This document shows, in pieces, positions 1 to 64,000 of a DNA stretch of 64,000 nt. Each line of letters opens with the position of its first letter. The stretch's first letter is position 1. The stretch comes from Escherichia phage EAWsc9. The translations under genes and the position numbers were made by a program. The stretch lies in sequence record PQ341120.1; one strand, 5' to 3'. The notes beneath the pieces were generated by a model, which had not been told where the DNA came from, searched no databases, and saw nothing but the letters and a program-made list of their open reading frames with translations.

Positions 1-123
1 GCTGGTGGCGGTGCTTACGGACGAAGCGTTACATACGGCTCACAAGGCGGAGCCGGGCGCGCGGTATTCGGAAGTTCTCCTTCATGGGGTGCGACAGGCA
101 CTATCTACGGCTCATGGTTATAG
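1..123 (+). CDS. Tail-fibre adhesin gp38-like protein, C-terminal 40 codons (5' end outside window)
   Basis: Frame open from position 1 to TAG 121-123; Gly-rich tail AGGGAYGRSVTYGSQGGAGRAVFGSSPSWGATGTIYGSWL; sits directly upstream of holin t as gene 38 does in T-even phages. Confidence 0.4.
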   Translation, partial: AGGGAYGRSVTYGSQGGAGRAVFGSSPSWGATGTIYGSWL

Positions 124-134
124 TACATAAGCGC

Positions 135-142
135 TATAAATA
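135..142 (+). promoter_or_regulatory. T4-type late promoter TATAAATA for t
   Basis: Exact TATAAATA ~19 nt upstream of SD AAAGGAGAAAAG and ATG at 161. Confidence 0.55.
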
Positions 143-160
143 TCTTTAAAGGAGAAAAGT

Positions 161-814
161 ATGGAACCAAAAGTAGGAATATCAATACCCGACCTACTTT
201 TTGGACTTCTTGATAGAATTTTTAAAGATAATGCGACCGGGAAAGTTGTTTTTTCCCGGGTACTAGTTATTGTTCTATTATTTTTAATGGCGGTAATCTG
301 GTATAAAGGTGATGCACTTTTAGATGCGTACAGGGATGCTTCATATGCCTCATACACTGAAATGATAAGGCAAGACCAGGATAACAGATTTAAAATTGCA
401 GCTATCGAGCAAATCCAGATAGTCCACTCGTCAAGTGGGGCAGACTTTACAGCAATATATTCTTTTAGACCAACTAACCTTAACTACTTTGTGGATATGG
501 TGGGTTACGAGGGGATATTGCCTGATACAGTCGACGAAAAAAATTTAGGTGGGTTTCCAATAGATAAGACTTCAGCGGAATATTTGGCGGGGGTTAATGG
601 TAATTATTTTGAATCCAGTGTGGAATCTGTATTCTTACCAACAAAGAAAAAAAGCAGCTTCACATATATGTTCAGCTGCCCATTCTTTAATTTGGAAAAC
701 GTTTATGCAGGCACAGTCTCACTGTACTGGTATAAGCAAAAACCCGACCTTGGTTTTGATAGGCTTTCTTCTATGTGTGGACAAGCAGGTCGTACGCTCG
801 GGCGTACACGTTAG
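161..814 (+). CDS. t: Holin T (lysis protein t)
   Basis: 217 aa; N-terminus DLLFGLLDRIFKDNATGKV, single TM, C-terminal LPTKK...YMFSCPFFNLENVYAGT closely matches my recollection of T4 holin; strong SD. Confidence 0.93.
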   Translation: MEPKVGISIPDLLFGLLDRIFKDNATGKVVFSRVLVIVLLFLMAVIWYKGDALLDAYRDASYASYTEMIRQDQDNRFKIAAIEQIQIVHSSSGADFTAIYSFRPTNLNYFVDMVGYEGILPDTVDEKNLGGFPIDKTSAEYLAGVNGNYFESSVESVFLPTKKKSSFTYMFSCPFFNLENVYAGTVSLYWYKQKPDLGFDRLSSMCGQAGRTLGRTR

Positions 815-1086
815 AATCCGGAGGTATACATCATAAGATAACGGTGTATATCTTCGAATCCTTCGTTAAATTGTTCAATGATTTGTTCAATTTCATCTTC
901 AGATAAACTTTTAAACAATTTGTTAAACGATACATTGTTTAACTCATTCCCATTCTCATTTCTCAATCCCAACTCATTCAAAAACGCGATAAACACATCG
1001 CGCTTCATCGTAATATCTTCCCGGTCGGTTTTAATCAAAATTGAAGTTATAGTAACAATTTCAGAAACGATTTCAAATTTAGTCAT
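811..1086 (-). CDS. asiA: Anti-sigma70 factor AsiA
   Basis: 91 aa; ITSILIK...REDI...FIAFLNELG...EQFNEGFEDIHRYLMMYT parallels T4 AsiA; convergent with t, stops overlap. Confidence 0.88.
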   Translation of the reverse strand: MTKFEIVSEIVTITSILIKTDREDITMKRDVFIAFLNELGLRNENGNELNNVSFNKLFKSLSEDEIEQIIEQFNEGFEDIHRYLMMYTSGF

Positions 1087-1135
1087 TTTAATTTACTCAA
1101 GTATTCAATAAGACATTCAATTATTCAGTAAGGGT

Positions 1136-1164
1136 ATTATACTATTATTCCTCTGGGTTGTACA
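1136..1164 (-). promoter_or_regulatory. Early sigma70-type promoter (TGTACA-17-TATAAT) upstream of asiA
   Basis: Minus strand reads GTGTACAA, 17-nt spacer, TATAAT. Confidence 0.45.
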
Positions 1165-1309
1165 CATGATTTTCCATCTGTACAACATATTCCTGATACA
1201 TCTGTTCAACTGGTTCCTGGAACTTAAAATCAGCTCCAAGGAATTCCTCAAAGCAAGCCTGCTCGTGCGTACGTTGACCGGTGATGGTGTTCTCTAAGTT
1301 ATGACTCAT
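1145..1309 (-). CDS. Small hypothetical ORF (54 aa)
   Basis: ATG..TAA frame, ATGA overlap with upstream ORF; 3' end overlaps asiA promoter; weak. Confidence 0.2.
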   Translation of the reverse strand: MSHNLENTITGQRTHEQACFEEFLGADFKFQEPVEQMYQEYVVQMENHVYNPEE

Positions 1310-1398
1310 AATGATTCCCTTTGTGCTTCTGCTTACGTTTGGACTGCATTTTGGTTTTCTTCTTGTCCTTATGGACAGACGCCTTATTGAAATCGTGC

Positions 1399-1677
1399 TT
1401 AGCTACCAGATTGTTCATGCAATTTCCTTAATTGATATTCAAGAGAACTGATAATTTCTTTATTAGTTGCAATATACATATCACGTAGGAAGGGTTTCAG
1501 ACCTTCTCTAACTCTATACGTGTTATCACTAATATCCTTTATATATTCATGGTCTAAAGCATCCCAAGCCGGCTGGTTAACATAAGTTCCCCAGTTGTCT
1601 TCCATCATAGTGTTCAGACGTTTGATATGATTGATATGGGTTTCGATTGCATCAATCTGGAGTTGTTTAAGGTTCAT
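1399..1677 (-). CDS. Hypothetical protein (92 aa), arn-region position
   Basis: ORF with start overlapping stop of upstream gene; size and position compatible with T4 arn but sequence not recognised. Confidence 0.5.
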   Translation of the reverse strand: MNLKQLQIDAIETHINHIKRLNTMMEDNWGTYVNQPAWDALDHEYIKDISDNTYRVREGLKPFLRDMYIATNKEIISSLEYQLRKLHEQSGS

Positions 1678-2288
1678 TAATAAAGGTCCTCTGAATAAAG
1701 TTCTTTTTCACTACCGCCACGTTCAATACGCACTTGATTTGCATAAGTCGCAATAATCATTGCTTCTTCGCGGGTCCAGTAATTGCTGTACTGGTCAATG
1801 AATCCTTGATTATCACCACAAACATGGTCTGACACAAGTTTATCACTTACTTGGTCAAGCACTTCTGCCATATCCTTGGAATAATGTCTGGCACCAGGAA
1901 TAACCAGAGTCCCACCATCTTTTAACTTAAATCGGTTGGCGGCACATACAATCCGTCGCTGATATTTTTCATTGTTATTCCAATGCGCAATCTGCCAACA
2001 GATTTCCGGGACTTCTTCCAGAATATCTTTTTCATCGCATGTGTATCCATGTGCTTTAAATTTTTCAGCGAGGCTTTTGGGGGTTTCACGCGATTCTGGT
2101 GCTGGTAACATTTCTAAACGAGTGATAAACGGATTCATTTCACAATTACCTTCTTCATTATATTCGGTGTAATCACCGTATGCATGTAATTTAGCAGCGA
2201 GACTTTCAGGAGTCTCCCGAGAAAGAGCTTTATCTAACAAGGCCATACGGTCTTTAAAGGATAATGCTTTACCTTTTAATGGATTCAT
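1677..2288 (-). CDS. Hypothetical protein (203 aa) with internal N-terminal repeat
   Basis: SD AAGGTGA; duplicated segment [16 protein letters not shown] / [16 protein letters not shown]. Confidence 0.65.
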
Positions 2289-2623
2289 TTGAAAATCACC
2301 TTATAACCGTTATCTTTAGCGAATTCTTGAATTTTAGCGGCGGTTTCAATTAAATCACCTTTATAATAGGATGATAATTTAATATCAACTGTTTTGCCTT
2401 CGCCATACGAAGTTATATTCACTTTTTCCGTAAAAATAAGCTCAAGAAATCGCAATAGCTGCATACCAAATTCAAGAGTAACATTATCAATCTGGAGGTT
2501 AAGTTGATAAGTTTTCTTAATACCATTCACCAGGGCACAGCGCTCATCCCAAGCGTTACGTTGTTCTTCAATCAATTTAAGGGAATGACCTTCGCCATCC
2601 CAATTTAGTTCCATAGGAATCAT
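2285..2623 (-). CDS. Hypothetical protein (112 aa)
   Basis: ATG at 2623 (track start is TTG); ATGA-type coupling to neighbours. Confidence 0.6.
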
Positions 2624-2952
2624 TTGAACCAACCTTTAACACGTTGCCACAGACTTTTCTGTTGAGCTTTATTAACACCAATTGAGCGAATAACTGGTTG
2701 TGATTCCAGGTATTCTTTATAGTCAGCTTTATAGACTTCATATGCTGCTGGAACAAAGGCACCAATCGCCGCCATGAAGTTCTTGCGAGCACCAAATGGA
2801 GCTACTGCATCATCCTGGCGATGGATAAGATACTGACCAGCTTTGACCTTGACAATAGTCCCAAGGTAAGCGCCATGATACCAAACATCCCAACCCTCTT
2901 GAGTAGGTTCTGCACAAGCACGCAGTTCATTAACAATATTCAGCTTATTCAT
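2620..2952 (-). CDS. Hypothetical protein (110 aa)
   Basis: SD GAGGAAA before ATG. Confidence 0.6.
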   Translation of the reverse strand: MNKLNIVNELRACAEPTQEGWDVWYHGAYLGTIVKVKAGQYLIHRQDDAVAPFGARKNFMAAIGAFVPAAYEVYKADYKEYLESQPVIRSIGVNKAQQKSLWQRVKGWFK

Positions 2953-2959
2953 AATTTCC

Positions 2960-3568
2960 TCACTTTAAGATGTTAATAACATGTTGAATGTTTTCAGTTG
3001 ACATATGATTGTCAATGTAGGTATTCAATCCACCTACTTTAACGCTAAATCCCACGTCTGTAAACTGTTTTACTATCTTTTGTTCAGTATTATACGCATG
3101 CACACGAATCTGACCATCACGACGGACATCAATCTGTTTTAATGTCTTGACTCGCTTGAACTTCACAATCAGATTACTGCGGTCTTCTGAAATGCTCTTA
3201 AAGTCAATACCAATAGACAACAATTGCTCTTTGATATATTCTGCAGTCGCTTCCATTTCATCAGTCACACCGCGTTTTGTTCTTGTCTTCTTCACTTCCA
3301 GAAGGTCAGGATTATTTTCATTCGCCCACAGTTCAGCTGCATCCAGAATAAGGTCAACACCTTTTTCTGTAACCATCAAACCATCACCAGAAGCTTCAAC
3401 ATAGTTGTTATTCAACAATGTCTGCACGCTATCAATTGACGTGTTCTGCTGGCCTAAAACAACCTCAGGACGCACGAAGTTGTTTTTGTATACAAACACC
3501 AGAGCATTAACATCAGTCTCATGTAGAGCGTTCTGGGAGCATTTAACGATATAATTTAGCTTGTTCAT
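2960..3568 (-). CDS. motA: Middle-transcription activator MotA
   Basis: 202 aa; SGDGLMVTEKGVDLI and C-terminal FTDVGFSVK region match my recollection of T4 MotA; position adjacent to 52. Confidence 0.6.
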   Translation of the reverse strand: MNKLNYIVKCSQNALHETDVNALVFVYKNNFVRPEVVLGQQNTSIDSVQTLLNNNYVEASGDGLMVTEKGVDLILDAAELWANENNPDLLEVKKTRTKRGVTDEMEATAEYIKEQLLSIGIDFKSISEDRSNLIVKFKRVKTLKQIDVRRDGQIRVHAYNTEQKIVKQFTDVGFSVKVGGLNTYIDNHMSTENIQHVINILK

Positions 3569-3570
3569 AA

Positions 3571-3786
3571 TTATCCCTTAATAGATTTCATGTAATTTGA
3601 TGCATATGATTGTACCACAGTACGTTTCATATGGGAAGTAGAAACAATAACATCAATCGCTTGTTTACGTTCTTCTTTAGAATTCGCCAGTTTGAACATA
3701 TCAAAGTAGTAATAGCAAGCTTCTTTGTTAGATTTGAATTTAGCGTTAATGTATTCTTGACCTTCATTCTGTTGTGCAGTAAACAT
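3571..3786 (-). CDS. Hypothetical protein (71 aa), 52.1-position
   Basis: ATG at 3786 with SD GGAGAATAAA; conserved leader upstream. Confidence 0.55.
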   Translation of the reverse strand: MFTAQQNEGQEYINAKFKSNKEACYYYFDMFKLANSKEERKQAIDVIVSTSHMKRTVVQSYASNYMKSIKG

Positions 3787-3835
3787 TTTATTCTCCAAAG
3801 TTTTTGTGATTCATTGTGTAACTCAGTATGGAATC

Positions 3836-3864
3836 ATTATGCATCAGGTCAAGGGTCATGTACA
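3836..3864 (-). promoter_or_regulatory. Early promoter cassette (TGTACA-17-CATAAT + conserved leader)
   Basis: Member of repeated family with leader CCATACTGAGTTAC. Confidence 0.45.
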
Positions 3865-3879
3865 CTACTTTTTTAAATA

Positions 3880-3912
3880 TTTTAAAATAAAAAAGGACCC
3901 CGACGGGGTCCT
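3880..3912 (-). terminator. Hairpin + U-run terminator between 52 and downstream promoter
   Basis: AGGACCCC-GAC-GGGGTCCT stem flanked by A/T runs. Confidence 0.5.
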
Positions 3913-4005
3913 AGTTTTTATCTATCTTATTACCAATAAACATACCAACAATCACACCTGCGATTGCCGCGAAAATACAAAGCAATGCAAACTCAACTCC
4001 AAAAC

Positions 4006-5385
4006 TCATAGAGCCTCCAAATCATTAAGGTATTCAGTTTTAACGTCAGTTGTCTTCCAGTACTCATGCTCAGCTTTCTTAGCCTTAGCTTCGTCCGCAA
4101 GCTTCTTAGCTTCATCAGAGGTCATATGGTAGATGTTCATTGCCACTAACTTCTCTGCATAATCGCCATATATTTCACTTGCCTGGAGCTCCTCAATCAA
4201 CTTCTTACGAGGTTTCCCCTGGATAACAACCTTACCATCAATCACTTCTTTAATAAAGAAGACTTTCGCGCGGGCCAGTTTAAATGCCGCTTCAGTTTCT
4301 TTAATCTTACTGTCAATTCGCACTTGGACATAAGTCTTACGAACATCAACGAAATCGCGAATCAGGTCAAGCGTGTTGGTGTATTCAGCCAGTTTACCTT
4401 TGTGATTAAGCACAGTTAAGTTCTGGGAGAGCTTCTCAATCAGACCAAAGTCTTTCATGATTTTCTCATGATTCTCTTCTTCAGTGCCATCCAACTTGTA
4501 TTCTTTGCGGAATTTAATCTTAAACCCAAAACCATGCTCGCCACAGTTATCTTTCCAGGTGATAAAACCTTTCTCTTCCAGTGGGTCCAGGATTTTACTT
4601 GTATATTTTTCCAGGTTCCATTGGACCGGGATTTCAGTAATTTCCATTTGAGTCCGGGAAGTCATTTTGTACGTGCCATGAAGTTCATACTTACCAGGCT
4701 CTTCCAGCTCAACAACTTTACCACGGAATTCTGGATATTTTACTTTCGGAGCAACCGGCTCACGACCTTCCACGATAGCTTTAACAGCTTCCTTGACGTC
4801 CTGGAACGAATGAGGAAGGATATCAGTAGCAAAGCCAACAGCAATCCCAGAAGTGGCGTTAAGTAATACAGTAGGAATAACAGGAAGATAAAAAGCAGGA
4901 GGCTTATGTTCTTCATCAGGATGGACCGGAGCATATTCTGTATCCTTAAACAAGTTGTAAAAGTTCTTTGAAACCCTTGCGAATACATAACGAGCTGATG
5001 ATGCTTCTGGCACCATTCTGGAACCAAAGTTGCCTTGCCCATCAAACATGGGGTATTCATTTTTATATGTTGCGACCAAACCAGAAGTTGCTTCTTCCGC
5101 TGATGCTTCGCCATGGTGATAACCATAATCAGCTACACCCCCTGCGATGGATGCAACCTTATGGAATTTATTTTTATCACCACGTGCCAGGTCTAATGCT
5201 CTCGCCATAACAAATCTGTGAACTGGTTTAAAACCATCAATCATGTTTGGGATGGCACGACCTTCCACAGTGTAGATAGCGTATGACAATGCTTCCACAT
5301 CAATAATGTCTTTTAGACTGCGTGGGTTAAGGGTCCCCATGGAATCACTGAACTGTTTGGACATCATACTTAAAACGTCAGACAT
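4006..5385 (-). CDS. 52: DNA topoisomerase II medium subunit gp52 (GyrA-like)
   Basis: 459 aa; AIPNMIDGFKPVHRFV...GNFGSRMVPEASSARY...YLPVIPTVLLN typical of GyrA/gp52 catalytic region; SD AAGGTGA. Confidence 0.93.
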   Translation of the reverse strand: MSDVLSMMSKQFSDSMGTLNPRSLKDIIDVEALSYAIYTVEGRAIPNMIDGFKPVHRFVMARALDLARGDKNKFHKVASIAGGVADYGYHHGEASAEEATSGLVATYKNEYPMFDGQGNFGSRMVPEASSARYVFARVSKNFYNLFKDTEYAPVHPDEEHKPPAFYLPVIPTVLLNATSGIAVGFATDILPHSFQDVKEAVKAIVEGREPVAPKVKYPEFRGKVVELEEPGKYELHGTYKMTSRTQMEITEIPVQWNLEKYTSKILDPLEEKGFITWKDNCGEHGFGFKIKFRKEYKLDGTEEENHEKIMKDFGLIEKLSQNLTVLNHKGKLAEYTNTLDLIRDFVDVRKTYVQVRIDSKIKETEAAFKLARAKVFFIKEVIDGKVVIQGKPRKKLIEELQASEIYGDYAEKLVAMNIYHMTSDEAKKLADEAKAKKAEHEYWKTTDVKTEYLNDLEAL

Positions 5386-5393
5386 ATATCACC

Positions 5394-5534
5394 TTACCAA
5401 ATTAACGAATGTACTGCCATTATAACATCAGAAATAAAAAGCACAACCTGCACTAATGCAAATACAACTCCATAATACAGCGCTACCAATAAGGCAGCAA
5501 GGGCTAACGAGTAGCCCAAGATTTTCTTAATCAT
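5394..5534 (-). CDS. Small hydrophobic protein (46 aa), ac/stp region
   Basis: MIKKILGYSLALAALLVALYYGVVFALV...; stop directly before SD of gene 52. Confidence 0.4.
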   Translation of the reverse strand: MIKKILGYSLALAALLVALYYGVVFALVQVVLFISDVIMAVHSLIW

Positions 5535-5538
5535 TTTT
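5493..5538. repeat. Repeat A copy 1 (46 nt, contains GGGCTA/TAGCCC hairpin)
   Basis: Identical to 5748..5793. Confidence 0.7.
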
Positions 5539-5679
5539 ATCCAATAATTTAAATAGTGTTAAAGTCGCTAATACACCTTGAGCTGTTGACTGCAGAAATA
5601 CTGAAGTTTCTCCAGTTATTAATGTTCCAACAAATAAAAATGACCAACAGAAAAAAGCTACGCCATGAACAAATTTCAT
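5527..5679 (-). CDS. Small hydrophobic protein (50 aa)
   Basis: MKFVHGVAFFCWSFLFVGTLITG...; SD GAGGAAAAT; ATGA overlap with next ORF. Confidence 0.4.
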   Translation of the reverse strand: MKFVHGVAFFCWSFLFVGTLITGETSVFLQSTAQGVLATLTLFKLLDKND

Positions 5680-5736
5680 ATTTTCCTCAAGGGCGTCCAA
5701 AGACGCCAGTTAATTTCAGATTATGACGATACCATT
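5676..5736. repeat. Repeat B copy 1 (61 nt, GGCGTC/GACGCC hairpin + SD + ATG)
   Basis: 60/61 identity to 5941..6001. Confidence 0.7.
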
Positions 5737-5789
5737 ACAGCGCTACAGGCAGCAAGGGCTAACGAGTAGCCCAAGATTTTCTTAATCAT
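5721..5789 (-). CDS. 22-aa peptide with lipobox-like LAAC (MIKKILGYSLALAACSAVMVSS)
   Basis: Shares first 14 codons with ORF 5394..5534; ATGA overlap with upstream ORF. Confidence 0.2.
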   Translation of the reverse strand: MIKKILGYSLALAACSAVMVSS

Positions 5790-5793
5790 TTTT
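5748..5793. repeat. Repeat A copy 2
   Basis: Identical to 5493..5538. Confidence 0.7.
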
Positions 5794-5944
5794 TCACGTA
5801 CCGTGCCAGACTTACAATTCCAGAAATAACCCATGCAATAAACATCGCGCCCATGAAAAATGTGCTTGGAGTCCAGACTCCCAAAAAGAAGCAGACTGAA
5901 CAAACCACGGCAATAATAAGTTCAATAAAAGCCAGAATAATCAT
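5786..5944 (-). CDS. Small hydrophobic protein (52 aa)
   Basis: MIILAFIELIIAVVCSVCFFLGVW...; SD GAGGAAAAT; replaces track ORF 5721..5903 in another frame. Confidence 0.4.
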   Translation of the reverse strand: MIILAFIELIIAVVCSVCFFLGVWTPSTFFMGAMFIAWVISGIVSLARYVKK

Positions 5945-6001
5945 ATTTTCCTCAAGGGCGTCCAAAGACGCCAGTTAATTTCAGATTATGACGATGCCAT
6001 T
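5941..6001. repeat. Repeat B copy 2
   Basis: 60/61 identity to 5676..5736. Confidence 0.7.
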
Positions 6002-6033
6002 GCATCACGTGTTCATTATGGAAATTACTCATA

Positions 6034-6480
6034 TTAATAGCTCTGCAGAATGAATTTAAAGTTATCAGCAAGCATGCGATTCATTTCTGAAAGGGTCTGG
6101 CAATCAGAACTATGCGAGCGAGTGAACGCCATTGCAATTTGACCTTTACCATAACCAGTTGTCAGAGGTTTCATTTTAGAAACTGGGACAAACAGGACTT
6201 CATAGATAACCCCATTGTTCGCCATTGTGCGAGACAGTTGAGAACGTTGTTTGCGGATGTGACTTAATACAGTGTCAAACCCTTGTTGTGAACGTTGGTT
6301 ACCAACATAAAAACGTGCAGCAACAATACGTGATTCGCCTTCACCTTTAACCACGAAATAAAAACCTGGTTGAGTGATAGCTTCTTTAGTCGGACGCCCG
6401 AGATAATTACCATTATGGATGTAAGCAACAGTGGTAGCGCCAGCATTCAGTACGTCACGACGGGTCATGTAAGTAGACAT
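6034..6480 (-). CDS. ndd: Nucleoid disruption protein Ndd
   Basis: 148 aa; PGFYFVVKG...[14 protein letters not shown]...[11 protein letters not shown]...[12 protein letters not shown] matches my recollection of T4 Ndd; position between 52 and denB. Confidence 0.65.
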
Positions 6481-6524
6481 ATTAATTTCCTCAGTAAGTT
6501 AAAGTTTTGTGCTCCAGTGGGGTC

Positions 6525-6553
6525 ATTATACTCTGACCCCAAGAGTTTGTACA
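6525..6553 (-). promoter_or_regulatory. Early promoter stem-loop cassette upstream of ndd
   Basis: TGTACA-17-TATAAT with GGGGTCA/TGACCCC inverted repeat around the -10; 44-nt block identical to 17730..17773. Confidence 0.5.
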
Positions 6554-6901
6554 CTATTTTTGAAGTTGTTCTAAAATAAATCCGCTCGTATAAAAGGAAG
6601 CATTATACACCTTATTCAGCGGGGTCAAAGCGCGCTTATAGGTATTACGCAATTCTTTGATAACATTTTCATAACTCACGTAGTAAGCACTATGGTAGTA
6701 ACCTGGCTCCATACTCATACGAAATTTAATGAACCGATAAAAGCCTGTTTCCGGGTCTTGGACGAAAACGAAATCAGCACTCGTCATAACTTTTGGATGT
6801 ACGTCAGGAATCATACTTTGATTGAATGCCTCCGACGCCTCCTGAAGGCTAATCTGTTTAAAGAACATAACTTTAGCATTACCAAAAAATACTTTAGACA
6901 T
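6554..6901 (-). CDS. Hypothetical protein (115 aa)
   Basis: ORF with SD-like GGGGAAAA. Confidence 0.55.
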   Translation of the reverse strand: MSKVFFGNAKVMFFKQISLQEASEAFNQSMIPDVHPKVMTSADFVFVQDPETGFYRFIKFRMSMEPGYYHSAYYVSYENVIKELRNTYKRALTPLNKVYNASFYTSGFILEQLQK

Positions 6902-6928
6902 AATATTTTCCCCAGTAAGTAAACCTTT

Positions 6929-7075
6929 TTAAAGAACTTCTTCAATCTGAATGTACTTGCTGTAACCTTCCTCAATGAGGATATCCCGCGCACAATTTGC
7001 GCTAATATACGCATTAAAACTAAGAGTTTTAATCACTTTACCATGAAGCTTTACTTTATAAATTCTATTGTCCAT
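6929..7075 (-). CDS. Hypothetical protein (48 aa)
   Basis: SD GAGGAAAAT before ATG. Confidence 0.35.
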   Translation of the reverse strand: MDNRIYKVKLHGKVIKTLSFNAYISANCARDILIEEGYSKYIQIEEVL

Positions 7076-7090
7076 AATATTTTCCTCAGT

Positions 7091-7336
7091 TTATTCAGGG
7101 TCTACCGCGCCATCCCACAAGTCAACTTCTTCTGATGATTCCATCAGTTCATCAACCGTGAAGCACTCAGTATTATTTTCAATTGCAAAACGCTTCTGAT
7201 AAAAAGGATAATCCAAACAGTTTTCAGTGCGCACAGGGCGCTCGCTGTTATCCATTAAAGGCGAAATGCGAATCAGTTGTTGACCATTACCCAGGACAAA
7301 TTTTTCACCAACTGCAATGTCTTTAAAAAGTTTCAT
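7091..7336 (-). CDS. Hypothetical protein (81 aa)
   Basis: ORF, SD GGAGC. Confidence 0.55.
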   Translation of the reverse strand: MKLFKDIAVGEKFVLGNGQQLIRISPLMDNSERPVRTENCLDYPFYQKRFAIENNTECFTVDELMESSEEVDLWDGAVDPE

Positions 7337-7539
7337 TGCTTAGCTCCATTCCAAATTACATCAACAACAGACTTCAAACCATTATCCTGGATTTGTGTGA
7401 ACACTTCAGCAGCAATCCAGAGCTGGAAACCAATCATTGCAATGGCACCAATGAAAATCAGGATAATCATCGCCACAATAAACTTGAACATAAAGTCAAA
7501 GCGACGATTGGATTTCTGAAATTGTGAATTGTAATTCAT
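7333..7539 (-). CDS. Small membrane protein (68 aa)
   Basis: Internal ATG with SD GAGGA; hydrophobic core. Confidence 0.45.
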   Translation of the reverse strand: MNYNSQFQKSNRRFDFMFKFIVAMIILIFIGAIAMIGFQLWIAAEVFTQIQDNGLKSVVDVIWNGAKQ

Positions 7540-7549
7540 AATATTATCC

Positions 7550-7666
7550 TCAAAAGAAATAGTTAAAGTAAACACGTACATGGTCAATCATAAAAACAAT
7601 TGGGAAAATGCTCAGGACAACAAACAGTACAAACATGTTCCAAATGGCTTTAAGTAACTTTTTCAT
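7550..7666 (-). CDS. Small membrane peptide (38 aa)
   Basis: MKKLLKAIWNMFVLFVVLSIFPIVF...; downstream of promoter cassette. Confidence 0.3.
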   Translation of the reverse strand: MKKLLKAIWNMFVLFVVLSIFPIVFMIDHVRVYFNYFF

Positions 7667-7692
7667 AATCATCTCCAGTAGTTGATAGGTTC

Positions 7693-7720
7693 ATTATACT
7701 ACAACCACTGGAGATGTACA
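7693..7720 (-). promoter_or_regulatory. Early promoter (TGTACA-16-TATAAT)
   Basis: -35/-10 pattern on minus strand followed by conserved leader. Confidence 0.45.
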
Positions 7721-7811
7721 CTCTTTTACGCAAGTTTCATTAATAATAAACTAAAACAAACGCAAATTACTGGGATACACAACATCCAGATAAGACACCA
7801 GGTTTTGCTGC

Positions 7812-8078
7812 TCAAAATATCACCTCTTTGATTTCAATCAGACCCCTGTGCAATGCGGTGCGAAGGTCATAAAGAATATCTATGCCATCAACATTATCCA
7901 GTTTTCCATCAATAAGCTTTTTTAAATCTTCCTTTGATGCAACCAGCGGGCGAAGAAATTTACATTCAGAAAGAGACAATTCTGTAGTAACATCATCGCC
8001 ATCGCCTGACGCATCATACATAGCGGCAACAACCATACCTGTAACTTTGTGCTTGGCGTAATATAATTTGATATCCAT
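7812..8078 (-). CDS. Hypothetical protein (88 aa)
   Basis: ATG at 8078 with SD GAGGAAAA. Confidence 0.5.
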   Translation of the reverse strand: MDIKLYYAKHKVTGMVVAAMYDASGDGDDVTTELSLSECKFLRPLVASKEDLKKLIDGKLDNVDGIDILYDLRTALHRGLIEIKEVIF

Positions 8079-8088
8079 TCTGTTTTCC

Positions 8089-8244
8089 TCACGCATAACG
8101 ATTGTATGTATTTTTACGACAAGCGTAAAATTGACGCTCAGTAACTGCAAAACTTTTTCCGCGCTGTTGCATTAATTTAAAAAATTCAGTGATATCGCCA
8201 TTAACTTCAAGATATAAAGTCATTGCATATTGAGCAGGTTTCAT
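8089..8244 (-). CDS. Hypothetical protein (51 aa)
   Basis: ATG at 8244 with SD GGAGAATAAA, downstream of promoter cassette. Confidence 0.4.
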   Translation of the reverse strand: MKPAQYAMTLYLEVNGDITEFFKLMQQRGKSFAVTERQFYACRKNTYNRYA

Positions 8245-8283
8245 TTTATTCTCCAGGTTTGTTTGGTAACTCAGTATGGAATC

Positions 8284-8312
8284 ATTATACATAGACTCCA
8301 TACTGATGTACA
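8284..8312 (-). promoter_or_regulatory. Early promoter cassette (TGTACA-17-TATAAT + CCATACTGAGTTACC leader)
   Basis: Repeated family member. Confidence 0.5.
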
Positions 8313-8323
8313 CTACTTTTTAA

Positions 8324-8599
8324 TTAATTGTGCATTTGTTCTTTAACTTCTTTATATGCGCCAACTGCATTCACGACCCCAGTAAAATCTGCAGTCCCAC
8401 GATAGAGATAGAAAGCGATTTCAGTCAGGTGGTAGACTTCAAATTCTGAAAGATAAATGATAACGTCATAATAGGCAACTTGCCCCTGGACTTCGTTGAA
8501 TACTACATCAAAAATTTCATGGGTTGGAAAATTGATGTTGTTGTTTTTGAGTGCTTGAATAAGAATTTGTTTGATGTTATTAGTAGTAACGTGTTCCAT
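8324..8599 (-). CDS. Hypothetical protein (91 aa)
   Basis: ATG at 8599 with SD GAGGA. Confidence 0.5.
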   Translation of the reverse strand: MEHVTTNNIKQILIQALKNNNINFPTHEIFDVVFNEVQGQVAYYDVIIYLSEFEVYHLTEIAFYLYRGTADFTGVVNAVGAYKEVKEQMHN

Positions 8600-8646
8600 G
8601 ATAATGTCCTCATTTGTTGGTGTGAGGACATTATTACATGGTTGGT

Positions 8647-9240
8647 TCAGCTTGTAAACCGGTGATAGGGAAATTTTTCTTCTGAACAAGAACGGAGGTA
8701 CCAGCCATCCCCTTGTGACTTCTGCACAAGACCAGACTCAGGAACGAAAGCGCCAGGTCCAGCAAGGAATTTTGGTTTAAATCTATAACCTTTGATAGTC
8801 TCTTTTACATTAAACATAATCATAAGGTCAGCAAGCTTGTGCTGCATAAAAGGACCAAGATTGACCCCGTAACCATGCGGATAATCACCATGGCTGCCAG
8901 TGTGCACGGATATCCATTTGGAGTCAGACTGATGAGTTTTGACTTCGATTCTTACCCCTTCTTTCGAAACTACATCAAATGCAAAGGAATAAGGATTATC
9001 GTAATCTTCATCGCCACCACATAAAAAACCGGAGGTCCATTTAGCAATAGCTTGTTCAGCCATTGTAGCCACCATACATCTTTGCATGACTTGCTCACGG
9101 TCCTGGCCAGGGTCTTTACGCAATGAATACCTGGCAGTGTCTACAATCTTTTGCAGGGATTCGGGGGTTAAGTCTTCTTTTGTATAAAGAAAGGAGGGCA
9201 TCTTTTTCAGATGCTCCCATGTTTTACTCTTCTGAATCAT
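8647..9240 (-). CDS. denB: Endonuclease IV (DenB)-position protein
   Basis: 197 aa ORF between ndd and rIIB where T4 carries denB (185 aa); sequence itself not verified. Confidence 0.45.
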   Translation of the reverse strand: MIQKSKTWEHLKKMPSFLYTKEDLTPESLQKIVDTARYSLRKDPGQDREQVMQRCMVATMAEQAIAKWTSGFLCGGDEDYDNPYSFAFDVVSKEGVRIEVKTHQSDSKWISVHTGSHGDYPHGYGVNLGPFMQHKLADLMIMFNVKETIKGYRFKPKFLAGPGAFVPESGLVQKSQGDGWYLRSCSEEKFPYHRFTS

Positions 9241-9244
9241 AATG

Positions 9245-9565
9245 TCATCCTTTAAAATACATATCGGATTTTTCGATAATATCTAAAGAATTTTGCTCAG
9301 CTTGCTCTTGATAATCGCTGCCAATATAAACTTTGTCCACATGAACGACGCCATAATAAATTCTGGCACTTTCGGCTAGTGTAGAATGGTCCAGACTACG
9401 AAGTTCTTCTTTCGTTGCAAGAATGATGTCCCTCGCATATAACCGCCCAGTTGACTTTGTAGAAGCATAATGACAATCCACACAATAAACAATATCCGCA
9501 ACATGATTACCATGCAACCGGATTTCGTTAATAGATTCATCGCCAACGTTCATATAGTTAATCAT
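9245..9565 (-). CDS. Hypothetical protein (106 aa)
   Basis: ORF with SD GGTGA. Confidence 0.5.
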   Translation of the reverse strand: MINYMNVGDESINEIRLHGNHVADIVYCVDCHYASTKSTGRLYARDIILATKEELRSLDHSTLAESARIYYGVVHVDKVYIGSDYQEQAEQNSLDIIEKSDMYFKG

Positions 9566-9568
9566 AAT

Positions 9569-9766
9569 TTATTCACCAAAATAAGAGATACGGATTGCCA
9601 GTACATGAGCATATGCGCCCATCGCATCCAGTTGGGCAATCAAAAGACCTTGTTGACGGATATCAAGAGTTTCAAAAACTCCACCCTTAATAAACTCTTC
9701 AAGAGCATTAATTTTCAAAACCAGCTGGTCATATTCTTCAACTACACGTGCTTGGAAACCTAACAT
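9569..9766 (-). CDS. Hypothetical protein (65 aa)
   Basis: ORF with SD GAGG, follows hairpin. Confidence 0.45.
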   Translation of the reverse strand: MLGFQARVVEEYDQLVLKINALEEFIKGGVFETLDIRQQGLLIAQLDAMGAYAHVLAIRISYFGE

Positions 9767-9778
9767 AAAGCCTCATTA

Positions 9779-9792
9779 GGGGCCGAAGCCCC
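9779..9792 (-). promoter_or_regulatory. UUCG-tetraloop hairpin (GGGGC-UUCG-GCCCC on transcript) downstream of rIIB
   Basis: Perfect 5-bp GC stem with CGAA/UUCG loop. Confidence 0.5.
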
Positions 9793-9799
9793 GATTAAT

Positions 9800-10771
9800 T
9801 TAGAATTGTTCAGTTACATCATCAAGAACCAGGTAACCACAAACCCTCATCTTACTATCCCCATAATCCACCGGGATACTTACAACATCGCGCGGGTGAA
9901 CTTTACAGGATACGATGCGCCCATCACCATGACCAAAACCACTTCCGATATAACCTTTAGAGCAAACGTGCAACCCAGTTGAACAGGTTTGTTCGTCATT
10001 GTCATTCACACGAGAGCGCGGCATTTTAACATATTGGCCAGGGCTGTTGTCGAATGTATTTGAGTGACAATCTTTGTATGTTGCACGAACCATTTTCCAT
10101 GCGATGAAATGACCGTCTTCGGTGATTTCGATATCGTTAGCAACCAGGAAGTCAAACAAACGCTGTACTGCTTTTTCACTCGGGTTCTCAAGGAGATTCT
10201 CAAGGAATGGCAGATAGAATTCAAAGTCTTCACCATTTTGCATTGAATCAATGATACGAGTAACCAGGCCGGAGCGCAGTTCAATTCCCTGATAGAACAG
10301 ACTACCACCTTCAATACGCACATCACCTTTCACATATTTTTGCACCGCAGCTTTGATTGAGATAAACTCGATAGCATCGTCAAAACGAGATTCTTTGAGT
10401 GCCTGAATAATATCATTAAAGTGTTTATGGTCTTTTGTTGCGTTCCAGACTGTACGGCCTTCAGTGATGGAAACGAATTTGCTTGATGCGTTCCATACGA
10501 TTTCTGGGCGGCTTCCGCCGATTGTATCAGTAACCGGGACTTCAACCGTTACTGTCACCGGAGCATTAATCGCCACACCAACGGCTGCTTTCAGTGATGC
10601 AGAAATGGTTTTAGCTAATTTTGATTCTTTATCATTTTTCAAAACGCGGCGAATGGTGTCAACGGACACAGCAAAATATTCTGCCAATTCAGGCTGGGTA
10701 TAATTGCCCGTTGAATACATCTGGACCACATCAGCTTGTTCGGCTTTAGACATACATTTGATATTAAACAT
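9800..10771 (-). CDS. rIIB: rIIB protein
   Basis: 323 aa directly downstream of rIIA, size and position as T4 rIIB (312 aa). Confidence 0.8.
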   Translation of the reverse strand: MFNIKCMSKAEQADVVQMYSTGNYTQPELAEYFAVSVDTIRRVLKNDKESKLAKTISASLKAAVGVAINAPVTVTVEVPVTDTIGGSRPEIVWNASSKFVSITEGRTVWNATKDHKHFNDIIQALKESRFDDAIEFISIKAAVQKYVKGDVRIEGGSLFYQGIELRSGLVTRIIDSMQNGEDFEFYLPFLENLLENPSEKAVQRLFDFLVANDIEITEDGHFIAWKMVRATYKDCHSNTFDNSPGQYVKMPRSRVNDNDEQTCSTGLHVCSKGYIGSGFGHGDGRIVSCKVHPRDVVSIPVDYGDSKMRVCGYLVLDDVTEQF

Positions 10772-10772
10772 A

Positions 10773-13007
10773 TTATTCCTTATTGGCCGCTTCCACGGCC
10801 TTCATGATTTGAGCAACGTTCTGTACTTGTTCAGTTGACATGGCGTTACGGTTATATAAAAAGTGTGAAACAATCGGGTGATTCTTTTCAAATTCAAAAA
10901 CCATTTTATCGCTTGTTACCGAAGCGTTTTTGGTCAGGTCGTCATAAATCTTATTACAAAGGACCAGAGTTTCCTGCATGGTCTTATCAACTGTTCCACT
11001 GTTATATGCGTTATAAGCAAAGAACTTATTGAACTGCATTAATTCGGCATAGTCAGTATTCACATCTTTCTGAACATCTTTTGCATAAAAATACTTGAAC
11101 ATAAAATTCAGTTCTGCATATTCAGACAGGATAGGAATATAATAACGCGAACGGCTTGAAGCGGCAATGTACTGGTCCGCATCAACCGCATCAATCAATT
11201 CCACATAACGATTGACTGCAGCTTCAATCAGACAATCACACTGCGCCAGCTTGGTAATCTTTTTCTGAAGCTGTGGACGAATAACACAGAATTCATTGAT
11301 TTCCAACAGGTTTGCCAGTTTACACAATGTCTGGGTCCCGAAGGTCGTGGTGCCATATTCTTGATTCAACGGGGAAATGCTACTGCGGTTAATGAATACA
11401 GCATAACCATCGATTTCCTCTGCATCAGCTGCACATGTAAATTCTTCAACAGACTGCCATTTGCCATTAGTTTTAGTCCAACGAATCAATGATGGAGTCT
11501 TTGACTTAACGCGCGCTTTCGGGTCAGCAACCGGAATCCAGTCTTTTACAAGGGCGGTCAGTTCAGACGTACGATAGATATTAACTGTATCGCCTTTAAA
11601 TCGTTCTTGAAGTTGAACCATCAGACGTGTTTGAATTTCGCTGGTTGGGTCAACGAACAATAGACTACTACCTTGTACAGTCGGGACTTTACCAGATGCT
11701 TTGAGCTTTTTGGCTTTCGCGCTGGTGTCATACAGCATTGAACTGATGCCCCGAATCATCGCAATTCGCCCTTTAGCATCGTCAATAACAATGTTCAAGG
11801 TATTATTCTGAATACCAAACATGCTCGTCAGGCTTGCAGTATTCGTGTTCGAGCTTGAGTTACGCAGACGTTTCAGACGGGTAGTGCTATAGATATCATA
11901 GACAACCCCGGCATTAATAAGGTCTTTGTCCAGCTCGAACATTTCATACATCTGGTTAAAGGTCAATTGCGATTTCGTAAATTTCGTTTCAGCATTACGA
12001 GCTTTCAGAAAATTACGAGCTTCATAACTCAGACTCTGTAATTCGCGATACGTGTGGCGGATACATTCTGATTCCTGCCATTTCTTACAATCATCTTCCA
12101 TGACTTTCTTATCAAGGGATTCAATACGTTCAACGATATTTGCGACCGTACGTTTATCCAGTGATAATGCTTCGCGAGAAGGTGCAATATCCAACGAACC
12201 CATCGGGAACTTAATAAAGACAACATCATTTTTGGCAGTCATCCAGGTTTTCTTTGTATAACCGTCAGCAATTGGATAAACAATTCCACCGTAAATTGCA
12301 TAAAGACCATAACGTTCTGGGCTGCTATAATCAATACGCTCTGGAGCATAATAATCATCAAATTCCGGGAAATAATTAATTTCGCCTACGCCTTGTACTT
12401 CAGCCAGTCCAGCAAATGGACGCATGATATATGCAATCTCGTGGCGGAACTTACCAAAATCATTACTATCAACCGGGACAACAACTTCAATCCCTGTGCG
12501 GTCGCCAGGTTTCATTGGTTCGCTAAAGGTTGGCTTAATCTGTGGACCATCACCATCCATATAAGCGACATAACCATTAACTTGACCATCATGATACGAA
12601 ATCAGGCTAAACGTCTCTGTATAACTGAACGGAGATTTAGAGCCCAAACCAAAGCCGCCAATAAAATCATTAGATTCAGCCTTGGATGATGCAAAGAAAC
12701 TGTTATACAGACCTGGAGTGTTTTCATCACCACGAATCTGGAAATCACTCATACCTGGACCAAAGTCACGACACACAAAACGTGGGTCCAGTTCACCAGG
12801 AGCCTGAACAATGAATTTATCCTGACAGCCATTGAGCATATGAGCATCAATCATATTGGTAATCAGCTCACGAACAACCGCGCGCACCTTATTTGTATAA
12901 AGGTCACTGGTCAGAATCTTAAACACCTTTGGAGATGCCTGGATTGTGAATGCTGATGCCTTGGCACCATTACCAAGGATTGTTTCCTTTTCAGTTTCTA
13001 AAATCAT
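10773..13007 (-). CDS. rIIA: rIIA protein (GHKL ATPase-like N-terminus)
   Basis: 744 aa; N-terminal ELITNMIDA...DFGPGM...GGFGLGSKS motifs of GHKL fold; between rIIB and topoisomerase 39 as in T4. Confidence 0.85.
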   Translation of the reverse strand: MILETEKETILGNGAKASAFTIQASPKVFKILTSDLYTNKVRAVVRELITNMIDAHMLNGCQDKFIVQAPGELDPRFVCRDFGPGMSDFQIRGDENTPGLYNSFFASSKAESNDFIGGFGLGSKSPFSYTETFSLISYHDGQVNGYVAYMDGDGPQIKPTFSEPMKPGDRTGIEVVVPVDSNDFGKFRHEIAYIMRPFAGLAEVQGVGEINYFPEFDDYYAPERIDYSSPERYGLYAIYGGIVYPIADGYTKKTWMTAKNDVVFIKFPMGSLDIAPSREALSLDKRTVANIVERIESLDKKVMEDDCKKWQESECIRHTYRELQSLSYEARNFLKARNAETKFTKSQLTFNQMYEMFELDKDLINAGVVYDIYSTTRLKRLRNSSSNTNTASLTSMFGIQNNTLNIVIDDAKGRIAMIRGISSMLYDTSAKAKKLKASGKVPTVQGSSLLFVDPTSEIQTRLMVQLQERFKGDTVNIYRTSELTALVKDWIPVADPKARVKSKTPSLIRWTKTNGKWQSVEEFTCAADAEEIDGYAVFINRSSISPLNQEYGTTTFGTQTLCKLANLLEINEFCVIRPQLQKKITKLAQCDCLIEAAVNRYVELIDAVDADQYIAASSRSRYYIPILSEYAELNFMFKYFYAKDVQKDVNTDYAELMQFNKFFAYNAYNSGTVDKTMQETLVLCNKIYDDLTKNASVTSDKMVFEFEKNHPIVSHFLYNRNAMSTEQVQNVAQIMKAVEAANKE

Positions 13008-13014
13008 GTTTTTC

Positions 13015-13218
13015 TCACTTTATGTTACGTTTGATTAATTCTGCAACTTCAAGAAGTTCATCCTTTGTTGCGGTGTCTGAAGCTATTTTAATACGGATTT
13101 CTTTGAAGCGTTCTTTAAACTCTTCAGCTTCTCTTATATCAAAAAATCGTTGGATAACACGGTATTCTTTATGGACAGCTTTATCAAACAGTTCCATATT
13201 AACTTTGAAGTTTGTCAT
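13015..13218 (-). CDS. Hypothetical protein (67 aa), rIIA.1 position
   Basis: ATG at 13218 with SD AGGAGA. Confidence 0.45.
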   Translation of the reverse strand: MTNFKVNMELFDKAVHKEYRVIQRFFDIREAEEFKERFKEIRIKIASDTATKDELLEVAELIKRNIK

Positions 13219-13483
13219 TTCCAATCTCCTGCAATATTTTTCTCATACTACGCATGGTAGCTTTATGTTCTTGGCCATGGTATATCAATGCAAGGAGTGC
13301 TTCAATTCGCTCCTCAGGGACCTTCTGGCCAGCCTTAATGCTCATGGCTGCTGTTCTTACAGCCAACAAGTAACTTCGCTTCCTGTCGCTATCTGGGAGC
13401 TCCTGTACCTTCCTCAGGCCTGCTTCCATAATACACCGGGCGACATTTTGCAGATTAACTAAACTTCCGTCAGACATAATCAT
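13199..13483 (-). CDS. Hypothetical protein (94 aa)
   Basis: SD GAGGTGA before ATG. Confidence 0.5.
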   Translation of the reverse strand: MIMSDGSLVNLQNVARCIMEAGLRKVQELPDSDRKRSYLLAVRTAAMSIKAGQKVPEERIEALLALIYHGQEHKATMRSMRKILQEIGNDKLQS

Positions 13484-13529
13484 ATTTTCACCTCAAGGAT
13501 ATCCTAACGCACTTTTTACAGCTTGTACA

Positions 13530-13557
13530 TAATAAAAAAAAAGGACCCGAAGGTCCT
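13530..13557 (-). terminator. UUCG-hairpin terminator (AGGACC-UUCG-GGUCCU + U9)
   Basis: Stem-loop followed by 9-nt U-run on minus transcript. Confidence 0.6.
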
Positions 13558-13562
13558 TTTGG

Positions 13563-13715
13563 CTACTCAACTTTATAGACTTGCCCATATGCGGTATAGT
13601 ATTCGCCATCCCAAGTCTCGCACATAATGGTGACAAAGGATGCAAACAGAGGTTTAGTATCGGCCCACAGATAACCGTATTCGCCATTTGACAACGTAAC
13701 CCACCACTTTTTCAT
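13563..13715 (-). CDS. Hypothetical protein (50 aa)
   Basis: MKKWWVTLSNGEYGYLW...; SD AGGAGA; replaces track ORF 13493..13687 in another frame. Confidence 0.4.
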   Translation of the reverse strand: MKKWWVTLSNGEYGYLWADTKPLFASFVTIMCETWDGEYYTAYGQVYKVE

Positions 13716-13757
13716 GGACTTCTCCTATAAGACGGGAGAATATTCTCCCACATCTAT

Positions 13758-15590
13758 TTATAGTGTCGCATTCATCCAATCTTTACGCTGCTGGGAATCT
13801 TTACCGAAGAGCATTTCGAACAGTTCTTTCCAGTTGTCGGGCAATTGAACAACTTCGAATACTGGTTCGAGCAATACGCGTTTGTACTCAGCATCTTCCA
13901 GAGAACCAAGTCCCTTTATATATCTGATAGTATGCTTCGGAAGTTTATCCTTAGCTTCTTCATAATCAGGAAGAGAATAAAACCATTCTTGTTTATCTTT
14001 GAGCTGCGCAATAATAACAGGAGTTTTCACAAAGCGAATTCGTCCTTCATGGAACAGCTCTGGCCAGTTACTGAAAAACGCCAATAACGATGGATAGATA
14101 CTACCGACGCCATCCACATCCGCATCTGTCATGATAGCAATGTTTCGGTAATTCATATTCTCGGCCGGTTGTCCAATCGTTAACCCAGTAATTGCACACA
14201 CATCAAAGGCTTCGGCGTTCTTCATAACATCAACAGCTTTCAGGCCCCATGTGTTTTTAAACTTACCACGTAACGGATAAGCACCTTGCAATTCACGGTC
14301 GCGAACCTTGATAAATGGCCCGGTTGCAGAATCACCTTCGGTCAGGAATAGAGTCGTTTCCAGCTTATCATTGCCCCATTCGTTGGCCTTGATATGCTTT
14401 TGCACCTTGGCCTTTGAAGCTTTCTTATTCGCCTTGGTCTCTGCTGCTTTCTCTGCAGCCAATTTACGGGCTAATGCAGCTTCAACAATCGGCATAATCA
14501 GCGGTTCATTTTTCAGAATAGCTTGCGCGATTTTCTTGGCATCAATCTTAATGTGATTTCGAATTTCACCAGCCGGAGAAGTCAATCGCTCCTTAGTCTG
14601 GGAATCAAATCGCATGTTGCTCATATCGCGAATGAACATAAGCATGGTGAGGCATTCCTTAACTCGTGCCTTTGTCACCTCAATGCCTTTATATTTGCGT
14701 TTAATGGCTGGCTGAAGATGTTCACAGATATCATCCATAACACATTCAACGTGGTGTCCACCATTCTTTGTATGAATGTTGTTGACATAAGTCAACTGGC
14801 GGAAACCATCCGGGCTAGTCGTAAAGGCCATCGATACTGTATCAGTTTCCTGGATAACAACTTCGGTTCCGAATTGCTTGGCGAACTTCTTGAAATTGCC
14901 ATCAACCTTTTTACCATTAAAGGTAAACTGAATATCTGGATAAACAACCGCAAGAGTCTGCAGACGGTCCAATGTAATATCCAGATAAATCTGGGACAGG
15001 CTATTTTCTTCAAAGTGACTGAAGTCCGGAACAAAAATAACAGTTGTACCTTTACCCTTAGATTTCTTGGTAGACCAACCTTTGTTTTCCATACCATTGG
15101 AGCAGTTAACGGTGATTTCATTTGCGCCGTCGGCGGTAATCCCGGTGAACAATACAGAGAAAATATTGGTCAGAGAAGACCCGACGCCATTCATCCCACC
15201 AGTTTTACGTTCAGCATCATCACCGAAGTTACCACCTGCTTTTGGAATAGTCCATGCTGCAACCGGGCCAGGGATTTGTTCACCGTTTTGGTCTGTAACC
15301 ATTGCTTGTGGAATACCACGGCCATTATCGGAAACCGAAATCTGATTATCTTTAATTTGGACATCAATTTTATTGGCAAATTTAAAACTGGTGCGAATTG
15401 CTTCATCAACAGAGTTATCGATAATTTCATCAATCAGTTTTACAATACCAGGAACATAGCTTACGGACTTATATTCACCAAACAAGAATCGCTCATGCGC
15501 TTCATTTGAACTGGAACCAATATACATCCCGGAACGTTTTTTGATATGCTCGACGTCCGAGAGTACTTTAATTTCATTATTAATCATCAT
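13758..15590 (-). CDS. 39: DNA topoisomerase II large subunit, fused gp39+gp60 (GyrB-like)
   Basis: 610 aa; GHKL ATPase motifs, TOPRIM-like region; length equals T4 gp39+gp60 combined, so the gene is unsplit here. Confidence 0.93.
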   Translation of the reverse strand: MMINNEIKVLSDVEHIKKRSGMYIGSSSNEAHERFLFGEYKSVSYVPGIVKLIDEIIDNSVDEAIRTSFKFANKIDVQIKDNQISVSDNGRGIPQAMVTDQNGEQIPGPVAAWTIPKAGGNFGDDAERKTGGMNGVGSSLTNIFSVLFTGITADGANEITVNCSNGMENKGWSTKKSKGKGTTVIFVPDFSHFEENSLSQIYLDITLDRLQTLAVVYPDIQFTFNGKKVDGNFKKFAKQFGTEVVIQETDTVSMAFTTSPDGFRQLTYVNNIHTKNGGHHVECVMDDICEHLQPAIKRKYKGIEVTKARVKECLTMLMFIRDMSNMRFDSQTKERLTSPAGEIRNHIKIDAKKIAQAILKNEPLIMPIVEAALARKLAAEKAAETKANKKASKAKVQKHIKANEWGNDKLETTLFLTEGDSATGPFIKVRDRELQGAYPLRGKFKNTWGLKAVDVMKNAEAFDVCAITGLTIGQPAENMNYRNIAIMTDADVDGVGSIYPSLLAFFSNWPELFHEGRIRFVKTPVIIAQLKDKQEWFYSLPDYEEAKDKLPKHTIRYIKGLGSLEDAEYKRVLLEPVFEVVQLPDNWKELFEMLFGKDSQQRKDWMNATL

Positions 15591-15612
15591 CTTTCCTCTT
15601 GTGTATGGAGGT

Positions 15613-15637
15613 ATTATAAGTCACATATTTTAAAGCA
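15613..15637 (-). promoter_or_regulatory. MotA-box middle promoter upstream of gene 39
   Basis: Minus strand TGCTTTA, 12 nt, TATAAT. Confidence 0.5.
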
Positions 15638-15640
15638 AAA

Positions 15641-15655
15641 AGGCCCGAAGGCCTT
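15641..15655 (-). terminator. UUCG-hairpin (AGGCC-UUCG-GGCCU) with U-run
   Basis: Stem-loop followed by UUUUUGCUUU on minus transcript. Confidence 0.5.
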
Positions 15656-16057
15656 TTATTTGAATCGAAGCTGCTCTAACATTTTAATAGCTTGTAGGCG
15701 CCCGGCTTCAGTTTTAACCGTAATAATAACATCGCCACCGGTAACAACGATATCCTCTTTTGATTCCTGTTCGGTTATTTCAGAATCACATTCCTTTGGG
15801 GTTTCTTCAAAATATTTAAATTCATCACCAAAAATAAGACCGGTTCCATTACGACTATGGAAAGAAAATCCAGTTCCATCGATAGTACTAAATTCCGTCA
15901 CAACATTTGCTTCCATCTTGGTGACTGAAAACTCTTTGGTAGTAATCAAATCAATGATAGAGGTTCCTTGCTGGTTCAAAATGCAACCGGGCATACCGAC
16001 ATGTTTAAGGAAGCCATCTAAATCTTTAATGCAATAACTCTTTCCAATTTTAAACAT
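15656..16057 (-). CDS. Hypothetical protein (133 aa)
   Basis: ATG at 16057 with SD GAGGA. Confidence 0.5.
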   Translation of the reverse strand: MFKIGKSYCIKDLDGFLKHVGMPGCILNQQGTSIIDLITTKEFSVTKMEANVVTEFSTIDGTGFSFHSRNGTGLIFGDEFKYFEETPKECDSEITEQESKEDIVVTGGDVIITVKTEAGRLQAIKMLEQLRFK

Positions 16058-16064
16058 AATATCC

Positions 16065-16325
16065 TCATTCAAATCGGATGGTTGAATTCTTGAACAACAA
16101 ACCAGAACAAACAGTTCCTTCAACTTTCTTACCAGTTGGACCCACGGCCGTAAAGCCTGTGTGTTGGAAATCATCTTTACCACAAGAGAACCAATTATAT
16201 CCGGTGATTTGGATTTGCTCATAGCCGTTTGCATCTAATACACGAATGGCGTTATCTGCATCAGTACAACCAGCTAATGAAACCGCCAGCACCAGCGCTG
16301 CAATAGAACGATTAATGTATTTCAT
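16065..16325 (-). CDS. Putative lipoprotein (86 aa)
   Basis: Signal peptide MKYINRSIAALVLAVSLAGC with lipobox LAGC. Confidence 0.55.
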   Translation of the reverse strand: MKYINRSIAALVLAVSLAGCTDADNAIRVLDANGYEQIQITGYNWFSCGKDDFQHTGFTAVGPTGKKVEGTVCSGLLFKNSTIRFE

Positions 16326-16331
16326 AATTTC

Positions 16332-16508
16332 TCACTTAGTCAGCAGGTCGTAAAAACCGCCATTAACATGTTTAGGGGCCGAGACTAACCGAACAGCCAG
16401 CCGATGGCAATCAGGACAAACATCATTATCTCTTTCAGAGATTTTCTTGATTTTTTCGTATTCTTTCGCGCAGTCATTGGATTGACATTTGTAATCATAA
16501 AGTGGCAT
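16332..16508 (-). CDS. FmdB-family-like zinc-ribbon protein (58 aa)
   Basis: MPLYDYKCQSNDC...CPDCH: MPxYxYxC...CxxC pattern of FmdB zinc ribbons; below track size cutoff. Confidence 0.45.
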   Translation of the reverse strand: MPLYDYKCQSNDCAKEYEKIKKISERDNDVCPDCHRLAVRLVSAPKHVNGGFYDLLTK

Positions 16509-16509
16509 G

Positions 16510-16881
16510 TTATTCCTTAAAGTGTGCTTTCAACATCTGGTAAACGGTCCAGGCTTCGGAGTTATTAGTGATGGTGATTTTAGTCAAAGGGAATTCGCTT
16601 GGCTCAGATGGAGCTGCGTCTTCGCATTCATCTTCAGTATCGTCATCTTTTTCTTCTTCAAAGAAACGGAATTCGTCTTCCTTTATGAATAGGCTCACAA
16701 ATTCACCAGTTGATAATTCCATTTTATACACATCACCATCTTCAATTCTGACTGGTCTAAATCCCTCGCCATTGATTATAGCATTGGCTATATTATCATT
16801 ATCTGTGCATAACAAACGGAATCTGCTTTCAGCAACATTATCTTTAAAATAATACCACTTATCAGTTTCAAATTTAGACAT
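16510..16881 (-). CDS. Hypothetical acidic protein (123 aa)
   Basis: ATG at 16881 with SD AAGGAGA. Confidence 0.5.
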   Translation of the reverse strand: MSKFETDKWYYFKDNVAESRFRLLCTDNDNIANAIINGEGFRPVRIEDGDVYKMELSTGEFVSLFIKEDEFRFFEEEKDDDTEDECEDAAPSEPSEFPLTKITITNNSEAWTVYQMLKAHFKE

Positions 16882-17098
16882 TATAAATCTCCTTCCAAAA
16901 ATCTGTACCATCTTCTGATTCTTCGCGGAACAGCGCATAGCTAGGAAGTTCTGCGTCTTTGTCTGTATACACATAAATGATATCAGTGGTGCAAAGAAAT
17001 TCATTGATGTTTTTCTTCACAATCACTTTATCACTTTCGGCAGTGTCCCAAAACTCTTCAGCGGTCAGGGAAGTGGTCACACAATCTTCATTAAACAT
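16874..17098 (-). CDS. Hypothetical protein (74 aa)
   Basis: SD GAGGAGA before ATG. Confidence 0.5.
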   Translation of the reverse strand: MFNEDCVTTSLTAEEFWDTAESDKVIVKKNINEFLCTTDIIYVYTDKDAELPSYALFREESEDGTDFWKEIYNV

Positions 17099-17144
17099 AA
17101 TATTCTCCTCATTGATAGGGCAAAAACCCTATCATTTTTATAAT

Positions 17145-17699
17145 TTAGGCAAAATGAATATCAGCATACTCAACGATAAAGCTCTCAGGAACAACCTTAA
17201 AGGTTCCAAGGAACACGATATTATACAGTTTGACCCCTTCTTCAACCCACTGGTCTGTGATGTAACCAGACATGCTAGTGGTTTCATAAGTCGGACCATA
17301 CATGCAATTGTATTCAAACGGTTTAGGTGAAACAAAAAAGACACCTTTGCCCAATTTCCATTTAAAATCAACCCCAACATGAGACTGGTCAATGGTTTCA
17401 ACGTCTTGAGCAATTACGCCACGAATATCATTACTTTCGCACACATATCCATCATGGGATTCAACTTCTTCAGACACAGGAGCGATATATCCAGTAAATT
17501 CGGTTGATTCTAGGAATTTAGGATGCACATAAGCCAATTGAGTTTCAGTCTGACCATTTTTAGGAATGATACGCACTTTAACTTCTTTAATTCCACCTAC
17601 TAAATTAGTGCGAAGACCCACAACCTCAACAAAACGACCAGCAGCTTTAGAACGAGATTCTTTAGAAACACGTACAATATCACCAGCTTCAACTTTCAT
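17145..17699 (-). CDS. Hypothetical protein (184 aa), paralog family with 17779..18534
   Basis: C-terminal GYITDQWVEEGVKLYNIVFLGTFKVVPESFIVEY shared with the next gene. Confidence 0.65.
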   Translation of the reverse strand: MKVEAGDIVRVSKESRSKAAGRFVEVVGLRTNLVGGIKEVKVRIIPKNGQTETQLAYVHPKFLESTEFTGYIAPVSEEVESHDGYVCESNDIRGVIAQDVETIDQSHVGVDFKWKLGKGVFFVSPKPFEYNCMYGPTYETTSMSGYITDQWVEEGVKLYNIVFLGTFKVVPESFIVEYADIHFA

Positions 17700-17741
17700 A
17701 ATTTTCTCTCTTGGTTAATAAGTTTATTCTCCAGTGGGGTC

Positions 17742-17770
17742 ATTATACTCTGACCCCAAGAGTTTGTACA
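17742..17770 (-). promoter_or_regulatory. Early promoter stem-loop cassette
   Basis: 44-nt block identical to ndd promoter region. Confidence 0.5.
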
Positions 17771-17778
17771 CTTTAAAT

Positions 17779-18534
17779 TTAATTAAAAATTTCAACAACC
17801 ATGGAACGTGGTACAACAGTAAATTCACCAGCGTGGACAACGTTCAGGAGTTCAACACCATCTTCAATCCACTGGTCTGTTACCCAACCACAAATGGAAC
17901 TGTTAAATGGGCGTTTGATTTGAACTGGTTTGCATAACAAGTCAATAGGGTCACCCAGTTCGCTAACTTCTTCCAGAAGTACAGATTCACGCGGATAAAG
18001 GATAGCTTCAAGATTGTCACCTGATTCATTGACTGCAGTAAATTCAAAGATGCTTTGGTGATTGTGGTACTTAACTGTTTTAACGGTAAATGGAGCAAAT
18101 CCAAAAATACCTTTCAGTACCCGCCAACCAGCATGCATTGCGACAGTCTTTCCAAACTGACTGGCATCTTCAATAAGCTGATAGGTTTTACCAACTTTGA
18201 TAGGAATTTCTTCAACTTCTTTGAAGAGTACAATCTCAGCTTCATAAATCATAATTTTTTCTACTTCATTAGTATCAAGGCGACGTGCATGCAGAATATA
18301 TGCGTTATCAAACCAGTTACTTTTTACAAAAGTTTCAACAATAAATTCGCCTTTACCCAAAGCATCAACCAGAGTATTATACCCTAAAACCATAGCTGCG
18401 TTTTGAACAATAGGTTCAATCAGTTGATAAGTTTTGTTAATTTCAATAGTCATATTTTGTTTCTCAAGTTTTAATGGTTTAATTGGACACACGTAAGTGC
18501 TTACAACATCAAAGTCAATAAATTCTGGTTTCAT
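17779..18534 (-). CDS. Hypothetical protein (251 aa), paralog of 17145..17699 with internal repeat
   Basis: C-terminal CGWVTDQWIEDGVELLNVVHAGEFTVVPRSMVVEI; KTYQLIE motif occurs twice. Confidence 0.65.
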   Translation of the reverse strand: MKPEFIDFDVVSTYVCPIKPLKLEKQNMTIEINKTYQLIEPIVQNAAMVLGYNTLVDALGKGEFIVETFVKSNWFDNAYILHARRLDTNEVEKIMIYEAEIVLFKEVEEIPIKVGKTYQLIEDASQFGKTVAMHAGWRVLKGIFGFAPFTVKTVKYHNHQSIFEFTAVNESGDNLEAILYPRESVLLEEVSELGDPIDLLCKPVQIKRPFNSSICGWVTDQWIEDGVELLNVVHAGEFTVVPRSMVVEIFN

Positions 18535-18791
18535 TATGCAACCTTATTGAACATCGCCAGTTGATTAGGTTGTACAACCATAATTTCACGACGGCCTTTT
18601 GCGTTTGACACGTTCAAGTAGATGCCTTTGTTCATGTCTGTTTCTTTATCATATACCGCAATTTTATTGACAGTAAAGATTTTACCACGAATATTTGTAA
18701 ATGCACATTCAAACGCTTCAGTCAGACCTGCTTCAGCAGCTTGAAGAGCAGACATTTCATATTGTTGGCCAATTTCAAAAGAAGTAATCAT
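18534..18791 (-). CDS. Hypothetical protein (85 aa)
   Basis: ATG at 18791 with SD GAGGA partly inside a leader hairpin. Confidence 0.5.
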   Translation of the reverse strand: MITSFEIGQQYEMSALQAAEAGLTEAFECAFTNIRGKIFTVNKIAVYDKETDMNKGIYLNVSNAKGRREIMVVQPNQLAMFNKVA

Positions 18792-18821
18792 TTTGTTATC
18801 CTCATCAGTAGTTGATGAGAT

Positions 18822-18851
18822 GATTATGTCTCTTTCCATTGGCCTTGTACA
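18822..18851 (-). promoter_or_regulatory. Early promoter (TGTACA-18-CATAAT)
   Basis: -35/-10 pattern, conserved CATCAACTACTG leader. Confidence 0.4.
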
Positions 18852-18858
18852 CTACTTT

Positions 18859-19542
18859 TTATCGTTTTTTCGGTAAAGATAACGGGTCTGCATCTTCTTC
18901 GGAAGGAACTTCATCCAAACCAAGAGCATAGCGCTGGGCATACTTAAGCATCAAAATATCTTTCGCGCAGTCATGCACCGAATCATGCGCCACAAATCCA
19001 TCTAAAGTCCCCTTTGGTAATGGAGTTTCACACATCTTACGGACGAGTGATAGGGCTTCGATTGCTGTCCTGATATCTCGCTGGTTCCAGAATACAACCG
19101 GCTCCAGGCCATAGGTATTCAATTCACGCTCGGGAATACCCTCATTGCGCTGTAGGTCACGGATAAGGTCAACAAACAACGGGAAGTCAAAAGACATTCC
19201 ACGACACCACATAAGGCTTTCGTATTTGTTAATTCCATTACCATTCAGATAATCAATTGCCTGTTGGATACCGGTCAGAGTATCAACATCTTGCGCAGAA
19301 GGAGCCAAGTTAACACGGGCTTCTGCTGATTGCTTTTTCCACCAACCCATGGTTGTTGTATCGAACAGACGCTTACCTTTTTGGTATTCAAGGCTAAACT
19401 TGATACGTTTGCCGCGATTAACCAGGGTTTCGAATGATTCCACAATAGCAGGGTCAGATTCGAATGTAATCAGAGCCAGGTCAATAACGGCTCCCTTCGA
19501 GCCGTTTCCCAGAGTTTCAAAGTCAATAATAGCATCAATCAT
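18859..19542 (-). CDS. dexA: Exonuclease A (DexA)
   Basis: 227 aa; IIDFETLG...WCRGMSFDFP...FWNQRDIRT...PLPKGTLDGFVAHDSVHDCAKDI matches T4 DexA (DEDD-type). Confidence 0.88.
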   Translation of the reverse strand: MIDAIIDFETLGNGSKGAVIDLALITFESDPAIVESFETLVNRGKRIKFSLEYQKGKRLFDTTTMGWWKKQSAEARVNLAPSAQDVDTLTGIQQAIDYLNGNGINKYESLMWCRGMSFDFPLFVDLIRDLQRNEGIPERELNTYGLEPVVFWNQRDIRTAIEALSLVRKMCETPLPKGTLDGFVAHDSVHDCAKDILMLKYAQRYALGLDEVPSEEDADPLSLPKKR

Positions 19543-19774
19543 CGCACATCTCTTTTAATTTCTGAATTTCACCAGCAACATAGTCGGAGATAAAAATCCC
19601 TGGCTCTTCATTGTTAAAATATTCAATCGCGGCCATACGTTTCCGAATAAGATTCAGTTCCAGCAAAACGTAATTACCCTGCACGACGATAGTCGGATTA
19701 TCTTCGAAAAATTCAACCGCGTCCTGAATACCATAGATAAGATTATCTAAATCTTCTTTATGTACTTTATACAT
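19535..19774 (-). CDS. Hypothetical protein (79 aa)
   Basis: ATG overlapping dda stop. Confidence 0.45.
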   Translation of the reverse strand: MYKVHKEDLDNLIYGIQDAVEFFEDNPTIVVQGNYVLLELNLIRKRMAAIEYFNNEEPGIFISDYVAGEIQKLKEMCDD

Positions 19775-21095
19775 AATATGCGTCGTACCTCGCTCGTGTG
19801 ATTCCAACATAAGCCAACTGGCTCGCTAATGAAGCTTCGGCCATATGGATGCATGGAGTATAGATGAATGCTTTGTCCACTGAAACGCCTTGGGCCTTGT
19901 GGATTGTACTGACCGGAAGAGCACGGACTTTCAAGAAGGTCCTGCGCGCTTTCCAGAAGTCTTTCCACTCTGGACGTTTACCAGCGGCTTTCATCTGTTT
20001 GTATGTGTCAGCAACTTTCGCCAGATATGCCTGGAATTTTGGTTGCTGGTCTTCTGGTAAAACTTTGATGCGGTCAACCTGATATTCTTCATCTTCATCA
20101 ATTGACTCAACTTCCAGGTCCCAGTAATTAATCACTAACTGGTGCGATTCGCCTTTACAACGGAGAATGGTGGAAGTGTATTTGCAATCCTTGATGCGAA
20201 CCAACTGACCATTATTAAAAATGGTTTCGCTGAATTTCTTACCTTCAAATTCCAGCTCTTTCATGTGCGGCTCTTGCATAACCAGGACTTCATACGGTAA
20301 AAATGCTTTATCCGTTTCATAGAGCTTGCGACGAATAATATTGTTCAGTTTTTCAACTGATTTATTCGTGTATGCATACATCCTGTTTTCCATCAACATA
20401 TCAGCATCTTTTACAATACTGAAATAGTTTACCATGAAATCCTTTAAAGCGGTTTGTGAGGTGAAACCTTGCACGCCATGGCCTTCATACATACAGTCGC
20501 GAAACCAACCCCCATTACGAATTTCTGTCGCCACTTCAATGATAGGAGCATTACTTCGCATGACCTCAGTCAGATGAATCTGTTTGAACTTAGGATGCGT
20601 AAAGAATGGGCTTATCTTTTGCTGTGTGCTTCCCGGGTCAACTGGCTGCAGCTGGTGCATATCACCAATTCCAAGAATAGTGCACCATTCAGGAACAGAG
20701 TTAAGAATAATCTTAAACAGAGACCCGTCATACATACTTGCTTCATCACAAACCAGAACATTGCATTTTGACATGTCAGGCATTTCGCGCTGTTCAAAAA
20801 CGTTTTGGTCTTCATATGTCGTTGGGTTAATCTTCAAGATACTATGGATTGTATTCGCTGTTTGACCAGACAATTTAGATAAAACTTTTTTCGCCTGGTG
20901 AGTTGGTGCAGCAAGCACAATTCCCATAACTCCATTACGCACTAAGTGGTCAATGACAAATTTTGTCAGAGTGGTCTTACCTGTGCCAGCTGGACCATTC
21001 AGAGTGATACATTCCCCTGAACGTCGCTGAATAGCTTCAGTAATATAATCAAAAGCTTCTTTTTGTCCTGTGTTCAAGTCTTCAAATTTAATCAT
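19767..21095 (-). CDS. dda: DNA helicase Dda (SF1)
   Basis: 442 aa; Walker A GPAGTGKTT, motifs CDEASM, VMRSN, LAYVGITRAR; close to T4 Dda. Confidence 0.95.
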   Translation of the reverse strand: MIKFEDLNTGQKEAFDYITEAIQRRSGECITLNGPAGTGKTTLTKFVIDHLVRNGVMGIVLAAPTHQAKKVLSKLSGQTANTIHSILKINPTTYEDQNVFEQREMPDMSKCNVLVCDEASMYDGSLFKIILNSVPEWCTILGIGDMHQLQPVDPGSTQQKISPFFTHPKFKQIHLTEVMRSNAPIIEVATEIRNGGWFRDCMYEGHGVQGFTSQTALKDFMVNYFSIVKDADMLMENRMYAYTNKSVEKLNNIIRRKLYETDKAFLPYEVLVMQEPHMKELEFEGKKFSETIFNNGQLVRIKDCKYTSTILRCKGESHQLVINYWDLEVESIDEDEEYQVDRIKVLPEDQQPKFQAYLAKVADTYKQMKAAGKRPEWKDFWKARRTFLKVRALPVSTIHKAQGVSVDKAFIYTPCIHMAEASLASQLAYVGITRARYDAYYV

Positions 21096-21388
21096 GCCAA
21101 TTTTACTCGCTTAACATATAAAGTATCTAAAATTAATTTCAATTCTCGTGCGTGTTCTTCAGTAGGAAAAACAGTTTTTGTTTCCCACTTATCAAACCAC
21201 CATTTTCTAGGTGTGCATACTGTTTCAATACGTCCCATGCGTAAATAGCGGCTTGTAGTATATGAATAGTTGGCAAGTTCATATTCTGCGCCCACTTTTG
21301 TGGTGTATAAGGTAACCTTTCCATCATACTCCAATGGGTGTTCAAAACCATCTTTATCTTTGTGGACCAGCACATATGCGTAGTACAT
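21092..21388 (-). CDS. Hypothetical protein (98 aa)
   Basis: ATG at 21388 (track start is GTG); SD GAGG. Confidence 0.5.
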   Translation of the reverse strand: MYYAYVLVHKDKDGFEHPLEYDGKVTLYTTKVGAEYELANYSYTTSRYLRMGRIETVCTPRKWWFDKWETKTVFPTEEHARELKLILDTLYVKRVKLA

Positions 21389-21392
21389 CACA

Positions 21393-22136
21393 TTAACCTC
21401 TAATCAGTTTAAAAATTGACGCGTTCAAAGGCAGACCACGTTTCAGTTTAAGGCGGTCAATGAATGACAACTTATCTAAACGCTCCAGACCTTGAATAAT
21501 TTTATCATACATATCGTAACGCGTTTCAGCGTCAGATGATTTCATTTTCAGACGCCAGTCAGGACCACCCATAACCATTTTCAACCCACGTTGACTAGTT
21601 CCGATGGAAGCCATTTGTCCATGGATACGAGCCTTGACTGCAATCACAGAAGGGGTGGTATCTTTAGCGCCACTTTTATAAAGCTCTTTTAAATGTTTTT
21701 GACGCTTCTTGATTCCACGTTCGGTATCTTTAATATTTTTAACAATTTTGCGAATTTTATAATAGTCAGCGGGAGTTACTTTAAAACTATTGGGCATCTT
21801 AGAACCGCCATTAATACGCACCGCCAAACGAGTCTGTGCACGTTTAAGTTCATCAAGAGATAAATCAGCACGTAAACCGTTGTACTTAGTTTTGACAGGG
21901 ATAACATTGCCTTCAATATAACCTATATCATTGTTAAAGCGTTCAAAGGAAACTTTATCTTGAGTTGAATTTTCATCAAAACGTTCACCAGAATACGCAC
22001 AGAATTCTTGTTTCAAAAGATTGGCGATATACTTACTGGACAGATTGAAATCCTTGTTACGACGTTTTGCAGACGTTTTGGTATGCTCGCGACGTTTGTA
22101 AACTTTTAATTCAAACTCTTCTTTTGACATATTCAT
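21393..22136 (-). CDS. Srd-position protein (247 aa)
   Basis: Basic protein between dda and modA where T4 encodes Srd (~250 aa); identity not verified. Confidence 0.4.
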   Translation of the reverse strand: MNMSKEEFELKVYKRREHTKTSAKRRNKDFNLSSKYIANLLKQEFCAYSGERFDENSTQDKVSFERFNNDIGYIEGNVIPVKTKYNGLRADLSLDELKRAQTRLAVRINGGSKMPNSFKVTPADYYKIRKIVKNIKDTERGIKKRQKHLKELYKSGAKDTTPSVIAVKARIHGQMASIGTSQRGLKMVMGGPDWRLKMKSSDAETRYDMYDKIIQGLERLDKLSFIDRLKLKRGLPLNASIFKLIRG

Positions 22137-22183
22137 GATATTTTTCTCATCTTACGGACGATTTGGTAACTCAGTATGAAATT

Positions 22184-22211
22184 ATTATACACTGTTCATC
22201 TTTCATGTACA
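22184..22211 (-). promoter_or_regulatory. Early promoter cassette (TGTACA-16-TATAAT + CCATACTGAGTTACC leader)
   Basis: Repeated family member. Confidence 0.5.
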
Positions 22212-22271
22212 CTACTTTTTCACCTTTAACGCTTTTATTTTTATTGTGTATAATGGTTCTAAGGTCTTTGG

Positions 22272-22886
22272 TTAGTTCAAAACAGTTAAATGCCAAACAG
22301 TATACAGGTTATTCAATGGGTGTGTTTCAATTAAGTCTACGCGAAGCGTAGTCCCAGCGGGAAACATAAACTCATCCTCATCATTAACCAGGTGTAAGTT
22401 TGACTTCCTGGTTGCTTCTGGATATGCACCATTGAACTCTTCAGGAGGAGCACCACAAATCATTTTGAAGATTGCTTCCTGATAGTTATACGCATATGGT
22501 GCATTGTTTATACAGAAAATGTTCCTTGTGCCATAGAAACTGTATGATGCGAAATTTCTTGCAACTTGCCAGTCCCTGGAAAAACTCATTACACGATTGA
22601 ATTCAATTGTTGCACCAACATATCTTAAATCTTCCAGGTATTCCATGGTTTTCTTTGATATACCACGGAACAATGCTGCCGGCGGTGCAGTATTCAGATT
22701 GTTGCGGATAATCCTGGACAAGTCTTCTTGAATCAGGTCAGGTTTATTTTCCATACACTGCCAGAGTACTGATTGCTCATTATCTGTGTAAAGAGCATCA
22801 ATCTCCGCTTGACATTGGTTACGAAAAGACTCACTAGAAGCGGCAGTGTCAATAATTCCATTCAAAACGTCATCAGTGTACAGCAT
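22272..22886 (-). CDS. modA: ADP-ribosyltransferase ModA-like
   Basis: 204 aa; R (LFRGI), STS-type (VMSFS) and ExE-type (EDEFMFP) motifs of R-S-E ARTs; tandem with modB downstream of dda as in T4. Confidence 0.7.
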   Translation of the reverse strand: MLYTDDVLNGIIDTAASSESFRNQCQAEIDALYTDNEQSVLWQCMENKPDLIQEDLSRIIRNNLNTAPPAALFRGISKKTMEYLEDLRYVGATIEFNRVMSFSRDWQVARNFASYSFYGTRNIFCINNAPYAYNYQEAIFKMICGAPPEEFNGAYPEATRKSNLHLVNDEDEFMFPAGTTLRVDLIETHPLNNLYTVWHLTVLN

Positions 22887-22930
22887 TTTATTATCCTCAT
22901 CAGTAGTTGATAGGAACATCTTAACGTGTC

Positions 22931-23491
22931 TTATTGCTCTTGTACACAGTCAAGAACATAATAATCATCAATAAATCCAGCATCAACTACCACGAATTTC
23001 TGGTCAACTGGAACAAACCATTCAAGCTCAGAATCAATCATGTCCATGTATTCTTCGCGCCTTAATGTAGCTGCCCGGGCGGAACCAGAAGCTGTATTGA
23101 AGAATTCCAGTGGAACGTCAAGCGCAATTTTGCGCATCGCATCATGGTAGCAAAAAGCTTTGGTCTGATTCAATCTGACGATAGTCCTAGTCACATATTC
23201 CATTGCAGCAAAATCCCTGGCAATACCATAGTCTTCTGTAAAGGAGGTTACCCGTCCAAATTCAAAAGGTTGCATTGATTCTTTTGCTTCATCTAATAAA
23301 TCAATCTCTTGCTGGGTTACTCCGCGCCACAAGACTGTATCGGGTATAGACAACCTTGACTTGATGATTGAGTTGACATTTGAATGCAAGGTCTTATCAA
23401 CCTTTGATGTACGGCATTCAAATAATGAAGCTATCTCCATTTCACTAAATTTTAACTGGTTGGGTTCGGTATCAGATTTGATGATGTTCAT
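22931..23491 (-). CDS. modB: ADP-ribosyltransferase ModB-like
   Basis: 186 aa; LWRGV, VTSFT, SELEWFVP motifs. Confidence 0.7.
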   Translation of the reverse strand: MNIIKSDTEPNQLKFSEMEIASLFECRTSKVDKTLHSNVNSIIKSRLSIPDTVLWRGVTQQEIDLLDEAKESMQPFEFGRVTSFTEDYGIARDFAAMEYVTRTIVRLNQTKAFCYHDAMRKIALDVPLEFFNTASGSARAATLRREEYMDMIDSELEWFVPVDQKFVVVDAGFIDDYYVLDCVQEQ

Positions 23492-23547
23492 AATGGCCTC
23501 TCTGTTGTAAGAAAGGTCATTATGTCATTAGGAGGGGAGTAAGTAAA

Positions 23548-23796
23548 CTACTTAAATACTCCAAGTGGGACGCCAAAGACTGCAATGTCTACGGCCATGC
23601 CAATCGGAGATTGATATGATGGGGATTGATATGATGAGTAAGAACTTTTCGATTCTGTTGGGCGTTCGACTTTAATTGTCTCGGATTTAGTCTTAAGCCT
23701 TTGTAAACGATTATTTTTTTGTTGCTCGATTTCCTTATGAGCATGTTTACGGTCGATATCCAGCGCCGATGTGGGAATATTTGTTAACCAGTTCAT
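23548..23796 (-). CDS. Hypothetical protein (82 aa) with Ser/Tyr-rich repeat
   Basis: SYSSYQSPSYQSP encoded by tandem 13-nt repeat. Confidence 0.45.
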   Translation of the reverse strand: MNWLTNIPTSALDIDRKHAHKEIEQQKNNRLQRLKTKSETIKVERPTESKSSYSSYQSPSYQSPIGMAVDIAVFGVPLGVFK

Positions 23797-23972
23797 TGTT
23801 TCACCCATGGTGCCCATGGAGGTGGGTCGTCGTAATATGAGGCCAGGTCGCGTAGAACTTCCAAGGGGAGGCTAAAACCGTGCTTCTGTATAATCGCATC
23901 AAGTTCGTCAACTAGGTCCACACGGGCTTCCGTAGGAGCTTTAGGCTCTTCAAAAAGTTCAAATAAATCCAT
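23793..23972 (-). CDS. Hypothetical acidic protein (59 aa)
   Basis: TAATG/ATGA coupling at both ends. Confidence 0.4.
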   Translation of the reverse strand: MDLFELFEEPKAPTEARVDLVDELDAIIQKHGFSLPLEVLRDLASYYDDPPPWAPWVKQ

Positions 23973-24454
23973 TAGTATCCACCGATAGGGCCGTAACCAT
24001 ACATACGAGCGCGCATCTTAGTATCGTGCAGAGCTTCTTCTGTTAAAGTAAAGCGCAGACCAATATCAAAGTGTTTCCAAATCTGACGTTCGACTTCAGC
24101 AAGGTCGTCGGTGGTGGAAATCAGATATGTGCGACCTTGAAGACGTTCAGTGGCCATTTTATCTCTATCTTTATAGAAAATGGTATCTTCGCCATAAAGG
24201 TCTGGGTGACGATAGCCTTTGATGTGCAGAGCTTCGGAAACAGTAAACGGGCACCCTTCGGCAACATTAACGTTTTTTCTATGAAATACCTTCAGCATAA
24301 CGTTTTCTGGCATCGTCAGGTTCATTAATTTTGTTTCCAATGCAGTGACCGAATCCATGCCATTGTAAACCATGATAAGGCATGCGGTAGCATCGTAAGG
24401 TCGTGTTTGACCTGCCGAATCACGGACATAGAATTCTAATTCATATACTTTCAT
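23972..24454 (-). CDS. Hypothetical protein (160 aa), mrh-region position
   Basis: SD GAGGAAA. Confidence 0.55.
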
Positions 24455-24596
24455 AATGTTTTCCTCTTACCAACTAATGGACCATCAGGAACTTTATTTT
24501 CCTTGATGTACTTTTCGTTTTCTTCCATCATTTTACTGCCAATTTTCAAAAGCAAATCCAGTGCTTCTTTTGCTCGGCGTTCAGCATCTTCTTGTG

Positions 24597-24791
24597 TCAT
24601 GATTTATCTCCGTAGATATCACGCATCAGTTTAAGCGCTGCTCGTTCGGTCTTCTTTTCCTGCATGGCTTTAAGCCCGTTAACGGCCCATTCTTCAGCTT
24701 CACGTTGCATTTCTTCCTCGGCTTTGGCCACCCAGGAATCATCAATCCCTGGAGTAACCAACCAATCTTTAAGCCAACTTGTAATTCTCAT
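24597..24791 (-). CDS. Hypothetical protein (64 aa)
   Basis: ORF adjacent to stop of upstream gene. Confidence 0.4.
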
Positions 24792-25133
24792 TTAATCACA
24801 CGAGCTGGAAGACGAATCACAGCTTCCCGAATCATAGGAGGAATAAGACGAATCACCGGTCCACGAACTAACTGCGGCAGCGGTGACCACAATCGAAGTA
24901 GTATCGATACTACTTTGCGCTTGGACTCTTTGTTCTTGCAGTCGAGTTAAACGTTTTTGTAAGTCTTCTTCTGACATTGTAGAATATAGGTCTTTTGATT
25001 TCGATTTGACCACTTCTTCCATCATGCCGTCACCCATGTAAGTATATTCTCTTAGCTTAACATCCGGCAGGCTAACTGGAACCACGCCCTCGTTTGGTTT
25101 AGTCTTGAATAAATTCTTGAGCCAACTAATCAT
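24792..25133 (-). CDS. Hypothetical protein (113 aa) with Ser-rich C-terminal tail
   Basis: Tail SSWTGDSSYSSYDSGSCDSSSSSCD. Confidence 0.45.
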   Translation of the reverse strand: MISWLKNLFKTKPNEGVVPVSLPDVKLREYTYMGDGMMEEVVKSKSKDLYSTMSEEDLQKRLTRLQEQRVQAQSSIDTTSIVVTAAAVSSWTGDSSYSSYDSGSCDSSSSSCD

Positions 25134-25327
25134 AGGAAACCTCGTTTAAATTCAACTTGACCATCATCATAACGGATTTCAATATTGAATTCTAAAGAGT
25201 CATCGTCATGCATCATGAATGAATGTACGATAACTTCATCAAACACACCCAGACCATACTTAAAATGGACATCATGCGCAATAATTTCATCTAAAGCTTT
25301 GTTTGGTTTAATCCAACGGTTTAACAT
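25130..25327 (-). CDS. Hypothetical protein (65 aa)
   Basis: SD GAGGAGA. Confidence 0.5.
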   Translation of the reverse strand: MLNRWIKPNKALDEIIAHDVHFKYGLGVFDEVIVHSFMMHDDDSLEFNIEIRYDDGQVEFKRGFL

Positions 25328-25352
25328 AGTATTCTCCTCTGTAATTGAAATA

Positions 25353-25376
25353 ATTATACCGCTTCTATTAAAAGCA
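25353..25376 (-). promoter_or_regulatory. MotA-box-like middle promoter
   Basis: Minus strand TGCTTTT, ~11 nt, TATAAT. Confidence 0.4.
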
Positions 25377-25398
25377 AAAAGGGACTCCGAAGAGTCCC
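25371..25398 (-). terminator. UUCG-hairpin terminator after soc (GGGACUC-UUCG-GAGUCCC + U-run)
   Basis: 7-bp stem, UUCG loop, UUUUUGCUUUU. Confidence 0.6.
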
Positions 25399-25403
25399 TA
25401 TAA

Positions 25404-25637
25404 TTAAACTACTGGGGTAGGCGTAAACATCGCCGCGTTCTTAGTTCGCCAATCAGCTGCACTAGACGCTACGGTGACATAAGCGGCCTTTTCGGAAGGA
25501 AAAGTCTGATAGTGTGCATTCGCAATACGATGCTCATTTGAATAGATTTCAAACGGAACAGATACTTCAACACCTTTAACTTCTTTACCTTCACCAGCTG
25601 GATGCGTAAAGGTTTTGATATTAACGAAACCACCCAT
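25404..25637 (-). CDS. soc: Small outer capsid protein Soc
   Basis: 77 aa; GFVNIKTF...HYQTFPSEKAAY matches T4 Soc. Confidence 0.85.
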   Translation of the reverse strand: MGGFVNIKTFTHPAGEGKEVKGVEVSVPFEIYSNEHRIANAHYQTFPSEKAAYVTVASSAADWRTKNAAMFTPTPVV

Positions 25638-25678
25638 AATTAACTCCTTTGTTGTTTAATTACGGGTGTATTTATAAC

Positions 25679-26197
25679 TTAATAACCCCGGTCCTGACGA
25701 GCGAAGTTTTCAGCATTTTTCAGGTAATACAGTTTAAAGATTTCTTCTGCTGACAGACCAAGACCATGGAACATGTTCAGAACAAAGTGCAGGATGTCAA
25801 TCATCTCAAATTTAATTTCGAGCTGGTCTTCAGGAGACAACTCATCAATACGACGATTACGGAATTCAGCATGTTGGGCTTTCCACGGTTTCCAACAACT
25901 TGAGGCTGCTTTCTCGCCATTAGACATACCCCCGAGAGAAGTCAGAAGTTCACGGAATTCATCATCGACATAATCTTTCTGGTTGCGAAGCCATGCAACA
26001 ACATCACCTGCAGTAGCCAATTCATCTGGATGTGAGTTATATTCAGGTTTTTCGGTAGCCAGACGAACTTGCAATGATTTCTGCATATCAAGCATAATCT
26101 GCAGCGGGTCAATACCTTTTGTAATTGCATTGTCATAAGCCAGAGCAGCTTTATCAACGCCAGCAATCAGTTGTGAACATTCATTAAAATGAGCCAT
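25679..26197 (-). CDS. 56: dCTP pyrophosphatase gp56 (MazG-like)
   Basis: MAHFNEC start with SD AAGGAAAA; EDQLEIKFEMIDILHFVLNMFHGLGLSAEEIFKLYYLKNAENFARQDRGY matches T4 gp56. Confidence 0.85.
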   Translation of the reverse strand: MAHFNECSQLIAGVDKAALAYDNAITKGIDPLQIMLDMQKSLQVRLATEKPEYNSHPDELATAGDVVAWLRNQKDYVDDEFRELLTSLGGMSNGEKAASSCWKPWKAQHAEFRNRRIDELSPEDQLEIKFEMIDILHFVLNMFHGLGLSAEEIFKLYYLKNAENFARQDRGY

Positions 26198-26282
26198 TAT
26201 ATTTTTCCTTATCAATTCATGTTATTTTGTATGTTAATTATATCATATTGGTTTGAAGCATAAATACACGGAAGGAGGATAT

Positions 26283-26480
26283 ATGCTCAAACTATCTAGT
26301 CTAATTCAAGCCATCAAAGGCAGTCGTAAGCGAACGATTCTGGTCCTTTCGATACTCTGTTTAGTTCTACTCTGGAACTTCGTTGTTGCCCCTGTTGCAT
26401 TGACACATGGTGTTATATTACCAGTCATTGCACTCGAATCAGTTGTAGATATTTTACTGGCATTAATCGGCCTTATATAG
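26283..26480 (+). CDS. Small membrane protein (65 aa), plus strand
   Basis: Strong SD GGAAGGAGGA; two hydrophobic segments; near-consensus late box CATAAATA upstream; hairpin downstream. Confidence 0.45.
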   Translation: MLKLSSLIQAIKGSRKRTILVLSILCLVLLWNFVVAPVALTHGVILPVIALESVVDILLALIGLI

Positions 26481-26506
26481 ATGGAATAATATTCACATTA
26501 TTCCAT
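26481..26506. terminator. Perfect 10-bp AT-rich hairpin (ATGGAATAAT-loop-ATTATTCCAT)
   Basis: Inverted repeat directly after plus-strand ORF stop, between convergent 56 and plus ORF. Confidence 0.4.
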
Positions 26507-26598
26507 CGGATTTGGAAATTAACCAGTAAAAAAGACAAGAAACATCATGGGCTTTTTAGCTCTTGATGTTTTTCTGCGGAACTTACCGGAATTCCTTC

Positions 26599-27627
26599 CT
26601 AAACTTTTGCGTACTTCGAAAGTCGCATTCTCGCCATCAACCCTTGAGCAACGTTATCGGCCATATATGATTCGATTTGTTCAGGGGTTGCGCCCTCCGA
26701 TTTAACCATCTCATTTATGTCTTTCGTATGCCATGGTGCATTGTCCCAGAACATAACGGCTTCACCCGCTTCAACGAGCTTCTTCATACGTTTAATCGTA
26801 TCCGGATGTCTTGGCTCGTTGTCCATTACCCATACTCGGGTTTCAGCATAAGGAACGGCTTCCAATGCTAATGTTCCACCGGTTATCGCAATGCTGTTAG
26901 GGATAAACAAACTATCAATCGGACCTTCCATTACCCACACGCGCTTGCGCTCATCAATCTTGTCTACGCCATAGACTTTGGAAGCTTCTGGGTGAGCTTT
27001 GATTGTGATATATTTTTGTGGTGCATCTTTGCGAAGAGCTCGTCCTTGGAAAGATTCGATTTCTTTTTTGCCGTTGAAGATAGGAATAACCAAGCGTGGT
27101 TCATTCGTTTCATTCTTATACGTCCCAGGATTAACGGAGTTAACTAATGCAGGCCATTTGTTTGTAAACCATAACCGGTTCCAAACATTGCTCGGAATAC
27201 ACCGACTTTTTACATACTTAACTATCGGATGCTCTTCTGGTAAAGTATCGATTCTTTCGCAAAAAGCAAGCTCTTCAATAACCGGAGTTTTTTCTGGTTC
27301 TTTCGGAGCTTCTGCAACTTCATTACGTTGTCGACCGAAAGCATTCTCCTTATACTTCTCAACCATATATTCCCGGTGCAAATCCGGCTCAAACTCTTTT
27401 ATGTATTTGCTTATATGCGTGGAGTAGTCACAGTTAAAACATTTCACGTAAACCGCACCATCAGACGGATTGGTATACGCCCAGAATCGGGCCTTGTGTG
27501 AATCTTTCTGGGAGTCACCACAAACCTTGCAACGACAGTTTGCCTTAAATGTGCTCCCGGTGACTTCTCTATAACGTGGTTGATACGATAAAGCTCTAAC
27601 TGCAAATTCTCTATCAATATATGACAT
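26599..27627 (-). CDS. 61: DNA primase gp61
   Basis: 342 aa; zinc ribbon CRCKVCGDS...CFNCDYS and Toprim-like core; T4 gp61 is 342 aa. Confidence 0.9.
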   Translation of the reverse strand: MSYIDREFAVRALSYQPRYREVTGSTFKANCRCKVCGDSQKDSHKARFWAYTNPSDGAVYVKCFNCDYSTHISKYIKEFEPDLHREYMVEKYKENAFGRQRNEVAEAPKEPEKTPVIEELAFCERIDTLPEEHPIVKYVKSRCIPSNVWNRLWFTNKWPALVNSVNPGTYKNETNEPRLVIPIFNGKKEIESFQGRALRKDAPQKYITIKAHPEASKVYGVDKIDERKRVWVMEGPIDSLFIPNSIAITGGTLALEAVPYAETRVWVMDNEPRHPDTIKRMKKLVEAGEAVMFWDNAPWHTKDINEMVKSEGATPEQIESYMADNVAQGLMARMRLSKYAKV

Positions 27628-27641
27628 AGTTTCCTCATTTC

Positions 27642-27661
27642 AATGGCCCCGAAGGACCATT
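27642..27661 (-). promoter_or_regulatory. UUCG-type hairpin in gene 61 leader, with TATAAT immediately upstream on transcript
   Basis: AATGG(C)CC-CGAA-GGACCATT with one mismatch. Confidence 0.4.
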
Positions 27662-27827
27662 ATACTGTAGGTTTATCGTCTTTATTCTTACGCTTTTTTG
27701 ATGGGATTTGTTCAGGGCCTTTATTGACAACTGCCCCGGAAGTGGTACCTGTTGCGATATTAGTTGGGTTTCCACCTGCATCACCGGCAACCATATCTTC
27801 ATTGATAAAATCTTTGAATGTTTTCAT
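27660..27827 (-). CDS. Hypothetical protein (55 aa), 61.1-position
   Basis: SD AAGGGGGTG; MKTFKDFINEDMVAGDAGGNPTN...; below track cutoff. Confidence 0.45.
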   Translation of the reverse strand: MKTFKDFINEDMVAGDAGGNPTNIATGTTSGAVVNKGPEQIPSKKRKNKDDKPTV

Positions 27828-27846
27828 AACACCCCCTTTCCGCTAT

Positions 27847-28038
27847 TTATACAACGAAGATAGCTTTATCGCCATTTGCATCAGTCACTTCATAGGTGTC
27901 TTCATGATACAACGGAATAATCCAGGTAACACCATCATCAGCGATAACATGGATTGCTTCTTGGTCTTGCGACACGATTTCATATTCTTCAAAAATCTGG
28001 AAGACCGAAATCTTAGAGCCCGTACACATTGCAGTCAT
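27847..28038 (-). CDS. Hypothetical protein (63 aa)
   Basis: ORF in 61.x island. Confidence 0.45.
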   Translation of the reverse strand: MTAMCTGSKISVFQIFEEYEIVSQDQEAIHVIADDGVTWIIPLYHEDTYEVTDANGDKAIFVV

Positions 28039-28039
28039 A

Positions 28040-28408
28040 TTAACCTCGCTTCATGAAAGCATTAAAAATCTGGTCATCAATATCAGTAGGCGGTTCTTGA
28101 GATTTAACCCAGCCAGCATCCAGAATGTCATTTGCTTCAGTAGATAGCATGACCCCAATTTCAGGATTTCCGGTTATCCACGCTGCACAATCGCGTACAT
28201 TCTTTTTATCAAATGGATAGCCACGAGTATCTTCATAAGGCCCATTCATTACCATAAATGAGCGAGCCTTTATGATAACGCCATCTTTAACAATAATATA
28301 ACCAATCGCCTGATTATAACGAGGCTCGCGGAATTCATAATGAGCATTACCATCATTATTTTTAACTAATTCAAAATTCAGATAAGACAAATCGCTTTGA
28401 ATATACAT
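28040..28408 (-). CDS. Hypothetical protein (122 aa) sharing C-terminal tail with next gene
   Basis: Ends DDQIFNAFMKRG; 3' ~45 nt near-identical to 28410..28455. Confidence 0.55.
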   Translation of the reverse strand: MYIQSDLSYLNFELVKNNDGNAHYEFREPRYNQAIGYIIVKDGVIIKARSFMVMNGPYEDTRGYPFDKKNVRDCAAWITGNPEIGVMLSTEANDILDAGWVKSQEPPTDIDDQIFNAFMKRG

Positions 28409-28409
28409 A

Positions 28410-28847
28410 TTAATCTCGCTTCATAAAGGCATTAAAAATTTGGTCGTCAACTGAATATACAGGGGTTTCTAGAAGTTTCAAAAGACTGTTTTTAATGTAC
28501 TTACCCGGGATACCCATATTAACAATACTGTCATTCAATTCATTGTTAGGATTGATGTCTTTAAATTCAAACCCATCAAACTCAACCTTGTCAGGAATAC
28601 CATCAGCGAAAAAATAAACCAATTGGTGCATTGTATTGCGCGAAAATAATTTAGACTTGACTGCAATAAGTTCTTGCCAATGGTTTAATTCTTTGTTAAT
28701 AAGCTTATGAGCAAACGTAATTCTATCATCACTATCAACAAGAAAATAACCCAGGTATTGAATTTCGTCGCTCCAAAACACCCGGTATGCCTGTGCATTT
28801 GGATTTTTACAGCGAAGTTTTTTGATAACTAAATTTCTGTTAATCAT
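28410..28847 (-). CDS. Hypothetical protein (145 aa) sharing C-terminal tail with previous gene
   Basis: ATG at 28847 with SD AGGTGA; ends DDQIFNAFMKRD. Confidence 0.55.
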   Translation of the reverse strand: MINRNLVIKKLRCKNPNAQAYRVFWSDEIQYLGYFLVDSDDRITFAHKLINKELNHWQELIAVKSKLFSRNTMHQLVYFFADGIPDKVEFDGFEFKDINPNNELNDSIVNMGIPGKYIKNSLLKLLETPVYSVDDQIFNAFMKRD

Positions 28848-28848
28848 T

Positions 28849-29142
28849 TTATTCACCTGTAACCCATTGAACAATTTTGCTATTGTCAAATGAAGCATCG
28901 CAATACAGAACATAGTTATACTGCATAACGTCACCAGAAGTCAATTTGTCAGATACTTCTTTAACCATATCAGGGCGGTCACGTTTAGTTATGTTCATAA
29001 TATCAGCATAAATCTGATGTTCAACATCAGTCTGGTCAGCAGTCATAGACCACTCACAAAGGTCTTTATCAAGTCCAGCAGTAACTGGAGCTGTACCACA
29101 TGATGCTACGGTAAGAATTGCTGCAATTAATAACTTTTTCAT
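28849..29142 (-). CDS. sp: Spackle (Sp) periplasmic superinfection-exclusion protein
   Basis: 97 aa; signal peptide then DKDLCEWSMTADQT...DIMNITKRDRP...MQYNYVLYCD matches my recollection of T4 Sp (97 aa). Confidence 0.75.
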   Translation of the reverse strand: MKKLLIAAILTVASCGTAPVTAGLDKDLCEWSMTADQTDVEHQIYADIMNITKRDRPDMVKEVSDKLTSGDVMQYNYVLYCDASFDNSKIVQWVTGE

Positions 29143-29180
29143 TTCAATCTCCTCAGTAGTTGATAGGGATAATATACTGC

Positions 29181-29209
29181 ATTATCCCTTTGATGTACAC
29201 TTATTTTTC
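29181..29209 (-). promoter_or_regulatory. Early promoter (TGTACA-17-GATAAT) upstream of sp
   Basis: Followed by CTATCAACTACTGAGGAG leader. Confidence 0.4.
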
Positions 29210-29542
29210 ACCTTCAACTGAAAAACCGGTCAAGTTGTAATATTCAGCACGTGCAATATGAAGAGCTGCTTCAATATCAGTAAGGCAGATTTCTTCATTT
29301 AACAGTTGCGCTTCAACGGTCAAAATCAGATTACGCAATGCGGTACCCTTACGCATGTCTACTTTATGAATTAGCTTGTCATCAACAAAAGCTTCAACCA
29401 GCGCATTATAGTTATCAGCAGTCTTCTGGACATACCAGTGAATACCTGCGGGGTGGAACATGCTAGAACGTTCAAAAGATGGTACACCAACAGCACTCAC
29501 TTTGATTGTTACTTTTACGCGGTCTTCTGGATTAAAAGCCAT
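29201..29542 (-). CDS. Hypothetical protein (113 aa), Dmd paralog (61.4 position)
   Basis: YNALVEAFVDDKLIHKVDMR parallels Dmd NNALVKAFVNDNKVFEYDYR. Confidence 0.55.
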   Translation of the reverse strand: MAFNPEDRVKVTIKVSAVGVPSFERSSMFHPAGIHWYVQKTADNYNALVEAFVDDKLIHKVDMRKGTALRNLILTVEAQLLNEEICLTDIEAALHIARAEYYNLTGFSVEGEK

Positions 29543-29755
29543 TTAGATTTCCTCAGATAAGTGGATACGATAATCATATTCAAAAACTTTATTGTCATTA
29601 ACAAAGGCTTTCACCAGCGCATTATTCACTTCTGCATACTGCACTGTAACCCATTCAATCATATTTTGGTCACTAACATCTAGTGCAGTTTCTTTGGTAA
29701 ACATATTACCATTTTCAAACCAACCAATAAACACTACTTTCTCTAATTTATGCAT
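29543..29755 (-). CDS. dmd: Dmd-like antitoxin (inhibitor of RnlA/LsoA)
   Basis: 70 aa; KVVFIGWFENGNMFTKE...VQYAEVNNALVKAFVNDNKV resembles T4 Dmd (61.5); located between 41 and 61. Confidence 0.6.
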   Translation of the reverse strand: MHKLEKVVFIGWFENGNMFTKETALDVSDQNMIEWVTVQYAEVNNALVKAFVNDNKVFEYDYRIHLSEEI

Positions 29756-30073
29756 TTAGATTTCCTCACAGAAGGCCCATTCGGCGTGATAAACTGTTGC
29801 GCCTTTAGTATCATTTAAACAAACCACGTCAACAGGTGCAATCACACGATAAAGACGGGGTTCTCCTCCATATGAGCGAGCTGCTCTTCCTGCATAGATA
29901 CGGGCCAAACCAATATCTTCAGTAAAAAACACACGCCCTAAATTTTTCTTGCGCCCAACTTCTGACAGAACACCAGTTGCATCAGGAGGGCAAAGCATAT
30001 TTTGGATTCCAGCATTAGAGCTTGAGCCATGATAATAAACTTTGTATTCCGCCTTGCAATCAATAGTTTTCAT
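29756..30073 (-). CDS. Hypothetical protein (105 aa) with YHGSS motif
   Basis: Own promoter and leader; first gene after the 41 terminator; not recognised as a T4 gene. Confidence 0.55.
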   Translation of the reverse strand: MKTIDCKAEYKVYYHGSSSNAGIQNMLCPPDATGVLSEVGRKKNLGRVFFTEDIGLARIYAGRAARSYGGEPRLYRVIAPVDVVCLNDTKGATVYHAEWAFCEEI

Positions 30074-30092
30074 TTTATTCTCCAGTAGTTGA

Positions 30093-30120
30093 TAGGGTCA
30101 TTATAACATAAGAAAAAGGG
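30093..30120 (-). promoter_or_regulatory. Early promoter (-10 TATAAT) with -35 inside terminator loop
   Basis: TATAAT followed by CCCTATCAACTACTGGAGAA leader. Confidence 0.4.
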
Positions 30121-30130
30121 GCTGTAAGCC
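30105..30130. terminator. Hairpin terminator after gene 41 (AGGGGC-loop-GCCCCT, A/T runs both sides)
   Basis: 6-bp GC stem flanked by AAAAA and TTTT. Confidence 0.55.
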
Positions 30131-30144
30131 CCTTTTAAAATATT

Positions 30145-31584
30145 TTAAAATTTCATTTGAGCAGCAAGGTCGTCCAGGTCGCTCCTGTTGACCCTGGTTT
30201 GTCGATTCATTTCAGCCTGGCGATTCATCTCACCGGTGGCTTCTTTAACCGTAGGGCCTTGTTTAGGAGCCGAATCATCATCAACCTCATACCAGCGCTG
30301 ATTACCTTTCTTAACACCCATCTTGAATTTATTATAGTAGTTTTTATCGCCGTAACGAGACTTAAGCTGTTTGATTAACTGCAGTCCCATTTGAGCGAAT
30401 TCTTCGGTCTCAACAACACCTAACATAAAGTCAGCTGTGTGAGCAATACCAAAGGATTCTGCAATGTCAGCCATATCAATCTCAGCTGCAACGTTCGCGC
30501 CTCTGGTCGTCTGTGCTGCAGTCCACAGGACCACATTTTTCTCGACTGCCAGCCCACGAAGTTCTTCTGCAACCATCTTAATCAGACCGTAACTGTTTTC
30601 GGTAAACGTTTTCAGTCTTGAGCTTGCACAGATTGCCAGGTAGTCAACAATAATCACATCCGGTACAAACCCTTGCTTCAGTTTGTATTCGTTCAGTAAT
30701 GCACGGAAAGTATCCGCATGAGCACCACCAGTTGGATATTGTTTTATCTTCAGAGTCCCAAGAGTCCCAGAAGCACGCCATTTTTCCATCTTAGCTTTAT
30801 ATTCTGCCCATGATATATGACCTTCATCAATATCATCCAGAGACACATCCAGCAAGTTGGCATCAATACGTTTGGCACATACTTCTTCGGCCATTTCCAT
30901 GCTTATATAAAGAACGTTATGACCAGTCTGAAGATAGTCAGCCGCTAACGAACAAAGTCCAAGGGATTTCCCGACGTTGGTCCCGGCCAGTAAAACGTTC
31001 TCTGTGCCGTACTCAACTCCACCTTTCGTAATTTTATTCAGGATGTTAATGCGGAACGGAACTTTCTTCGATTTGTTCAGATAAGTCTGGAATCGAGCCT
31101 CGTAATCGTTTAACCAGTCATGGCCAAGGGCAGAATCAAAACAGATGGACAATGCATCACGCATAATGTCAGGGATAGCACCGATATCCGGGATTCGTTT
31201 ATCACGCTTATCTTTCGGAAGTTCAGCATTACTCTGGATTTCGATAATCCTGGATGTGGCATTGAACATCGCAGACTTCTGTACATACTTCTCGGTTTCT
31301 CTGACCAACCATTCCTGGTCTTCTGGAGTATCGGCCAGGACTCCTAAGAGTTTCTTTGTGCCTTCATATTCGACCTCAGAAAGGTCAGAACTGTCGAGCG
31401 CAATATCAAGTGCAGTTTTAGTTGGTACCGCTTGATATTCTTTTACATGTTCGTTAATCGTATTAAAAAGGGTCTTCGCTGGACCCTTTTCAAAATATGT
31501 GCTATTCAGATATGGCCAGACTTTAACAAAATATTCCTTGTTAAAGAGTAGCTGGGATAAAATAGTTTCTACCACTTCCACCAC
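30145..31584 (-). CDS. 41: Replicative DNA helicase gp41 (DnaB-like)
   Basis: 479 aa; Walker A GTNVGKS, YISMEMAEEVCAKRIDAN, VDYL...; very close to T4 gp41. Confidence 0.95.
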   Translation of the reverse strand: MVEVVETILSQLLFNKEYFVKVWPYLNSTYFEKGPAKTLFNTINEHVKEYQAVPTKTALDIALDSSDLSEVEYEGTKKLLGVLADTPEDQEWLVRETEKYVQKSAMFNATSRIIEIQSNAELPKDKRDKRIPDIGAIPDIMRDALSICFDSALGHDWLNDYEARFQTYLNKSKKVPFRINILNKITKGGVEYGTENVLLAGTNVGKSLGLCSLAADYLQTGHNVLYISMEMAEEVCAKRIDANLLDVSLDDIDEGHISWAEYKAKMEKWRASGTLGTLKIKQYPTGGAHADTFRALLNEYKLKQGFVPDVIIVDYLAICASSRLKTFTENSYGLIKMVAEELRGLAVEKNVVLWTAAQTTRGANVAAEIDMADIAESFGIAHTADFMLGVVETEEFAQMGLQLIKQLKSRYGDKNYYNKFKMGVKKGNQRWYEVDDDSAPKQGPTVKEATGEMNRQAEMNRQTRVNRSDLDDLAAQMKF

Positions 31585-31913
31585 CTCTTTTTCATTTTAA
31601 TCTTATCAATTTCATCTTGTATTTGCATTGTAACACACTTTTCTACATGCACTGCAAGCTCCGCTTTGCGGTCTTCAGAAGGGGTGCCGAAATCAACTGA
31701 AACTTTTCCAGATGGTTCAATTTTAATTCCGGTTACGTACACGATGTGATTGGACCCATCGGGGAGTGATAACAGAATTTCCTGCCGTACAGTTCCCATG
31801 GATTGCCGGATAATCTCCAAACTTTTTTCGTAGTAAGGCACAGAAGGAGCCTTAGCTCCCTCCGCATCTTTCTCGAAATTATCTAAATCAGATAAATCGA
31901 TATCATTCATCAA
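31569..31913 (-). CDS. 40: gp40-position protein (114 aa)
   Basis: ORF between uvsX and 41 as gene 40 in T4; sequence not independently recognised. Confidence 0.5.
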   Translation of the reverse strand: MMNDIDLSDLDNFEKDAEGAKAPSVPYYEKSLEIIRQSMGTVRQEILLSLPDGSNHIVYVTGIKIEPSGKVSVDFGTPSEDRKAELAVHVEKCVTMQIQDEIDKIKMKKRWWKW

Positions 31914-33081
31914 GGTCTTCCATCATATCTAAATCGTTTTCGATATCTGCTGCAGATGGTTTTGCCTTACCTTCAGGAGCAGAGTATTTTTCAACCTTGG
32001 AGGCAATAAGCGCATCAACTTCGGCATCAACAACAGCATTGCTATCAATTGCACCCAGCTGGTAATGACGTTTGATTGCGTCACGGAAAGGTTCGTGCTT
32101 GAACAACGGACCCCAGAATTCGGTACAGTTAGTATCTTTTGCACGCCATGATTTTTCTTCGCGGACCATTTCACCGGTCTCAACATCAAGATATTCACGG
32201 TTATACCAACCAACTTTCGGTTTCACCACAAATCCGATTTCCATTGCCATATCAAGCAGGCCAGAATACGGGTCAATACCCCCATCGAATTTTACATCAA
32301 TGAAGAATTTACTTTTCTCTTTGACCATACGAGATTTTTCGGCGTTCAGAACAAATTGGAAACCTTCAAGTTCTTTACCAGTTTCTTTAATCTGACGTTT
32401 ACCGATAATGAATACGGTGTCCGCAGAATACATAACACCTGTACCACCGGTCATAACGGTTTTGCTGTACATCTCAATCGTCTCAATTGTATGGTTAACC
32501 GCGACACAAGGGATATCCTTGATACTAAAATATGGTGTAACAATACGGAATAGAGATTTCAGGGATTTAGCACGAGTCATATCGCCAACGACTTTTTCGT
32601 TCATCGCATCTTCTGTTTCTTTTTTAGACGCCATGTTACCGATTGAGTCAATAAAGATAATGACTTTTTCACCACGCTCAATTGCTTCAAGCTGGTTAAC
32701 CATATCAACTTTCAATTGTTCAACCGACTGGATTGGTGTGTGAATAACACGTTCCGGGTCAACTTTCATTGCACGAAGATAGGCTTCTGTGATACCAAAT
32801 TCTGAATCATAGAACAAACAGATTGCGTCGGGGTATTTGTTCATATATGCAGAGACCATCGTTAAACCCATATTGGATTTAAAGTGTTTTGACGGACCAG
32901 CAAAAATAGTCAAACCTGACTGCATACCACCATCTAGTGCACCGCTGATTGCAATGTTCAGCATCGGGATTTTTGTACGAACTACATCTTTATCATTAAA
33001 AAACTTGGACTTAGTAAGAGTCGCAGTCATTTTGGATGTAGAAGCTTTAATCAAACGGGATTTCAAATCTGCAATAGACAT
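31903..33081 (-). CDS. uvsX: Recombinase UvsX (RecA-like)
   Basis: 392 aa; Walker A GPSKHFKSN, RecA-fold core; T4 UvsX is 391 aa. Confidence 0.93.
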   Translation of the reverse strand: MSIADLKSRLIKASTSKMTATLTKSKFFNDKDVVRTKIPMLNIAISGALDGGMQSGLTIFAGPSKHFKSNMGLTMVSAYMNKYPDAICLFYDSEFGITEAYLRAMKVDPERVIHTPIQSVEQLKVDMVNQLEAIERGEKVIIFIDSIGNMASKKETEDAMNEKVVGDMTRAKSLKSLFRIVTPYFSIKDIPCVAVNHTIETIEMYSKTVMTGGTGVMYSADTVFIIGKRQIKETGKELEGFQFVLNAEKSRMVKEKSKFFIDVKFDGGIDPYSGLLDMAMEIGFVVKPKVGWYNREYLDVETGEMVREEKSWRAKDTNCTEFWGPLFKHEPFRDAIKRHYQLGAIDSNAVVDAEVDALIASKVEKYSAPEGKAKPSAADIENDLDMMEDLDE

Positions 33082-33134
33082 TCATTTTTTCCATAGGCAC
33101 CATTATATTTTTCTCACAGGTTTAAGATAGGATA

Positions 33135-33159
33135 ATTATATCACTGTATTTTTAGAGCA
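33135..33159 (-). promoter_or_regulatory. MotA-box-like middle promoter upstream of uvsX
   Basis: Minus strand TGCTCTA, 12 nt, TATAAT. Confidence 0.4.
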
Positions 33160-33166
33160 ATTAATG

Positions 33167-33670
33167 TTAGTTAATACCTTGGCGTGCTTTCTCTTTAGCT
33201 ACACATTTATTAATATAGCTCAGACGGTTTTGAGCAGAACGCTGATACATATCGCGATACTCATTAGCTTTTGGAGAACCCGTCTCTGCTGCCTGATAAG
33301 CTTCCGCGCGCATGATGTTTATCTGCATATTGATGTATGACATGCAGACCTGTGAAATCTGGTTAACAGTATCCAGGTCATTTTGGCGCTTGGTTTCTGC
33401 TTCCAGTTTAGCAATGATTTCGTCATGCTTCGCAGCTTGTTCGCGTTTGTACTCAATTTCACGTTGAGCATATTTCGCGCAGTTATTTCCACATTGATTG
33501 TTGTCGCGTTTGTAGATAAGTCCAGTACCACCTTTGAAATCAAAGGAACCATTATGCACCTGACGGTCTGCAGCAATTCGCGCTTTACCAATCTCACTGG
33601 CATTAACTACATCACCCTGATAAGCACAACCAGATAGCAGCATAACAGCTGCGATAGCTAACTTTTTCAT
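33167..33670 (-). CDS. Putative lipoprotein (167 aa)
   Basis: MKKLAIAAVMLLSGC lipobox; occupies the interval where T4 has beta-gt/42. Confidence 0.55.
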   Translation of the reverse strand: MKKLAIAAVMLLSGCAYQGDVVNASEIGKARIAADRQVHNGSFDFKGGTGLIYKRDNNQCGNNCAKYAQREIEYKREQAAKHDEIIAKLEAETKRQNDLDTVNQISQVCMSYINMQINIMRAEAYQAAETGSPKANEYRDMYQRSAQNRLSYINKCVAKEKARQGIN

Positions 33671-33680
33671 TGTATTTTCC

Positions 33681-33824
33681 TCAATTAAAACATTCATAGC
33701 GGGCTTGGAGCCCCAAAAATACCCAACCCAAAATTAAAGTTGGAATCATATGCGGAGTCATTATTGCCCAATAGATTGACATACTAAAAAATGCAATCAG
33801 TACAATAATTGTAATTATCTTCAT
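33681..33824 (-). CDS. Small membrane protein (47 aa)
   Basis: MKIITIIVLIAFFSMSIYWAIM...; ATGA overlap with upstream gene. Confidence 0.35.
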   Translation of the reverse strand: MKIITIIVLIAFFSMSIYWAIMTPHMIPTLILGWVFLGLQARYECFN

Positions 33825-34063
33825 TTGGTTTCCTTGATGATAATTACATGTGCATTTGATTTACGCTCAGCAACGAGTGCCCAGATAAATGCAATAAACC
33901 ATCCGACCATTGTCCAACCTAACAGGAGGTTAACAAAGAAGATTCCGCAATTACTTTTGGTTCCTCGCAGTAGCGCGATAATCCACGGCAGAAAATATGC
34001 CAGTGCAGCCAGGAAGAAAGAACCAGCACCAAGAACAACAGTACCTGCAATTAATGTTTCCAT
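33821..34063 (-). CDS. Two-TM membrane protein (80 aa), Imm-position
   Basis: Two hydrophobic helices; immediately downstream of gene 43 where T4 has imm. Confidence 0.45.
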   Translation of the reverse strand: METLIAGTVVLGAGSFFLAALAYFLPWIIALLRGTKSNCGIFFVNLLLGWTMVGWFIAFIWALVAERKSNAHVIIIKETK

Positions 34064-34132
34064 TTTAATATCCTTAAGTTATTCATCAGTTGATGGAGTA
34101 ATCATACGGCAATCCTTTGCCGTTGTAAACAC

Positions 34133-36847
34133 TTAAAAATCAAACATATCAAAAAGAGATGCTTTTTTCTCGTAATCAACCTTAGCTGCTTCAGAGAACC
34201 CTGTTAACGGTTTGACAAAAGTCTTCTGGAACAGTGTGTTGTAGTCCATCCACTGCAGAACCTGGTCACGGATTTCAATCGGGAGTTCAATCCCTGATGG
34301 CCATGCAATCACGGTTTCGCCAAACGGGTTACCAACTTTAAGAGGAAGCACATACACCTTTTCCCCTTCCATGATTTGTGGAACAGTCTTCAGACCTTTA
34401 GTTGCACGCATATATGCAAGCACACCTTTGATATGAGCCGGGCACTTAAATCCAGGGAAACCACCCTCATTATATTTCTGAATGTTGTTAACCGATGATA
34501 CACCTGCGATGGTCATGTAGTTAAGCTCATTAAATTCCTTATTGAATTCCTTGAAGTATGTCTGCAGAGATTCTTCACCTTCTTGCAGCATGCGACGGAT
34601 ACATTCTTTCAGAGCTTTCTGGCATGCTTTTGGTGTACTCGACTTTTGAGTTTCCAGACCCATGATTTTCAGTTTCGGAACAGCATATCGTGTGCCTTCC
34701 ATATCGTACACGTTCAGAGCATAACGCTTCTTCGCCGTCCAGAATCCACCAACACCTTTAGAACCCAGCGGAGGGCATGCAATCGCTTCACGGTCCATAA
34801 ACATAAGGTGCTGTTTGTTGTTCATGTATTCAGCCAGCTCACGGAAAGCTTTATCGATTGCCGGTTCCAGACGGTCTTTCGCAAACTTGTCCATGAAGTC
34901 AACCAGGTGGTTTGTATCGCGGAATTTAGATTCACCACCAACCTTTTTAATCAGGTTATCGCACTGAATATAAATGGAGTCAGTATCGCCATAGAATACA
35001 TATGTTTCACCACTTGTACCACAAACACTATCAAAATATTCGTTAACTTTACGCTCAATCCACTGCAATGCAAGTTGTCCGAAAGATGTAATCGCGGTTG
35101 CATTTCGCAGGTCAAAGTAACGGAACCAGATATTACCCAGAGCGCCATAACAACTGTTGATAAGCAGTTTACGGTTAATCTGTGCGGTCATACCTGCAAC
35201 TTCTTCCATCTGCGCTTTGTACAACATACCATTCAGAACTGTTTGATTCAGACCGTGCAAGGTTGTTTTCATATTGTCATCGAAGTCATAACGATAATCA
35301 ACTTCAGGCTCGGTTGTACCAGCTCCTGGATTACGCAGAGCTTCCTTAATCAGTTCACCATTACGTTGAGCCGCAAGCATATAACCTTTGTGCTCTTTAC
35401 GCTGATTAAACACCTTGGTGACTTCTGTCGGAATAATACCTGCAACATCTTTAAAATACATCATGCCATTTGGAGCACAACTAAATGTATCGGATGGACG
35501 GTCAGCGGTTCCTGCGATGTATTCGTACATTGGCGCTGGTGCAAATGAGCCGGCAATCGTTTCTGGACTGATGTTAATCTGTCGGATGATGCTCGGATAC
35601 AGAGATGTTAAGTCACAGCTCATAACGTATTTGTATGCGTTTGGAATCGGTTCCTTAACAAATGCACCAGGGAACGATTGGCGAACATGCGATTTGGTTT
35701 CCGGAATGACTTTGTTTTGAGTCTTCAGGCTGTTAAAGATAATCGCATCCCAAGTTTTGATTGGGCTGAATACAGACTGAATCTGCATTTTTGCGTAATA
35801 ACCCATTGACTGACTAAGGTTAATAAACTGACGCTTACGGTCAATCTGTACAACACGATAAACATCGATGATGTTATAAGAAATATACCGTTGGTGATTT
35901 GATTCACGCAGTTTAGAAATCGGACCATCATACGGGAGTTTACCAACACCTAGCTCAGATTCTGCAACATAATCCAACGAATAAGATGGTTGGTTTGTGA
36001 AGCTGAACTTTTTGTACAGGTCCAGATAATCCAGAACAGAGATACCCAGAATCTGAATGATTTCTTGTTCTTCACCGAAGCCGTTGTTAATGACCTTAAC
36101 TTTTGTACGACGATGTGGGCTCAAACGTTTTGCCGTAGCTTCACCAAATACATTTTTAAGGCGGTTGTAGATATATGGAATATCAAACTTCTCGATGTTC
36201 CAACCAGTTAACATAACCGGAGTTTTCTCGTTCCAGAATACCAAATACTGCTGGAGCATTTCTTCTTCTGAATCGAAAGCCATATAAACAATTTTTTCCA
36301 GGATTTCTTCAGGGACTTCATCGCCGCCATCTTCTTGCAGCTTAGCAGCAATATCGATAGACCATTGCTCCACAGTGGCGTATGGTGAGCTCAAAAGGTC
36401 AAAGACATAGAATTTATCGTCTATCGAATCATAGTGCGTCAGGGCATCAATAGGGTGACGTGCTTCAGACGGCTCAGGGAACCCATCAGGAGATGTCACC
36501 TCGATATCGAAGTTAGCCACACGGATTTTACTTGAATCGTATTTGATTTCGTGCGGGTAACGGTCGGACAAGTATGCGAGTTTAAAGTCATCCATACCCA
36601 TAGCTTCGAGACCCATGTCATTCATTCGCTTCATCCACTGGGATGCATCACGCATGGAATCGAATTCTTTTTTCACACAACCTTTATTATAGATGTCTGT
36701 ATATTTTGCAGCCTGGTCTTCGCGGGCATGCATAAACAGGCATGGAGCATAGGGGATTTCACGAACACGTTCATGACCGTTCTTGTCAATGTATCGTTCG
36801 AGCAGATTGTCACCGATTTGTTCGATAGTTAAATAAAATTCTTGCAT
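34133..36847 (-). CDS. 43: DNA polymerase gp43 (family B)
   Basis: 904 aa; exo motifs FDIE, YSLDYV; pol motifs SLYPSII, YGDTDS; T4 gp43 is 898 aa. Confidence 0.97.
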   Translation of the reverse strand: MQEFYLTIEQIGDNLLERYIDKNGHERVREIPYAPCLFMHAREDQAAKYTDIYNKGCVKKEFDSMRDASQWMKRMNDMGLEAMGMDDFKLAYLSDRYPHEIKYDSSKIRVANFDIEVTSPDGFPEPSEARHPIDALTHYDSIDDKFYVFDLLSSPYATVEQWSIDIAAKLQEDGGDEVPEEILEKIVYMAFDSEEEMLQQYLVFWNEKTPVMLTGWNIEKFDIPYIYNRLKNVFGEATAKRLSPHRRTKVKVINNGFGEEQEIIQILGISVLDYLDLYKKFSFTNQPSYSLDYVAESELGVGKLPYDGPISKLRESNHQRYISYNIIDVYRVVQIDRKRQFINLSQSMGYYAKMQIQSVFSPIKTWDAIIFNSLKTQNKVIPETKSHVRQSFPGAFVKEPIPNAYKYVMSCDLTSLYPSIIRQINISPETIAGSFAPAPMYEYIAGTADRPSDTFSCAPNGMMYFKDVAGIIPTEVTKVFNQRKEHKGYMLAAQRNGELIKEALRNPGAGTTEPEVDYRYDFDDNMKTTLHGLNQTVLNGMLYKAQMEEVAGMTAQINRKLLINSCYGALGNIWFRYFDLRNATAITSFGQLALQWIERKVNEYFDSVCGTSGETYVFYGDTDSIYIQCDNLIKKVGGESKFRDTNHLVDFMDKFAKDRLEPAIDKAFRELAEYMNNKQHLMFMDREAIACPPLGSKGVGGFWTAKKRYALNVYDMEGTRYAVPKLKIMGLETQKSSTPKACQKALKECIRRMLQEGEESLQTYFKEFNKEFNELNYMTIAGVSSVNNIQKYNEGGFPGFKCPAHIKGVLAYMRATKGLKTVPQIMEGEKVYVLPLKVGNPFGETVIAWPSGIELPIEIRDQVLQWMDYNTLFQKTFVKPLTGFSEAAKVDYEKKASLFDMFDF

Positions 36848-36908
36848 TTGGTTTCCTTTATAGTCGAGTGATTGACTTTTGTTTTATGACTTGATGCTAT
36901 TATACTAC

Positions 36909-36928
36909 AAAAGGGACCGAAGTCCCTT
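36909..36928 (-). promoter_or_regulatory. UUCG hairpin (AAAGGGAC-UUCG-GUCCCUUU) followed by TATAAT upstream of gene 43
   Basis: 8-bp stem with UUCG loop; -10 hexamer directly downstream on transcript. Confidence 0.5.
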
Positions 36929-36932
36929 TGCT

Positions 36933-37148
36933 TTAAATTTCTATTGTACGTCGTTCGATGGTTGGATTACCCTTTTCATCTTTAGTTCTAACCATAGCCT
37001 GGAAGGCTCTCTGTCCAGGATGTAATAATTTATTGAGTTCCTTTTGAAATTCTATTTGAAGTTCTTCGGAAAGGTCAAAAATGGTTTGAGTTGGGGAAAG
37101 TCCATATATTTCTTTAAGGCGTTCACATGTTTCAATTTCATGCTTCAT
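36933..37148 (-). CDS. Hypothetical protein (71 aa) between regA and 43
   Basis: ATG 2 nt after regA stop; weak SD. Confidence 0.4.
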   Translation of the reverse strand: MKHEIETCERLKEIYGLSPTQTIFDLSEELQIEFQKELNKLLHPGQRAFQAMVRTKDEKGNPTIERRTIEI

Positions 37149-37149
37149 A

Positions 37150-37518
37150 TCAATTACCAATTGTATATTTGGCTACAAGCTTCCAGTCGTCTTTTTGTTT
37201 AAAGGAGATAACACGGAAGTTGTTTGTTACTGCGAACAATTCATTACGCTCTTCTTCTTTGATAGTGATTAAGCCCCAGTCTTCGAGCAGTTGAGTGATG
37301 GAATCACGGCGCTGATAGTCTTCACCATCAATATCCACCTGGCGACCATCCATACGCAGCATTTCTTTGAAGTGAACAATATAATAACGGCCTTGCTTTT
37401 GGAGGATGTGACAGCTCTGGTAAAGTACACGGTCTTTATTATTTGCGATGCCCATACGGGTCAGAGTTTCTTTAACTTTCAGGAAGTCTTCAGGTTGCTT
37501 TAATGTAATTTCAATCAT
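37150..37518 (-). CDS. regA: Translational repressor RegA
   Basis: 122 aa, same length and position as T4 RegA. Confidence 0.85.
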   Translation of the reverse strand: MIEITLKQPEDFLKVKETLTRMGIANNKDRVLYQSCHILQKQGRYYIVHFKEMLRMDGRQVDIDGEDYQRRDSITQLLEDWGLITIKEEERNELFAVTNNFRVISFKQKDDWKLVAKYTIGN

Positions 37519-37519
37519 T

Positions 37520-38098
37520 TTACCATTCCAATATTTGTTTTTTAATTTCTTTTTGTTCTTTCACATTACTGGTAACGGTCTTTAAGAATTCATCCGTCAC
37601 CAGACCTTTTGTCTTTTTCAAAACATCTTTAAGACTACCTTTGGCTTTCAATGTTTCCATATACATCAAAGCATCATCTGCATTAATTGTATAATATTTC
37701 ATTAAAAGCTTTAACACAAGCTGGACGCTGACTACATCCGGCTCAGCCTTAGCCCATTTGCCATAACGCTTACCTTGCGGAACTGCATGCAGCAAATAAT
37801 TATAATGCTGTTGGTCTGTTAACCCGGAACCGATTAAGTTCATCACGTTCACCTGCATAATGCAATCGACATGTTGGCTCAATGCGTTTTCCAACCAGAA
37901 TTTATTGTAGTTTTCCGATTGAATCAGGTTCCGTGGTTTTTTACTAACGGTTATGTCATTAAGAATCGCGAACAATTCATTTTCTGCTTTCTCTTTGTAT
38001 GAATCGGACAATTCCTGAATTTTGTTAAAGTCGCGTGATTTCCACGCAACCTCATGTTCGTTTAATTGAACGTCATCATCAAAGAGACTTACAGCCAT
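37520..38098 (-). CDS. 62: Clamp loader small subunit gp62
   Basis: 192 aa between regA and 44. Confidence 0.8.
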   Translation of the reverse strand: MAVSLFDDDVQLNEHEVAWKSRDFNKIQELSDSYKEKAENELFAILNDITVSKKPRNLIQSENYNKFWLENALSQHVDCIMQVNVMNLIGSGLTDQQHYNYLLHAVPQGKRYGKWAKAEPDVVSVQLVLKLLMKYYTINADDALMYMETLKAKGSLKDVLKKTKGLVTDEFLKTVTSNVKEQKEIKKQILEW

Positions 38099-39048
38099 TT
38101 CATTTCCCCAGCCAGTTGAGCAAACAGATAAGTCAAGTGAACTTCGGTATTGGCTGCAATGCCATGGTACTGATTATTCTCACCCACAATCTCATACATA
38201 CGGATGATGCTTGCACCAGTCAGTTTGCCATACATTTCATCAGCCAGCTTTGCAATGAAGCTTGAATAATCATTTGCATGCTTAGGAGCCAGCCCACGGA
38301 GAACTTTAAAGTTACGGTCCTTAAGGGCATCAATCACATCATCAATTGGTGTGCGATTGTTTGTCACGATGCTCAGAATACCGGAATCGATAACACCTTT
38401 TGCAGAGTAACGGTCAAGCTCATTAATTGTCTTACGCAGGTCCGGGAAGTTATGCTTAACCAGAGCAGCAACAACTTTCAGGTCTTCGATTTCAACGCCT
38501 TCGTTTTTACATATCGCGACTGCACGATGAATCATCTCTTTCATCATAGTAGTCTGGTCAGCTGGAGTTGCTTCACCAAACTTAATTACGCGGCAACGAG
38601 ACTGCAACGGAGTGATGATACCATCGATATTGTTCGCGGTCATAATGATTGAACAGTTGCTCGAATAAGCTTCCATAAAGCTACGAAGGTGTCGTTGCGA
38701 TTCAGCCAGACCCGCACGGTCAAACTCATCGATAACGATTACCTTACGGCGTCCTTCGATTGATTTAGATGATGCAAAGCGAGTCAATTCATTACGCACA
38801 AAGTCAATTCGACAATCGGAGCCGTTAACAAACAGCATATCAGAATTCGTATCCGCACACATAGCTTTTGCAACTGTTGTCTTACCAGTACCAGGGGAAG
38901 AACTGACCAGAATCAAGTTAGGAATCAAACCTTTTTTAACAATCGCCTCTAATGTTTCTTTATCATGTGCCGGGAGAATACACTCTGATAATGTACCTGG
39001 GCGGTATTTTTGTTCCCACATGAATTCTTTGTCATTAACCGTTAACAT
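38089..39048 (-). CDS. 44: Clamp loader large subunit gp44 (AAA+)
   Basis: 319 aa; Walker A SPGTGKTT, Walker B VIVIDEFD, SRC motif; T4 gp44 is 319 aa. Confidence 0.95.
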   Translation of the reverse strand: MLTVNDKEFMWEQKYRPGTLSECILPAHDKETLEAIVKKGLIPNLILVSSSPGTGKTTVAKAMCADTNSDMLFVNGSDCRIDFVRNELTRFASSKSIEGRRKVIVIDEFDRAGLAESQRHLRSFMEAYSSNCSIIMTANNIDGIITPLQSRCRVIKFGEATPADQTTMMKEMIHRAVAICKNEGVEIEDLKVVAALVKHNFPDLRKTINELDRYSAKGVIDSGILSIVTNNRTPIDDVIDALKDRNFKVLRGLAPKHANDYSSFIAKLADEMYGKLTGASIIRMYEIVGENNQYHGIAANTEVHLTYLFAQLAGEMKWL

Positions 39049-39083
39049 ATATTTTCCTCATATTAGTTTCTACTTTGTACTCC

Positions 39084-39101
39084 ATGGGGCCGAAGCCCCA
39101 T
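39084..39101 (-). promoter_or_regulatory. UUCG hairpin (AUGGGGC-UUCG-GCCCCAU) between 45 and 44
   Basis: 7-bp stem with CGAA/UUCG loop. Confidence 0.5.
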
Positions 39102-39104
39102 TTA

Positions 39105-39800
39105 TTAATCTTGGAATTCGTGGCTAGAGCCTTGTTCCATTGCAATCACATAGCTTGCTTGTGTGCCTTCAAACTTCGTAGCAAATTTATCATCTTTCGC
39201 CCAAAGCATAACACGGTAATCAGCCGGAATCATTTTCATGTTCAGTTTGTTAATGATAAATTTAAACGCTGCATCGCCTTCGTAATCGCCACACACCAGG
39301 GAATACAATGGACGCGCTAACTCTTTATCTTCGAGCTGATTATAACCATGGATAACAATCTTACCGTCTTTGTTGGTGATTGCAAAAGTATCCAGAGACA
39401 AACCACCAGCCACACGCAGAAGCTGTTGCAGGTCACTACCTTTCAGGTCGAAAATAACCTTAGCTACCGGGAAAGGAATCTTCTTAGCAGGGAACACGAT
39501 AGTGCTCGGGTCTGCAGCAGGCCAGTGAATCGTTGAACGTTGGTCTTTGATAATGATGTTTGATGCATCTTCAGCCAGAGATACTTCAGCTTGGTCAGTT
39601 ACCAGGCCCAGGATACTTAAGAAGCCGTTTAGGTCATAAATTGCAGCTTCAAAGTCAATTGTATCATTGATTTCGGCTTCGCCATATGACGCTCCAGTTA
39701 CGGAACGAGTCAGGATGGTATTACCTGGCTTAAGCATAATGCCAGAGTAAATGGAAGTGAAGTTTTTCAGAACTGCGATAGTGTCTTTAGAGAATTTCAT
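39105..39800 (-). CDS. 45: Sliding clamp gp45
   Basis: 231 aa, position and size as T4 gp45 (228 aa). Confidence 0.9.
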   Translation of the reverse strand: MKFSKDTIAVLKNFTSIYSGIMLKPGNTILTRSVTGASYGEAEINDTIDFEAAIYDLNGFLSILGLVTDQAEVSLAEDASNIIIKDQRSTIHWPAADPSTIVFPAKKIPFPVAKVIFDLKGSDLQQLLRVAGGLSLDTFAITNKDGKIVIHGYNQLEDKELARPLYSLVCGDYEGDAAFKFIINKLNMKMIPADYRVMLWAKDDKFATKFEGTQASYVIAMEQGSSHEFQD

Positions 39801-39827
39801 TTAATTACCTTTTATTCAAATCAAAAA

Positions 39828-40259
39828 TTAAGCAACAACTGCCATTTGTTTGCGGATAGCTTCCGGAAGAGATTCAATATACTCTGGAAGTTGTGCAGCA
39901 ATAATAGAACCAGCTTGCACCAGATGGTCATCAGAGTTAACGCAATAATCATCTTCAAGACGTTCGGAACCGTCACGGTCGATAACCAGTTTAGCACCAG
40001 CAGCCAGTGAATCGTTATAGTGATTACGCATCAGTTCAATCCACTTATCAGATACATCAGTATCAATCACACCATACAGCATAAATTTAATTTCTTGCGG
40101 CAGAGACTGCAGACGGGTAGCAGATGCTTCATCACAGGCCAGAACCCAGGATTTACGAACACGGTTTTGGTTATGCGGGTTAGCGTCGGTGCGGATGGTT
40201 TTAACTTGGATATCTTTAGCAGTTACGTTGTTCATAATATTCTCTCTATTCATTATCAA
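39828..40259 (-). CDS. RpbA-position protein (143 aa)
   Basis: Between 46 and 45 where T4 has rpbA; identity not verified. Confidence 0.4.
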   Translation of the reverse strand: MIMNRENIMNNVTAKDIQVKTIRTDANPHNQNRVRKSWVLACDEASATRLQSLPQEIKFMLYGVIDTDVSDKWIELMRNHYNDSLAAGAKLVIDRDGSERLEDDYCVNSDDHLVQAGSIIAAQLPEYIESLPEAIRKQMAVVA

Positions 40260-40451
40260 TTAATCAAAGTATTCATATGCGAACCAGGCATTGTGTCTGT
40301 TCGCGATTATTTTAACATATTCTTCACCGAAAGCGTTTTGCAAGTCACGTTCAGTGACAAGGTGTTCATCTTTCGAAAAGGTATTAACTAACACATACCG
40401 TTTAATTTCAGGGACAGCCAATAAATGCTGCCCGGTTAAGAAGTCAGCCAT
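40260..40451 (-). CDS. Hypothetical protein (63 aa)
   Basis: ORF coupled to next gene. Confidence 0.45.
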   Translation of the reverse strand: MADFLTGQHLLAVPEIKRYVLVNTFSKDEHLVTERDLQNAFGEEYVKIIANRHNAWFAYEYFD

Positions 40452-40486
40452 AATAGCCTCTATTATAACATCCTTGTTTTAAAACA

Positions 40487-42169
40487 TTATTCCATAACAG
40501 TGAATCGACCAACTTTTTTCATCTGGAGATGTTGTCCGTATGCTTCCGGGTCATGGTCTCGGTGACTGATGATAAAGATGTTGGTGTCTTCCAATTTGTT
40601 CAGGATGGTAGCAATTGCTTTAACACCCTCTACATCTGTGGCCGAGTCAAAAACTTCATCCAGAATCAATGTGTTAATATTAACACCAGATACTTTCGCA
40701 GCAATATCGCGCCATGTAAACAGCAATGCAATATCTATACGAGCTTTTTCGCCCTGGCTAAATGATGCATAACTAAAGTCTTCACGTCCACGAGATTTAA
40801 TCGTTTCGTTGAACTCTTCATCTAACGTAAAGCTATAATCAGCTTCCATAACTTTAAGATAAGCATTTATCTGCTTATTAAAGATAGGAATATATTTCTT
40901 AATAATCGCGCCCTTGATACCAGAATCTTTCAACATATCCGTTAGGATACCACGTTGATATTTTTCCATCACAAGGTCGGATTTTTGTTTGACTATTTTA
41001 TCAAGCTGGTCTTGAAGCATTTTAATGTCTGCTGCATGGTCAATAAATTCCGACTTAGCTTGCTCGATTAATGCTTTAACCTTTTTAGCTTTTTCGACAG
41101 TCTGGACTAAGGTTTGTTTCTTAGTTTGAATGTCTTGAGCTATTGTACGCTGGTTTTGTCTTGCCTTGGTATACGCATCAAATTGCTCTTGAACAGCATT
41201 CTGGCGAGCTTTATGCTTATCAGCTGATGCATTACATTCTTCAATCTTTGACTCAATCCTGGCGACAATAGGGTCTCCTGGATGTAACTGACTGGCACAA
41301 GTCTGACAACAACCGCCCTTCTCGTACAGACCAACAACCTTTCGGTAATCGTCAATCTTCGATTTAATCAGGAATGATTCCTGCTTTAACTTTGTGAGTT
41401 CGTGCTCGGGGTCTTCTCCCAAAATTATCTCGGTCAGTCTTGTTGTTGCTTCTTCGATAGTTGCCTTGATTCCACGTGCTTCTGTAGCAAGTTCATCATA
41501 CATCGTTTGCAGTCGCAACAGATTATCACCTGACAATTTTCTTTGACGGTCTTCGTTGTCCTGATAGATTTTAATCTGTTGAACGATACCATCATGCTGC
41601 ACATCCATTACCTGGATTTGGCTATTGACTTCGCGGATAAGAGATTTGTTCAGCTTATCCATATCGGCCAGTACAGAAACCTCTAAAAGGTCTTCGACAA
41701 GCTTTCTTCTGGCAGGAGTGGATAGGCCCATAAAAGGGGTATATCCAGCTGTGCCGAGTACGACAATTTGTTTGAAACTGGCGTATGACATTCCGATAAG
41801 CTGTTCAAATTCCGCTTGGAAGTCTTTACTGCTGGCAGATTCATCAAGACGTTTACCGCCACAAGAGATTTCAAAAACATTGGGTTTTTGCCCGCGTTTG
41901 ATATAGTATTCTTTTCCATCATATTCCATCCACAATTCAACGAGCATATCTTTTTTGTTGCTCGAGTTAATCAACTGGCCTTTCTTTACATCACGGAAAG
42001 GCTTACCGAACATAGCAAAGGTAACCGCTTCAAGGAACGTAGATTTACCCGCGCCATTCTTGCCGGTGACCAGAGTTTTCTGGACTTTATCCAGTTCAAC
42101 AGTAATCGGTTTAGCACCAACCGACATAATATTTTTATAGATAACTTTCTTAAGCTTAAACGTTTTCAT
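40487..42169 (-). CDS. 46: Recombination endonuclease subunit gp46 (Rad50/SbcC-like)
   Basis: 560 aa; Walker A GKNGAGKST, long coiled coil with CxxC hook-like CCQTC, signature SQGEKARIDIAL, Walker B LILDEVFD. Confidence 0.95.
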   Translation of the reverse strand: MKTFKLKKVIYKNIMSVGAKPITVELDKVQKTLVTGKNGAGKSTFLEAVTFAMFGKPFRDVKKGQLINSSNKKDMLVELWMEYDGKEYYIKRGQKPNVFEISCGGKRLDESASSKDFQAEFEQLIGMSYASFKQIVVLGTAGYTPFMGLSTPARRKLVEDLLEVSVLADMDKLNKSLIREVNSQIQVMDVQHDGIVQQIKIYQDNEDRQRKLSGDNLLRLQTMYDELATEARGIKATIEEATTRLTEIILGEDPEHELTKLKQESFLIKSKIDDYRKVVGLYEKGGCCQTCASQLHPGDPIVARIESKIEECNASADKHKARQNAVQEQFDAYTKARQNQRTIAQDIQTKKQTLVQTVEKAKKVKALIEQAKSEFIDHAADIKMLQDQLDKIVKQKSDLVMEKYQRGILTDMLKDSGIKGAIIKKYIPIFNKQINAYLKVMEADYSFTLDEEFNETIKSRGREDFSYASFSQGEKARIDIALLFTWRDIAAKVSGVNINTLILDEVFDSATDVEGVKAIATILNKLEDTNIFIISHRDHDPEAYGQHLQMKKVGRFTVME

Positions 42170-42390
42170 GTATTGTTCTCACGAATTGTTTGTTCAGCAT
42201 ATTCTAGCATTTCTTCGGAAGAAGCAAACACGTCGTCAAGTTCCATGGCCCATGAAACACCTTCAGAATATTCAGAAGTGACATACATAGTTCCGGTATA
42301 CCAAGAACCATCCACGTCCCATTCTACATTACCGAACCAGCCATCGCCAATATGAAAATCATGTTTATACATTTTCATCATTATAAGCAT
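42166..42390 (-). CDS. Hypothetical protein (74 aa)
   Basis: ORF between 47 and 46. Confidence 0.5.
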   Translation of the reverse strand: MLIMMKMYKHDFHIGDGWFGNVEWDVDGSWYTGTMYVTSEYSEGVSWAMELDDVFASSEEMLEYAEQTIRENNT

Positions 42391-42628
42391 CCTTGATGCA
42401 TGATTCAGCCATATGAATTAATGTTTCTGGAGTATCATCTACCATTACATTAAAGCTAAATTCCACAGCCCAATCGGTGACTACATAGACTTTGATAAGT
42501 TGACCGGTTTCCCGGTCAGTGATAGCTTCAAACCAATACTTAATAGTATTCGGTTGATTATCGTCGTCAACAACATCACATTCGCGGATATGCTCAAGTC
42601 CCGCTTCATTAAAATCATAAAGTCTCAC
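42365..42628 (-). CDS. Hypothetical protein (87 aa)
   Basis: ORF between 47 and 46. Confidence 0.5.
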   Translation of the reverse strand: MRLYDFNEAGLEHIRECDVVDDDNQPNTIKYWFEAITDRETGQLIKVYVVTDWAVEFSFNVMVDDTPETLIHMAESCIKDAYNDENV

Positions 42629-43644
42629 GGTTGCACCTCAAGATATAATTTGTTGGCCAATGCTTTAAGAGCTTTTGATTCTTTCTCATTGGTGTCAGGT
42701 AATGCATCAATATATTCTGCCATCATATCAGTTAAGCGTTTTATGTCTAACTCTTCTTCGGAGTCAGTCGTATCAACACTGTTATCAACCTTATTGACAA
42801 CACGCAATTCATGTACACGCTTTTCTAATTCAGATTCGAACTTGGTCAGGTCTTTATCGACTTTTTCTACAATAACACGGACTGATAAGTCTTTGAAGTC
42901 GTCGTAGTTAATAGTTTCGTTTGGATAAAAAATCTTCCGATGCCAGGTGGTTTCATTCGGAATAAATTTCATCTCTTCGGTTTCTGTATCAAATTCCCAG
43001 AATCCGCGCGGGTCATTCTCATCACCTGCTGTTAATGTCCATGGTGTCCCTATGTACTTAACGTTCGCAGCTTCCGAAATGGTATGGAAGTGCCCAGACC
43101 AAACTTGCTTGTACTTCTTAAGGAAATCGGGCTCAAGTCCGTGGGATTTCAATCCTTTATAGAAATAAAACCCGGTTAATTCCCAGTGACCGATGCAATA
43201 TTCGGCACCAGAAGTTTTGATGTGTTGATGAATGTCAGTCGCGTTCTCGTCACACATCCATGGAATCATATCAATCTGACAACCGTCAAAATCAACAGTC
43301 GTTGGCTTGTCGTAGATTTTAACATGGTCATACTTATTCAGGAGTTCAGTGATAGCATTAGGATGAATCTTATTCTTCAGATTCATGTCATGGTTCCCGA
43401 CTATCGTGTGCATAGTAATTCCTGCTTCACGAAGGAGTTCCATAATCTCGCGGCTGAATTCCATTGTCTTATGCGTTACGGCCTTACGGACGTCAAAAAT
43501 ATCACCATATTGAATCCAGACTTTAATTCCATTCGCTTTGGAATATGCAATCGCCTGTAAAATACCATCACGTTGAATGTTTTGAGCCCATGGGTCGTCA
43601 GCTTTGACACCTAAGTGCCAATCACCTAAATTTAAAATTTTCAT
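42625..43644 (-). CDS. 47: Recombination endonuclease subunit gp47 (Mre11/SbcD-like)
   Basis: Start MKILNLGDWHLG (339 aa); phosphoesterase motifs GDxHD-type, GNHD. Confidence 0.9.
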   Translation of the reverse strand: MKILNLGDWHLGVKADDPWAQNIQRDGILQAIAYSKANGIKVWIQYGDIFDVRKAVTHKTMEFSREIMELLREAGITMHTIVGNHDMNLKNKIHPNAITELLNKYDHVKIYDKPTTVDFDGCQIDMIPWMCDENATDIHQHIKTSGAEYCIGHWELTGFYFYKGLKSHGLEPDFLKKYKQVWSGHFHTISEAANVKYIGTPWTLTAGDENDPRGFWEFDTETEEMKFIPNETTWHRKIFYPNETINYDDFKDLSVRVIVEKVDKDLTKFESELEKRVHELRVVNKVDNSVDTTDSEEELDIKRLTDMMAEYIDALPDTNEKESKALKALANKLYLEVQP

Positions 43645-43784
43645 AAGCCAAGCGCCGTTATCGCAATGCAAAATAAAATTATTGAAATGAACCCGTCAGG
43701 AGTAGAAAAGAATCCTATCCAACAAGCTCGTGTGAATGTGTAGAATGCCATGAATAACACGACATATCCTAAAAATAATACCAT
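43641..43784 (-). CDS. Small membrane protein (47 aa)
   Basis: ATGA overlap with gene 47 start; SD GAGGAGA. Confidence 0.35.
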   Translation of the reverse strand: MVLFLGYVVLFMAFYTFTRACWIGFFSTPDGFISIILFCIAITALGL

Positions 43785-43804
43785 ATACTCTCCTCAGTTG
43801 GTTC

Positions 43805-43829
43805 ATTTTATCATCCCGAATATAAAGCA
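43805..43829 (-). promoter_or_regulatory. MotA-box middle promoter (TGCTTTA-12-TAAAAT)
   Basis: Minus-strand match to MotA box plus -10-like hexamer. Confidence 0.4.
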
Positions 43830-44170
43830 AAAAAGGAAGCACTAGGCTTCCTTTCCAATTAATACACCATACAGAGGTTCATGAGAAGACCTGAACTTGA
43901 TAGGCTTATAGGTAATAGTACCTTCATTTTCTGCTTTAATACGAGCGGCTTCAAATTGAAGTATCATCTCGTTTTTGTCAGATTTAATCTTATCAAAATC
44001 CGTCGAATTCGTCATTCATATGACCTCTTAAAAATCAGGATGTTCGTCTTGAAATATATTACCCAATCGTTTTAATTCGTCGGAAGTAAGAATATCTACA
44101 TCATCAATAGTCATAATACACCTCTTAAACTTTTTCGTATTCGTCTTTCATTAGCCACCTGTCCATGTTA

Positions 44171-44371
44171 TCATCGCTGCCACCACTTCTTAAGTTGATG
44201 TGAATCTACCCAAACCTTGGCTACAGGCTCAATCCGAAAAATTTCATCGGAATACTGCCCAACCATTTTATATTCGGTTTCAGTCTGCTTGATACAGATA
44301 TTACCATATGAGCGAAGTCTGAAAGCGGCTCCGACAAGAAGCCGTTTAAAAGGTTTATTTACTAATGCCAT
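44171..44371 (-). CDS. Hypothetical protein (66 aa)
   Basis: ORF. Confidence 0.4.
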   Translation of the reverse strand: MALVNKPFKRLLVGAAFRLRSYGNICIKQTETEYKMVGQYSDEIFRIEPVAKVWVDSHQLKKWWQR

Positions 44372-44666
44372 TTACGATTTCCCAAATTTGTTTGCGAGTA
44401 GTTTCCCACATCAACTTAATCAGGTCTTCCGTAACTGGTTGGCGGTAAATTCCACGCAGTTTAACTAAAGCATATTTGTATGCTTCAAAATTGTTTTCCA
44501 GCACTGCCCCTTGAGCATGCTTATTCAGTCGTGCAATTTCACGAGCATTCTTTTTCAGAATCTTTGCCGCTTGACTCTGTGCTTCGAGTGCGTTCGCTTC
44601 TTCGAGACGTTCCTGTGCTTCTTCAATCTGCTTATCGGTCAGTTGAGAAATATCTGGAGCTTGCAT
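44355..44666 (-). CDS. Hypothetical coiled-coil protein (103 aa)
   Basis: ORF. Confidence 0.5.
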   Translation of the reverse strand: MQAPDISQLTDKQIEEAQERLEEANALEAQSQAAKILKKNAREIARLNKHAQGAVLENNFEAYKYALVKLRGIYRQPVTEDLIKLMWETTRKQIWEIVNGISK

Positions 44667-44667
44667 A

Positions 44668-44901
44668 TTAATCCTTGGGAGTTAACTCAATTGTAAAATA
44701 TAGATTAGCATTATCCACATGATAACGGTAATCAACGTTATTATCCGGCGAAGTAAATTCCAGATTCCGGACGTTTAAAGGGTCGATATCAATTGGAAGA
44801 CCTTTTATGTCTCGCAGATAAAGTTTAATGAAATATGGGAGCGCAGTAAAGTCTTCCTCGATTTTATCTAAAAAATCGGTAATATCAAATTGATGTTCCA
44901 T
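44668..44901 (-). CDS. Hypothetical protein (77 aa)
   Basis: ATG at 44901; upstream part of track ORF starts with GTG. Confidence 0.45.
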
Positions 44902-45442
44902 ATAAAAAATCCAAATCACCTTCTTTATCTTTGGCGCTCTTATCAGACCCTGGCGCTTTAACTAAAGAGGATTCGTACTGTGTCATTTTGTCATAGATGT
45001 CCTGGATAAATGTTTCATCAGCCAGAGCCACCATATCGTCGTCTCGTGAATCATACACGTTATGAACGAAGTAGCTATATTTCTTTGCCATTTCTTTACG
45101 TTCTTTTTTGATACGCTGAACGAAAGCATTGAAGCAAGCCATTGTTATGTAAGCATGTGGATTATCGTATTTTGTTTCGTCGAAGTTATGAAGACCTTTT
45201 ATTGCGGCCTCAATTCCGTCTGCAATCATTTCTTGCTTCCAGGATTGGGTATATCCGGAGAAGTTGAAACGTTTGCTAAGACCTTCGGCTATAAGCATAA
45301 TTGCCAGACCAATAACATCGTTCTGGCGAATAATTTTATTCGGGTCGGTGTTCGCATTCAGCTTCTGTTTCCACTCCGAAATAGCTTTCAGAAGCTCTTT
45401 ATTATTTACATAGTTATTCTTGGTTAATTTAATTTCGTTCAT
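44885..45442 (-). CDS. 55: Late sigma factor gp55
   Basis: 185 aa; NYVNNKELL...[35 protein letters not shown]...[12 protein letters not shown] matches T4 gp55 (185 aa). Confidence 0.92.
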
Positions 45443-45465
45443 ATCGCCTCGCTTAGTATATGAAT

Positions 45466-45490
45466 ATTATATCATCCTTAATACAAAGCA
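45466..45490 (-). promoter_or_regulatory. MotA-box-like middle promoter upstream of 55
   Basis: Minus strand TGCTTTG, 12 nt, TATAAT. Confidence 0.4.
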
Positions 45491-45757
45491 TTAGCGAAGT
45501 AAACAGTAAGCCTGAAAGACCTTCTCCATAATTGCCTTAAATTCATGAATGTCAATATAAGGAATAACCTCGGCATCACTAATGAATTCCATCAGGCGGT
45601 CATGTTCGTTGCGGTATTGCCCTTCATTCAGCATACTGATATGGGACTCCCAAGAGCCATACCCTTCTGCGTGCGGGAAGAATGTTATTTTCATAAATTC
45701 ATCCACCCAAAACGTTCCCAGGTCCTGGACGGATATCATTGTATGATTGATGTGCAT
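45491..45757 (-). CDS. Hypothetical protein (88 aa)
   Basis: ORF. Confidence 0.5.
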   Translation of the reverse strand: MHINHTMISVQDLGTFWVDEFMKITFFPHAEGYGSWESHISMLNEGQYRNEHDRLMEFISDAEVIPYIDIHEFKAIMEKVFQAYCLLR

Positions 45758-46023
45758 CAGTACACCATCTGAGCAGCTTCTAAAACATCGTCAAGCTTAT
45801 CAAACTGGTCAACATAATCAATCCCACCTACTTCATCTTTGGCATACAACCAATACTGATGGAATTCATATTCAATAATAAAGTGGTCACCTTCAATCTG
45901 GAGAACACCAACATCATTAAATTGAACTGCATAACCCGCCAGACGTACATCATTCAGGAGTTCTTCTTTCATAGTAATCATTTCCAGGTTTTTCTCATAA
46001 TGAGAGAGTTTAATTTTAATCAT
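45757..46023 (-). CDS. Hypothetical protein (88 aa)
   Basis: ORF. Confidence 0.5.
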   Translation of the reverse strand: MIKIKLSHYEKNLEMITMKEELLNDVRLAGYAVQFNDVGVLQIEGDHFIIEYEFHQYWLYAKDEVGGIDYVDQFDKLDDVLEAAQMVY

Positions 46024-46264
46024 TTAAGTAGTCCAGGAATTCGTCTAATGTCATGCCTTCCGCCCAAGCTATTTTAGGGTCAGGCATTTTCATATAAGTG
46101 GTCTTAGAGCTTATAGGAAGTATCCTGAAATCATAATGACTTCCACGTAGCCTCTTAGCCTCTTTTATAATAGTTTCACTATTAACCATCATAGATGTAC
46201 GTTGGAAACCAGATAAAGCTTTAAGGACGATTATGACTGATACACCTTCTGGTAAATTATTCAT
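46016..46264 (-). CDS. Hypothetical protein (82 aa)
   Basis: ORF. Confidence 0.5.
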   Translation of the reverse strand: MNNLPEGVSVIIVLKALSGFQRTSMMVNSETIIKEAKRLRGSHYDFRILPISSKTTYMKMPDPKIAWAEGMTLDEFLDYLND

Positions 46265-46587
46265 TTCGCACCCTTAACAATTTTCAGGTCAACAAAACCT
46301 TTCTTGCGCTGGGACTTCATACGCTTGATAGCTTTATCAGAAACTTCTTTGTTTTCGCGCAGAAGCGGCAGACCAAACGCTACTACATCAAATTCGTTCA
46401 GGATATACTGGACAAGGCTTTCACGAATACGCGCTTTACCCATTGTCTGACCTTCTGCAATAATCAGTTTCTGTACATCGCCTTCCCACTGGTCCAGAAT
46501 CTCAGGGGTAACAAAACCAGATTTCATCAGAGTGTTAACTTTAGCAAATGCGAAATTAGCGATGATGTTAGTGATAGATGCAGTCAT
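46261..46587 (-). CDS. Hypothetical protein (108 aa)
   Basis: SD GAGGAA; promoter-like stem-loop upstream. Confidence 0.5.
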   Translation of the reverse strand: MTASITNIIANFAFAKVNTLMKSGFVTPEILDQWEGDVQKLIIAEGQTMGKARIRESLVQYILNEFDVVAFGLPLLRENKEVSDKAIKRMKSQRKKGFVDLKIVKGAK

Positions 46588-46659
46588 GATATATTCCTCA
46601 GTCTCATTAAATTAAAATTTTATTATCCTGGGGCCATTATACCATGACCCCGTTGATTT

Positions 46660-46857
46660 TTATTGCGCTTTAGCCGCTTTCCAGCCTTCATACATCATTG
46701 CGGCTGATATCAATATTGCTCCTGAGCAACTTGAATATTTGTGATTCCAAAACCAGTTCAGAAAAACTTCGTCATCAATACCTTGAGCTATCATATTTTC
46801 AAAGAACTGACGACGAGATTCAGCAATTCGCTGTGATAATTTAGATTCAGGATTCAT
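46660..46857 (-). CDS. Hypothetical protein (65 aa)
   Basis: ORF. Confidence 0.45.
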   Translation of the reverse strand: MNPESKLSQRIAESRRQFFENMIAQGIDDEVFLNWFWNHKYSSCSGAILISAAMMYEGWKAAKAQ

Positions 46858-46989
46858 TTAAATTTTCCAGTTACCGTTTTCATCAATAAATTTAATCCAG
46901 TCATTTACTGACCACTTAGTTGTATCGCCTTTTGGAGCAGAATTTAAAGCGTATAATCCTTGTTTAAAAAGCATTCGTTTGATATTCAT
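46858..46989 (-). CDS. Hypothetical protein (43 aa)
   Basis: Internal ATG with SD GAGGA; track ORF upstream part overlaps neighbour. Confidence 0.35.
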   Translation of the reverse strand: MNIKRMLFKQGLYALNSAPKGDTTKWSVNDWIKFIDENGNWKI

Positions 46990-46996
46990 GTTTTCC

Positions 46997-47290
46997 TCAG
47001 CTGTAACGATAGCACTCGTTTGATTTACGTTTTGCAACAAGATGAGAAGTATTATAATCCAAATCATCCTCAACGTATACATCTTTTTTCAACTGACGAA
47101 CTTCTTTACGAAGCTGGCGATTCATTTCATTCTTAACTTCAGAATCAACACCACGCATACGCTTCCATTTGTCTGAACGGAAGATATTTTCTTCAACTTG
47201 TTCCTGACTTACACCATCAGGTGCCTGACGGCGTCCTGAATAATAAAAATCTTTTACAGACAATTCTTTGCGACGAATAGTTTTACCCAT
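46997..47290 (-). CDS. Hypothetical basic protein (97 aa)
   Basis: ORF. Confidence 0.5.
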   Translation of the reverse strand: MGKTIRRKELSVKDFYYSGRRQAPDGVSQEQVEENIFRSDKWKRMRGVDSEVKNEMNRQLRKEVRQLKKDVYVEDDLDYNTSHLVAKRKSNECYRYS

Positions 47291-47292
47291 AG

Positions 47293-47547
47293 TTACCTCA
47301 GCAGTTTGTATCCAATAAGATTTTTAATGTACTGGATATCTTTGACATCCAAATCCAACTTAAGGTCTTTCAGACGGTCACCCAGGGTCAAAAAGGTTAC
47401 ATGTTTCCAATTCTTCACTGGGCAACAATAAGTCTTAGAACCATTTGCAATTTCAATATTCTTATCAGTGACGGTGATAAAAATCAGGCGCTCATCATCA
47501 AGATTAAGGGTGGCGACATTTTTCATTGAATGTAATTTCAGGCTCAT
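47293..47547 (-). CDS. Hypothetical protein (84 aa)
   Basis: ORF. Confidence 0.5.
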   Translation of the reverse strand: MSLKLHSMKNVATLNLDDERLIFITVTDKNIEIANGSKTYCCPVKNWKHVTFLTLGDRLKDLKLDLDVKDIQYIKNLIGYKLLR

Positions 47548-47720
47548 AATTTAATTTCCTTAGCTACTGAACAAAATACACCACGGTCACAAATCATTTT
47601 AATATTAAGGTCAATTATGGTATACCACACATCCAGACTAGATATTTCAGTTACTAGAACAGCTTTGCCGTTGATTGAATAATACTGGTTGACTTTAATT
47701 TCTTTATCTTGGATAGTCAT
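47544..47720 (-). CDS. Hypothetical protein (58 aa)
   Basis: SD GAGGAAAA; ATGA overlap with downstream gene. Confidence 0.4.
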   Translation of the reverse strand: MTIQDKEIKVNQYYSINGKAVLVTEISSLDVWYTIIDLNIKMICDRGVFCSVAKEIKL

Positions 47721-47786
47721 TATGTTTTCCTCATCATTAGTTGATGGGATAATGATACACCGTTCAAAGGGGCTTGTACACCCCTT

Positions 47787-48104
47787 TTAATCTTCAATTA
47801 AGTCCTGGTCATACCCCAGGGATATCAGTTTTGTTTTAAAGGCAGGAATATTGGTCATTTTTTCATCATTGACAAAAATCACCGGGTAACGAATGTTAAG
47901 GGTAGGATATCCAGCACGCTTAGCCAGAGACACGATTAAAGGCCTGTCATAAGCGATTTCAGAGCCTTGTTTGTTAAGGACTGAATAGAATGTATAAGGA
48001 AGGTTTAAGGAGCCCAGAAGGCTCCTGACGTGCATACAACCAGGGCATCGACCGACTTCTTCGGGGATACCATAGATTTCAATCTTAGTCGAGTTTTGGC
48101 CCAC
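47787..48104 (-). CDS. nrdH: Glutaredoxin-like redoxin (NrdH position)
   Basis: 105 aa; CPGC redox motif in thioredoxin-fold context; upstream of nrdG/nrdD. Confidence 0.6.
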   Translation of the reverse strand: MGQNSTKIEIYGIPEEVGRCPGCMHVRSLLGSLNLPYTFYSVLNKQGSEIAYDRPLIVSLAKRAGYPTLNIRYPVIFVNDEKMTNIPAFKTKLISLGYDQDLIED

Positions 48105-48384
48105 AGGAAATCACTCCTTGGTAGTTCCAGGTTTTAATAACTTCTTCATCGCTGGTGGTTGCATACGGGACATAAACCTGAATAAGGAAACCTGTGTCAT
48201 CGAAAGAGAAATAAACCGTCGGTTTGATTCCATGAATCTCAGATAGAGCATAGATATCTTTAAGGTCTTCTTCTTTATCAGCAAAGAATTTCGGGTCCAG
48301 GTCACAGTCGTGGAAGTACCATTCATCACCGAACTTGTCCCACGCGGTCCAATTAGTAGCTACATATTCTTCAAAACGTTTCAT
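48085..48384 (-). CDS. Hypothetical protein (99 aa)
   Basis: ORF. Confidence 0.5.
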   Translation of the reverse strand: MKRFEEYVATNWTAWDKFGDEWYFHDCDLDPKFFADKEEDLKDIYALSEIHGIKPTVYFSFDDTGFLIQVYVPYATTSDEEVIKTWNYQGVISCGPKLD

Positions 48385-48596
48385 TCTTTCACCTTCATCA
48401 TTTTAGTAATAACACTATGGACAGCCTGGATTCGTTTGTCGAACTCAGACCCTTCGAGGCCCTTTTCAGTACTCAGGGCACCAATCATCACAAACAGCAA
48501 TCCAAATGGGATAACCAGGATTAAAAGGCACACAATAAACAGGACAAATGTAATATTGGCCAGGATATCAGAAACAGCATTACGAAATTTATTCAT
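48381..48596 (-). CDS. Small membrane protein (71 aa)
   Basis: ATG at 48596 with SD AAGGGTAA; hydrophobic core. Confidence 0.45.
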   Translation of the reverse strand: MNKFRNAVSDILANITFVLFIVCLLILVIPFGLLFVMIGALSTEKGLEGSEFDKRIQAVHSVITKMMKVKE

Positions 48597-48710
48597 ATTT
48601 ACCCTTAATTGATTAACCAAGCATTGATAAGCACTAAACTATACTGCGAATAAAATTCTGGACCAAAATGAAAAATCATATCATTTATAGTATCCATAAT
48701 ATAATTAAAT

Positions 48711-49181
48711 TTAATCATGTTTCCACACCCCATCGGTATTTGACCAAAGTCGCTGATTATCTGACCCTCGCCACAGTTTTTTGGTCGGAAGATTTTTCTC
48801 ATACTTCCCATCAATAATAACATCAACATATTTAAGCATTTCTAGTTGTTTAATATCTTCAAACTTATATCCTGTCCACATCCAAATGCTTTTATTTGGA
48901 TAAAGATTTTTAACAGTTTGAACCACAGAGTGAATAACATCTCGGTTATCAGGATAGAGAGGGTCTCCTCCAGTTATAGTTAATCCTTCTATATAATCAT
49001 TATTCAAACATTCAATTAATTGTTCTAGTGTTTCACCAGTGAATGGAACCCCATTTCTAGCATTCCATGTTGATTTATTATAACACCCTTCGCATTTATG
49101 CAAACAACCTGTGACGAAAAGAACGACCCTGCATCCAGGGCCATTAATAAAATCACAAGGATAAATTCTATCATAATTCAT
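48711..49181 (-). CDS. nrdG: Anaerobic ribonucleotide reductase activating protein NrdG (radical SAM)
   Basis: 156 aa; CxxxCxxC-type cluster region GCLHKCEGCYN. Confidence 0.9.
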   Translation of the reverse strand: MNYDRIYPCDFINGPGCRVVLFVTGCLHKCEGCYNKSTWNARNGVPFTGETLEQLIECLNNDYIEGLTITGGDPLYPDNRDVIHSVVQTVKNLYPNKSIWMWTGYKFEDIKQLEMLKYVDVIIDGKYEKNLPTKKLWRGSDNQRLWSNTDGVWKHD

Positions 49182-50995
49182 TGGTGTTTAACCCTATGCA
49201 TGATTTCTTTATTTTTGCCGAGATTAAATCCGCGCTCGTTCGGATTTCCCAAATAACCACAAGTTCTTCTTATTGTGTTCATCTTTTTAGGGTCAGTTTC
49301 TCCACAAATAGAACAAACAAATCCGTTTTCAGTAGGAGTCATTTCATGGGTACTTCCACACGTAAAACATTTATCTACTGGCATGTTAACACCAAAATAA
49401 TCTAAATGTTGCGCAGCATAATCCCATACAGCCTCAAGACCTTTTAAGTTATTTTTCATATCAGGAAGTTCAACATAAGAAATGTGACCACCTGTCGCAA
49501 TGAAATGATATGGAGCTTCGCGGGAAATCTTTTCAAACGGGGTGATATTTTCTTCTACTGAAACATGGAAACTATTAGTGTACCAGCCTTTATCAGTAAC
49601 ATCCTTTACACTTCCATATTTTTCAGTATCAAGTTTACAGAAGCGATAACAAAGGTTTTCAGCAGGTGTAGAATACAAGCTAAAAGCAAAACCGGTTCTT
49701 TCAGTCCACTGCTTAAGACGAGCATTCATTTTAGTCAAAATTTCCTGTCCAATATCACGACCGACAAGAATATTCAATTCGTGAATACCAATGTATCCCA
49801 AAGACACTGAACTTCTACCGTTTTTAAATAACTCAATTATATCATCATCAGGTTTAAGACGAACCCCGAATGCACCTTCTTGGTAAAGAATAGGAGCAAC
49901 AGTCGCTTTAACTCCTTTTAAGGAATTAATTCTACACATCAAAGCTTCAAAACACAAATCCATTCGCTCATTGAACAATTCGATAAATTTCTGTTCATTG
50001 AACTGTGTTCCAATATAAGAATCTAACGCAATGCGAGGAAGATTCAGTGTTACAACGCCAAGATTATTACGTCCATCAAGAATTTCATTGCCAGTCGAAT
50101 CTTTCCATAAGCTCAAGAAACTACGGCAACCCATTGGAGAAACAGGAATAGATGAACCAGTGATAGCTTTATTATTCTTAACTGAAATAATATCAGGATA
50201 CATCCTTTTGCTTGCACACTCTAGAGCAAGCTGCTTAATATCATAGTTCGGGTCGTCTTTATAAAGATTAACACCTTCTTCAACGAACATAACAAGTTTA
50301 GGGAAAATAGGAGTTATCCCATCACGGCCAAGACCTTTGATACGATTTTTCAGAATTGCTTTCTGAATCATTCGTTCAGTCCAGTCAGTTCCCGTACCAA
50401 ATGTAATGGTTACAAAAGGCGTTTGTCCGTTTGAACTAAAGAGAGTATTTACTTCATATTCATAAGCTTGGAATGCATCGTATACGTCTTTTTCTGTTTT
50501 AGATTGGGCGTAATTCAATGCATCAGTGATTTGCCATTTTTCTGCATCTTCAATATGTTTTGCGTATGTACGTTTAACATAAGGAGAAAATACTTTGTCT
50601 ACATTAGCAAAAGTCGTTCCACCATATTGGTGAGAAGCAACCTGTGCAGTAATTTGTGCCATAATTGCAGTAGCAACACCAATTGATTTAGGAGTTTCAA
50701 TCTGTGCGTTACCAAGCTTAAATCCGTTCTCAAGCATTCCTTTTAAATCTACTAAACAGCAATTAGTAAATGGAAGAGCAGGGGAATAATCAATATCATG
50801 GAAATGAATAATTCCACTTTCATGTGCTTTCATAATAAAAGACGCAACCATATTTTTGGCAATGTGTTTAGATACAATACCAGCCATAAGGTCCCGTTGA
50901 GTTGGAAAAACACGAGAATCTTTATTAGCATTCTCGTTTAAAAGGTCTTTATTAGTTTTATGAATCAATCCTTCAATTTCGTTTTCAATTGTCAT
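49178..50995 (-). CDS. nrdD: Anaerobic ribonucleoside-triphosphate reductase NrdD
   Basis: 605 aa continuous ORF; C-terminal Zn ribbon CxxC...CxxC and glycyl-radical region TCGYLG; no intron interruption. Confidence 0.95.
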   Translation of the reverse strand: MTIENEIEGLIHKTNKDLLNENANKDSRVFPTQRDLMAGIVSKHIAKNMVASFIMKAHESGIIHFHDIDYSPALPFTNCCLVDLKGMLENGFKLGNAQIETPKSIGVATAIMAQITAQVASHQYGGTTFANVDKVFSPYVKRTYAKHIEDAEKWQITDALNYAQSKTEKDVYDAFQAYEYEVNTLFSSNGQTPFVTITFGTGTDWTERMIQKAILKNRIKGLGRDGITPIFPKLVMFVEEGVNLYKDDPNYDIKQLALECASKRMYPDIISVKNNKAITGSSIPVSPMGCRSFLSLWKDSTGNEILDGRNNLGVVTLNLPRIALDSYIGTQFNEQKFIELFNERMDLCFEALMCRINSLKGVKATVAPILYQEGAFGVRLKPDDDIIELFKNGRSSVSLGYIGIHELNILVGRDIGQEILTKMNARLKQWTERTGFAFSLYSTPAENLCYRFCKLDTEKYGSVKDVTDKGWYTNSFHVSVEENITPFEKISREAPYHFIATGGHISYVELPDMKNNLKGLEAVWDYAAQHLDYFGVNMPVDKCFTCGSTHEMTPTENGFVCSICGETDPKKMNTIRRTCGYLGNPNERGFNLGKNKEIMHRVKHQ

Positions 50996-51465
50996 TTTAA
51001 ACTCTTTCTAAGCTGCTTCTTAAATGAAGCCATTAATTGTGTTTTGGTGTCAGATTCATTATAAGTCATACCATTCAAAAGCATTTCCCGAATCATTTCT
51101 TCTTTCCCCAGACGACCGAACTCTTTGGCTTTGTCTGTTACAAAATTGGGGTGAATATTGTTTTCGGTATAATCAGATTTCAGATAGACAAGCAAACTCT
51201 CTAACCATTCCAGGTAGTCAACATCGCGACTTTTCAGACCCGAACGGCTGAACTTATGCTTCATTTGTCCTTCTGTCCCATTGCACAGATTGCATAGTAA
51301 CCCGCGAACCTTACCAGCTTTTGGCCCGTTCAATTCGTGGTCATGGTCAAGATGGTTGGCCTGAACATCGGAGTCCAAATCACGGTGGCAAATTGGACAC
51401 TTACCAGCTTGTGCATCATAAAGTTTTTGTTTTTCTTCTTTGTATAATTTGCCAGTCAACAACAT
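50992..51465 (-). CDS. 49: Endonuclease VII gp49 (Holliday junction resolvase)
   Basis: 157 aa; MLLTGKLYKEEKQK...CPICHR...HLDHDHELNGPKAGKVRGLLCNLCN near-identical pattern to T4 gp49. Confidence 0.93.
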   Translation of the reverse strand: MLLTGKLYKEEKQKLYDAQAGKCPICHRDLDSDVQANHLDHDHELNGPKAGKVRGLLCNLCNGTEGQMKHKFSRSGLKSRDVDYLEWLESLLVYLKSDYTENNIHPNFVTDKAKEFGRLGKEEMIREMLLNGMTYNESDTKTQLMASFKKQLRKSLK

Positions 51466-51500
51466 AATAAACCCTTACCATTATTAGATAAGGGTATTTA

Positions 51501-51677
51501 TTAAATCTTATAAAACGCGCGGTGTAACCGTTTAAATTGACGAATCATCTTTTTAGTAGGACGAGTATACAATCCCACACAGGTGGCCATAAACTGGTCG
51601 GTAGGACTTCCTTTAATAAGAAGTTTCCAGACCTTGTCACCATTTAACTTTTCAGTATAGACTAATGCAGTTTTCAT
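51501..51677 (-). CDS. Hypothetical protein (58 aa)
   Basis: TAATG coupling with upstream gene. Confidence 0.4.
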   Translation of the reverse strand: MKTALVYTEKLNGDKVWKLLIKGSPTDQFMATCVGLYTRPTKKMIRQFKRLHRAFYKI

Positions 51678-51949
51678 TAAACAATCCTAAAACAAGGATA
51701 ATGACATTCAACGTTACCATTATCAATTATCATATACTCAGTGATACAGGTCCATGACCCTTCAATTTCTATGGTATCAAAAAGGTATTCATCTGTTTCA
51801 ACAACGTCCCAAACATTACATTCAACATCAGGGTCAAAACGTTGTCTTAACGCATGGATAACATCACCATTTTTAAATCCTGCGTCTTGAAGCTCTTTCA
51901 TAAAACCTGATTGAGCAGCCGCATGAATATTAACAATTTCTAAAAACAT
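51677..51949 (-). CDS. Hypothetical protein (90 aa)
   Basis: ORF. Confidence 0.5.
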   Translation of the reverse strand: MFLEIVNIHAAAQSGFMKELQDAGFKNGDVIHALRQRFDPDVECNVWDVVETDEYLFDTIEIEGSWTCITEYMIIDNGNVECHYPCFRIV

Positions 51950-52122
51950 TAAAAGGCCTCATCAGCAAAGCGAAGTTGAGCTTCAAGCCAATGGATATAA
52001 TCCGCCGCGGCAAAAATTAAAGCAGATTCTTCATCAGGTAACTTACGGGAATCCGACAGTTCATAAAGTGATTTTTCAATCAGGCGGCCTTTATGACGGC
52101 CAATTTCAATTTTGGTACTCAT
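51949..52122 (-). CDS. Hypothetical protein (57 aa)
   Basis: SD GGAG; TAATG coupling. Confidence 0.4.
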   Translation of the reverse strand: MSTKIEIGRHKGRLIEKSLYELSDSRKLPDEESALIFAAADYIHWLEAQLRFADEAF

Positions 52123-52239
52123 ATCCAAACTCCATATCGATTAAATCATTGTTTGAAGGTTCATTATAATCTATTTCGGAATCGTTGTAAACAGGTTCCT
52201 CTGGCTCGACGGTTTCCCATCGAGCGGTATACCATGGTT

Positions 52240-52560
52240 TTATAGCGTAATCCATTCTCTGATAGTTTGGGTTACGACACGTTCTTGGAGCTTAACCAGT
52301 TCAACAGTCGGGACCATATGGTCCCAGTCGGTATGATAAGAACCGGTACGAGTTTCGTTTACAGCCACATGCACATTATGTTTTTTGCTGAAATAAATTG
52401 CCTGGCGATATTGGTATTTGCCGGTTTGTGTCCATTCGCCTAATTCAACCGGAACCAGGTAGTCCGAAAATTCAAACTCGTATGATTCAGTAAACGCATC
52501 ATGGTCTTCAATGATTTCGCTTAAAACAGCATCAACATCTAATTCATTTTCAATAGTCAT
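52240..52560 (-). CDS. Hypothetical acidic protein (106 aa)
   Basis: ORF. Confidence 0.5.
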   Translation of the reverse strand: MTIENELDVDAVLSEIIEDHDAFTESYEFEFSDYLVPVELGEWTQTGKYQYRQAIYFSKKHNVHVAVNETRTGSYHTDWDHMVPTVELVKLQERVVTQTIREWITL

Positions 52561-52865
52561 TGGTCACTCCAATAGCTTGATACTTCAAAATCAGGCTCGC
52601 CGTCGTCCCAGTACCAGGGACCCACCGGATGCCAATCGCCATGCTTATCTTCTTCATATTCTATAGATTCAAGCCCAACGTATTGCCATTGGACTTCATA
52701 AGCAGTGCCGCCGATTACAACAGTGTTCTCACCATACGGGTTAGCCACAGCAAAGTCAATACCTTCTTCCTTTGCCAGGGCGACCATGTATTCGTATAGT
52801 TTATATTCCAGGTCGTCTTCGTTGCCATCACCCAGATAAATTGTTTGTCCGTCTAATTCACTCAT
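52557..52865 (-). CDS. Hypothetical acidic protein (102 aa)
   Basis: ORF. Confidence 0.5.
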   Translation of the reverse strand: MSELDGQTIYLGDGNEDDLEYKLYEYMVALAKEEGIDFAVANPYGENTVVIGGTAYEVQWQYVGLESIEYEEDKHGDWHPVGPWYWDDGEPDFEVSSYWSDQ

Positions 52866-53050
52866 AATTCCACCATAAATTCAAATAACTGGTCGCGTAC
52901 ACAAGTATCAGTCCAACCCCATTCGTTGGCTTCTTCTTTTAACCAATCCGGGAGATTTGCCAATACGGTTTCTTTACTAGGCGCAGGAGTATCAAACTCT
53001 CTTGCAAACTCTCTTGCGCAGGTTTTATAGGCCATATCAAATTCGGTCAT
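52862..53050 (-). CDS. Hypothetical acidic protein (62 aa)
   Basis: ORF. Confidence 0.45.
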   Translation of the reverse strand: MTEFDMAYKTCAREFAREFDTPAPSKETVLANLPDWLKEEANEWGWTDTCVRDQLFEFMVEL

Positions 53051-53214
53051 TTAAAGTTCCAGAATGAAGCACCAACCAGAAATAAAGGCCAACAAATCAT
53101 AGACGTCAGCCACCAACAAAAGTCACCTGCACCGAAATCATCTAATTTAGCTAGGGTCTTAGCATAACCAATACCGATGATAAGATACAAAATACCCAAC
53201 AATAATTCAATCAT
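53047..53214 (-). CDS. Small membrane protein (55 aa)
   Basis: ATGA overlaps with nrdC stop and with next gene start. Confidence 0.4.
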   Translation of the reverse strand: MIELLLGILYLIIGIGYAKTLAKLDDFGAGDFCWWLTSMICWPLFLVGASFWNFK

Positions 53215-53474
53215 TTAAAATATTCTCGCAGTTCAGTGAATCCGCCAATATGACTTCCGTCAGGAGCAAATACTTGCGGCATGGTCAAACCAATTTGAGA
53301 TTCGCGACCAAGTGCAGCCAGGAGTTGGGCAATCTTCTCATCATCAAACACACCTTTTTCTGGCATAACGTTGATGAACTCGTAAGGTTGTTTTTTAACA
53401 TCCAAAAAACGTTTTGCATTATCGCAGAATACACAGCGATGAATAGATGAATCATAACCATATACTTTAAACAT
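53211..53474 (-). CDS. nrdC: Thioredoxin/glutaredoxin NrdC
   Basis: 87 aa; MFKVYGYD...CVFCDNAK...GLTMPQVFAPDGSHIGGF matches T4 NrdC (87 aa). Confidence 0.9.
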   Translation of the reverse strand: MFKVYGYDSSIHRCVFCDNAKRFLDVKKQPYEFINVMPEKGVFDDEKIAQLLAALGRESQIGLTMPQVFAPDGSHIGGFTELREYFK

Positions 53475-53475
53475 A

Positions 53476-53733
53476 TTATTCCTTAATTCCTAATACTTGT
53501 TTGAAGGTCTCAGTATAATCGGGGTATTGACCGGTTTGTTCTTTATGTTTGACCATAATACCATAAACTTCTGAACGCATATTATTATATGAACGAGTTA
53601 AAGCAGATTTCAATACTGAATAACTATCCGGAAGTTTACCGTGTTCTTTATAATAGGCCAGAGTTAATTCACGGACCGCCTTATCAGCAGTCTCAAGATA
53701 TTCTTTACGCTTTGCCATTTTCGTCTCGCTCAA
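53476..53733 (-). CDS. Hypothetical protein (85 aa)
   Basis: ORF. Confidence 0.5.
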
Positions 53734-54049
53734 ATTTGTGTTTACAATGTCTGCATTTGTAACGAAGAGTACTAGTCTGCCAATGGACTAACTGGACCTG
53801 TTCAGTTCCGCATTCTGGACAGTTTGGAACACGTTTAGAAGCACGTTCACGCCGACGAACCATAGCCATTACCATATCCCAATCAGGAACCTGACTATAA
53901 TCATCACAGCCATGAATCTTTCCTAACTGCACAAGGTCAGCACCCTCAGCGTTTTCAATAAATTTTAAAAGACCTTTATTAACCCCCGCAGCGGGGGTCC
54001 ATTCTGGAAATGCAGTTTCTGCAATATCTTCAGCTAAACGTTGTTTCAT
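53705..54049 (-). CDS. Zinc-ribbon-containing hypothetical protein (114 aa)
   Basis: CPECG...CRHCKH. Confidence 0.5.
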
Positions 54050-55035
54050 TTCAGCAGCTCCAGAGCCTGTTCCAGTTTATCCAGACGATTAGTTGATTCT
54101 TCCCAAAGTCGCTTGGCTTTGGTATAGTCTTCAGTTGCCTTTTTATTAACAGCAAGAGCTTTATTATACGCCATTTCCAGAGCAACAATTTCAGGCGCTT
54201 TTTGTTCCACTGGCTCATTATTCAGATTATCAATCAGGTCTTCAAGGGTGGTTTCTTGCGGAGCATTCATAATTTCCTCACTTTTCTTTTTATAAATTTC
54301 TGCATCAGTTGGTTGTTTTGCGCATTTAACTTCGCGTAATGTCACCACAATTTTCCAACCTTTCCAACCATGAGTACTGGTGATAGGGTCTACTTTAATT
54401 TTTTCAACAGTACGCATATAATTAAGGGCACACTGCATCTGTGAAGTAAGCGTACTCGCAGCATCAAAATACTTTTTGACATTTTCTGGAGTAGCCACTG
54501 GCGTAAAGAATCCATACTTAGCTGTAATAATTACCTGGTTTTCACCAGACTCTTTAACCTTGACCATGTGCTCAGCCAAATGGGAGATAGTGCGATAATC
54601 GCCACCCATCAGCTTTGTTGCTGATTTGATGATAGACATTTTGTTATCTCTGAATTCACGAGCCCAGCAATTTGCGAATTCAGAAACAGTATAGCCTTGA
54701 TTATCAAGGTAGTATTTTTCAACATCACCAAACCAATGATATCCAATTGTACCTTTACCACGTCTGGATTCAACACCAAACTTATTAAGAAGGTCTTTAT
54801 TAACTAGGTATGCCAGGACTCGGGAACCTTTAAAAGTTTTCTTGATATCATCTTTACCGGCACGACTCGCAATAGTCGCAATGTCTTTCTTGAAGCGACC
54901 GGATGCAACAATCGTCGAGTCAATCTGATTTAACCAGTAATTGATAATTAAAAGGATAGCCGATTCACCTATTAATGGTTTTACTTTTGCATCGATAGTG
55001 GTGTTAAAGGCCTGGATATATTCGTTACGCGTCAT
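54046..55035 (-). CDS. Paralog family member 1 (329 aa) with C-terminal coiled coil
   Basis: RVLAYLVNKDLLNKFG motif shared with next two large genes; heptad-like C-terminus ...[13 protein letters not shown]. Confidence 0.6.
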   Translation of the reverse strand: MTRNEYIQAFNTTIDAKVKPLIGESAILLIINYWLNQIDSTIVASGRFKKDIATIASRAGKDDIKKTFKGSRVLAYLVNKDLLNKFGVESRRGKGTIGYHWFGDVEKYYLDNQGYTVSEFANCWAREFRDNKMSIIKSATKLMGGDYRTISHLAEHMVKVKESGENQVIITAKYGFFTPVATPENVKKYFDAASTLTSQMQCALNYMRTVEKIKVDPITSTHGWKGWKIVVTLREVKCAKQPTDAEIYKKKSEEIMNAPQETTLEDLIDNLNNEPVEQKAPEIVALEMAYNKALAVNKKATEDYTKAKRLWEESTNRLDKLEQALELLK

Positions 55036-55093
55036 AGTGTTCTCCTCATAAAGTAGGAATTCATTATACTCCCTCCATCCTTGGAAGTAAACA

Positions 55094-55969
55094 TTATTTT
55101 AATGCTAAAATCGCCGCCTGCAATTTATTGCGTTGTTTTTCCATGTTCTTGATGCGATTCAGAACATCCTGGATACCCTTTTTCTCATCTTCAATCAGAC
55201 CGTTTAAGCGGTTGACTGATTCCTGGATAGCATCAGCATGATAGCTCTCAATAGGCTTCATTGGTGGGTTAAAGATTTCAAGAGAGCTGTTTGGCTGGAT
55301 TTTCCATTGATACATATTTTTAACTTCCAGTGGTGAAATTTTAGCCTGGTCGTAAGATTTAAACTGACCTGTAACTGCTGGGTTATATGCTGCAGTAGGG
55401 GTTTCCATTTCTGGTTCCTTTTTCTCTTGATAAGGAGCATAAGACAAAAGATATTCTTTAGTTAATTTAATATCAATGACTATAGTTTTAAGGAATTTTT
55501 CTGTTTGATGGATATAATTTGTATCTTCTTCAAACGTGTATGCTTCAACGGCATGACGCATATAAAACAGAGCAATACCCATAACCTCTTTAAAGGTATC
55601 ACAAAGAGCAACATCACCCTTAGTAGTTGGCTTGAACTTAATCTGCACGCCATCGTTCTTGATATTAATAATCAAGTTATCGGAGTTAAAATTATAGTTC
55701 TTGATGTTAACCGGAGCCTTGCGAATACGAAGCCCTGCAGCCAGGATTTCCTTAATGCTCTTACGAACTGTGGCACCAAACAAAAACGCAGGGCGGCGGC
55801 AGTAATCATTCAGAGAGTTAATTCTTACAATACGTTGTCCATACCCCTGGGTGGCAGAACCTGATTTGATTTTACCAAAGTTAACCAGAGAATTCATCGC
55901 GATAAGACGGGTTGCACGACCTTCACGCTGTTCAAATCGAGAATATTCTTTACGTGTTTTAATTTTCAT
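55094..55969 (-). CDS. Paralog family member 2 (~291 aa) with C-terminal coiled coil
   Basis: RATRLIAMNSLVNFGK motif; start ambiguous (ATG 55969 or 55993); C-terminus ...KLQAAILALK. Confidence 0.55.
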   Translation of the reverse strand: MKIKTRKEYSRFEQREGRATRLIAMNSLVNFGKIKSGSATQGYGQRIVRINSLNDYCRRPAFLFGATVRKSIKEILAAGLRIRKAPVNIKNYNFNSDNLIINIKNDGVQIKFKPTTKGDVALCDTFKEVMGIALFYMRHAVEAYTFEEDTNYIHQTEKFLKTIVIDIKLTKEYLLSYAPYQEKKEPEMETPTAAYNPAVTGQFKSYDQAKISPLEVKNMYQWKIQPNSSLEIFNPPMKPIESYHADAIQESVNRLNGLIEDEKKGIQDVLNRIKNMEKQRNKLQAAILALK

Positions 55970-55970
55970 A

Positions 55971-56186
55971 TCATAATCCAAATAATTTTTCATAGAGTTT
56001 AGCAAAAGGCCAGGTCACACACATTATAACAGCGACTACCCAGAATATAGGCCAGCAAAATGTTGTGAACGCCGCATCATACTCGTCCCCACTTTCGTAG
56101 GGACTATCAAACTTGTGGAGCAACAGGGTAGTAATAAAACCTATCACAAGATAACCAAAAATAATACTGATAATCAAAATGGTCAT
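55971..56186 (-). CDS. Small membrane protein (71 aa)
   Basis: ATG at 56186 with SD AAGGA; two TM segments. Confidence 0.45.
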   Translation of the reverse strand: MTILIISIIFGYLVIGFITTLLLHKFDSPYESGDEYDAAFTTFCWPIFWVVAVIMCVTWPFAKLYEKLFGL

Positions 56187-56187
56187 A

Positions 56188-57033
56188 TTAATCCTTAAGC
56201 AATTCAATAACGTTCATCAGTTTCTGACGTTCGGCTTTCGCTGCATTGTTCAGTCCTGACAGACGGAAAATTTCATCATCTTGTTGCTGGATGGTGATGT
56301 TAAGCTCTTCAATCTGTTTAGTGAAAAGCTCAATTTGCTCTGAATATTTTTCATTGCTTCGCACTGGTACGGGTTCCATTTTAGGAGCTTGTTCTGAATG
56401 TTCTTCAGCCAGGTCTTTAATTTTATAAAGTTTAATACGTTGACCTACTCCAGTTTCAGCATCACCAAAACTAAGAACGCCGTGTTGTTCTAATTCAGAC
56501 AGGGCCAAGCGCAGATGGAACTTCCAGTTGTCATATTGACAACCACTAAAAGTTGAAATGGTATACTCATTTTCATTTCCGGGGTGGTTAACAATATTAA
56601 AGATAATCCAATCACCTGAACCGTTAGTCTTAAATGTCATTTGTTTATCAAGACCTTTTGCAAGACGAGCACCAAGGGCCAGTAGACGACGTTGATTAGT
56701 ATTAAGGTCTTTAACAACTTCGCCAAATGACATCGCCGGGATTAAACGACCATAAAGGTCGTAGCCTTTGTTATAATTTTTAAGAATAATTTTGGCATTA
56801 GCACGAGACAACATACCTGTTTTACGAAGAGTTTTCATGACTCGGTCTTCTAAGGTAAACGAACCTTTAGTCTTGTCAAAGATTTTAGTGAAGTCATCTT
56901 TAACAGTACAAACATTGAACTTGTCCCACATCATATATAGGACCTTTTCAACCACTTCTTTAGTGCTTGGAATACGACCGAATTTAACAACTTTTTTAAC
57001 TTCAGAACGAATTTCATTAATTGCTTGCGACAT
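56188..57033 (-). CDS. Paralog family member 3 (281 aa) with C-terminal coiled coil
   Basis: RANAKIILKNYNKGY motif; C-terminus ...KLMNVIELLKD. Confidence 0.6.
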   Translation of the reverse strand: MSQAINEIRSEVKKVVKFGRIPSTKEVVEKVLYMMWDKFNVCTVKDDFTKIFDKTKGSFTLEDRVMKTLRKTGMLSRANAKIILKNYNKGYDLYGRLIPAMSFGEVVKDLNTNQRRLLALGARLAKGLDKQMTFKTNGSGDWIIFNIVNHPGNENEYTISTFSGCQYDNWKFHLRLALSELEQHGVLSFGDAETGVGQRIKLYKIKDLAEEHSEQAPKMEPVPVRSNEKYSEQIELFTKQIEELNITIQQQDDEIFRLSGLNNAAKAERQKLMNVIELLKD

Positions 57034-57096
57034 AATAATTTCCTCAATAGATTAATCAAAGGTCAGAACCATTATACCATCCTTGGTATAAAGCGT

Positions 57097-57621
57097 TTAT
57101 GCGAGAACCGTCTTTAAACGCTCTTCAAACTTCTGAAGGAGTACCTGGCGCTCTGCTCTTTGTTTGGTATAGGTTTCAATACGCTCTGAAGTGAGATTGT
57201 ATTGTTCATTAACTGATTCCCTCATGAATTCAGGAATCTCTTTACATGCTTTGATTTCATTGAACTTATCAAGCACCGCTTGTTGTTCAGCAATCAGACC
57301 ATCATAATATTGGATATCTGATTTGATGTTTTGTACATCAGATTCAGTAGGCATATTTTTCTTCGCTCTTGTCGCCTGATACTCTGCATTAGTCTCTCTT
57401 GACCAGAACAAAGAGCGATTTTTGTTGGTGTTTTTATACACATCAACAATACCTACTGAATCAACAGTCACAATCCAGTTCCAGGCGTTTTTATAAGTTT
57501 GACCACCTGATACTGTAATCTCACCCGCACAAGCAACATCATTAAAGAACTTGCTTTGTGCTTCTGATTTAAAATTACCATTATTGTAATTAATCAGATT
57601 AAAGATTGATTTGGCTTCCAT
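57097..57621 (-). CDS. Hypothetical protein (174 aa) with C-terminal coiled coil
   Basis: ATG at 57621 after promoter cassette leader. Confidence 0.5.
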   Translation of the reverse strand: MEAKSIFNLINYNNGNFKSEAQSKFFNDVACAGEITVSGGQTYKNAWNWIVTVDSVGIVDVYKNTNKNRSLFWSRETNAEYQATRAKKNMPTESDVQNIKSDIQYYDGLIAEQQAVLDKFNEIKACKEIPEFMRESVNEQYNLTSERIETYTKQRAERQVLLQKFEERLKTVLA

Positions 57622-57657
57622 TTTATTCTCCAGTATTTGGTAACTCAGTATGGGAAC

Positions 57658-57686
57658 ATTATACGCCCATCCCCATACCATGTACA
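57658..57686 (-). promoter_or_regulatory. Early promoter cassette (TGTACA-17-TATAAT + CCATACTGAGTTACC leader)
   Basis: Repeated family member. Confidence 0.5.
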
Positions 57687-57689
57687 CAT

Positions 57690-57992
57690 TTAATTAAAAG
57701 TTCTTTCAGTATTTTCACCACTGAACCAGACGCTCTTAACGGCTTGCTGGGCGCGATGTAGCTGCTCTGCCATATAAACACCAAGGGCCTCAGCCTTACG
57801 TGTCCTGTGGGCTTCTGCGGCGACTATTTGCAACTTATCCATCATGATAAGAGCTTTACATTTCTCCTTCAGAGCATATCGCTTCTTCTCTTCTGGAGTT
57901 TTGACCATTCCTCTTAACTTGTGCATTTTCAACTTAAAATGGTCAGCAGATTTCAGACATGCCTCAATCATGTCAAGTTCATACTTTTTCAT
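57690..57992 (-). CDS. Hypothetical basic helical protein (100 aa)
   Basis: SD GAGGA. Confidence 0.5.
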   Translation of the reverse strand: MKKYELDMIEACLKSADHFKLKMHKLRGMVKTPEEKKRYALKEKCKALIMMDKLQIVAAEAHRTRKAEALGVYMAEQLHRAQQAVKSVWFSGENTERTFN

Positions 57993-57998
57993 AATTCC

Positions 57999-58205
57999 TC
58001 ACTTGCGACGACGTTTTGGTAATGGTTTAGGGAAGAACATTGCTTTACCTGCAGGGGTCAAAGTCACACGCAAAGCATTACCAATACCAAGGGATGCTTT
58101 AACCAGACCTTTGGCTTTTAACTCACCAAATGCTTGACGTTGTTCAGGGTCACGAGTGTTAACCATCAGACCTTTTTCACCAGCAGCTTTGATTAATTCT
58201 AACAT
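57999..58205 (-). CDS. Hypothetical basic protein (68 aa)
   Basis: SD GGAGAATAAA. Confidence 0.5.
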   Translation of the reverse strand: MLELIKAAGEKGLMVNTRDPEQRQAFGELKAKGLVKASLGIGNALRVTLTPAGKAMFFPKPLPKRRRK

Positions 58206-58246
58206 TTTATTCTCCGTTTGTTTATTTGGTAACTCAGTATGAAATC

Positions 58247-58275
58247 ATTATGCATCATGACCATCTGGTTGTACA
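58247..58275 (-). promoter_or_regulatory. Early promoter cassette (TGTACA-17-CATAAT + CCATACTGAGTTACC leader)
   Basis: Repeated family member; abuts start of plus-strand gene. Confidence 0.5.
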
Positions 58276-58322
58276 CATATACTAAATAAAAATACTTAAT
58301 AAAACCATAAAGGAGAAAGTTT

Positions 58323-59069
58323 ATGATTTTATCCGGAAGAACTGTTGATGAACTCAATGAAAAAGTCCAGGCTGCCTTGGCTAATAATTGGTATTTGTTT
58401 GGTTCTACTATGGTGTTGCCGAATACCCCTACAGATAGCAAAGAGCGTTTTTTCCAAACTATGTCCAGCTCGGAAACTCAGATACCGGGCCCGCCTGGGC
58501 CAAAAGGAGACCCGGGTGTACCAGGACCAAAAGGAGACCCAGGCGGGGATGGAAAGTCTTCTTATCAGATATGGCTTGACTTGGGAAATACAGGAACTGT
58601 TGATGATTTTTTAACTGATACAGCAGGAAAGAGGGAAAAATCCGAGGTGTTTTGGAGTGGTATAAACGTTCTATTAACTAATGGTACGACTTCAAACATA
58701 ATTAGTGTTTTAAAGGGGATTCCACCGACTGCAGGGACTCTATCTCCGTTTTTTAGAACCACTGATGATAAGTTGTGGCCATATAACCAAGACAGAAGCC
58801 TAATGTTTAAACTCAACCTTATTGGTAATTTTGCAGGAGCCTCGCAAGCTCGAAGTATAACATTAAATTTCGTTGGAACCAACGGAAACACTTATATACA
58901 GAATCGTCCGGAAAATGCTACAGATATTTTGTCTTTTACAACGTTCTTTAGCATTGATAAAGATGGGGCAATGGCAACCAATGGTACAGCTATAACTGTT
59001 ATGCCAAATGGCGGCAACTTTACAATAACCTCTGCATTGTTAGTAGCCGAACAAACAGTGACTTCATAA
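58323..59069 (+). CDS. Collagen-repeat fibre-like protein (248 aa), plus strand
   Basis: Strong SD AAAGGAGAAAG; Gly-X-Y run GPPGPKGDPGVPGPKGDPGGDG followed by SSYQIWLDLGNTGTVDDFL, the motif that follows collagen repeats in many phage fibre proteins; Asn/Thr-rich C-terminal domain. Confidence 0.65.
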   Translation: MILSGRTVDELNEKVQAALANNWYLFGSTMVLPNTPTDSKERFFQTMSSSETQIPGPPGPKGDPGVPGPKGDPGGDGKSSYQIWLDLGNTGTVDDFLTDTAGKREKSEVFWSGINVLLTNGTTSNIISVLKGIPPTAGTLSPFFRTTDDKLWPYNQDRSLMFKLNLIGNFAGASQARSITLNFVGTNGNTYIQNRPENATDILSFTTFFSIDKDGAMATNGTAITVMPNGGNFTITSALLVAEQTVTS

Positions 59070-59077
59070 ACAAAAAA

Positions 59078-59091
59078 GGGCCATCCGGCCC
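59078..59091 (-). terminator. Hairpin (GGGCC-loop-GGCCC) + U-run terminating the minus-strand NTase operon
   Basis: Stem-loop followed by UUUUUUG on minus transcript; sits between convergent genes. Confidence 0.5.
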
Positions 59092-59280
59092 TTAGATTGC
59101 ACTCCAAAAATTATGGAATCTTATAGTATTGATAGCCCAGTTAACAAACCCGCGAGTTTGTTTGGGAGTTGGTTTGCATATGTACTTATTGTTGATTCGT
59201 CTGCCAGTTTCCCGACAGACTGCTTCGAGATACCAGCGCCGACCTTTATTAGGTCTTCCGTATGATAAGAAGACCTTCAT
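59092..59280 (-). CDS. Small basic Cys-containing protein (62 aa)
   Basis: ATG 8 nt after NTase stop; MKVFLSYGRPNKGRRWYLEAVCRETGRRINNKYICKP. Confidence 0.45.
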   Translation of the reverse strand: MKVFLSYGRPNKGRRWYLEAVCRETGRRINNKYICKPTPKQTRGFVNWAINTIRFHNFWSAI

Positions 59281-59287
59281 TTCTTCA

Positions 59288-60298
59288 TTAACGATAATAG
59301 GAATTGTGGTTGTCAAGATATACCTCTTCAACAAACTTGTCCCAGAACTTCATGTCTACCTTATCAGGCATACCATTCTTAGCAGCCTGGATGGCCAGAA
59401 CTTCAACTAAATCGACAGTATCTTCAAGAAGTTCTTGAACTTCTTTAAATGGCAATTCACCAGCTTTAATCAGCTTAATGATAGAGGCTTCACGCAATGG
59501 GAATACCAAGTCACCCGTTTGGTAGATTTCCATCAATTGATACCCTGCACGATAAGCATGGCTCAGTGCTTTCCAATCAATACCTTCGTTAGCTTCTGCT
59601 TTACGAGCACGTTCACCATATTCGGCGTCGAGTTTATTCAGAGATTGCTTGAGCTCGATTAATGACAGAGTAGTTTGGTATTTACGACCGAGGACAGTAT
59701 AGAACGTTTGAGGACCTGTTTTCTCATGGTTATGAAATACCCATTCGCAGAACTCGTTTTCAGGGAGTCTGTGTTTGATATCTTCTACCTTAGTACGTCG
59801 TTGCTTAGCGGAACCATCTTCTTGATAGTCAACCCATTGTTCAGGAATCTGGTTAACAATTTCCAATACACCACGCAGTGCAGCCAATCGAGAACCTTTA
59901 ACACCATATTTGGAAGCTTGCTTACGGACGTACCCCAAATAGGCTTTCATGTTAGTTGTATAGAACCGTGAACGGTTGTCCTGAATAAACTTCCATACAT
60001 CTGGTAAATCGGATTTGACTATCAGGTCAGCCGGGGTGTGAATCATATCCAGAGCAACGGTTTCGCCATCAGCCGCCAGTTTAAAGAAATATTTCAGACT
60101 ATAAAGTTCATGGTCAACATCATCTTTTGTATTTTTGGTAGCCGTGTTATTCGTGTTCAGGTTGGTATGGTTCATCGCGGTTCCGAGCAGGATATCTCGC
60201 GGATGAGGAACAAAGATTTCTTTAAAATCGACATCAGATTCCGGGGTACTTGTTCCATAAAGATGGCTACCGAAGTAGCCTTTCATAATAGCTTTCAT
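59288..60298 (-). CDS. Putative Pol-beta-superfamily nucleotidyltransferase (336 aa)
   Basis: SD GAGGACAAAGA; N-terminus FGSHLYGTSTPESDVDF fits the hG[GS]-x9-13-[DE]h[DE]h NTase signature; start overlaps upstream stop (ATGA). Confidence 0.6.
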   Translation of the reverse strand: MKAIMKGYFGSHLYGTSTPESDVDFKEIFVPHPRDILLGTAMNHTNLNTNNTATKNTKDDVDHELYSLKYFFKLAADGETVALDMIHTPADLIVKSDLPDVWKFIQDNRSRFYTTNMKAYLGYVRKQASKYGVKGSRLAALRGVLEIVNQIPEQWVDYQEDGSAKQRRTKVEDIKHRLPENEFCEWVFHNHEKTGPQTFYTVLGRKYQTTLSLIELKQSLNKLDAEYGERARKAEANEGIDWKALSHAYRAGYQLMEIYQTGDLVFPLREASIIKLIKAGELPFKEVQELLEDTVDLVEVLAIQAAKNGMPDKVDMKFWDKFVEEVYLDNHNSYYR

Positions 60299-60747
60299 TC
60301 TTTGTCCTCGAAGTGGATTACTGGGCACATCTTAGATTTACGAGCTTTGATATATTGAATGAAAACATTTTCTTTAATTTCCTTTCCTTCACGTTTAGCT
60401 TTAATGCGTTCCCATTCTTTTTCTTCTTTACGTAAATCGTACCAGGCCCATAAATTCATTAGACCATACATTAGACCAAATGCTACCGTCAGAATAAGAG
60501 CCAGTGTAGCTAGTCCTAAAATAAACCCTAAGCCTAAACCGACCGGGGTGCTTAATACAAAGAAATGCTCTAATACACCTGCACCCGCGACAGTTAATCC
60601 AAAAACCATACTACCGATAAAAACGGCACAAACAAAACAAGCCCAAACCATTTTCCAGAAATAAGCACACAAAGAGTGTGGACGAGAATGACGGTCATAA
60701 AAACGGTCGTGGAAACGAGCGTGCCATGAGTTTGTATTGATAATCAT
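60295..60747 (-). CDS. Membrane protein (150 aa), His/Arg-rich N-terminus, ~3 TM helices
   Basis: SD AAGGAAA; hydrophobic segments VWACFVCAVFIGSMVFGLTVAGAGV, FFVLSTPVGLGLGFILGLATLALILTVAFGLMYGL. Confidence 0.6.
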   Translation of the reverse strand: MIINTNSWHARFHDRFYDRHSRPHSLCAYFWKMVWACFVCAVFIGSMVFGLTVAGAGVLEHFFVLSTPVGLGLGFILGLATLALILTVAFGLMYGLMNLWAWYDLRKEEKEWERIKAKREGKEIKENVFIQYIKARKSKMCPVIHFEDKE

Positions 60748-60758
60748 AATAATTTTCC

Positions 60759-61319
60759 TTAAGAGTTCATAGTTGGGATAACAGAGTTCAGATAAGAGAC
60801 TAAAACTTTTAGCTCGTCCTTAGTAAATACCACTTCACTTTCGCCGTCATGTCTTTGGACAATAGATAACAGGTCACGGCCGTTATGTTGATGCACAGTT
60901 AATTCAGTATTATAATCTAGTTCCTCTTCATCGCCTTCAAACGTTTCACTAGAGCGAATCAGTGCATCTTGTCCCGGAACTTTCCATTCAACTTCCGGTT
61001 TACATTCTTCCTGGAAGAGTTTGAAAATACAATCAAAGAATTTATCAGAATCGCTAATGCTCAGGCATTCTATACCATTTTCCAGATTAAACCCATTTTC
61101 ATTTTTATAGATATAAGCGTATAGCTCATCGTTAATATCGACAGGAGCACTATTACGTCCATTGAGATAGTCAGCTCTATCCAAAACCATTAAATCATAA
61201 AGTGGTTTAATATCTTGGATAGTCAGTACGATTTTATCGTCTTCTTGGCAAAGCTCGATTGCGTTATTAACCACTTCAGCAGTCAGTTCGCCAAACAATT
61301 CAGTTGTTTCAATAATCAT
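60759..61319 (-). CDS. Hypothetical strongly acidic protein (186 aa)
   Basis: ORF; high Asp/Glu content. Confidence 0.55.
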   Translation of the reverse strand: MIIETTELFGELTAEVVNNAIELCQEDDKIVLTIQDIKPLYDLMVLDRADYLNGRNSAPVDINDELYAYIYKNENGFNLENGIECLSISDSDKFFDCIFKLFQEECKPEVEWKVPGQDALIRSSETFEGDEEELDYNTELTVHQHNGRDLLSIVQRHDGESEVVFTKDELKVLVSYLNSVIPTMNS

Positions 61320-61329
61320 TTTCTGTTCC

Positions 61330-61545
61330 TCAACGGTTATGTTTTAAAATACTATAAAGCGCTTCTACTTGGCTTGCATCCAGGTAAATAACATCATCAT
61401 CTTGCTCAATGGAAATCCCACCGGTATTACCTTTAACAAAATTACATTCGCATACTTCAACTGGGCGGTATACGTCACCAACTGGATGCTCAGGCTCCAG
61501 AACAATCACACCATTTTCAGAATTACCGCTTGGGTCATATAACAT
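61330..61545 (-). CDS. Hypothetical protein (71 aa)
   Basis: ATG at 61545 with SD GAGGAAAA. Confidence 0.45.
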   Translation of the reverse strand: MLYDPSGNSENGVIVLEPEHPVGDVYRPVEVCECNFVKGNTGGISIEQDDDVIYLDASQVEALYSILKHNR

Positions 61546-61636
61546 TACATTTTCCTCACTAACCACGAAAAGAATAAACCGATTAAAATAGGACCTATAA
61601 TCATTGTTGACCAAGCCCAGGGTTCTAAGTAATAAA

Positions 61637-61894
61637 TCATCTCATGCTCCTGTGCCAACAATTTCTTGGTTCACGTTTAAAAATTTCATCATGCATTGAT
61701 TGACAACCAACACAATATATCACACCTTTAATCGCTTGTCTCCGCGCTTCAGGAATTTTTTCGTCGCAGTCAAAACAGAATTCAGCAGACTCCCTTTCAA
61801 CTGCAACTTGTGCTCGTGCGTGAACGATAGCGGCTTGGACAACCGCTTCCATCTCTAACTGTTCAGCACCATCTTTTGCAAATCCAACAGCCAT
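61637..61894 (-). CDS. TraR/DksA-family C4 zinc-finger protein (85 aa)
   Basis: CFDC-x17-CVGC with IPEARRQA between, the TraR/DksA zinc-finger signature. Confidence 0.6.
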   Translation of the reverse strand: MAVGFAKDGAEQLEMEAVVQAAIVHARAQVAVERESAEFCFDCDEKIPEARRQAIKGVIYCVGCQSMHDEIFKREPRNCWHRSMR

Positions 61895-62076
61895 TATTCT
61901 TTCAACTCATTCAGATAAGCAATTAATTCTTCTTTAGAACTATTCAAATCACGCTTGCACTGTTCTATTCCAGAATATGAATAACCTTCACAATATTCAA
62001 CAGCCAGGTCATTGGATGCATTTTCAATGTGCCAGGCGAGTTTGATAATTTTTTCAATCTGTTCAGTAGTTAACAT
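61894..62076 (-). CDS. Hypothetical protein (60 aa)
   Basis: ORF. Confidence 0.45.
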   Translation of the reverse strand: MLTTEQIEKIIKLAWHIENASNDLAVEYCEGYSYSGIEQCKRDLNSSKEELIAYLNELKE

Positions 62077-62080
62077 AATA

Positions 62081-62311
62081 TCACCAGTATTTTTTGATGG
62101 TAGAAATTAATTCTTGGACTTGAGTAGTCTTCAGCTTACACCCACAACCCTTTAAGGTATCTTTAAGGAGCCATGGTTCCTTGAGCTCATCCTTTTCCAG
62201 GCGAATTCTATATCCGCGGTAATCAGCAAATATGCTTCCGTCATCAAATATCTTAATTTCAAGAATATGATTATTGGTTTCATATTCTTGAAACCATGGT
62301 ATTTGTAAGTT
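62081..62311 (-). pseudogene. Start-less 76-codon open frame continuing in-frame after tandem TAA-TGA
   Basis: No ATG/GTG/TTG in frame; ends 4 nt before next gene's ATG; possible pseudogene or recoding site. Confidence 0.25.
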
Positions 62312-62314
62312 TCA

Positions 62315-62521
62315 TTATTCCACCACATATGATAATGAGAAAATTGCTGATGAAAGATGGGTAGCATCTTCTTCACACAGTTCAAATGGAGCTTTCTGTA
62401 AGAGTTCAACCACTTCTTCATCAGTGGCACTGTCCATAAAGATTGCATAATCATTAAGATAGATAACAACCTCATCACCAGTATTAACTGCATCAATCTT
62501 GATATTTTTAATTCTCATCAT
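62315..62521 (-). CDS. Hypothetical protein (68 aa)
   Basis: SD GAGGAGA; terminated by TAA immediately followed by in-frame TGA. Confidence 0.5.
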   Translation of the reverse strand: MMRIKNIKIDAVNTGDEVVIYLNDYAIFMDSATDEEVVELLQKAPFELCEEDATHLSSAIFSLSYVVE

Positions 62522-62589
62522 GTTCTCCTCAGTAGTTGATGGGATAATAGTACACCCTTTTTATGAGGATGTAAACCCCCTAAATGAAA

Positions 62590-62615
62590 AAAGGTCCACC
62601 CGAAGGCAGACCTTT
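62590..62615 (-). terminator. Hairpin + U-run terminator
   Basis: AAAGGTC...GACCTTT stem around CCGAAGG core, followed by UUUUUUCA on minus transcript. Confidence 0.5.
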
Positions 62616-62619
62616 TGAA

Positions 62620-63003
62620 TTACTCTAGTGTTAACAGATACTTAGTCTGAAAGAAAACTCCAACGATATCGTCCAGAGTCGATTGAATAGCCTTAGGTAC
62701 AACTTTATAGACTCTTTCCGAGCTTTTAATCATTTCATCTAAAAACAAAATTGTATCTTTCGGCAAGTCCGAGGCGGACGGTAATGCAGCTTTGTATTGT
62801 TTCCCGCTGTAACCTAACCATTGCTCACTGAACTGGTCGAGTGGACCTTGGATTTCTGTGAAGTAGAAATCATAAGCTTTATGGCGGGCGTAACTTTTGG
62901 TTTCAAGATGGGCAGATTTAAAATAAGCCAAAGAGACTAACAACCACCCAATATATGAATCCACCTCAGACCCACGACCCGTTACGAAATCATCAAATTT
63001 CAT
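62620..63003 (-). CDS. Hypothetical protein (127 aa)
   Basis: ORF downstream of rI. Confidence 0.5.
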   Translation of the reverse strand: MKFDDFVTGRGSEVDSYIGWLLVSLAYFKSAHLETKSYARHKAYDFYFTEIQGPLDQFSEQWLGYSGKQYKAALPSASDLPKDTILFLDEMIKSSERVYKVVPKAIQSTLDDIVGVFFQTKYLLTLE

Positions 63004-63286
63004 CTTCCAATTTTACCTTCATTAATTTAGCGTATTCGACTGCAGCAGCACGGCCATCAATTTGACATGTGATTTCATTTACACATTGGCTCTTATTGTT
63101 CCATTCAGTTTTAATAAAAGCCCAAAATTGTTCGGACTGCTCGACGCTTGGTTCTTTGAATTGCGAATAGATTTGCATCGCACTATCTGCATACTGGGTA
63201 AATTTACCATCTGTCGCAGAGGACATATTTGGGCCTAAACAGCCCATTAGTAATAGACTTAGAGAAAGTCCTCGAATAAGGTCCAT
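62993..63286 (-). CDS. rI: Lysis inhibition regulator RI (antiholin)
   Basis: ATG at 63286 with SD AAGGAG gives 97 aa; signal peptide then EQFWAFIKTEW...YAKLMKVKLEDE resembles T4 RI. Confidence 0.7.
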   Translation of the reverse strand: MDLIRGLSLSLLLMGCLGPNMSSATDGKFTQYADSAMQIYSQFKEPSVEQSEQFWAFIKTEWNNKSQCVNEITCQIDGRAAAVEYAKLMKVKLEDEI

Positions 63287-63360
63287 AAAGGACTCCTTAT
63301 TGTTGGTCATGATTACGCTTTGCAGCCTTAACATAGCGGAATACTAGTTAGTAACTGTAT

Positions 63361-63636
63361 TTATAATCTTTTAAATTTGAAGCAATACATTGCAAATAAA
63401 TCAGAAAAATGTCTATCAACCCATATTCTTTGCACTGGACTAGTAACAGTCAGCATATAATGTGATTTTTGTAAATTTATTCCATTTTTATTCGGGCATT
63501 CTTTATTAACAGAATGGTACGTGCTTGCTACTATTTCAATTTCCCTTTCATATCTCTCGCTATCTGTTTGTGTGGGAATAAATGCAATTCCAGCAATAAC
63601 AAAAATAGAGATATACGTCCAAACCTTGTATACCAT
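63361..63636 (-). CDS. Hypothetical membrane-anchored protein (91 aa)
   Basis: N-terminal TM; SD GAGGT. Confidence 0.5.
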   Translation of the reverse strand: MVYKVWTYISIFVIAGIAFIPTQTDSERYEREIEIVASTYHSVNKECPNKNGINLQKSHYMLTVTSPVQRIWVDRHFSDLFAMYCFKFKRL

Positions 63637-63643
63637 GCGAACC

Positions 63644-64000
63644 TCAGCTTGTTAATTCGAGCCAATGTTTTCTGCATAAAGATACGTACGATTCATTCCC
63701 ACCGACTAACACTTGCTCGCCGTCCTTTACAGCAGCACCGTCGATTACTCTCGCGGTCATGGTTGCTTTCCGGCCGCAATGACAGACGCCCTTTAATTCA
63801 ACCAGTTTATCCGAAATAGCCAGAAGTCTGGCTGAACCGGGAAATAATTGACCCCGAAAATCTGTTCTTAACCCGTAACACATAACGGGGATATTGTAAT
63901 TATCAACCACTTGAGCTAACTGGTCAATTTGCTCTGGTAACAAAAATTGAGCTTCATCGACCAGGACACAGTGGATATCCTTTTGAGACTCGGCCCATTT
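63644..64000 (-). CDS. tk: Thymidine kinase, C-terminal part (5' end outside window)
   Basis: Frame open to window edge; VDEAQF (Walker B region) and CxxC...C...C zinc-binding tail CHCGRKA...CRKH typical of type II TK. Confidence 0.85.

Follow-up and report, generated by a model that had tools for sequence, protein, structure and literature searches.

A family of putative early-promoter cassettes with a conserved leader in a Gaprivervirus genome

The stretch of 64,000 nucleotides analysed here (the window) belongs to a T4-type coliphage of the genus Gaprivervirus (VR7/SP18 group). The block TTTGGTAACTCAGTATGRAAYMATTATRC recurs in it at 3814-3842, 8262-8290, 22162-22190, 57636-57664 and 58225-58253, all on the plus strand as written, when up to three mismatches are allowed. 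In 100 dinucleotide-preserving shuffles no match occurred (0 expected), which bears out the claim of an initial annotation that near-identical blocks lie at five or more loci. The 13-mer CATACTGAGTTAC has exactly five exact occurrences on the minus strand, and its sole near-match in the window (two mismatches) is the complementary hairpin arm of the second copy. All five blocks read as cassettes on the minus strand, home of nearly all genes of the window, with TGTACA upstream in every case. The genome-wide motif search which that annotation had proposed was run on the window and on phage VR20 and revealed a non-random, strand-specific repeat. VR20 features 13 of these cassettes (A-type), all on the early strand, and all 12 of its ATACTGAGTTA 11-mers sit 3' of an early-strand promoter.

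Read on the minus strand, an A-type cassette starts with an A-rich, UP-like tract, continues with (G)TGTACA as -35, a spacer of 17 nt (16 at one copy), T/CATAAT as -10, the C-rich discriminator GAYYCC and the leader ATACTGAGTTACCAAA, and ends in a variable linker, which is short and A/C-rich, a ribosome-binding site (RBS) and ATG. The stretch upstream of the A-rich tract often holds an intrinsic terminator or another stem-loop. The five copies are made up as follows.

3784..3865, minus strand: copy 1; -35 TGTACA 3859-3864, spacer 17, -10 CATAAT 3836-3841
3814-3835, minus strand: copy 1 discriminator and leader GATTCC-ATACTGAGTTACACAA
3786-3796, minus strand: copy 1 RegB/S1-type RBS GGAGAATAAAA; ATG 3784-3786
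3894..3912, no strand assigned: bidirectional intrinsic-terminator hairpin AGGACCCCGTCGGGGTCCT, then a T-run, just 5' of the copy 1 A-tract
8242..8313, minus strand: copy 2; -35 8307-8312, -10 TATAAT 8284-8289, leader block 8262-8283
8294-8306 and 8271-8283, minus strand: copy 2 hairpin arms TCAGTATGGAGTC and GATTCCATACTGA, flanking the -10 on both sides
8244-8254, minus strand: copy 2 GGAGAATAAAA; ATG 8242-8244
22134..22212, minus strand: copy 3; -35 22206-22211, spacer 16, -10 TATAAT 22184-22189
22162-22183, minus strand: copy 3 AATTTC-ATACTGAGTTACCAAA; ATG 22134-22136 of the srd homologue
57619..57687, minus strand: copy 4; -35 57681-57686, -10 TATAAT 57658-57663, GTTCCC-ATACTGAGTTACCAAA 57636-57657, with hairpin arms GGTATGGG.../...CCCATACT on either side of the -10
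57621-57631, minus strand: copy 4 GGAGAATAAAA; ATG 57619-57621 of the NrdC.8 homologue
58203..58276, minus strand: copy 5; -35 58270-58275, -10 CATAAT 58247-58252, GATTTC-ATACTGAGTTACCAAA 58225-58246
58205-58215, minus strand: copy 5 GGAGAATAAAA; ATG 58203-58205

Copy 1 heads a 71-aa ORF followed by motA (gene names were transferred from the RZ and VR20 annotation), and the hairpin at 3894..3912 is the stem-loop component of its cassette. A 51-aa ORF (8089-8244), which VR20 and VR7 lack, stands behind copy 2, and copy 5 precedes a 68-aa ORF with the NrdC.9 homologue next. Every copy lies between genes, in the orientation of the early genes and 15-50 nt 5' of an RBS and ATG. This arrangement, together with a T4-type A-rich tract, a -35/-10 pair and C-rich positions -3 to -1, supports the earlier prediction of sigma70-type early promoters on the minus strand that transcribe a conserved leader. 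The distance of 17 nt that had been given for TGTACA holds at four copies, while copy 3 has a spacer of 16 (TGTACA at 22211). TGTACA agrees with TTGACA at only four of six positions. A generic promoter scanner, by which no overall excess of promoter-like sites was found in the AT-rich DNA of the window, ranked the cassettes as the top-scoring sigma70-like sites of their regions, and the annotation of Morganella phage MP1 labels the same elements as promoters.

A promoter-profile search of the window returned about 15 confident sites, with 29 of 30 matches on the minus strand. These include early promoters with other leaders, classified as B-type and C-type.

1136..1165, minus strand: early-type promoter 5' of asiA, TGTACA-17-TATAAT; leader neither type A nor type B
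6480..6554, minus strand: C-type cassette before ndd, TGTACA-17-TATAAT; TGGGGTCA/TGACCCCA flank the -10
17699..17771, minus strand: C-type cassette before motB, core as at 6525-6554
7666..7721, minus strand: B-type cassette, TGTACA-16-TATAAT, leader ATCAACTACTGGAG
18791..18852, minus strand: B-type cassette, TGTACA-17-CATAAT, leader ATCAACTACTGATGAGG
29142..29200, minus strand: B-type cassette, TGTACA-17-TATATT; AGGGATAA/TTATCCCT flank the -10
30071..30137, minus strand: B-type cassette, terminator-like hairpin AAAAGGGGC..GCCCCTTTTT with the -35 (CTTACA) in its loop, -10 TATAAT; RegB-type RBS GGAGAATAAAA 30073-30083
34063..34130, minus strand: B-type cassette, TTTACA-17-TATGAT; spacer hairpin CGGCAA-AGGA-TTGCCG
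47720..47795, minus strand: B-type cassette, TGTACA-17-TATCAT; hairpin AAAGGGG-TGTACAAG-CCCCTTT over the -35
62496..62587, minus strand: B-type cassette, GTTTACA ... TACTAT, leader ATCAACTACTGAGGAG; weaker profile match

Further TGTACA-17-TATAAT promoters named in the initial annotation were exact at 1136, 6525 and 17742; the others deviate by a 16-nt spacer (7693), CATAAT (18823), TATATT (29171) or a CTTACA -35 (30095), and the sites at 34129, 47780 and 62579 were added by the profile search. The 30-nt cores of the two C-type promoters (6525-6554 and 17742-17771) are identical. In the cassette at 7666-7721, the spacer arm CTCCAGTGGTTG pairs with CAACTACTGGAG, thus placing the Shine-Dalgarno (SD) sequence inside the 3' arm of the hairpin. 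A 66-nt query (18805-18870) over the B-type cassette at 18791..18852 matched 28 of 33 matching Gaprivervirus records with 100% identity. The cassette at 34063..34130 lies just 5' of an imm-homologue ORF (33821-34063), which itself follows the DNA polymerase gene.

The RBS of the A-type cassettes is itself conserved. The optimal target of the T4 endoribonuclease RegB with S1 is GGAGAAUAAAA (Durand et al., 2006, PMC1702504), and GGAGAATAAAA at the 3' end of four of the five A-type copies equals this target, with GGAGAATAAAA-TG being SD, start codon and cleavage optimum at once. All five RegB-type sites of the window are located inside cassettes (0.16 expected). VR20 has 12 such sites, of which 11 directly adjoin an ATG on the early strand and seven follow A-type leaders; perfect sites accompany 7/13 of its A-type leaders vs 1/12 B-type leaders, a coupling to one leader class that has not been described previously. 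As in T4 (PMC1702504), the exact 11-nt optimum lies over the SD of early genes and is predicted to be single-stranded, and close relatives encode regB, which is annotated in VR20 and lies outside the window; unlike in T4, no site was found at one of the five A-type copies (copy 3, srd homologue). Use of the sites is predicted from sequence, and cleavage by RegB is inferred by analogy. The RegB/S1 identity of the conserved RBS block GGAGAATAAAA had been overlooked in the initial annotation.

Hairpins around the -10 are a partial feature of the family. In 15 of 39 promoters, the -10 is enclosed by a perfect inverted repeat of 7 bp or more, vs 0.8 for shuffled spacers (18-fold excess), and about 40% of Gaprivervirus early promoters bear such a hairpin. 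The sequence of its arms changes together with the leader type (A, B or C), and non-Watson-Crick stem positions comprise 23 G.U vs one A.C, where some G.U pairs fall on conserved promoter bases (GT before the -10, AT at its end) and many of the pairs counted are orthologues instead of independent events. Flanking inverted repeats had been ascribed to the family as a whole. A strong repeat stands at copy 2 (13 bp, -21.6 kcal/mol, z = -3.6) and another at copy 4 (about 9-13 pairs including G.U), while copy 3 has only 6 bp without a significant hairpin on folding, and none was found around the -10 of copies 1 and 5. Folding gave a convincing stem-loop in just three of the five A-type copies of the window. 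MP1 also has strong hairpins, and stems of up to 12 perfect pairs occur (GGTAACTCAGTA/TACTGAGTTACC). A single compensatory difference was observed, between copy 2 (…GGA/TCC…) and copy 4 (…GGG/CCC…). As there is no U-tract behind the 3' arm, the -10-enclosing hairpin is not an intrinsic terminator.

Among paralogues, the leader is 88-96% identical, comparable to the -35 (87-100%) and the -10 (about 90%), vs 33-38% for the spacer; the 100% conservation of +1 to +10 is partly circular, as that 10-mer was the search anchor. VR20 and MP1, which belong to different genera, share 90% of the leader and 30% of the spacer. Copies were detected in Gaprivervirus, Gualtarvirus, Dhakavirus and Tequatrovirus, and the leader is retained in phages from a different genus that infect Morganella and Providencia. 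It was not found in 5,426 E. coli genomes, and outside T4-type phages only chance matches in coding DNA occurred. Orthologous cassette cores are only slightly more identical (95.8%) than flanking coding DNA (93.6%). Conserved to the level of the -35 and -10 hexamers among paralogues and between genera, the leader is itself under selection, and it most likely acts as an initially transcribed or 5'-terminal mRNA sequence.

The cassettes had also been proposed to be elements of modular shuffling, and cassette-flanked blocks were compared among related phages. Real exchanges were seen in the comparison with VR20, VR26, VR7 and VR25, with switch points in or just 3' of the leader. Depending on the phage, one of three different genes comes first after the promoter and leader of copy 2; in VR26, a copy-4-type promoter stands before the copy-5 gene. 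VR26 also lacks the gene and promoter lying between two neighbouring A-type cassettes of VR20 and VR25; here the junction falls within the leader. At copy 5, homology to VR20 and VR7 stops exactly at the -35 (58276), which a 1011-nt module directly adjoins. Next to the cassette at 29142..29200, homology to VR7 and VR26 breaks at 29203-29209. Immediately 5' of the cassette at 30071..30137, about 424 additional nt (terminator, A-type promoter and ORF) are present in VR20, VR26 and VR7. The further claim, that cassette positions delimit blocks of accessory genes, does not set them apart from other junctions: indel edges were not enriched at cassette junctions (3/12 vs 37/130 other gene junctions, Fisher p = 1; crude gene map, three comparators, and 4/16 when cassette junctions are counted by hand).

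Taken together, the five blocks are very probably the core of an A-type sub-family of Gaprivervirus early promoter cassettes that are used by the host RNA polymerase (sigma70) and belong to the promoter-early stem-loop (PeSL) type, to which published PeSL anatomy and the exchanges in or just after the leader both conform. Promoter activity and start site are predicted, with transcription expected to begin at the A of CC-ATACTGAGTTACCAAA. The cassettes would fire right after infection and give a strong mRNA pulse for small early genes (the motA operon, srd, the NrdC.8/.9 homologues and ORFans), and RegB made from early transcripts could, following T4 precedent and the presence of regB in relatives, cut within the SD and switch these messages off. 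In a subset of cassettes, the leader also supplies the 3' arm of a predicted sense-strand hairpin, with the 5' arm placed between -35 and -10. Since this 5' arm precedes the start site and the 3' arm follows it, only read-through transcripts from upstream could fold. The 30-nt -10-to-leader block and the RBS block, being direct repeats present about 13 times per genome, form homology patches at which recombination removes, adds or swaps the intervening gene modules. Comparison of relatives shows this behaviour, which has also been described for PeSL cassettes.

Other explanations were weighed against this promoter cassette. The leader might be functionless, with the copies being duplication relics of one promoter and leader module kept alike by gene conversion (concerted evolution), and the hairpins by-products of template switching. 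Chimeric cassettes do show conversion or recombination between copies, leader classes are discrete without intermediates, and two C-type promoters 11 kb apart are identical along 30 nt. Yet conversion tracts ought to homogenise the spacer too, another genus with other hosts keeps the same leader beside unrelated spacers, and both the 23:1 ratio of G.U over A.C and the excess of inverted repeats favour selection for a hairpin, which makes this account unlikely. A protein-binding site at +1 to +16, defining an early-promoter regulon for a phage early/middle regulator or modified RNA polymerase, is decidedly unlikely, as is its variant, in which the -10-like C-ATACT causes sigma70-dependent promoter-proximal pausing as at lambdoid PR'. 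Conservation on a par with polymerase-contact hexamers across genera would suit it, CATACT has A2 and T6, the key positions of a -10, and at copy 1 the scanner calls it a -10 with an upstream TTGACC, and the unequal coupling to RegB sites suggests a distinct regulatory class; but the leader lacks dyad symmetry, a candidate for a binding protein was not found, and B- and C-type promoters are devoid of the hexamer.

If the block served chiefly as the 3' arm in a hairpin of regulatory or terminator function (the PeSL stem-loop), its conservation would be due to structure. The strong hairpins of copies 2 and 4 and of MP1 (up to 12 perfect pairs) and the one compensatory difference point that way, whereas about half of the A-type copies lack a complementary 5' arm and still have an identical leader, which under structure alone would be free to drift along with the spacer; we regard this as improbable. 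That the blocks are ends or targets of mobile elements (a homing-endonuclease site or a MITE-like repeat) deserves almost no credence. They are repeated beside variable DNA, and in relatives a few genes nearby encode homing endonucleases, but every copy is co-oriented with its gene and fits precisely between an RBS and a preceding terminator or stop codon. Endonuclease genes are not consistently adjacent, neither terminal inverted repeats nor target-site duplications were found at the blocks, and the leader is confined to T4-type phages apart from the chance matches.

The favoured reading, a modular phage control element that also serves as recombination crossover, is of a known kind. PeSL cassettes have been described in RB49/phi1, T4/PST and KVP40/nt-1 (Arbiol et al., 2010, PMC2839356; Comeau et al., 2014, PMC4122927), and as in those, an AT-rich tract precedes a sigma70-like -35/N17/-10 with SD and ATG at the 3' end, the position of the stem-loop varies (upstream, over the -35, in the spacer or around the -10), many intergenic copies per genome stand in one orientation before small early or unknown genes, and crossovers for module insertion, deletion and exchange among close relatives fall there. 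Differences concern the genus, which lies outside the groups where PeSLs were described, the -35 (TGTACA vs TTGACA in RB49 and TTTACW in T4), the -10-enclosing hairpin, present in only about 40% of promoters and without U-tract, and indel edges, which are not enriched over other gene junctions. Moreover, the most conserved parts here are the 16-nt initially transcribed leader and the RegB-type RBS, which were not singled out in PMC2839356 and PMC4122927. Likewise, the consensus of T4-type early promoters (Nolan et al., 2006, PMC1524935) includes G at -36, a GTTTAC-like -35, an A-rich tract at -40 to -44, a -10 TAnAAT with A-11 and T-7 and C-rich -3 to -1, and the cassettes share these positions and the location 5' of early-gene orthologues (motA, srd, asiA, ndd, motB, dexA) and novel ORFs. 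Distinct from these promoters are G instead of T at -34 (GTGTAC) and conservation that reaches +16 in discrete leader classes.

Strong early promoters of phage T5 feature conserved 'downstream regions' (+1 to +20), and sigma70-dependent promoter-proximal pause elements are a known class. The former resemble the leader as an initially transcribed sequence common to several strong early promoters of one phage, the latter through the -10-like hexamer CATACT at -1 to +5, while the leader has no sequence similarity to either. Transcript-specific masking of the RBS is known from the T4 genes e, soc, 49 and I-TevI, whose promoters sit within a hairpin: the RBS is masked in read-through RNA and open in RNA from the own promoter. 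The A-type cassettes differ in that the 3' arm is the leader instead of the SD and the promoters are early, not late or middle. Shared features are the arms on either side of the start site, the 3' arm of the B-type cassette at 7666-7721, which holds a GGAG SD, and the G.U bias on the sense strand, which fits an RNA structure.

The five near-identical blocks that the initial annotation had reported are borne out by a 29-nt degenerate pattern, which is found five times in the window and not once in 100 shuffles. The core 13-mer of the block has exactly five occurrences, the sole near-match being a complementary copy within the spacer of copy 2. Read on the minus strand, the one transcribed early and holding nearly all genes of the window, every copy features the same layout, i.e., an A-rich tract, (G)TGTACA, a spacer, T/CATAAT, GAYYCC, ATACTGAGTTAC(C/A)(A/C)AA, a variable linker, a ribosome-binding site (RBS) and ATG. 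The predicted minus-strand sigma70-like promoter was likewise recovered, TGTACA-N17-T/CATAAT (N16 in copy 3) being present in five of five copies and top-scoring in a generic scan. Other details need adjustment: the spacer claimed as 17 nt has this length at four copies but 16 nt at copy 3, the inverted repeat CAGTATGG/CCATACTG described as flanking the -10 does so only at copies 2 and 4, and three of the seven further promoters listed as TGTACA-17-TATAAT are exact, the other four being close variants. Copies 1-3 have an A-tract of the AAAAAGTAG type, whereas copies 4 and 5 have AT-rich tracts; at copy 5, inserted DNA takes the place of the A-tract and terminator that the related phages VR20 and VR7 have there. 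All five copies are intergenic and terminate, on the 3' side, in a Shine-Dalgarno (SD) sequence plus start codon. Copy 1 additionally contains a second promoter-like site (TTGACC-N16-CATACT; 3825-3852, minus strand) overlapping the main one. The first bases of the conserved leader (C-ATACT) form the -10 of this second site, with the key -10 positions A2 and T6 present, and its TTGACC also occurs in orthologues and in two other VR20 cassettes.

The first 20 kb of the window match Gaprivervirus T4-type coliphages (VR5/VR7/VR20/SP18/RZ group), with MN01 as the best match (96.5% identity). With names transferred from the annotated genomes of VR20, VR26 and VR7, the gene order is t/asiA, motA, 52, ndd, denB, rIIB, rIIA, 39, motB, dexA, dda, srd, modA/B, 41, uvsX, 43, 45, 46/47, 55, nrdD/G, 49, nrdC, towards tk. 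A profile built from VR20 promoters gave about 15 confident sites in the window, the minus strand accounting for 29 of 30 hits. Sorted by the transcribed leader following the -10, the cassettes fall into discrete classes in repeat analysis and census, with one shared promoter and then one of three downstream blocks.

Predicted early-promoter cassettes of the window by class of transcribed leader
3784..3865, minus strand: copy 1, A leader class, CC-ATACTGAGTTACCAAA
8242..8313, minus strand: copy 2, A leader class
22134..22212, minus strand: copy 3, A leader class
57619..57687, minus strand: copy 4, A leader class
58203..58276, minus strand: copy 5, A leader class
7720, 18851, 29199, 30132, 34129, 47780 and 62579: promoters of the B leader class, CC-ATCAACTACTG(AT)GAGG/GGAG
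6553 and 17770: promoters of the C leader class, GACCCC-ACTGGAG
1164: shared promoter, but leader of none of the three types

In the complete genome of VR20, the early strand holds all cassettes (13 of class A, about 12 of class B and 2 of class C), and each of the genome's 12 ATACTGAGTTA 11-mers lies directly after a -10. The two C-type promoters of the window, at 6525-6554 (before ndd) and 17742-17771 (before motB), are identical over 30 nt, spacer included, while being 11 kb apart. This pair shares 96% over 50 nt and is identical in VR20 too, which points to strong constraint or ongoing conversion.

The conservation within the cassettes is markedly uneven. Among paralogues, identity is near random in the spacer (33-38%) and amounts to 87-100% in the -35, about 90% in the -10 and 88-96% in the leader (+1..+16). 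Between VR20 and the Morganella phage MP1 (Gualtarvirus), the respective values are 30, 90, 86 and 90%. The first 11-16 transcribed bases are therefore constrained as much as the polymerase-contact hexamers, and the fact that this extends across genera with unrelated spacers argues for selection on the leader, not merely for recent duplication or gene conversion. The 100% identity of +1..+10 is partly circular because the search anchor was the same 10-mer; independent support for the constraint comes from the lack of intermediate forms and from positions -6..-1 and +11..+16, which lie outside the anchor and are conserved as well. The identity of orthologous whole-cassette cores (95.8%) exceeds that of flanking coding DNA (93.6%) by only two points, which is uninformative. 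In the MP1 record, the same elements are annotated as promoters, found by MEME. A Providencia Gualtarvirus features one A cassette as well, and single copies occur in Dhakavirus IME341 and Tequatrovirus ESH35 (record positions ~400-490), in both before the same DUF5417 (frd.1-like) gene and with a shared spacer type, which suggests horizontal transfer of a promoter-plus-gene module. A scan of viral contigs for the 16-mer gave 50 loci, with real cassettes in VR20, VR25, VR26, MP1 and IME341 only; the remaining loci were dismissed as chance matches in coding DNA with no promoter upstream. As the combination of -10, leader and RBS had no match in 5,426 E. coli genomes, the element is neither a host mimic nor a prophage element. 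Rfam covariance models gave no match at gathering score in the whole window. A description of the leader was not found in the searchable literature, where the motif string matched only unrelated primers, and nothing specific was found on VR7, JS98 or Gaprivervirus promoters, nor a transcriptome of the genus.

Stem-loops are present in three of the five A copies of the window. Copy 1 features a bidirectional intrinsic terminator upstream (3894-3912), copy 2 a 13-pair hairpin with the -10 in its loop (-21.6 kcal/mol, z = -3.6) and copy 4 a similar hairpin with G.U pairs; folding copies 3 and 5 against shuffles gave no stem-loop above the shuffles. In B-type cassettes, hairpins lie over the -35 (at 47780 and, with a terminator-like form, at 30132), within the spacer (34129) or around the -10, and in C-type cassettes TGGGGTCA/TGACCCCA pair around the -10. 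Perfect inverted repeats of at least 7 bp between spacer and discriminator/leader, enclosing the -10, occur in 15 of 39 promoters (window and VR20), compared with 0.8 expected from shuffled spacers and a maximum of 4 in 500 shuffles. Those hairpins which enclose the -10 have no U-tract and are therefore not intrinsic terminators. A protein operator was considered as well and rejected: the arms differ among the A, B and C types yet stay complementary, so that it is the pairing which is kept and not a protein site, and the mismatches are strand-specific G.U pairs. Across 31 stems from all genomes covered, with both mismatches penalised equally, 23 non-Watson-Crick positions are G.U and 1 is A.C, a count which includes orthologues and some pairs from conserved promoter bases and is suggestive rather than decisive. 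This bias fits a structure of the sense strand, e.g., in read-through RNA of upstream origin; the 5' arm of the hairpin is missing from transcripts that begin at the cassette.

In T4, transcription from the promoters of e, soc and 49 starts within a hairpin, the 3' arm of which occludes the RBS, so that masking is transcript-specific. The A-type cassettes do not match this arrangement, since their 3' arm covers -6..+7, i.e., the leader, and the SD follows 10-35 nt further on, unpaired and outside the stem. By its sequence, the B-type cassette 7666-7721 (promoter 7720) appears to resemble the T4 case, with a GGAG SD inside the 3' arm. B-type leaders of the AUCAACUACUGAUGAGG form (47720-47751 and 18791-18822, minus strand) could fold a small hairpin at the transcript 5' end (CAUCA/UGAUG), immediately ahead of the SD or overlapping with it, which is not possible for B-type leaders with a CUGGAG end.

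A further conserved module is found at the 3' end of the cassettes. The optimal target of the T4 early endonuclease RegB with S1 is the single-stranded 11-mer GGAGAAUAAAA, with the degenerate form GGAGRAYARAA (Durand et al. 2006, PMC1702504). GGAGAATAAAATG forms the end of four of the five A copies, and the exact optimum lies at 3786, 8244, 57621 and 58205 in A copies and at 30073, giving five matches in the window versus 0.16 expected. All are within cassettes, four of them following A leaders and one the B-type promoter 30132, all overlap the SD and start codon, and they are predicted to be unpaired wherever the folds include them. The VR20 genome features 12 matches, 11 of them on the early strand abutting ATG and 7 behind A leaders; by leader class, this corresponds to 7 of 13 A-type versus 1 of 12 B-type cassettes. 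RegB itself is annotated in VR20, about 2 kb past the region homologous to the window's end. The T4 system has its target in early mRNA and cuts in GG^AG; the candidate cut span here is GGAGAATAAAA. By analogy with T4, messages with such a site would be made at once and then inactivated by a RegB cut in the SD.

Promoter-early stem-loop (PeSL) cassettes of other T4-type phages combine an AT-rich tract and a sigma70-like promoter with a stem-loop, for which there are five possible positions, and with SD plus ATG; by definition, they are located in intergenic regions before ORFans and tied to indels (PMC2839356; PMC4122927). The cassettes of the window share these sequence features, with a stem-loop in three of five and a qualitative fit to recombination. 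Judged by these features and by the exchanges in the leader seen among relatives, the earlier PeSL-type reading is essentially right at the level of sequence; for PeSLs, promoter and terminator activity and mini-circles have been demonstrated. In a Pfam search, the genes downstream of cassettes were mostly without family and showed no common function. With T4-type early promoters (PMC1524935), the cassettes share G-36, a GTTTAC-like -35, A-rich -40..-44, A-11/T-7, C-rich -3..-1 and the position 5' of early genes on the early strand, but they carry G instead of T at -34. The match makes the A cassettes candidate immediate-early promoters of the host polymerase. Readings as an NAD-capping promoter context, an IHF site, a MotA box or anti-SD complementarity were discarded by eye as misfits to the consensus, and a homing-endonuclease or mobile-element reading was rejected as well.

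For the role of the leader, our preferred guess is an initial-transcribed or 5'-mRNA function, its use as a recombination homology patch being a by-product. It is conceivable, albeit rather unlikely, that the invariant transcript start (C)ATACTGAGTTA is more than one part of a strong promoter, namely a dedicated cis-element which, together with the RegB/S1 site, defines a 'pulse-expressed' immediate-early regulon and is hidden by the hairpin in read-through RNA. Such an element might act as a module of initial transcription or of sigma70 pausing, or bind a conserved early factor, and the regulon would be common to at least two genera of T4-type phages. If so, the -10-enclosing sense-strand hairpin would hide the leader in read-through transcripts, the handling of an mRNA would depend on its source promoter, and the principle of T4 e/soc/49 would be extended to early genes.

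PeSL-type cassettes are among the few proposed mechanisms by which T4-type phages shuffle small accessory genes with regulation intact, and the window extends this phenomenon to the Gaprivervirus and Gualtarvirus lineages. Block maps of the window versus relatives comprise 35 indel loci, and the comparison of cassette-flanked blocks revealed four clear switch points inside cassettes and several breakpoints at cassette edges, in line with the PeSL model. Copies 4 and 5 are separated by 589 nt, and VR20 features four adjacent A cassettes at 66.8-68.3 kb. At copy 2, VR20 and VR7 share the upstream gene, promoter and leader and then continue directly with the MDIKLYY gene, while the window and RZ first feature a 51-aa ORF (8089-8244) and VR26 an unrelated ORF; the variable slot spans from the leader end to the next RBS. 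The VR26 promoter before the MLELIK gene combines a spacer, -10 and discriminator of the copy-4 type with a linker of the copy-5 type, and the switch therefore lies within the leader. VR20 and VR25 show the order P(a)-leader-MFNA gene-P(b)-leader-MKTS gene and VR26 P(a)-leader-MKTS gene; this difference reflects a deletion or an insertion whose junction falls within the leader. The chimeric promoter, the deletion between adjacent cassettes and the three-way variable slot are unusually clean examples placing the crossover within ~16-30 nt. At the srd promoter, the VR20 spacer is unrelated, and in VR20, VR26 and VR7 the B-type cassette 30132 is directly preceded by ~424 additional nt, comprising a terminator, an A-type promoter and an ORF. 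The portable unit carries its own putative shut-off signal, a perfect RegB/S1 site.

The further claim that cassettes mark the boundaries of accessory gene blocks applies to them no more than to other junctions. Of 12 cassette junctions, 3 coincide with an indel edge (4 of 16 when counted by hand), versus 37 of 130 others (p = 1); the gene map used here was a crude one derived from ORFs, some of those on the plus strand being spurious, and two cassettes had been added manually. Cassettes serve as crossover sites but are not special markers of block boundaries. Indel edges are no commoner there than at gene junctions elsewhere, and this result weakens the claim that cassettes drive plasticity; in the small-gene regions of these phages, most junctions are plastic. 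New here are a view that spans the genus and reaches other genera, the division into discrete leader classes, the perfect RegB/S1 site as third conserved module, the strand-specific hairpin covarying with leader type, the crossovers mapped to the leader and the negative enrichment result.

Several other differences to relatives accompany these exchanges. At copy 5, homology to VR20 and VR7 stops exactly at the -35, next to a 1011-nt segment (58277-59287) which is not in VR20 but in eight other Gaprivervirus genomes. It carries a 248-aa ORF (58323-59069, plus strand) in which an Sf6-type tail-needle-knob domain (Pfam Phage_tail_NK, 2.6e-32) is accompanied by a collagen-like repeat. This module lies amid the early-gene region and has a terminator of its own (59076-59093). 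Between gene 52 and ndd, a tandem duplication of ~255-265 nt (5492-6004; 5492-5538 equals 5747-5793 at 100%, 5676-5739 versus 5941-6004 at 97%) contains two small hairpins and is single-copy in VR20. The order of two neighbouring small-gene blocks (6899-7552, ndd.1/ndd.3 region) is swapped relative to VR20. A 192-aa ORF (15656-16234, minus strand) between gene 39 and 39.1, which VR20 does not have, gave no Pfam match at E <= 0.01; RZ, VR7 and VR26 have an equivalent annotated as 'endonuclease VII', and the ORF is possibly a mobile nuclease gene. An nrdG/nrdD (anaerobic ribonucleotide reductase) segment of ~2.4 kb (48596-51005) is found in the window and VR20, but not in VR26 and VR7. Finally, the srd homologue has diverged beyond alignment to VR20, VR26 and VR7 at ~300-600 nt past its start (21543-21842), with flanks 89-95% identical, and its N-terminus reads MNMS versus MTLS.

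Follow-up and report, generated by a model that had tools for sequence, protein, structure and literature searches.

Apparent double occupancy of the ac slot between stp and gene 52.1 in Escherichia phage EAWsc9

How did the interval between genes 52 and ndd of Escherichia phage EAWsc9 come to carry two tandem units with nearly identical borders and dissimilar interiors? The locus lies in a 64,000-nucleotide stretch of the phage (PQ341120.1), referred to here as the window, in which an initial annotation had described a duplicated cassette of small ORFs with conserved, hairpin-bearing boundary blocks. The tandem repetition of these blocks was borne out: one pair (D1) is 64 nt long and 97% identical, the other (D2) is 47 nt long and 100% identical, and both inverted repeats lie inside them. 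The named minus-strand ORFs of 52, 22, 50, and 46 aa are likewise present, and since they include real genes of conserved families, the blocks cannot be set aside as non-coding terminator repeats with no ORFs between them.

By T4 gene order and sequence identities, the overall region corresponds to the T4 locus ndd-stp-ac-52.1-52. It is flanked upstream by the co-directional ndd gene (nucleoid disruption protein, 148 aa; 6034..6480, minus strand), which is annotated as such in all relatives and ordered as in T4, and downstream by gene 52 (topoisomerase II medium subunit; 4006..5385, minus strand), assigned from its ORF and the annotation of relatives. An intact stp of 26 aa (5952..6032, minus strand), encoding the activator of the host PrrC anticodon nuclease, begins 1 nt after the ndd stop; its product gave a full-length match to Pfam PF08133 (55.3 bits against a gathering score of 25) and falls in phrog_6763, consistent with T4 synteny. 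As this gene belongs to the doubled feature, the latter reaches 6032 rather than 6001. At the opposite end, intact gene 52.1 (5394..5534, minus strand) encodes a 46-aa membrane protein that shares 40 of 46 residues with T4 gp52.1 and matches Pfam DUF7396 over its full length (75.8 bits against a gathering score of 27). Neighboring small ORFs on the minus strand overlap stop to start via ATGA or AATGATTAA, and the sole good promoter-like site (10/12) lies upstream of ndd at 6553..6525. Read in the direction of the genes, the order is stp, ORF-Y (phrog_9347), a truncated 52.1' joined to a 3' remnant of stp, ac (phrog_2501), 52.1, and 52, an arrangement that we interpret as an ac slot occupied twice. 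The locus is thus the one at which T4 carries ac/stp, as had been proposed, but neither gene has been replaced, because stp, which had been missed, is intact and one of the ORFs is ac itself.

The ac orthologue, ORF-X (50 aa, MKFVHGVAFF...; 5527..5679, minus strand), was recognized by BLASTP against T4 Ac (E 7e-9, 40% identity over 48 aa) and by membership in phrog_2501 (E 2.3e-23). It is 100% identical to its MN01 counterpart, is annotated "acridine resistance" in relatives, and has the placement of the Ac family, in that it lies between stp and 52.1, encodes about 50 aa, and overlaps the start of 52.1. Acriflavine sensitivity on infection by Ac is a phenotype known only for T4 (bioRxiv 10.1101/2025.06.30.662393). 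ORF-Y (5786..5944, minus strand) encodes a very hydrophobic protein of 52 aa that belongs to phrog_9347 (E 1.7e-19) and is 98% identical to the TH44 protein, with 87 phage records recovered; in other T4-like phages, Dhakavirus among them, members of this unrelated family fill the corresponding slot. The two interiors had been regarded as diverged copies, a view that the comparison overturned: no similarity between X and Y was detectable by BLASTP (E 0.18) or hhalign (probability 0.9%), and they fall in separate PHROGs (2501 and 9347), as expected of unrelated genes. Both proteins are probably translated, as suggested by their intact ORFs, SD sequences, and family membership; translation of the 22-aa ORF would follow from the same type of reasoning. 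In each of the doubled genomes the two slot ORFs remain intact, while the remnants decay, by frameshift in JS98, by internal deletion in NC-G, and by tail changes here that are only non-synonymous.

The positions of the repeats indicate what they are made of. The D1 copies (5676-5739 and 5941-6004, spacing 265) agree at 62 of 64 nt, and the D2 copies (5492-5538 and 5747-5793, spacing 255) agree at 47 of 47; all lie in the coding orientation of the minus strand. D1 copy b (5941..6004) holds the last 14 codons of intact stp, its TGA, the SD GAGG, and the ATG of ORF-Y, with a hairpin at 5957-5972; with 14 stp codons, an 8-nt spacer, and an ATG, D1 is mostly coding. D1 copy a (5676..5739) is a non-functional stp 3' remnant that lacks a start codon, comprises codons 12-26 only, and is no member of the Stp family; it carries a hairpin at 5692-5707 and the SD and ATG for ac. 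In D2, copy b (5747..5793; hairpin 5756-5772) covers the end of ORF-Y and the first 14 codons of 52.1', and copy a (5492..5538; hairpin 5501-5517) covers the end of ac and the start of intact 52.1. No promoter-like site was found on the gene strand inside D1 or D2. By their sequence, therefore, the blocks are best read as duplicated ends of the neighboring genes stp and 52.1; the repeats first noted are real but do not represent free-standing, dedicated cassette borders. Gene conversion or concerted evolution, considered as a force holding the repeats identical, is not needed, because divergence of the blocks between genomes (0-6%) is at the level of the backbone and copies within a genome are not always identical, with DCP80 and TH40 each differing by 1-3 nt.

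Each hairpin has a 6-bp stem, GGCGTC-TTTG-GACGCC in D1 and GGGCTA-CTCGT-TAGCCC in D2. Conservation of both extends across T4, Dhakavirus, and Gaprivervirus, with 54 of 54 stem cells paired in each, and both stems are built from minority codons (joint probability about 0.001 each). The stem changes, 4 in one and 2 in the other, are one-sided and all G-U-compatible, with 0 compensatory changes, although shuffle controls were uninformative; fold energies were not more stable than those of shuffled sequence (z -1.1 to -1.4). No T-run follows either hairpin on the gene strand, terminator-like tails being present on the antisense strand only, and an Rfam search returned nothing relevant. The antisense strand, on which the hairpins read as intrinsic terminators, has no gene to terminate.

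Comparison with relatives places the doubled locus among single-slot phages. T4-like phages normally have a single gene for a small membrane protein, of the Ac or phrog_9347 type, in this slot, whose left border is the stp end (hairpin and TGAGGAAAATATG) and whose right border is the 52.1 start. In all single-slot relatives the order is stp-[X or Y or Z]-52.1, and TGAGGAAAATATG is invariant before the slot ORF. The flank blocks are present in ~580 T4-like genomes. Against its closest relatives, the doubled locus appears as an insertion of 265 bp, the rest of the backbone being 98% identical to that of single-slot phages, and the nearest-relative alignments restart exactly at 5941. Collapsing the locus in silico across D1 or D2 gave gap-free products, one (stp-ac-52.1) 97.6% identical to pEC-M719 and the other (stp-Y-52.1) 97.7% identical to TH44. 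Among the three genomes that share the doubled arrangement, identity was 96-98% in the backbone, 94-100% in the repeat blocks, 65-80% in the Y interior, and 86-100% in the X interior. The suggestion of a recombination-driven cassette therefore holds in one respect, as the slot is polymorphic for small hydrophobic ORFs that are swapped across conserved flanks (interiors 65-86% versus backbone 96-98%), but there is no unit that was duplicated and then diverged; two unrelated genes were brought together by one illegitimate join. Slot contents vary across related phages as X, Y, or Z, and stacks of more than two slot genes were not found in IMG/VR, metagenome, or genome collections. A literature search returned no description of a doubled slot.

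The join itself lies at 5727..5746 on the minus strand, where a novel 52.1'/'stp junction (GTAGCGCTGTAATGGTATCG) combines 52.1 (GCGCTGTATTATGG) and stp (GTGATGCAATGG) at patchy microhomology; because this microhomology is imperfect, the junction does not fix the exact crossover point. A 5-nt loss after 52.1 codon 14 shifts the frame into the stp remnant and gives rise to the 22-aa ORF (5721..5789, minus strand; MIKKILGYSLALAACSAVMVSS), which consists of 52.1 codons 1-14 followed by the stp remnant read out of frame. Junction and 5-nt loss are common to the window, TH40, and DCP80, each with lineage-specific substitutions; TH40 differs from the window by 2 nt at the junction, and this is the fastest-evolving segment among the three genomes (85-90% identity). 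Only these three genomes carry the junction, of which TH40 is flagged UNVERIFIED and the DCP80 record, in which the ndd-52 region is present twice, is probably a mixed assembly. A gapped pattern search of IMG/VR recovered no more 52.1'..'stp junctions, and a search with the 52.1 5' block in IMG/VR, metagenome, and genome contigs recovered no further doubled loci, the 24 contigs having a single match each.

Taken together, it is likely that two alternative haplotypes of the slot were placed in tandem by one illegitimate 52.1 x stp join. In an ancestor, a crossover at patchy microhomology would have joined 52.1 codon ~20 of one genome copy to stp codon ~11 of another, and the order of the segments indicates that it put a Y haplotype and an ac haplotype side by side. 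The repeats would then be a consequence of this mis-joined recombination, in which the stp and 52.1 ends were duplicated, and both pairs may have been kept because the slot gene next to each relies on it for expression: the stp end would give a putative ribosome-binding site and start context, the 52.1 start an overlapping stop/restart. The pattern of identities shows that the conserved flanks later served ordinary homologous recombination, by which the interiors were exchanged. All genes of the string probably share a transcript that starts at the early promoter-like site upstream of ndd, and both slot proteins would be made; recombination across either repeat pair is predicted to restore a single-slot ac or a single-slot Y phage.

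The alternative that survives best, although we consider it unlikely, is a dedicated PeSL- or integron-like cassette system in which the hairpin blocks are adaptors specialized for recombination and expression, through which genes for small membrane proteins are captured, stacked, and popped out, with the doubled locus as a working intermediate able to shed 255- or 265-bp circles. Conservation of the hairpins over so wide a range of phages, their G-U-compatible stem changes, and their minority codons would fit such a system, as would the rapid turnover of slot content, the doubling of the slot at least 2 times independently by 52.1 x stp joins, and the mini-circles known to be formed by PeSL-flanked ORFans (PMC2839356). 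Against this stand the identity of the blocks as coding ends of conserved genes without a sigma-70 promoter or a T-run on the gene strand, the lack of compensatory double changes with shuffle controls uninformative, unexceptional fold energies, the two independent junctions at different, non-hairpin positions, the failure to find higher stacks or further junctions in the collections searched, and the stable inheritance of the junction across diverged genomes. A related proposal, that the stp 3' end and the 52.1 5' start with their hairpins are selected "adaptors" that make the ac slot an exchange-and-stacking site for small envelope-targeting proteins, is in our view doubtful. Were it true, the slot cargo would include efflux-pump modulators such as Ac together with a functionally distinct phrog_9347 partner, doubled loci would be selected "carry both" states that resolve reversibly to either single allele, and a 255- or 265-bp circle could pass to a co-infecting phage as a coding-embedded analogue of PeSL/integron cassettes.

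The 22-aa ORF had been noted for its lipobox-like LAAC, and as an addition to any of these accounts it could encode a functional mini-lipoprotein with the signal peptide MIKKILGYSLALAA directly before the C. In all three genomes MIKKILGYSLALAAC satisfies a PROSITE-type rule (K/R in the n-region, an uncharged h-region, [LVI][ASTVI][GAS]C, and Cys at position >=15), the Cys codon made by the frameshift is conserved, and the ATGA overlap places the ORF for translational coupling to ORF-Y. The regex fits, but it is permissive, T4 Ac matching as well, and the ORF originated by frameshift; its 7-residue tail is not conserved (CSAVMVSS, CSAVMTSS, and CSDAMASS from the Cys onward), differing by non-synonymous changes only. 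No family match was found in Pfam or PHROGs, and the 52.1' remnant of the JS98-type event does not retain the ORF, being a 9-codon stub in JS98 and fused to stp in NC-G. A functional lipoprotein is thus improbable, and the peptide is, as far as the sequence can tell, a frameshifted truncation by-product.

Tandem duplication of a single stp-ORF-52.1 unit, followed by fast divergence of both interior ORFs, would account for the similar unit lengths (255 and 265 bp), the hydrophobic ORF of about 50 codons in each, and the near-identical borders; it is contradicted by the undetectable similarity of X and Y, since such extreme divergence is incompatible with borders 97-100% identical, and by the finding that X and Y each have a 98-100% identical counterpart that is the only slot gene in other phages, which makes it a very remote prospect. 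An assembly artefact, in which a mixed lysate of ac-type and Y-type phage was joined or collapsed across shared flanks, is least credible of all: the short flanking repeats are of a type that confuses assemblers and the DCP80 record resembles a mixed assembly, but the junction sequence, with its 5-nt loss and non-homologous 52.1/stp join, is absent from both parental haplotypes, three independent datasets contain it with substitutions of their own, and JS98-type doubling is present in at least 5 independently sequenced phages.

The doubled slot is therefore real and represents an ordinary rearrangement of a hyperplastic region; it reveals neither a new kind of system nor a new mechanism. The tandem haplotypes offer a base-pair-resolution view of how a T4-like phage gains a second accessory gene without disturbing its neighbors, in that one illegitimate join of flanking genes from two co-infecting phages would stack alternative alleles and leave duplicated gene ends as ready-made translation signals. 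Judged by family assignments, "ac" denotes no single conserved gene but a slot that two unrelated families of small membrane proteins have in common. The two families have been combined independently at least 2 times, here and in JS98-like phages, which hints that they are non-redundant. Current work proposes that Ac blocks AcrAB-TolC efflux; the present locus bears on that work and on phage annotation, which usually overlooks or mislabels stp, the remnants, and the second ORF.

Among known systems, PeSLs (Arbiol et al. 2010, PMC2839356; Comeau et al. 2014, PMC4122927) resemble the locus in that conserved stem-loop repeats flank small non-essential ORFs of a hyperplastic region, homologous exchange between repeats explains differences by insertion, deletion, or replacement, and excision of a circle is possible in principle. 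As with PeSLs, the slot ORFs (X, Y, or Z) distinguish phages whose backbones are 96-98% identical. PeSLs, however, lie between genes and unite a terminator stem-loop with a sigma-70 early promoter and an AT-rich upstream element (PMC2839356, PMC4122927), whereas the repeats here are coding, lack a promoter, have 6-bp stems (fold z -1.1 to -1.4) with terminator-like tails on the antisense strand only, and arose by a one-off illegitimate join. Membership of D1 and D2 in the PeSL class was accordingly rejected.

Closer parallels are found at the locus itself. In Tequatrovirus phages with tandem ac paralogues ("acridine resistance (x2)" in pSs-1, slur07, Sf22, Aplg8, and others; 51 records), two small membrane ORFs likewise lie between stp and 52.1, but both genes are of the Ac family, the second is equipped with an RBS of its own (TTGAGGAGAATATTATG), and neither stp/52.1 remnants nor flanking direct repeats are present. 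The JS98-type phages (JS98, IME281, UP19, Esco_phi_B-01, EcWhh-1, and NC-G) combine the same two families at the same locus and have a 52.1'/'stp junction that retains the stp-end hairpin and RBS. Theirs is an independent event in the reversed order, with the Ac-like gene first and Y second; their junction connects codon ~23 of 52.1 with codon 4 of stp at a GAGTAAT microhomology, and 52.1' carries a frameshift or a partial deletion. The remnant stp differs in lineage type from the intact stp, and the presence of two lineage types in the JS98-like phages and NC-G shows recombination between phages.

An older precedent comes from the work of Weil, Symonds, and Parma in the 1960s-70s, in which tandem duplications of the T4 rII region reportedly arose by illegitimate recombination. 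Classical T4 duplications are kilobases long, homo-allelic, and unstable, and according to Singer et al. in 1982, T4 recombination is said to require about 50 bp of homology. The rII duplications and the doubled slot are alike in that a novel short-homology join gives direct repeats able to segregate by homologous recombination; in contrast to the former, the doubled slot is 265 bp long and hetero-allelic, has only 47-64 bp of flanking homology, and is inherited stably among genomes that have diverged.

Every gene in this part of the window is encoded on the minus strand. Below ndd (6480..6034) lies a 26-aa ORF (6032..5952) that the initial annotation overlooked and that is identified as Stp by Pfam PF08133 (55.3 bits; cutoff, 25) and phrog_6763. 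It is followed by ORF-Y (5944..5786), encoding a very hydrophobic 52-aa protein; by a 22-aa ORF (MIKKILGYSLALAACSAVMVSS, 5789..5721) that shares an ATGA overlap with ORF-Y and represents a truncated 52.1 (52.1'); and, after an untranslated stretch of 42 nt, by ORF-X (50 aa, 5679..5527), whose end is overlapped by 52.1 (46 aa, MIKKILGYSLALAALLVALYYG..., 5534..5394). Gene 52 (5385..4006) completes the series; the T4 order is ndd-stp-ac-52.1-52. The 46-aa ORF matches Pfam DUF7396 at 75.8 bits (cutoff, 27) and is identical to T4 gp52.1 at 40/46 residues.

The position between stp and 52.1, the ac slot, usually holds one small membrane-protein gene. ORF-X is an ac orthologue, with a BLASTP E of 7e-9 to T4 Ac and an E of 2.3e-23 for phrog_2501; it is present in about 250 phage records and bears the annotation "acridine resistance" in relatives. 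ORF-Y belongs, with VR7 gp281, to phrog_9347, a family that supplies the lone slot gene in Dhakavirus, Karamvirus, Edwardsiella PEi20, and Serratia CHI14-like phages (87 records in total). Proteins of both families are hydrophobic and of approximately 50 aa (GRAVY of 0.8 for Ac and 1.75 for phrog_9347), and no similarity between X and Y was detected by sequence (BLASTP E 0.18) or profile (hhalign probability, 0.9%). Ac confers acridine sensitivity on infected cells, and a 2025 preprint proposes that it blocks AcrAB-TolC (bioRxiv 10.1101/2025.06.30.662393; cited too in PMC13250531).

The tandem repeats with hairpins claimed in the initial annotation were recovered by a repeat finder as two direct-repeat families. 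D1 (64 nt; 5676-5739 and 5941-6004) is 62/64 identical at a spacing of 265, D2 (47 nt; 5492-5538 and 5747-5793) is 47/47 identical at a spacing of 255, and both harbor a 6-bp inverted repeat, GGCGTC/GACGCC in D1 and GGGCTA/TAGCCC in D2. D1 comprises the final 14 codons of stp followed by TGA, the Shine-Dalgarno sequence GAGG, and the ATG of the next ORF, and D2 spans the slot ORF's final few bases and the initial 14 codons of 52.1. The D1 copy at 5676-5739 is a 3' remnant of stp ('stp) without a start codon, and the second D2 copy opens 52.1', in which 5 nt are lost past codon 14 (GCTGCC-TTATTG-GTAGCG to GCTGCC-T-GTAGCG). This loss shifts the frame and creates the "lipobox" Cys codon, and the 52.1' ORF then continues for six codons into the stp remnant in another reading frame.

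All single-slot relatives examined have the arrangement stp-[one ORF]-52.1, and TGAGGAAAATATG sits unchanged before the slot ORF whichever family occupies the slot. By its sequence, the window locus consists of two such haplotypes arranged in tandem; their junction, at 5727-5746, falls where 52.1 (GCGCTGTATTATGG) and stp (GTGATGCAATGG) share patchy, imperfect microhomology. In silico collapse across D1 or D2 gave gap-free products, which match the natural loci stp-ac-52.1 of pEC-M719-6WT.2 (97.6% identity) and stp-Y-52.1 of TH44 (97.7%). A crossover at the far 5' edge of D1 would bring in two junction-side mismatches and break stp; D1 crossovers within the 51-nt identical core would spare it. 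Genome-wide, the closest relatives are single-slot ac phages (MN01, 96.5%; pEC-M719, 98.3%; YenM_P8, 98.0%). Alignments to pEC-M719 and YenM_P8 restart exactly at 5941, the edge of D1, so that, relative to these two, the window has a clean insertion of 265 bp. The comparisons establish both the gene identities and the chimeric nature of the junction.

The junction with its 5-nt loss is shared by only 2 of 50,697 phage records, TH40 (a record flagged UNVERIFIED) and DCP80, and was not found in IMG/VR, metagenome, or genome contigs. Each of the three genomes bearing it has substitutions of its own. Identity among them is 96-98% in the backbone (52 and 52.1), 94-100% in the repeat blocks, 85-90% at the junction, 86-100% in the X interior, and 65-80% in the Y interior, and the Y gene of TH40 is a visible mosaic of those of the window and DCP80. 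The junction is of common descent in the three genomes, and the identity pattern shows that, following one ancestral join, homologous recombination in the conserved flanks replaced or patched the interiors. Since the repeat blocks are no more alike than the backbone, homogenization is not needed to explain their identity. The DCP80 record (PQ671644.1, a 140,978-bp "complete genome") carries ndd-stp-slot-52.1-52 twice, at 33.2-34.1 kb and 136.6-137.8 kb, in copies about 96-97% identical, one with a single-slot Y and the other doubled; it is probably a mixed or mis-joined assembly. The junction itself cannot be an assembly artifact, because it is absent from both parental haplotypes.

A different doubled slot, stp-[Ac-like, 49 aa]-52.1'/'stp-Y-52.1, occurs in JS98, IME281, UP19, Esco_phi_B-01, and EcWhh-1 (seven records, at least 99% identity), with a variant in NC-G. 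Here a 7-nt microhomology (GAGTAAT) connects 52.1 at codon ~23 with stp at codon 4. The families stand in the opposite order to the window's, the Ac-like gene first and Y second. The two stp copies differ in type, Gaprivervirus for the intact one and Dhakavirus/T4 for the remnant, which shows directly that two different parental phages recombined. The 52.1' remnant has a frameshift in JS98 and has been further deleted in NC-G, while in all of these genomes both slot ORFs are intact. Comparison of the two loci establishes the JS98-type doubling as a parallel event, independent of the window's. A third architecture, found in 51 Tequatrovirus records, has two Ac paralogues in tandem with a separate RBS and without remnants. 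Judged from these arrangements, doubling of the ac slot is recurrent, and the fact that Ac-type and phrog_9347-type genes were combined twice suggests that the two are not redundant.

The JS98-type doubling carries no annotation in its records (JS98 is IMGVR_UViG_641509422). At 719-829 of the NC-G stretch (L035), the decayed 52.1' is now in frame with the stp remnant, giving a 36-aa ORF that is possibly a second, N-terminally extended Stp-like peptide beside the intact stp. The tandem Ac pair, MKFVHG-type plus MNIAKLL-type between stp and 52.1 (e.g., pSs-1, slur07, Sf22, and Aplg8), is also present on metagenome contigs L023 and L024; sequence L022 resembles a deletion derivative, its stp lacking a stop codon and reading on for 59 aa.

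The 22-aa ORF, in which the initial annotation saw a lipobox-like LAAC, satisfies the lipoprotein signal rule in 3/3 doubled genomes of the window type, but it is a frameshift product, its tail varies (CSAVMVSS, CSAVMTSS, and CSDAMASS, all differences being non-synonymous), and Pfam and PHROG searches matched it to no family. The JS98-type event has not kept its counterpart. Most likely, the ORF is a tolerated by-product. The N terminus of T4 Ac (MNIAKLLGVISFICWIVAC; 3343-3498 of the T4 stretch, L008) fits a permissive lipobox regex and that of the window's orthologue does not; the T4 match is probably a coincidence.

Both hairpins are kept from T4 to Dhakavirus and Gaprivervirus, with stem pairing in 54/54 cells over nine distinct variants per hairpin. 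Stem substitutions are all G-U-compatible transitions, and loop and flanking positions are variable in both; compensatory double changes were seen in neither hairpin (nine variants each), and shuffle controls were uninformative. The perfectly paired stems use the minority codons GGC, GTC, GGA, and CGC (each 15-20% of the amino acid's codons in the window's phage), with a joint probability, calculated post hoc, of about 0.001 per hairpin. In T4 and Dhakavirus the stp-end loop is C(UUCG)G, the classical tetraloop of high stability that Tuerk et al. (1988) reportedly were the first to note, in T4 mRNAs. Folding energies are unexceptional (z, -1.1 to -1.4), and an Rfam search matched the hairpins to no family. 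They are probably selected RNA features, which at either end of the slot would influence the stability of the mRNA or the context of translation. Neither independent junction lies inside a hairpin, and thus nothing points to the hairpins as recombination sites. Read on the plus strand, those at 5692-5707, 5957-5972, 5501-5517, and 5756-5772, two duplicated pairs, have T-rich tails and are terminator-like; five such plus-strand sites were found versus 1.4 expected. No plus-strand gene lies upstream, so if they play any role it would be in transcripts that are antisense or come from late read-through.

The genes ndd-stp-Y-52.1'-ac-52.1-52 would be cotranscribed from an early-promoter-like site upstream of ndd on the minus strand (TGTACA-17-TATAAT, 10/12), the best in the region. 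For Y, the RBS would be the one closing the intact stp, and for ac the identical one kept in the stp remnant; 52.1' and 52.1 would be translated by coupling at the stop/start overlap. A phage expressing both slot genes would arise only from joins sparing both adaptor segments, which would account for the repeats being exactly the D1 and D2 segments. Homologous recombination of D1 with D1 or D2 with D2 is predicted to yield single-slot ac or Y phages. On the minus strand at 6515-6553, in the intergenic stretch upstream of ndd, an inverted repeat (GGGGTCA...TGACCCC) straddles the -10 box, and this composite of promoter and G/C stem-loop probably drives ndd-stp-Y-ac-52.1.

A second variable spot lies between ndd and stp, where UPEC07 (L003), UPEC01 (L004), TH40, TH44, and NC-G have an insert of ~166 bp that is absent from the window at 6033. 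It encodes a 57-aa hydrophobic ORF (phrog_5941, MRHFF.MGYLFVLALF...), and translation from an upstream ATG in the same frame would make Stp a 52-aa MIKLLLLCALVV...-Stp protein in the phages that carry the insert.

Among published concepts, PeSL-mediated modular shuffling (PMC2839356, PMC4122927) comes closest. What the window locus shares with it is the result, a small ORF that can be swapped between conserved flanks, but the repeats here are coding rather than intergenic, hold no promoter, and have hairpins that no T-run follows on the gene strand. Lacking these defining features, the locus was rejected as a PeSL member; the composite upstream of ndd does resemble PeSL. The structure is present in public genomes but unannotated, and no description of it was found in the searchable literature. 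A better description of the locus is a hetero-allelic partial tandem duplication via illegitimate recombination in a T4 hyperplastic region, which is a well-known type of event.
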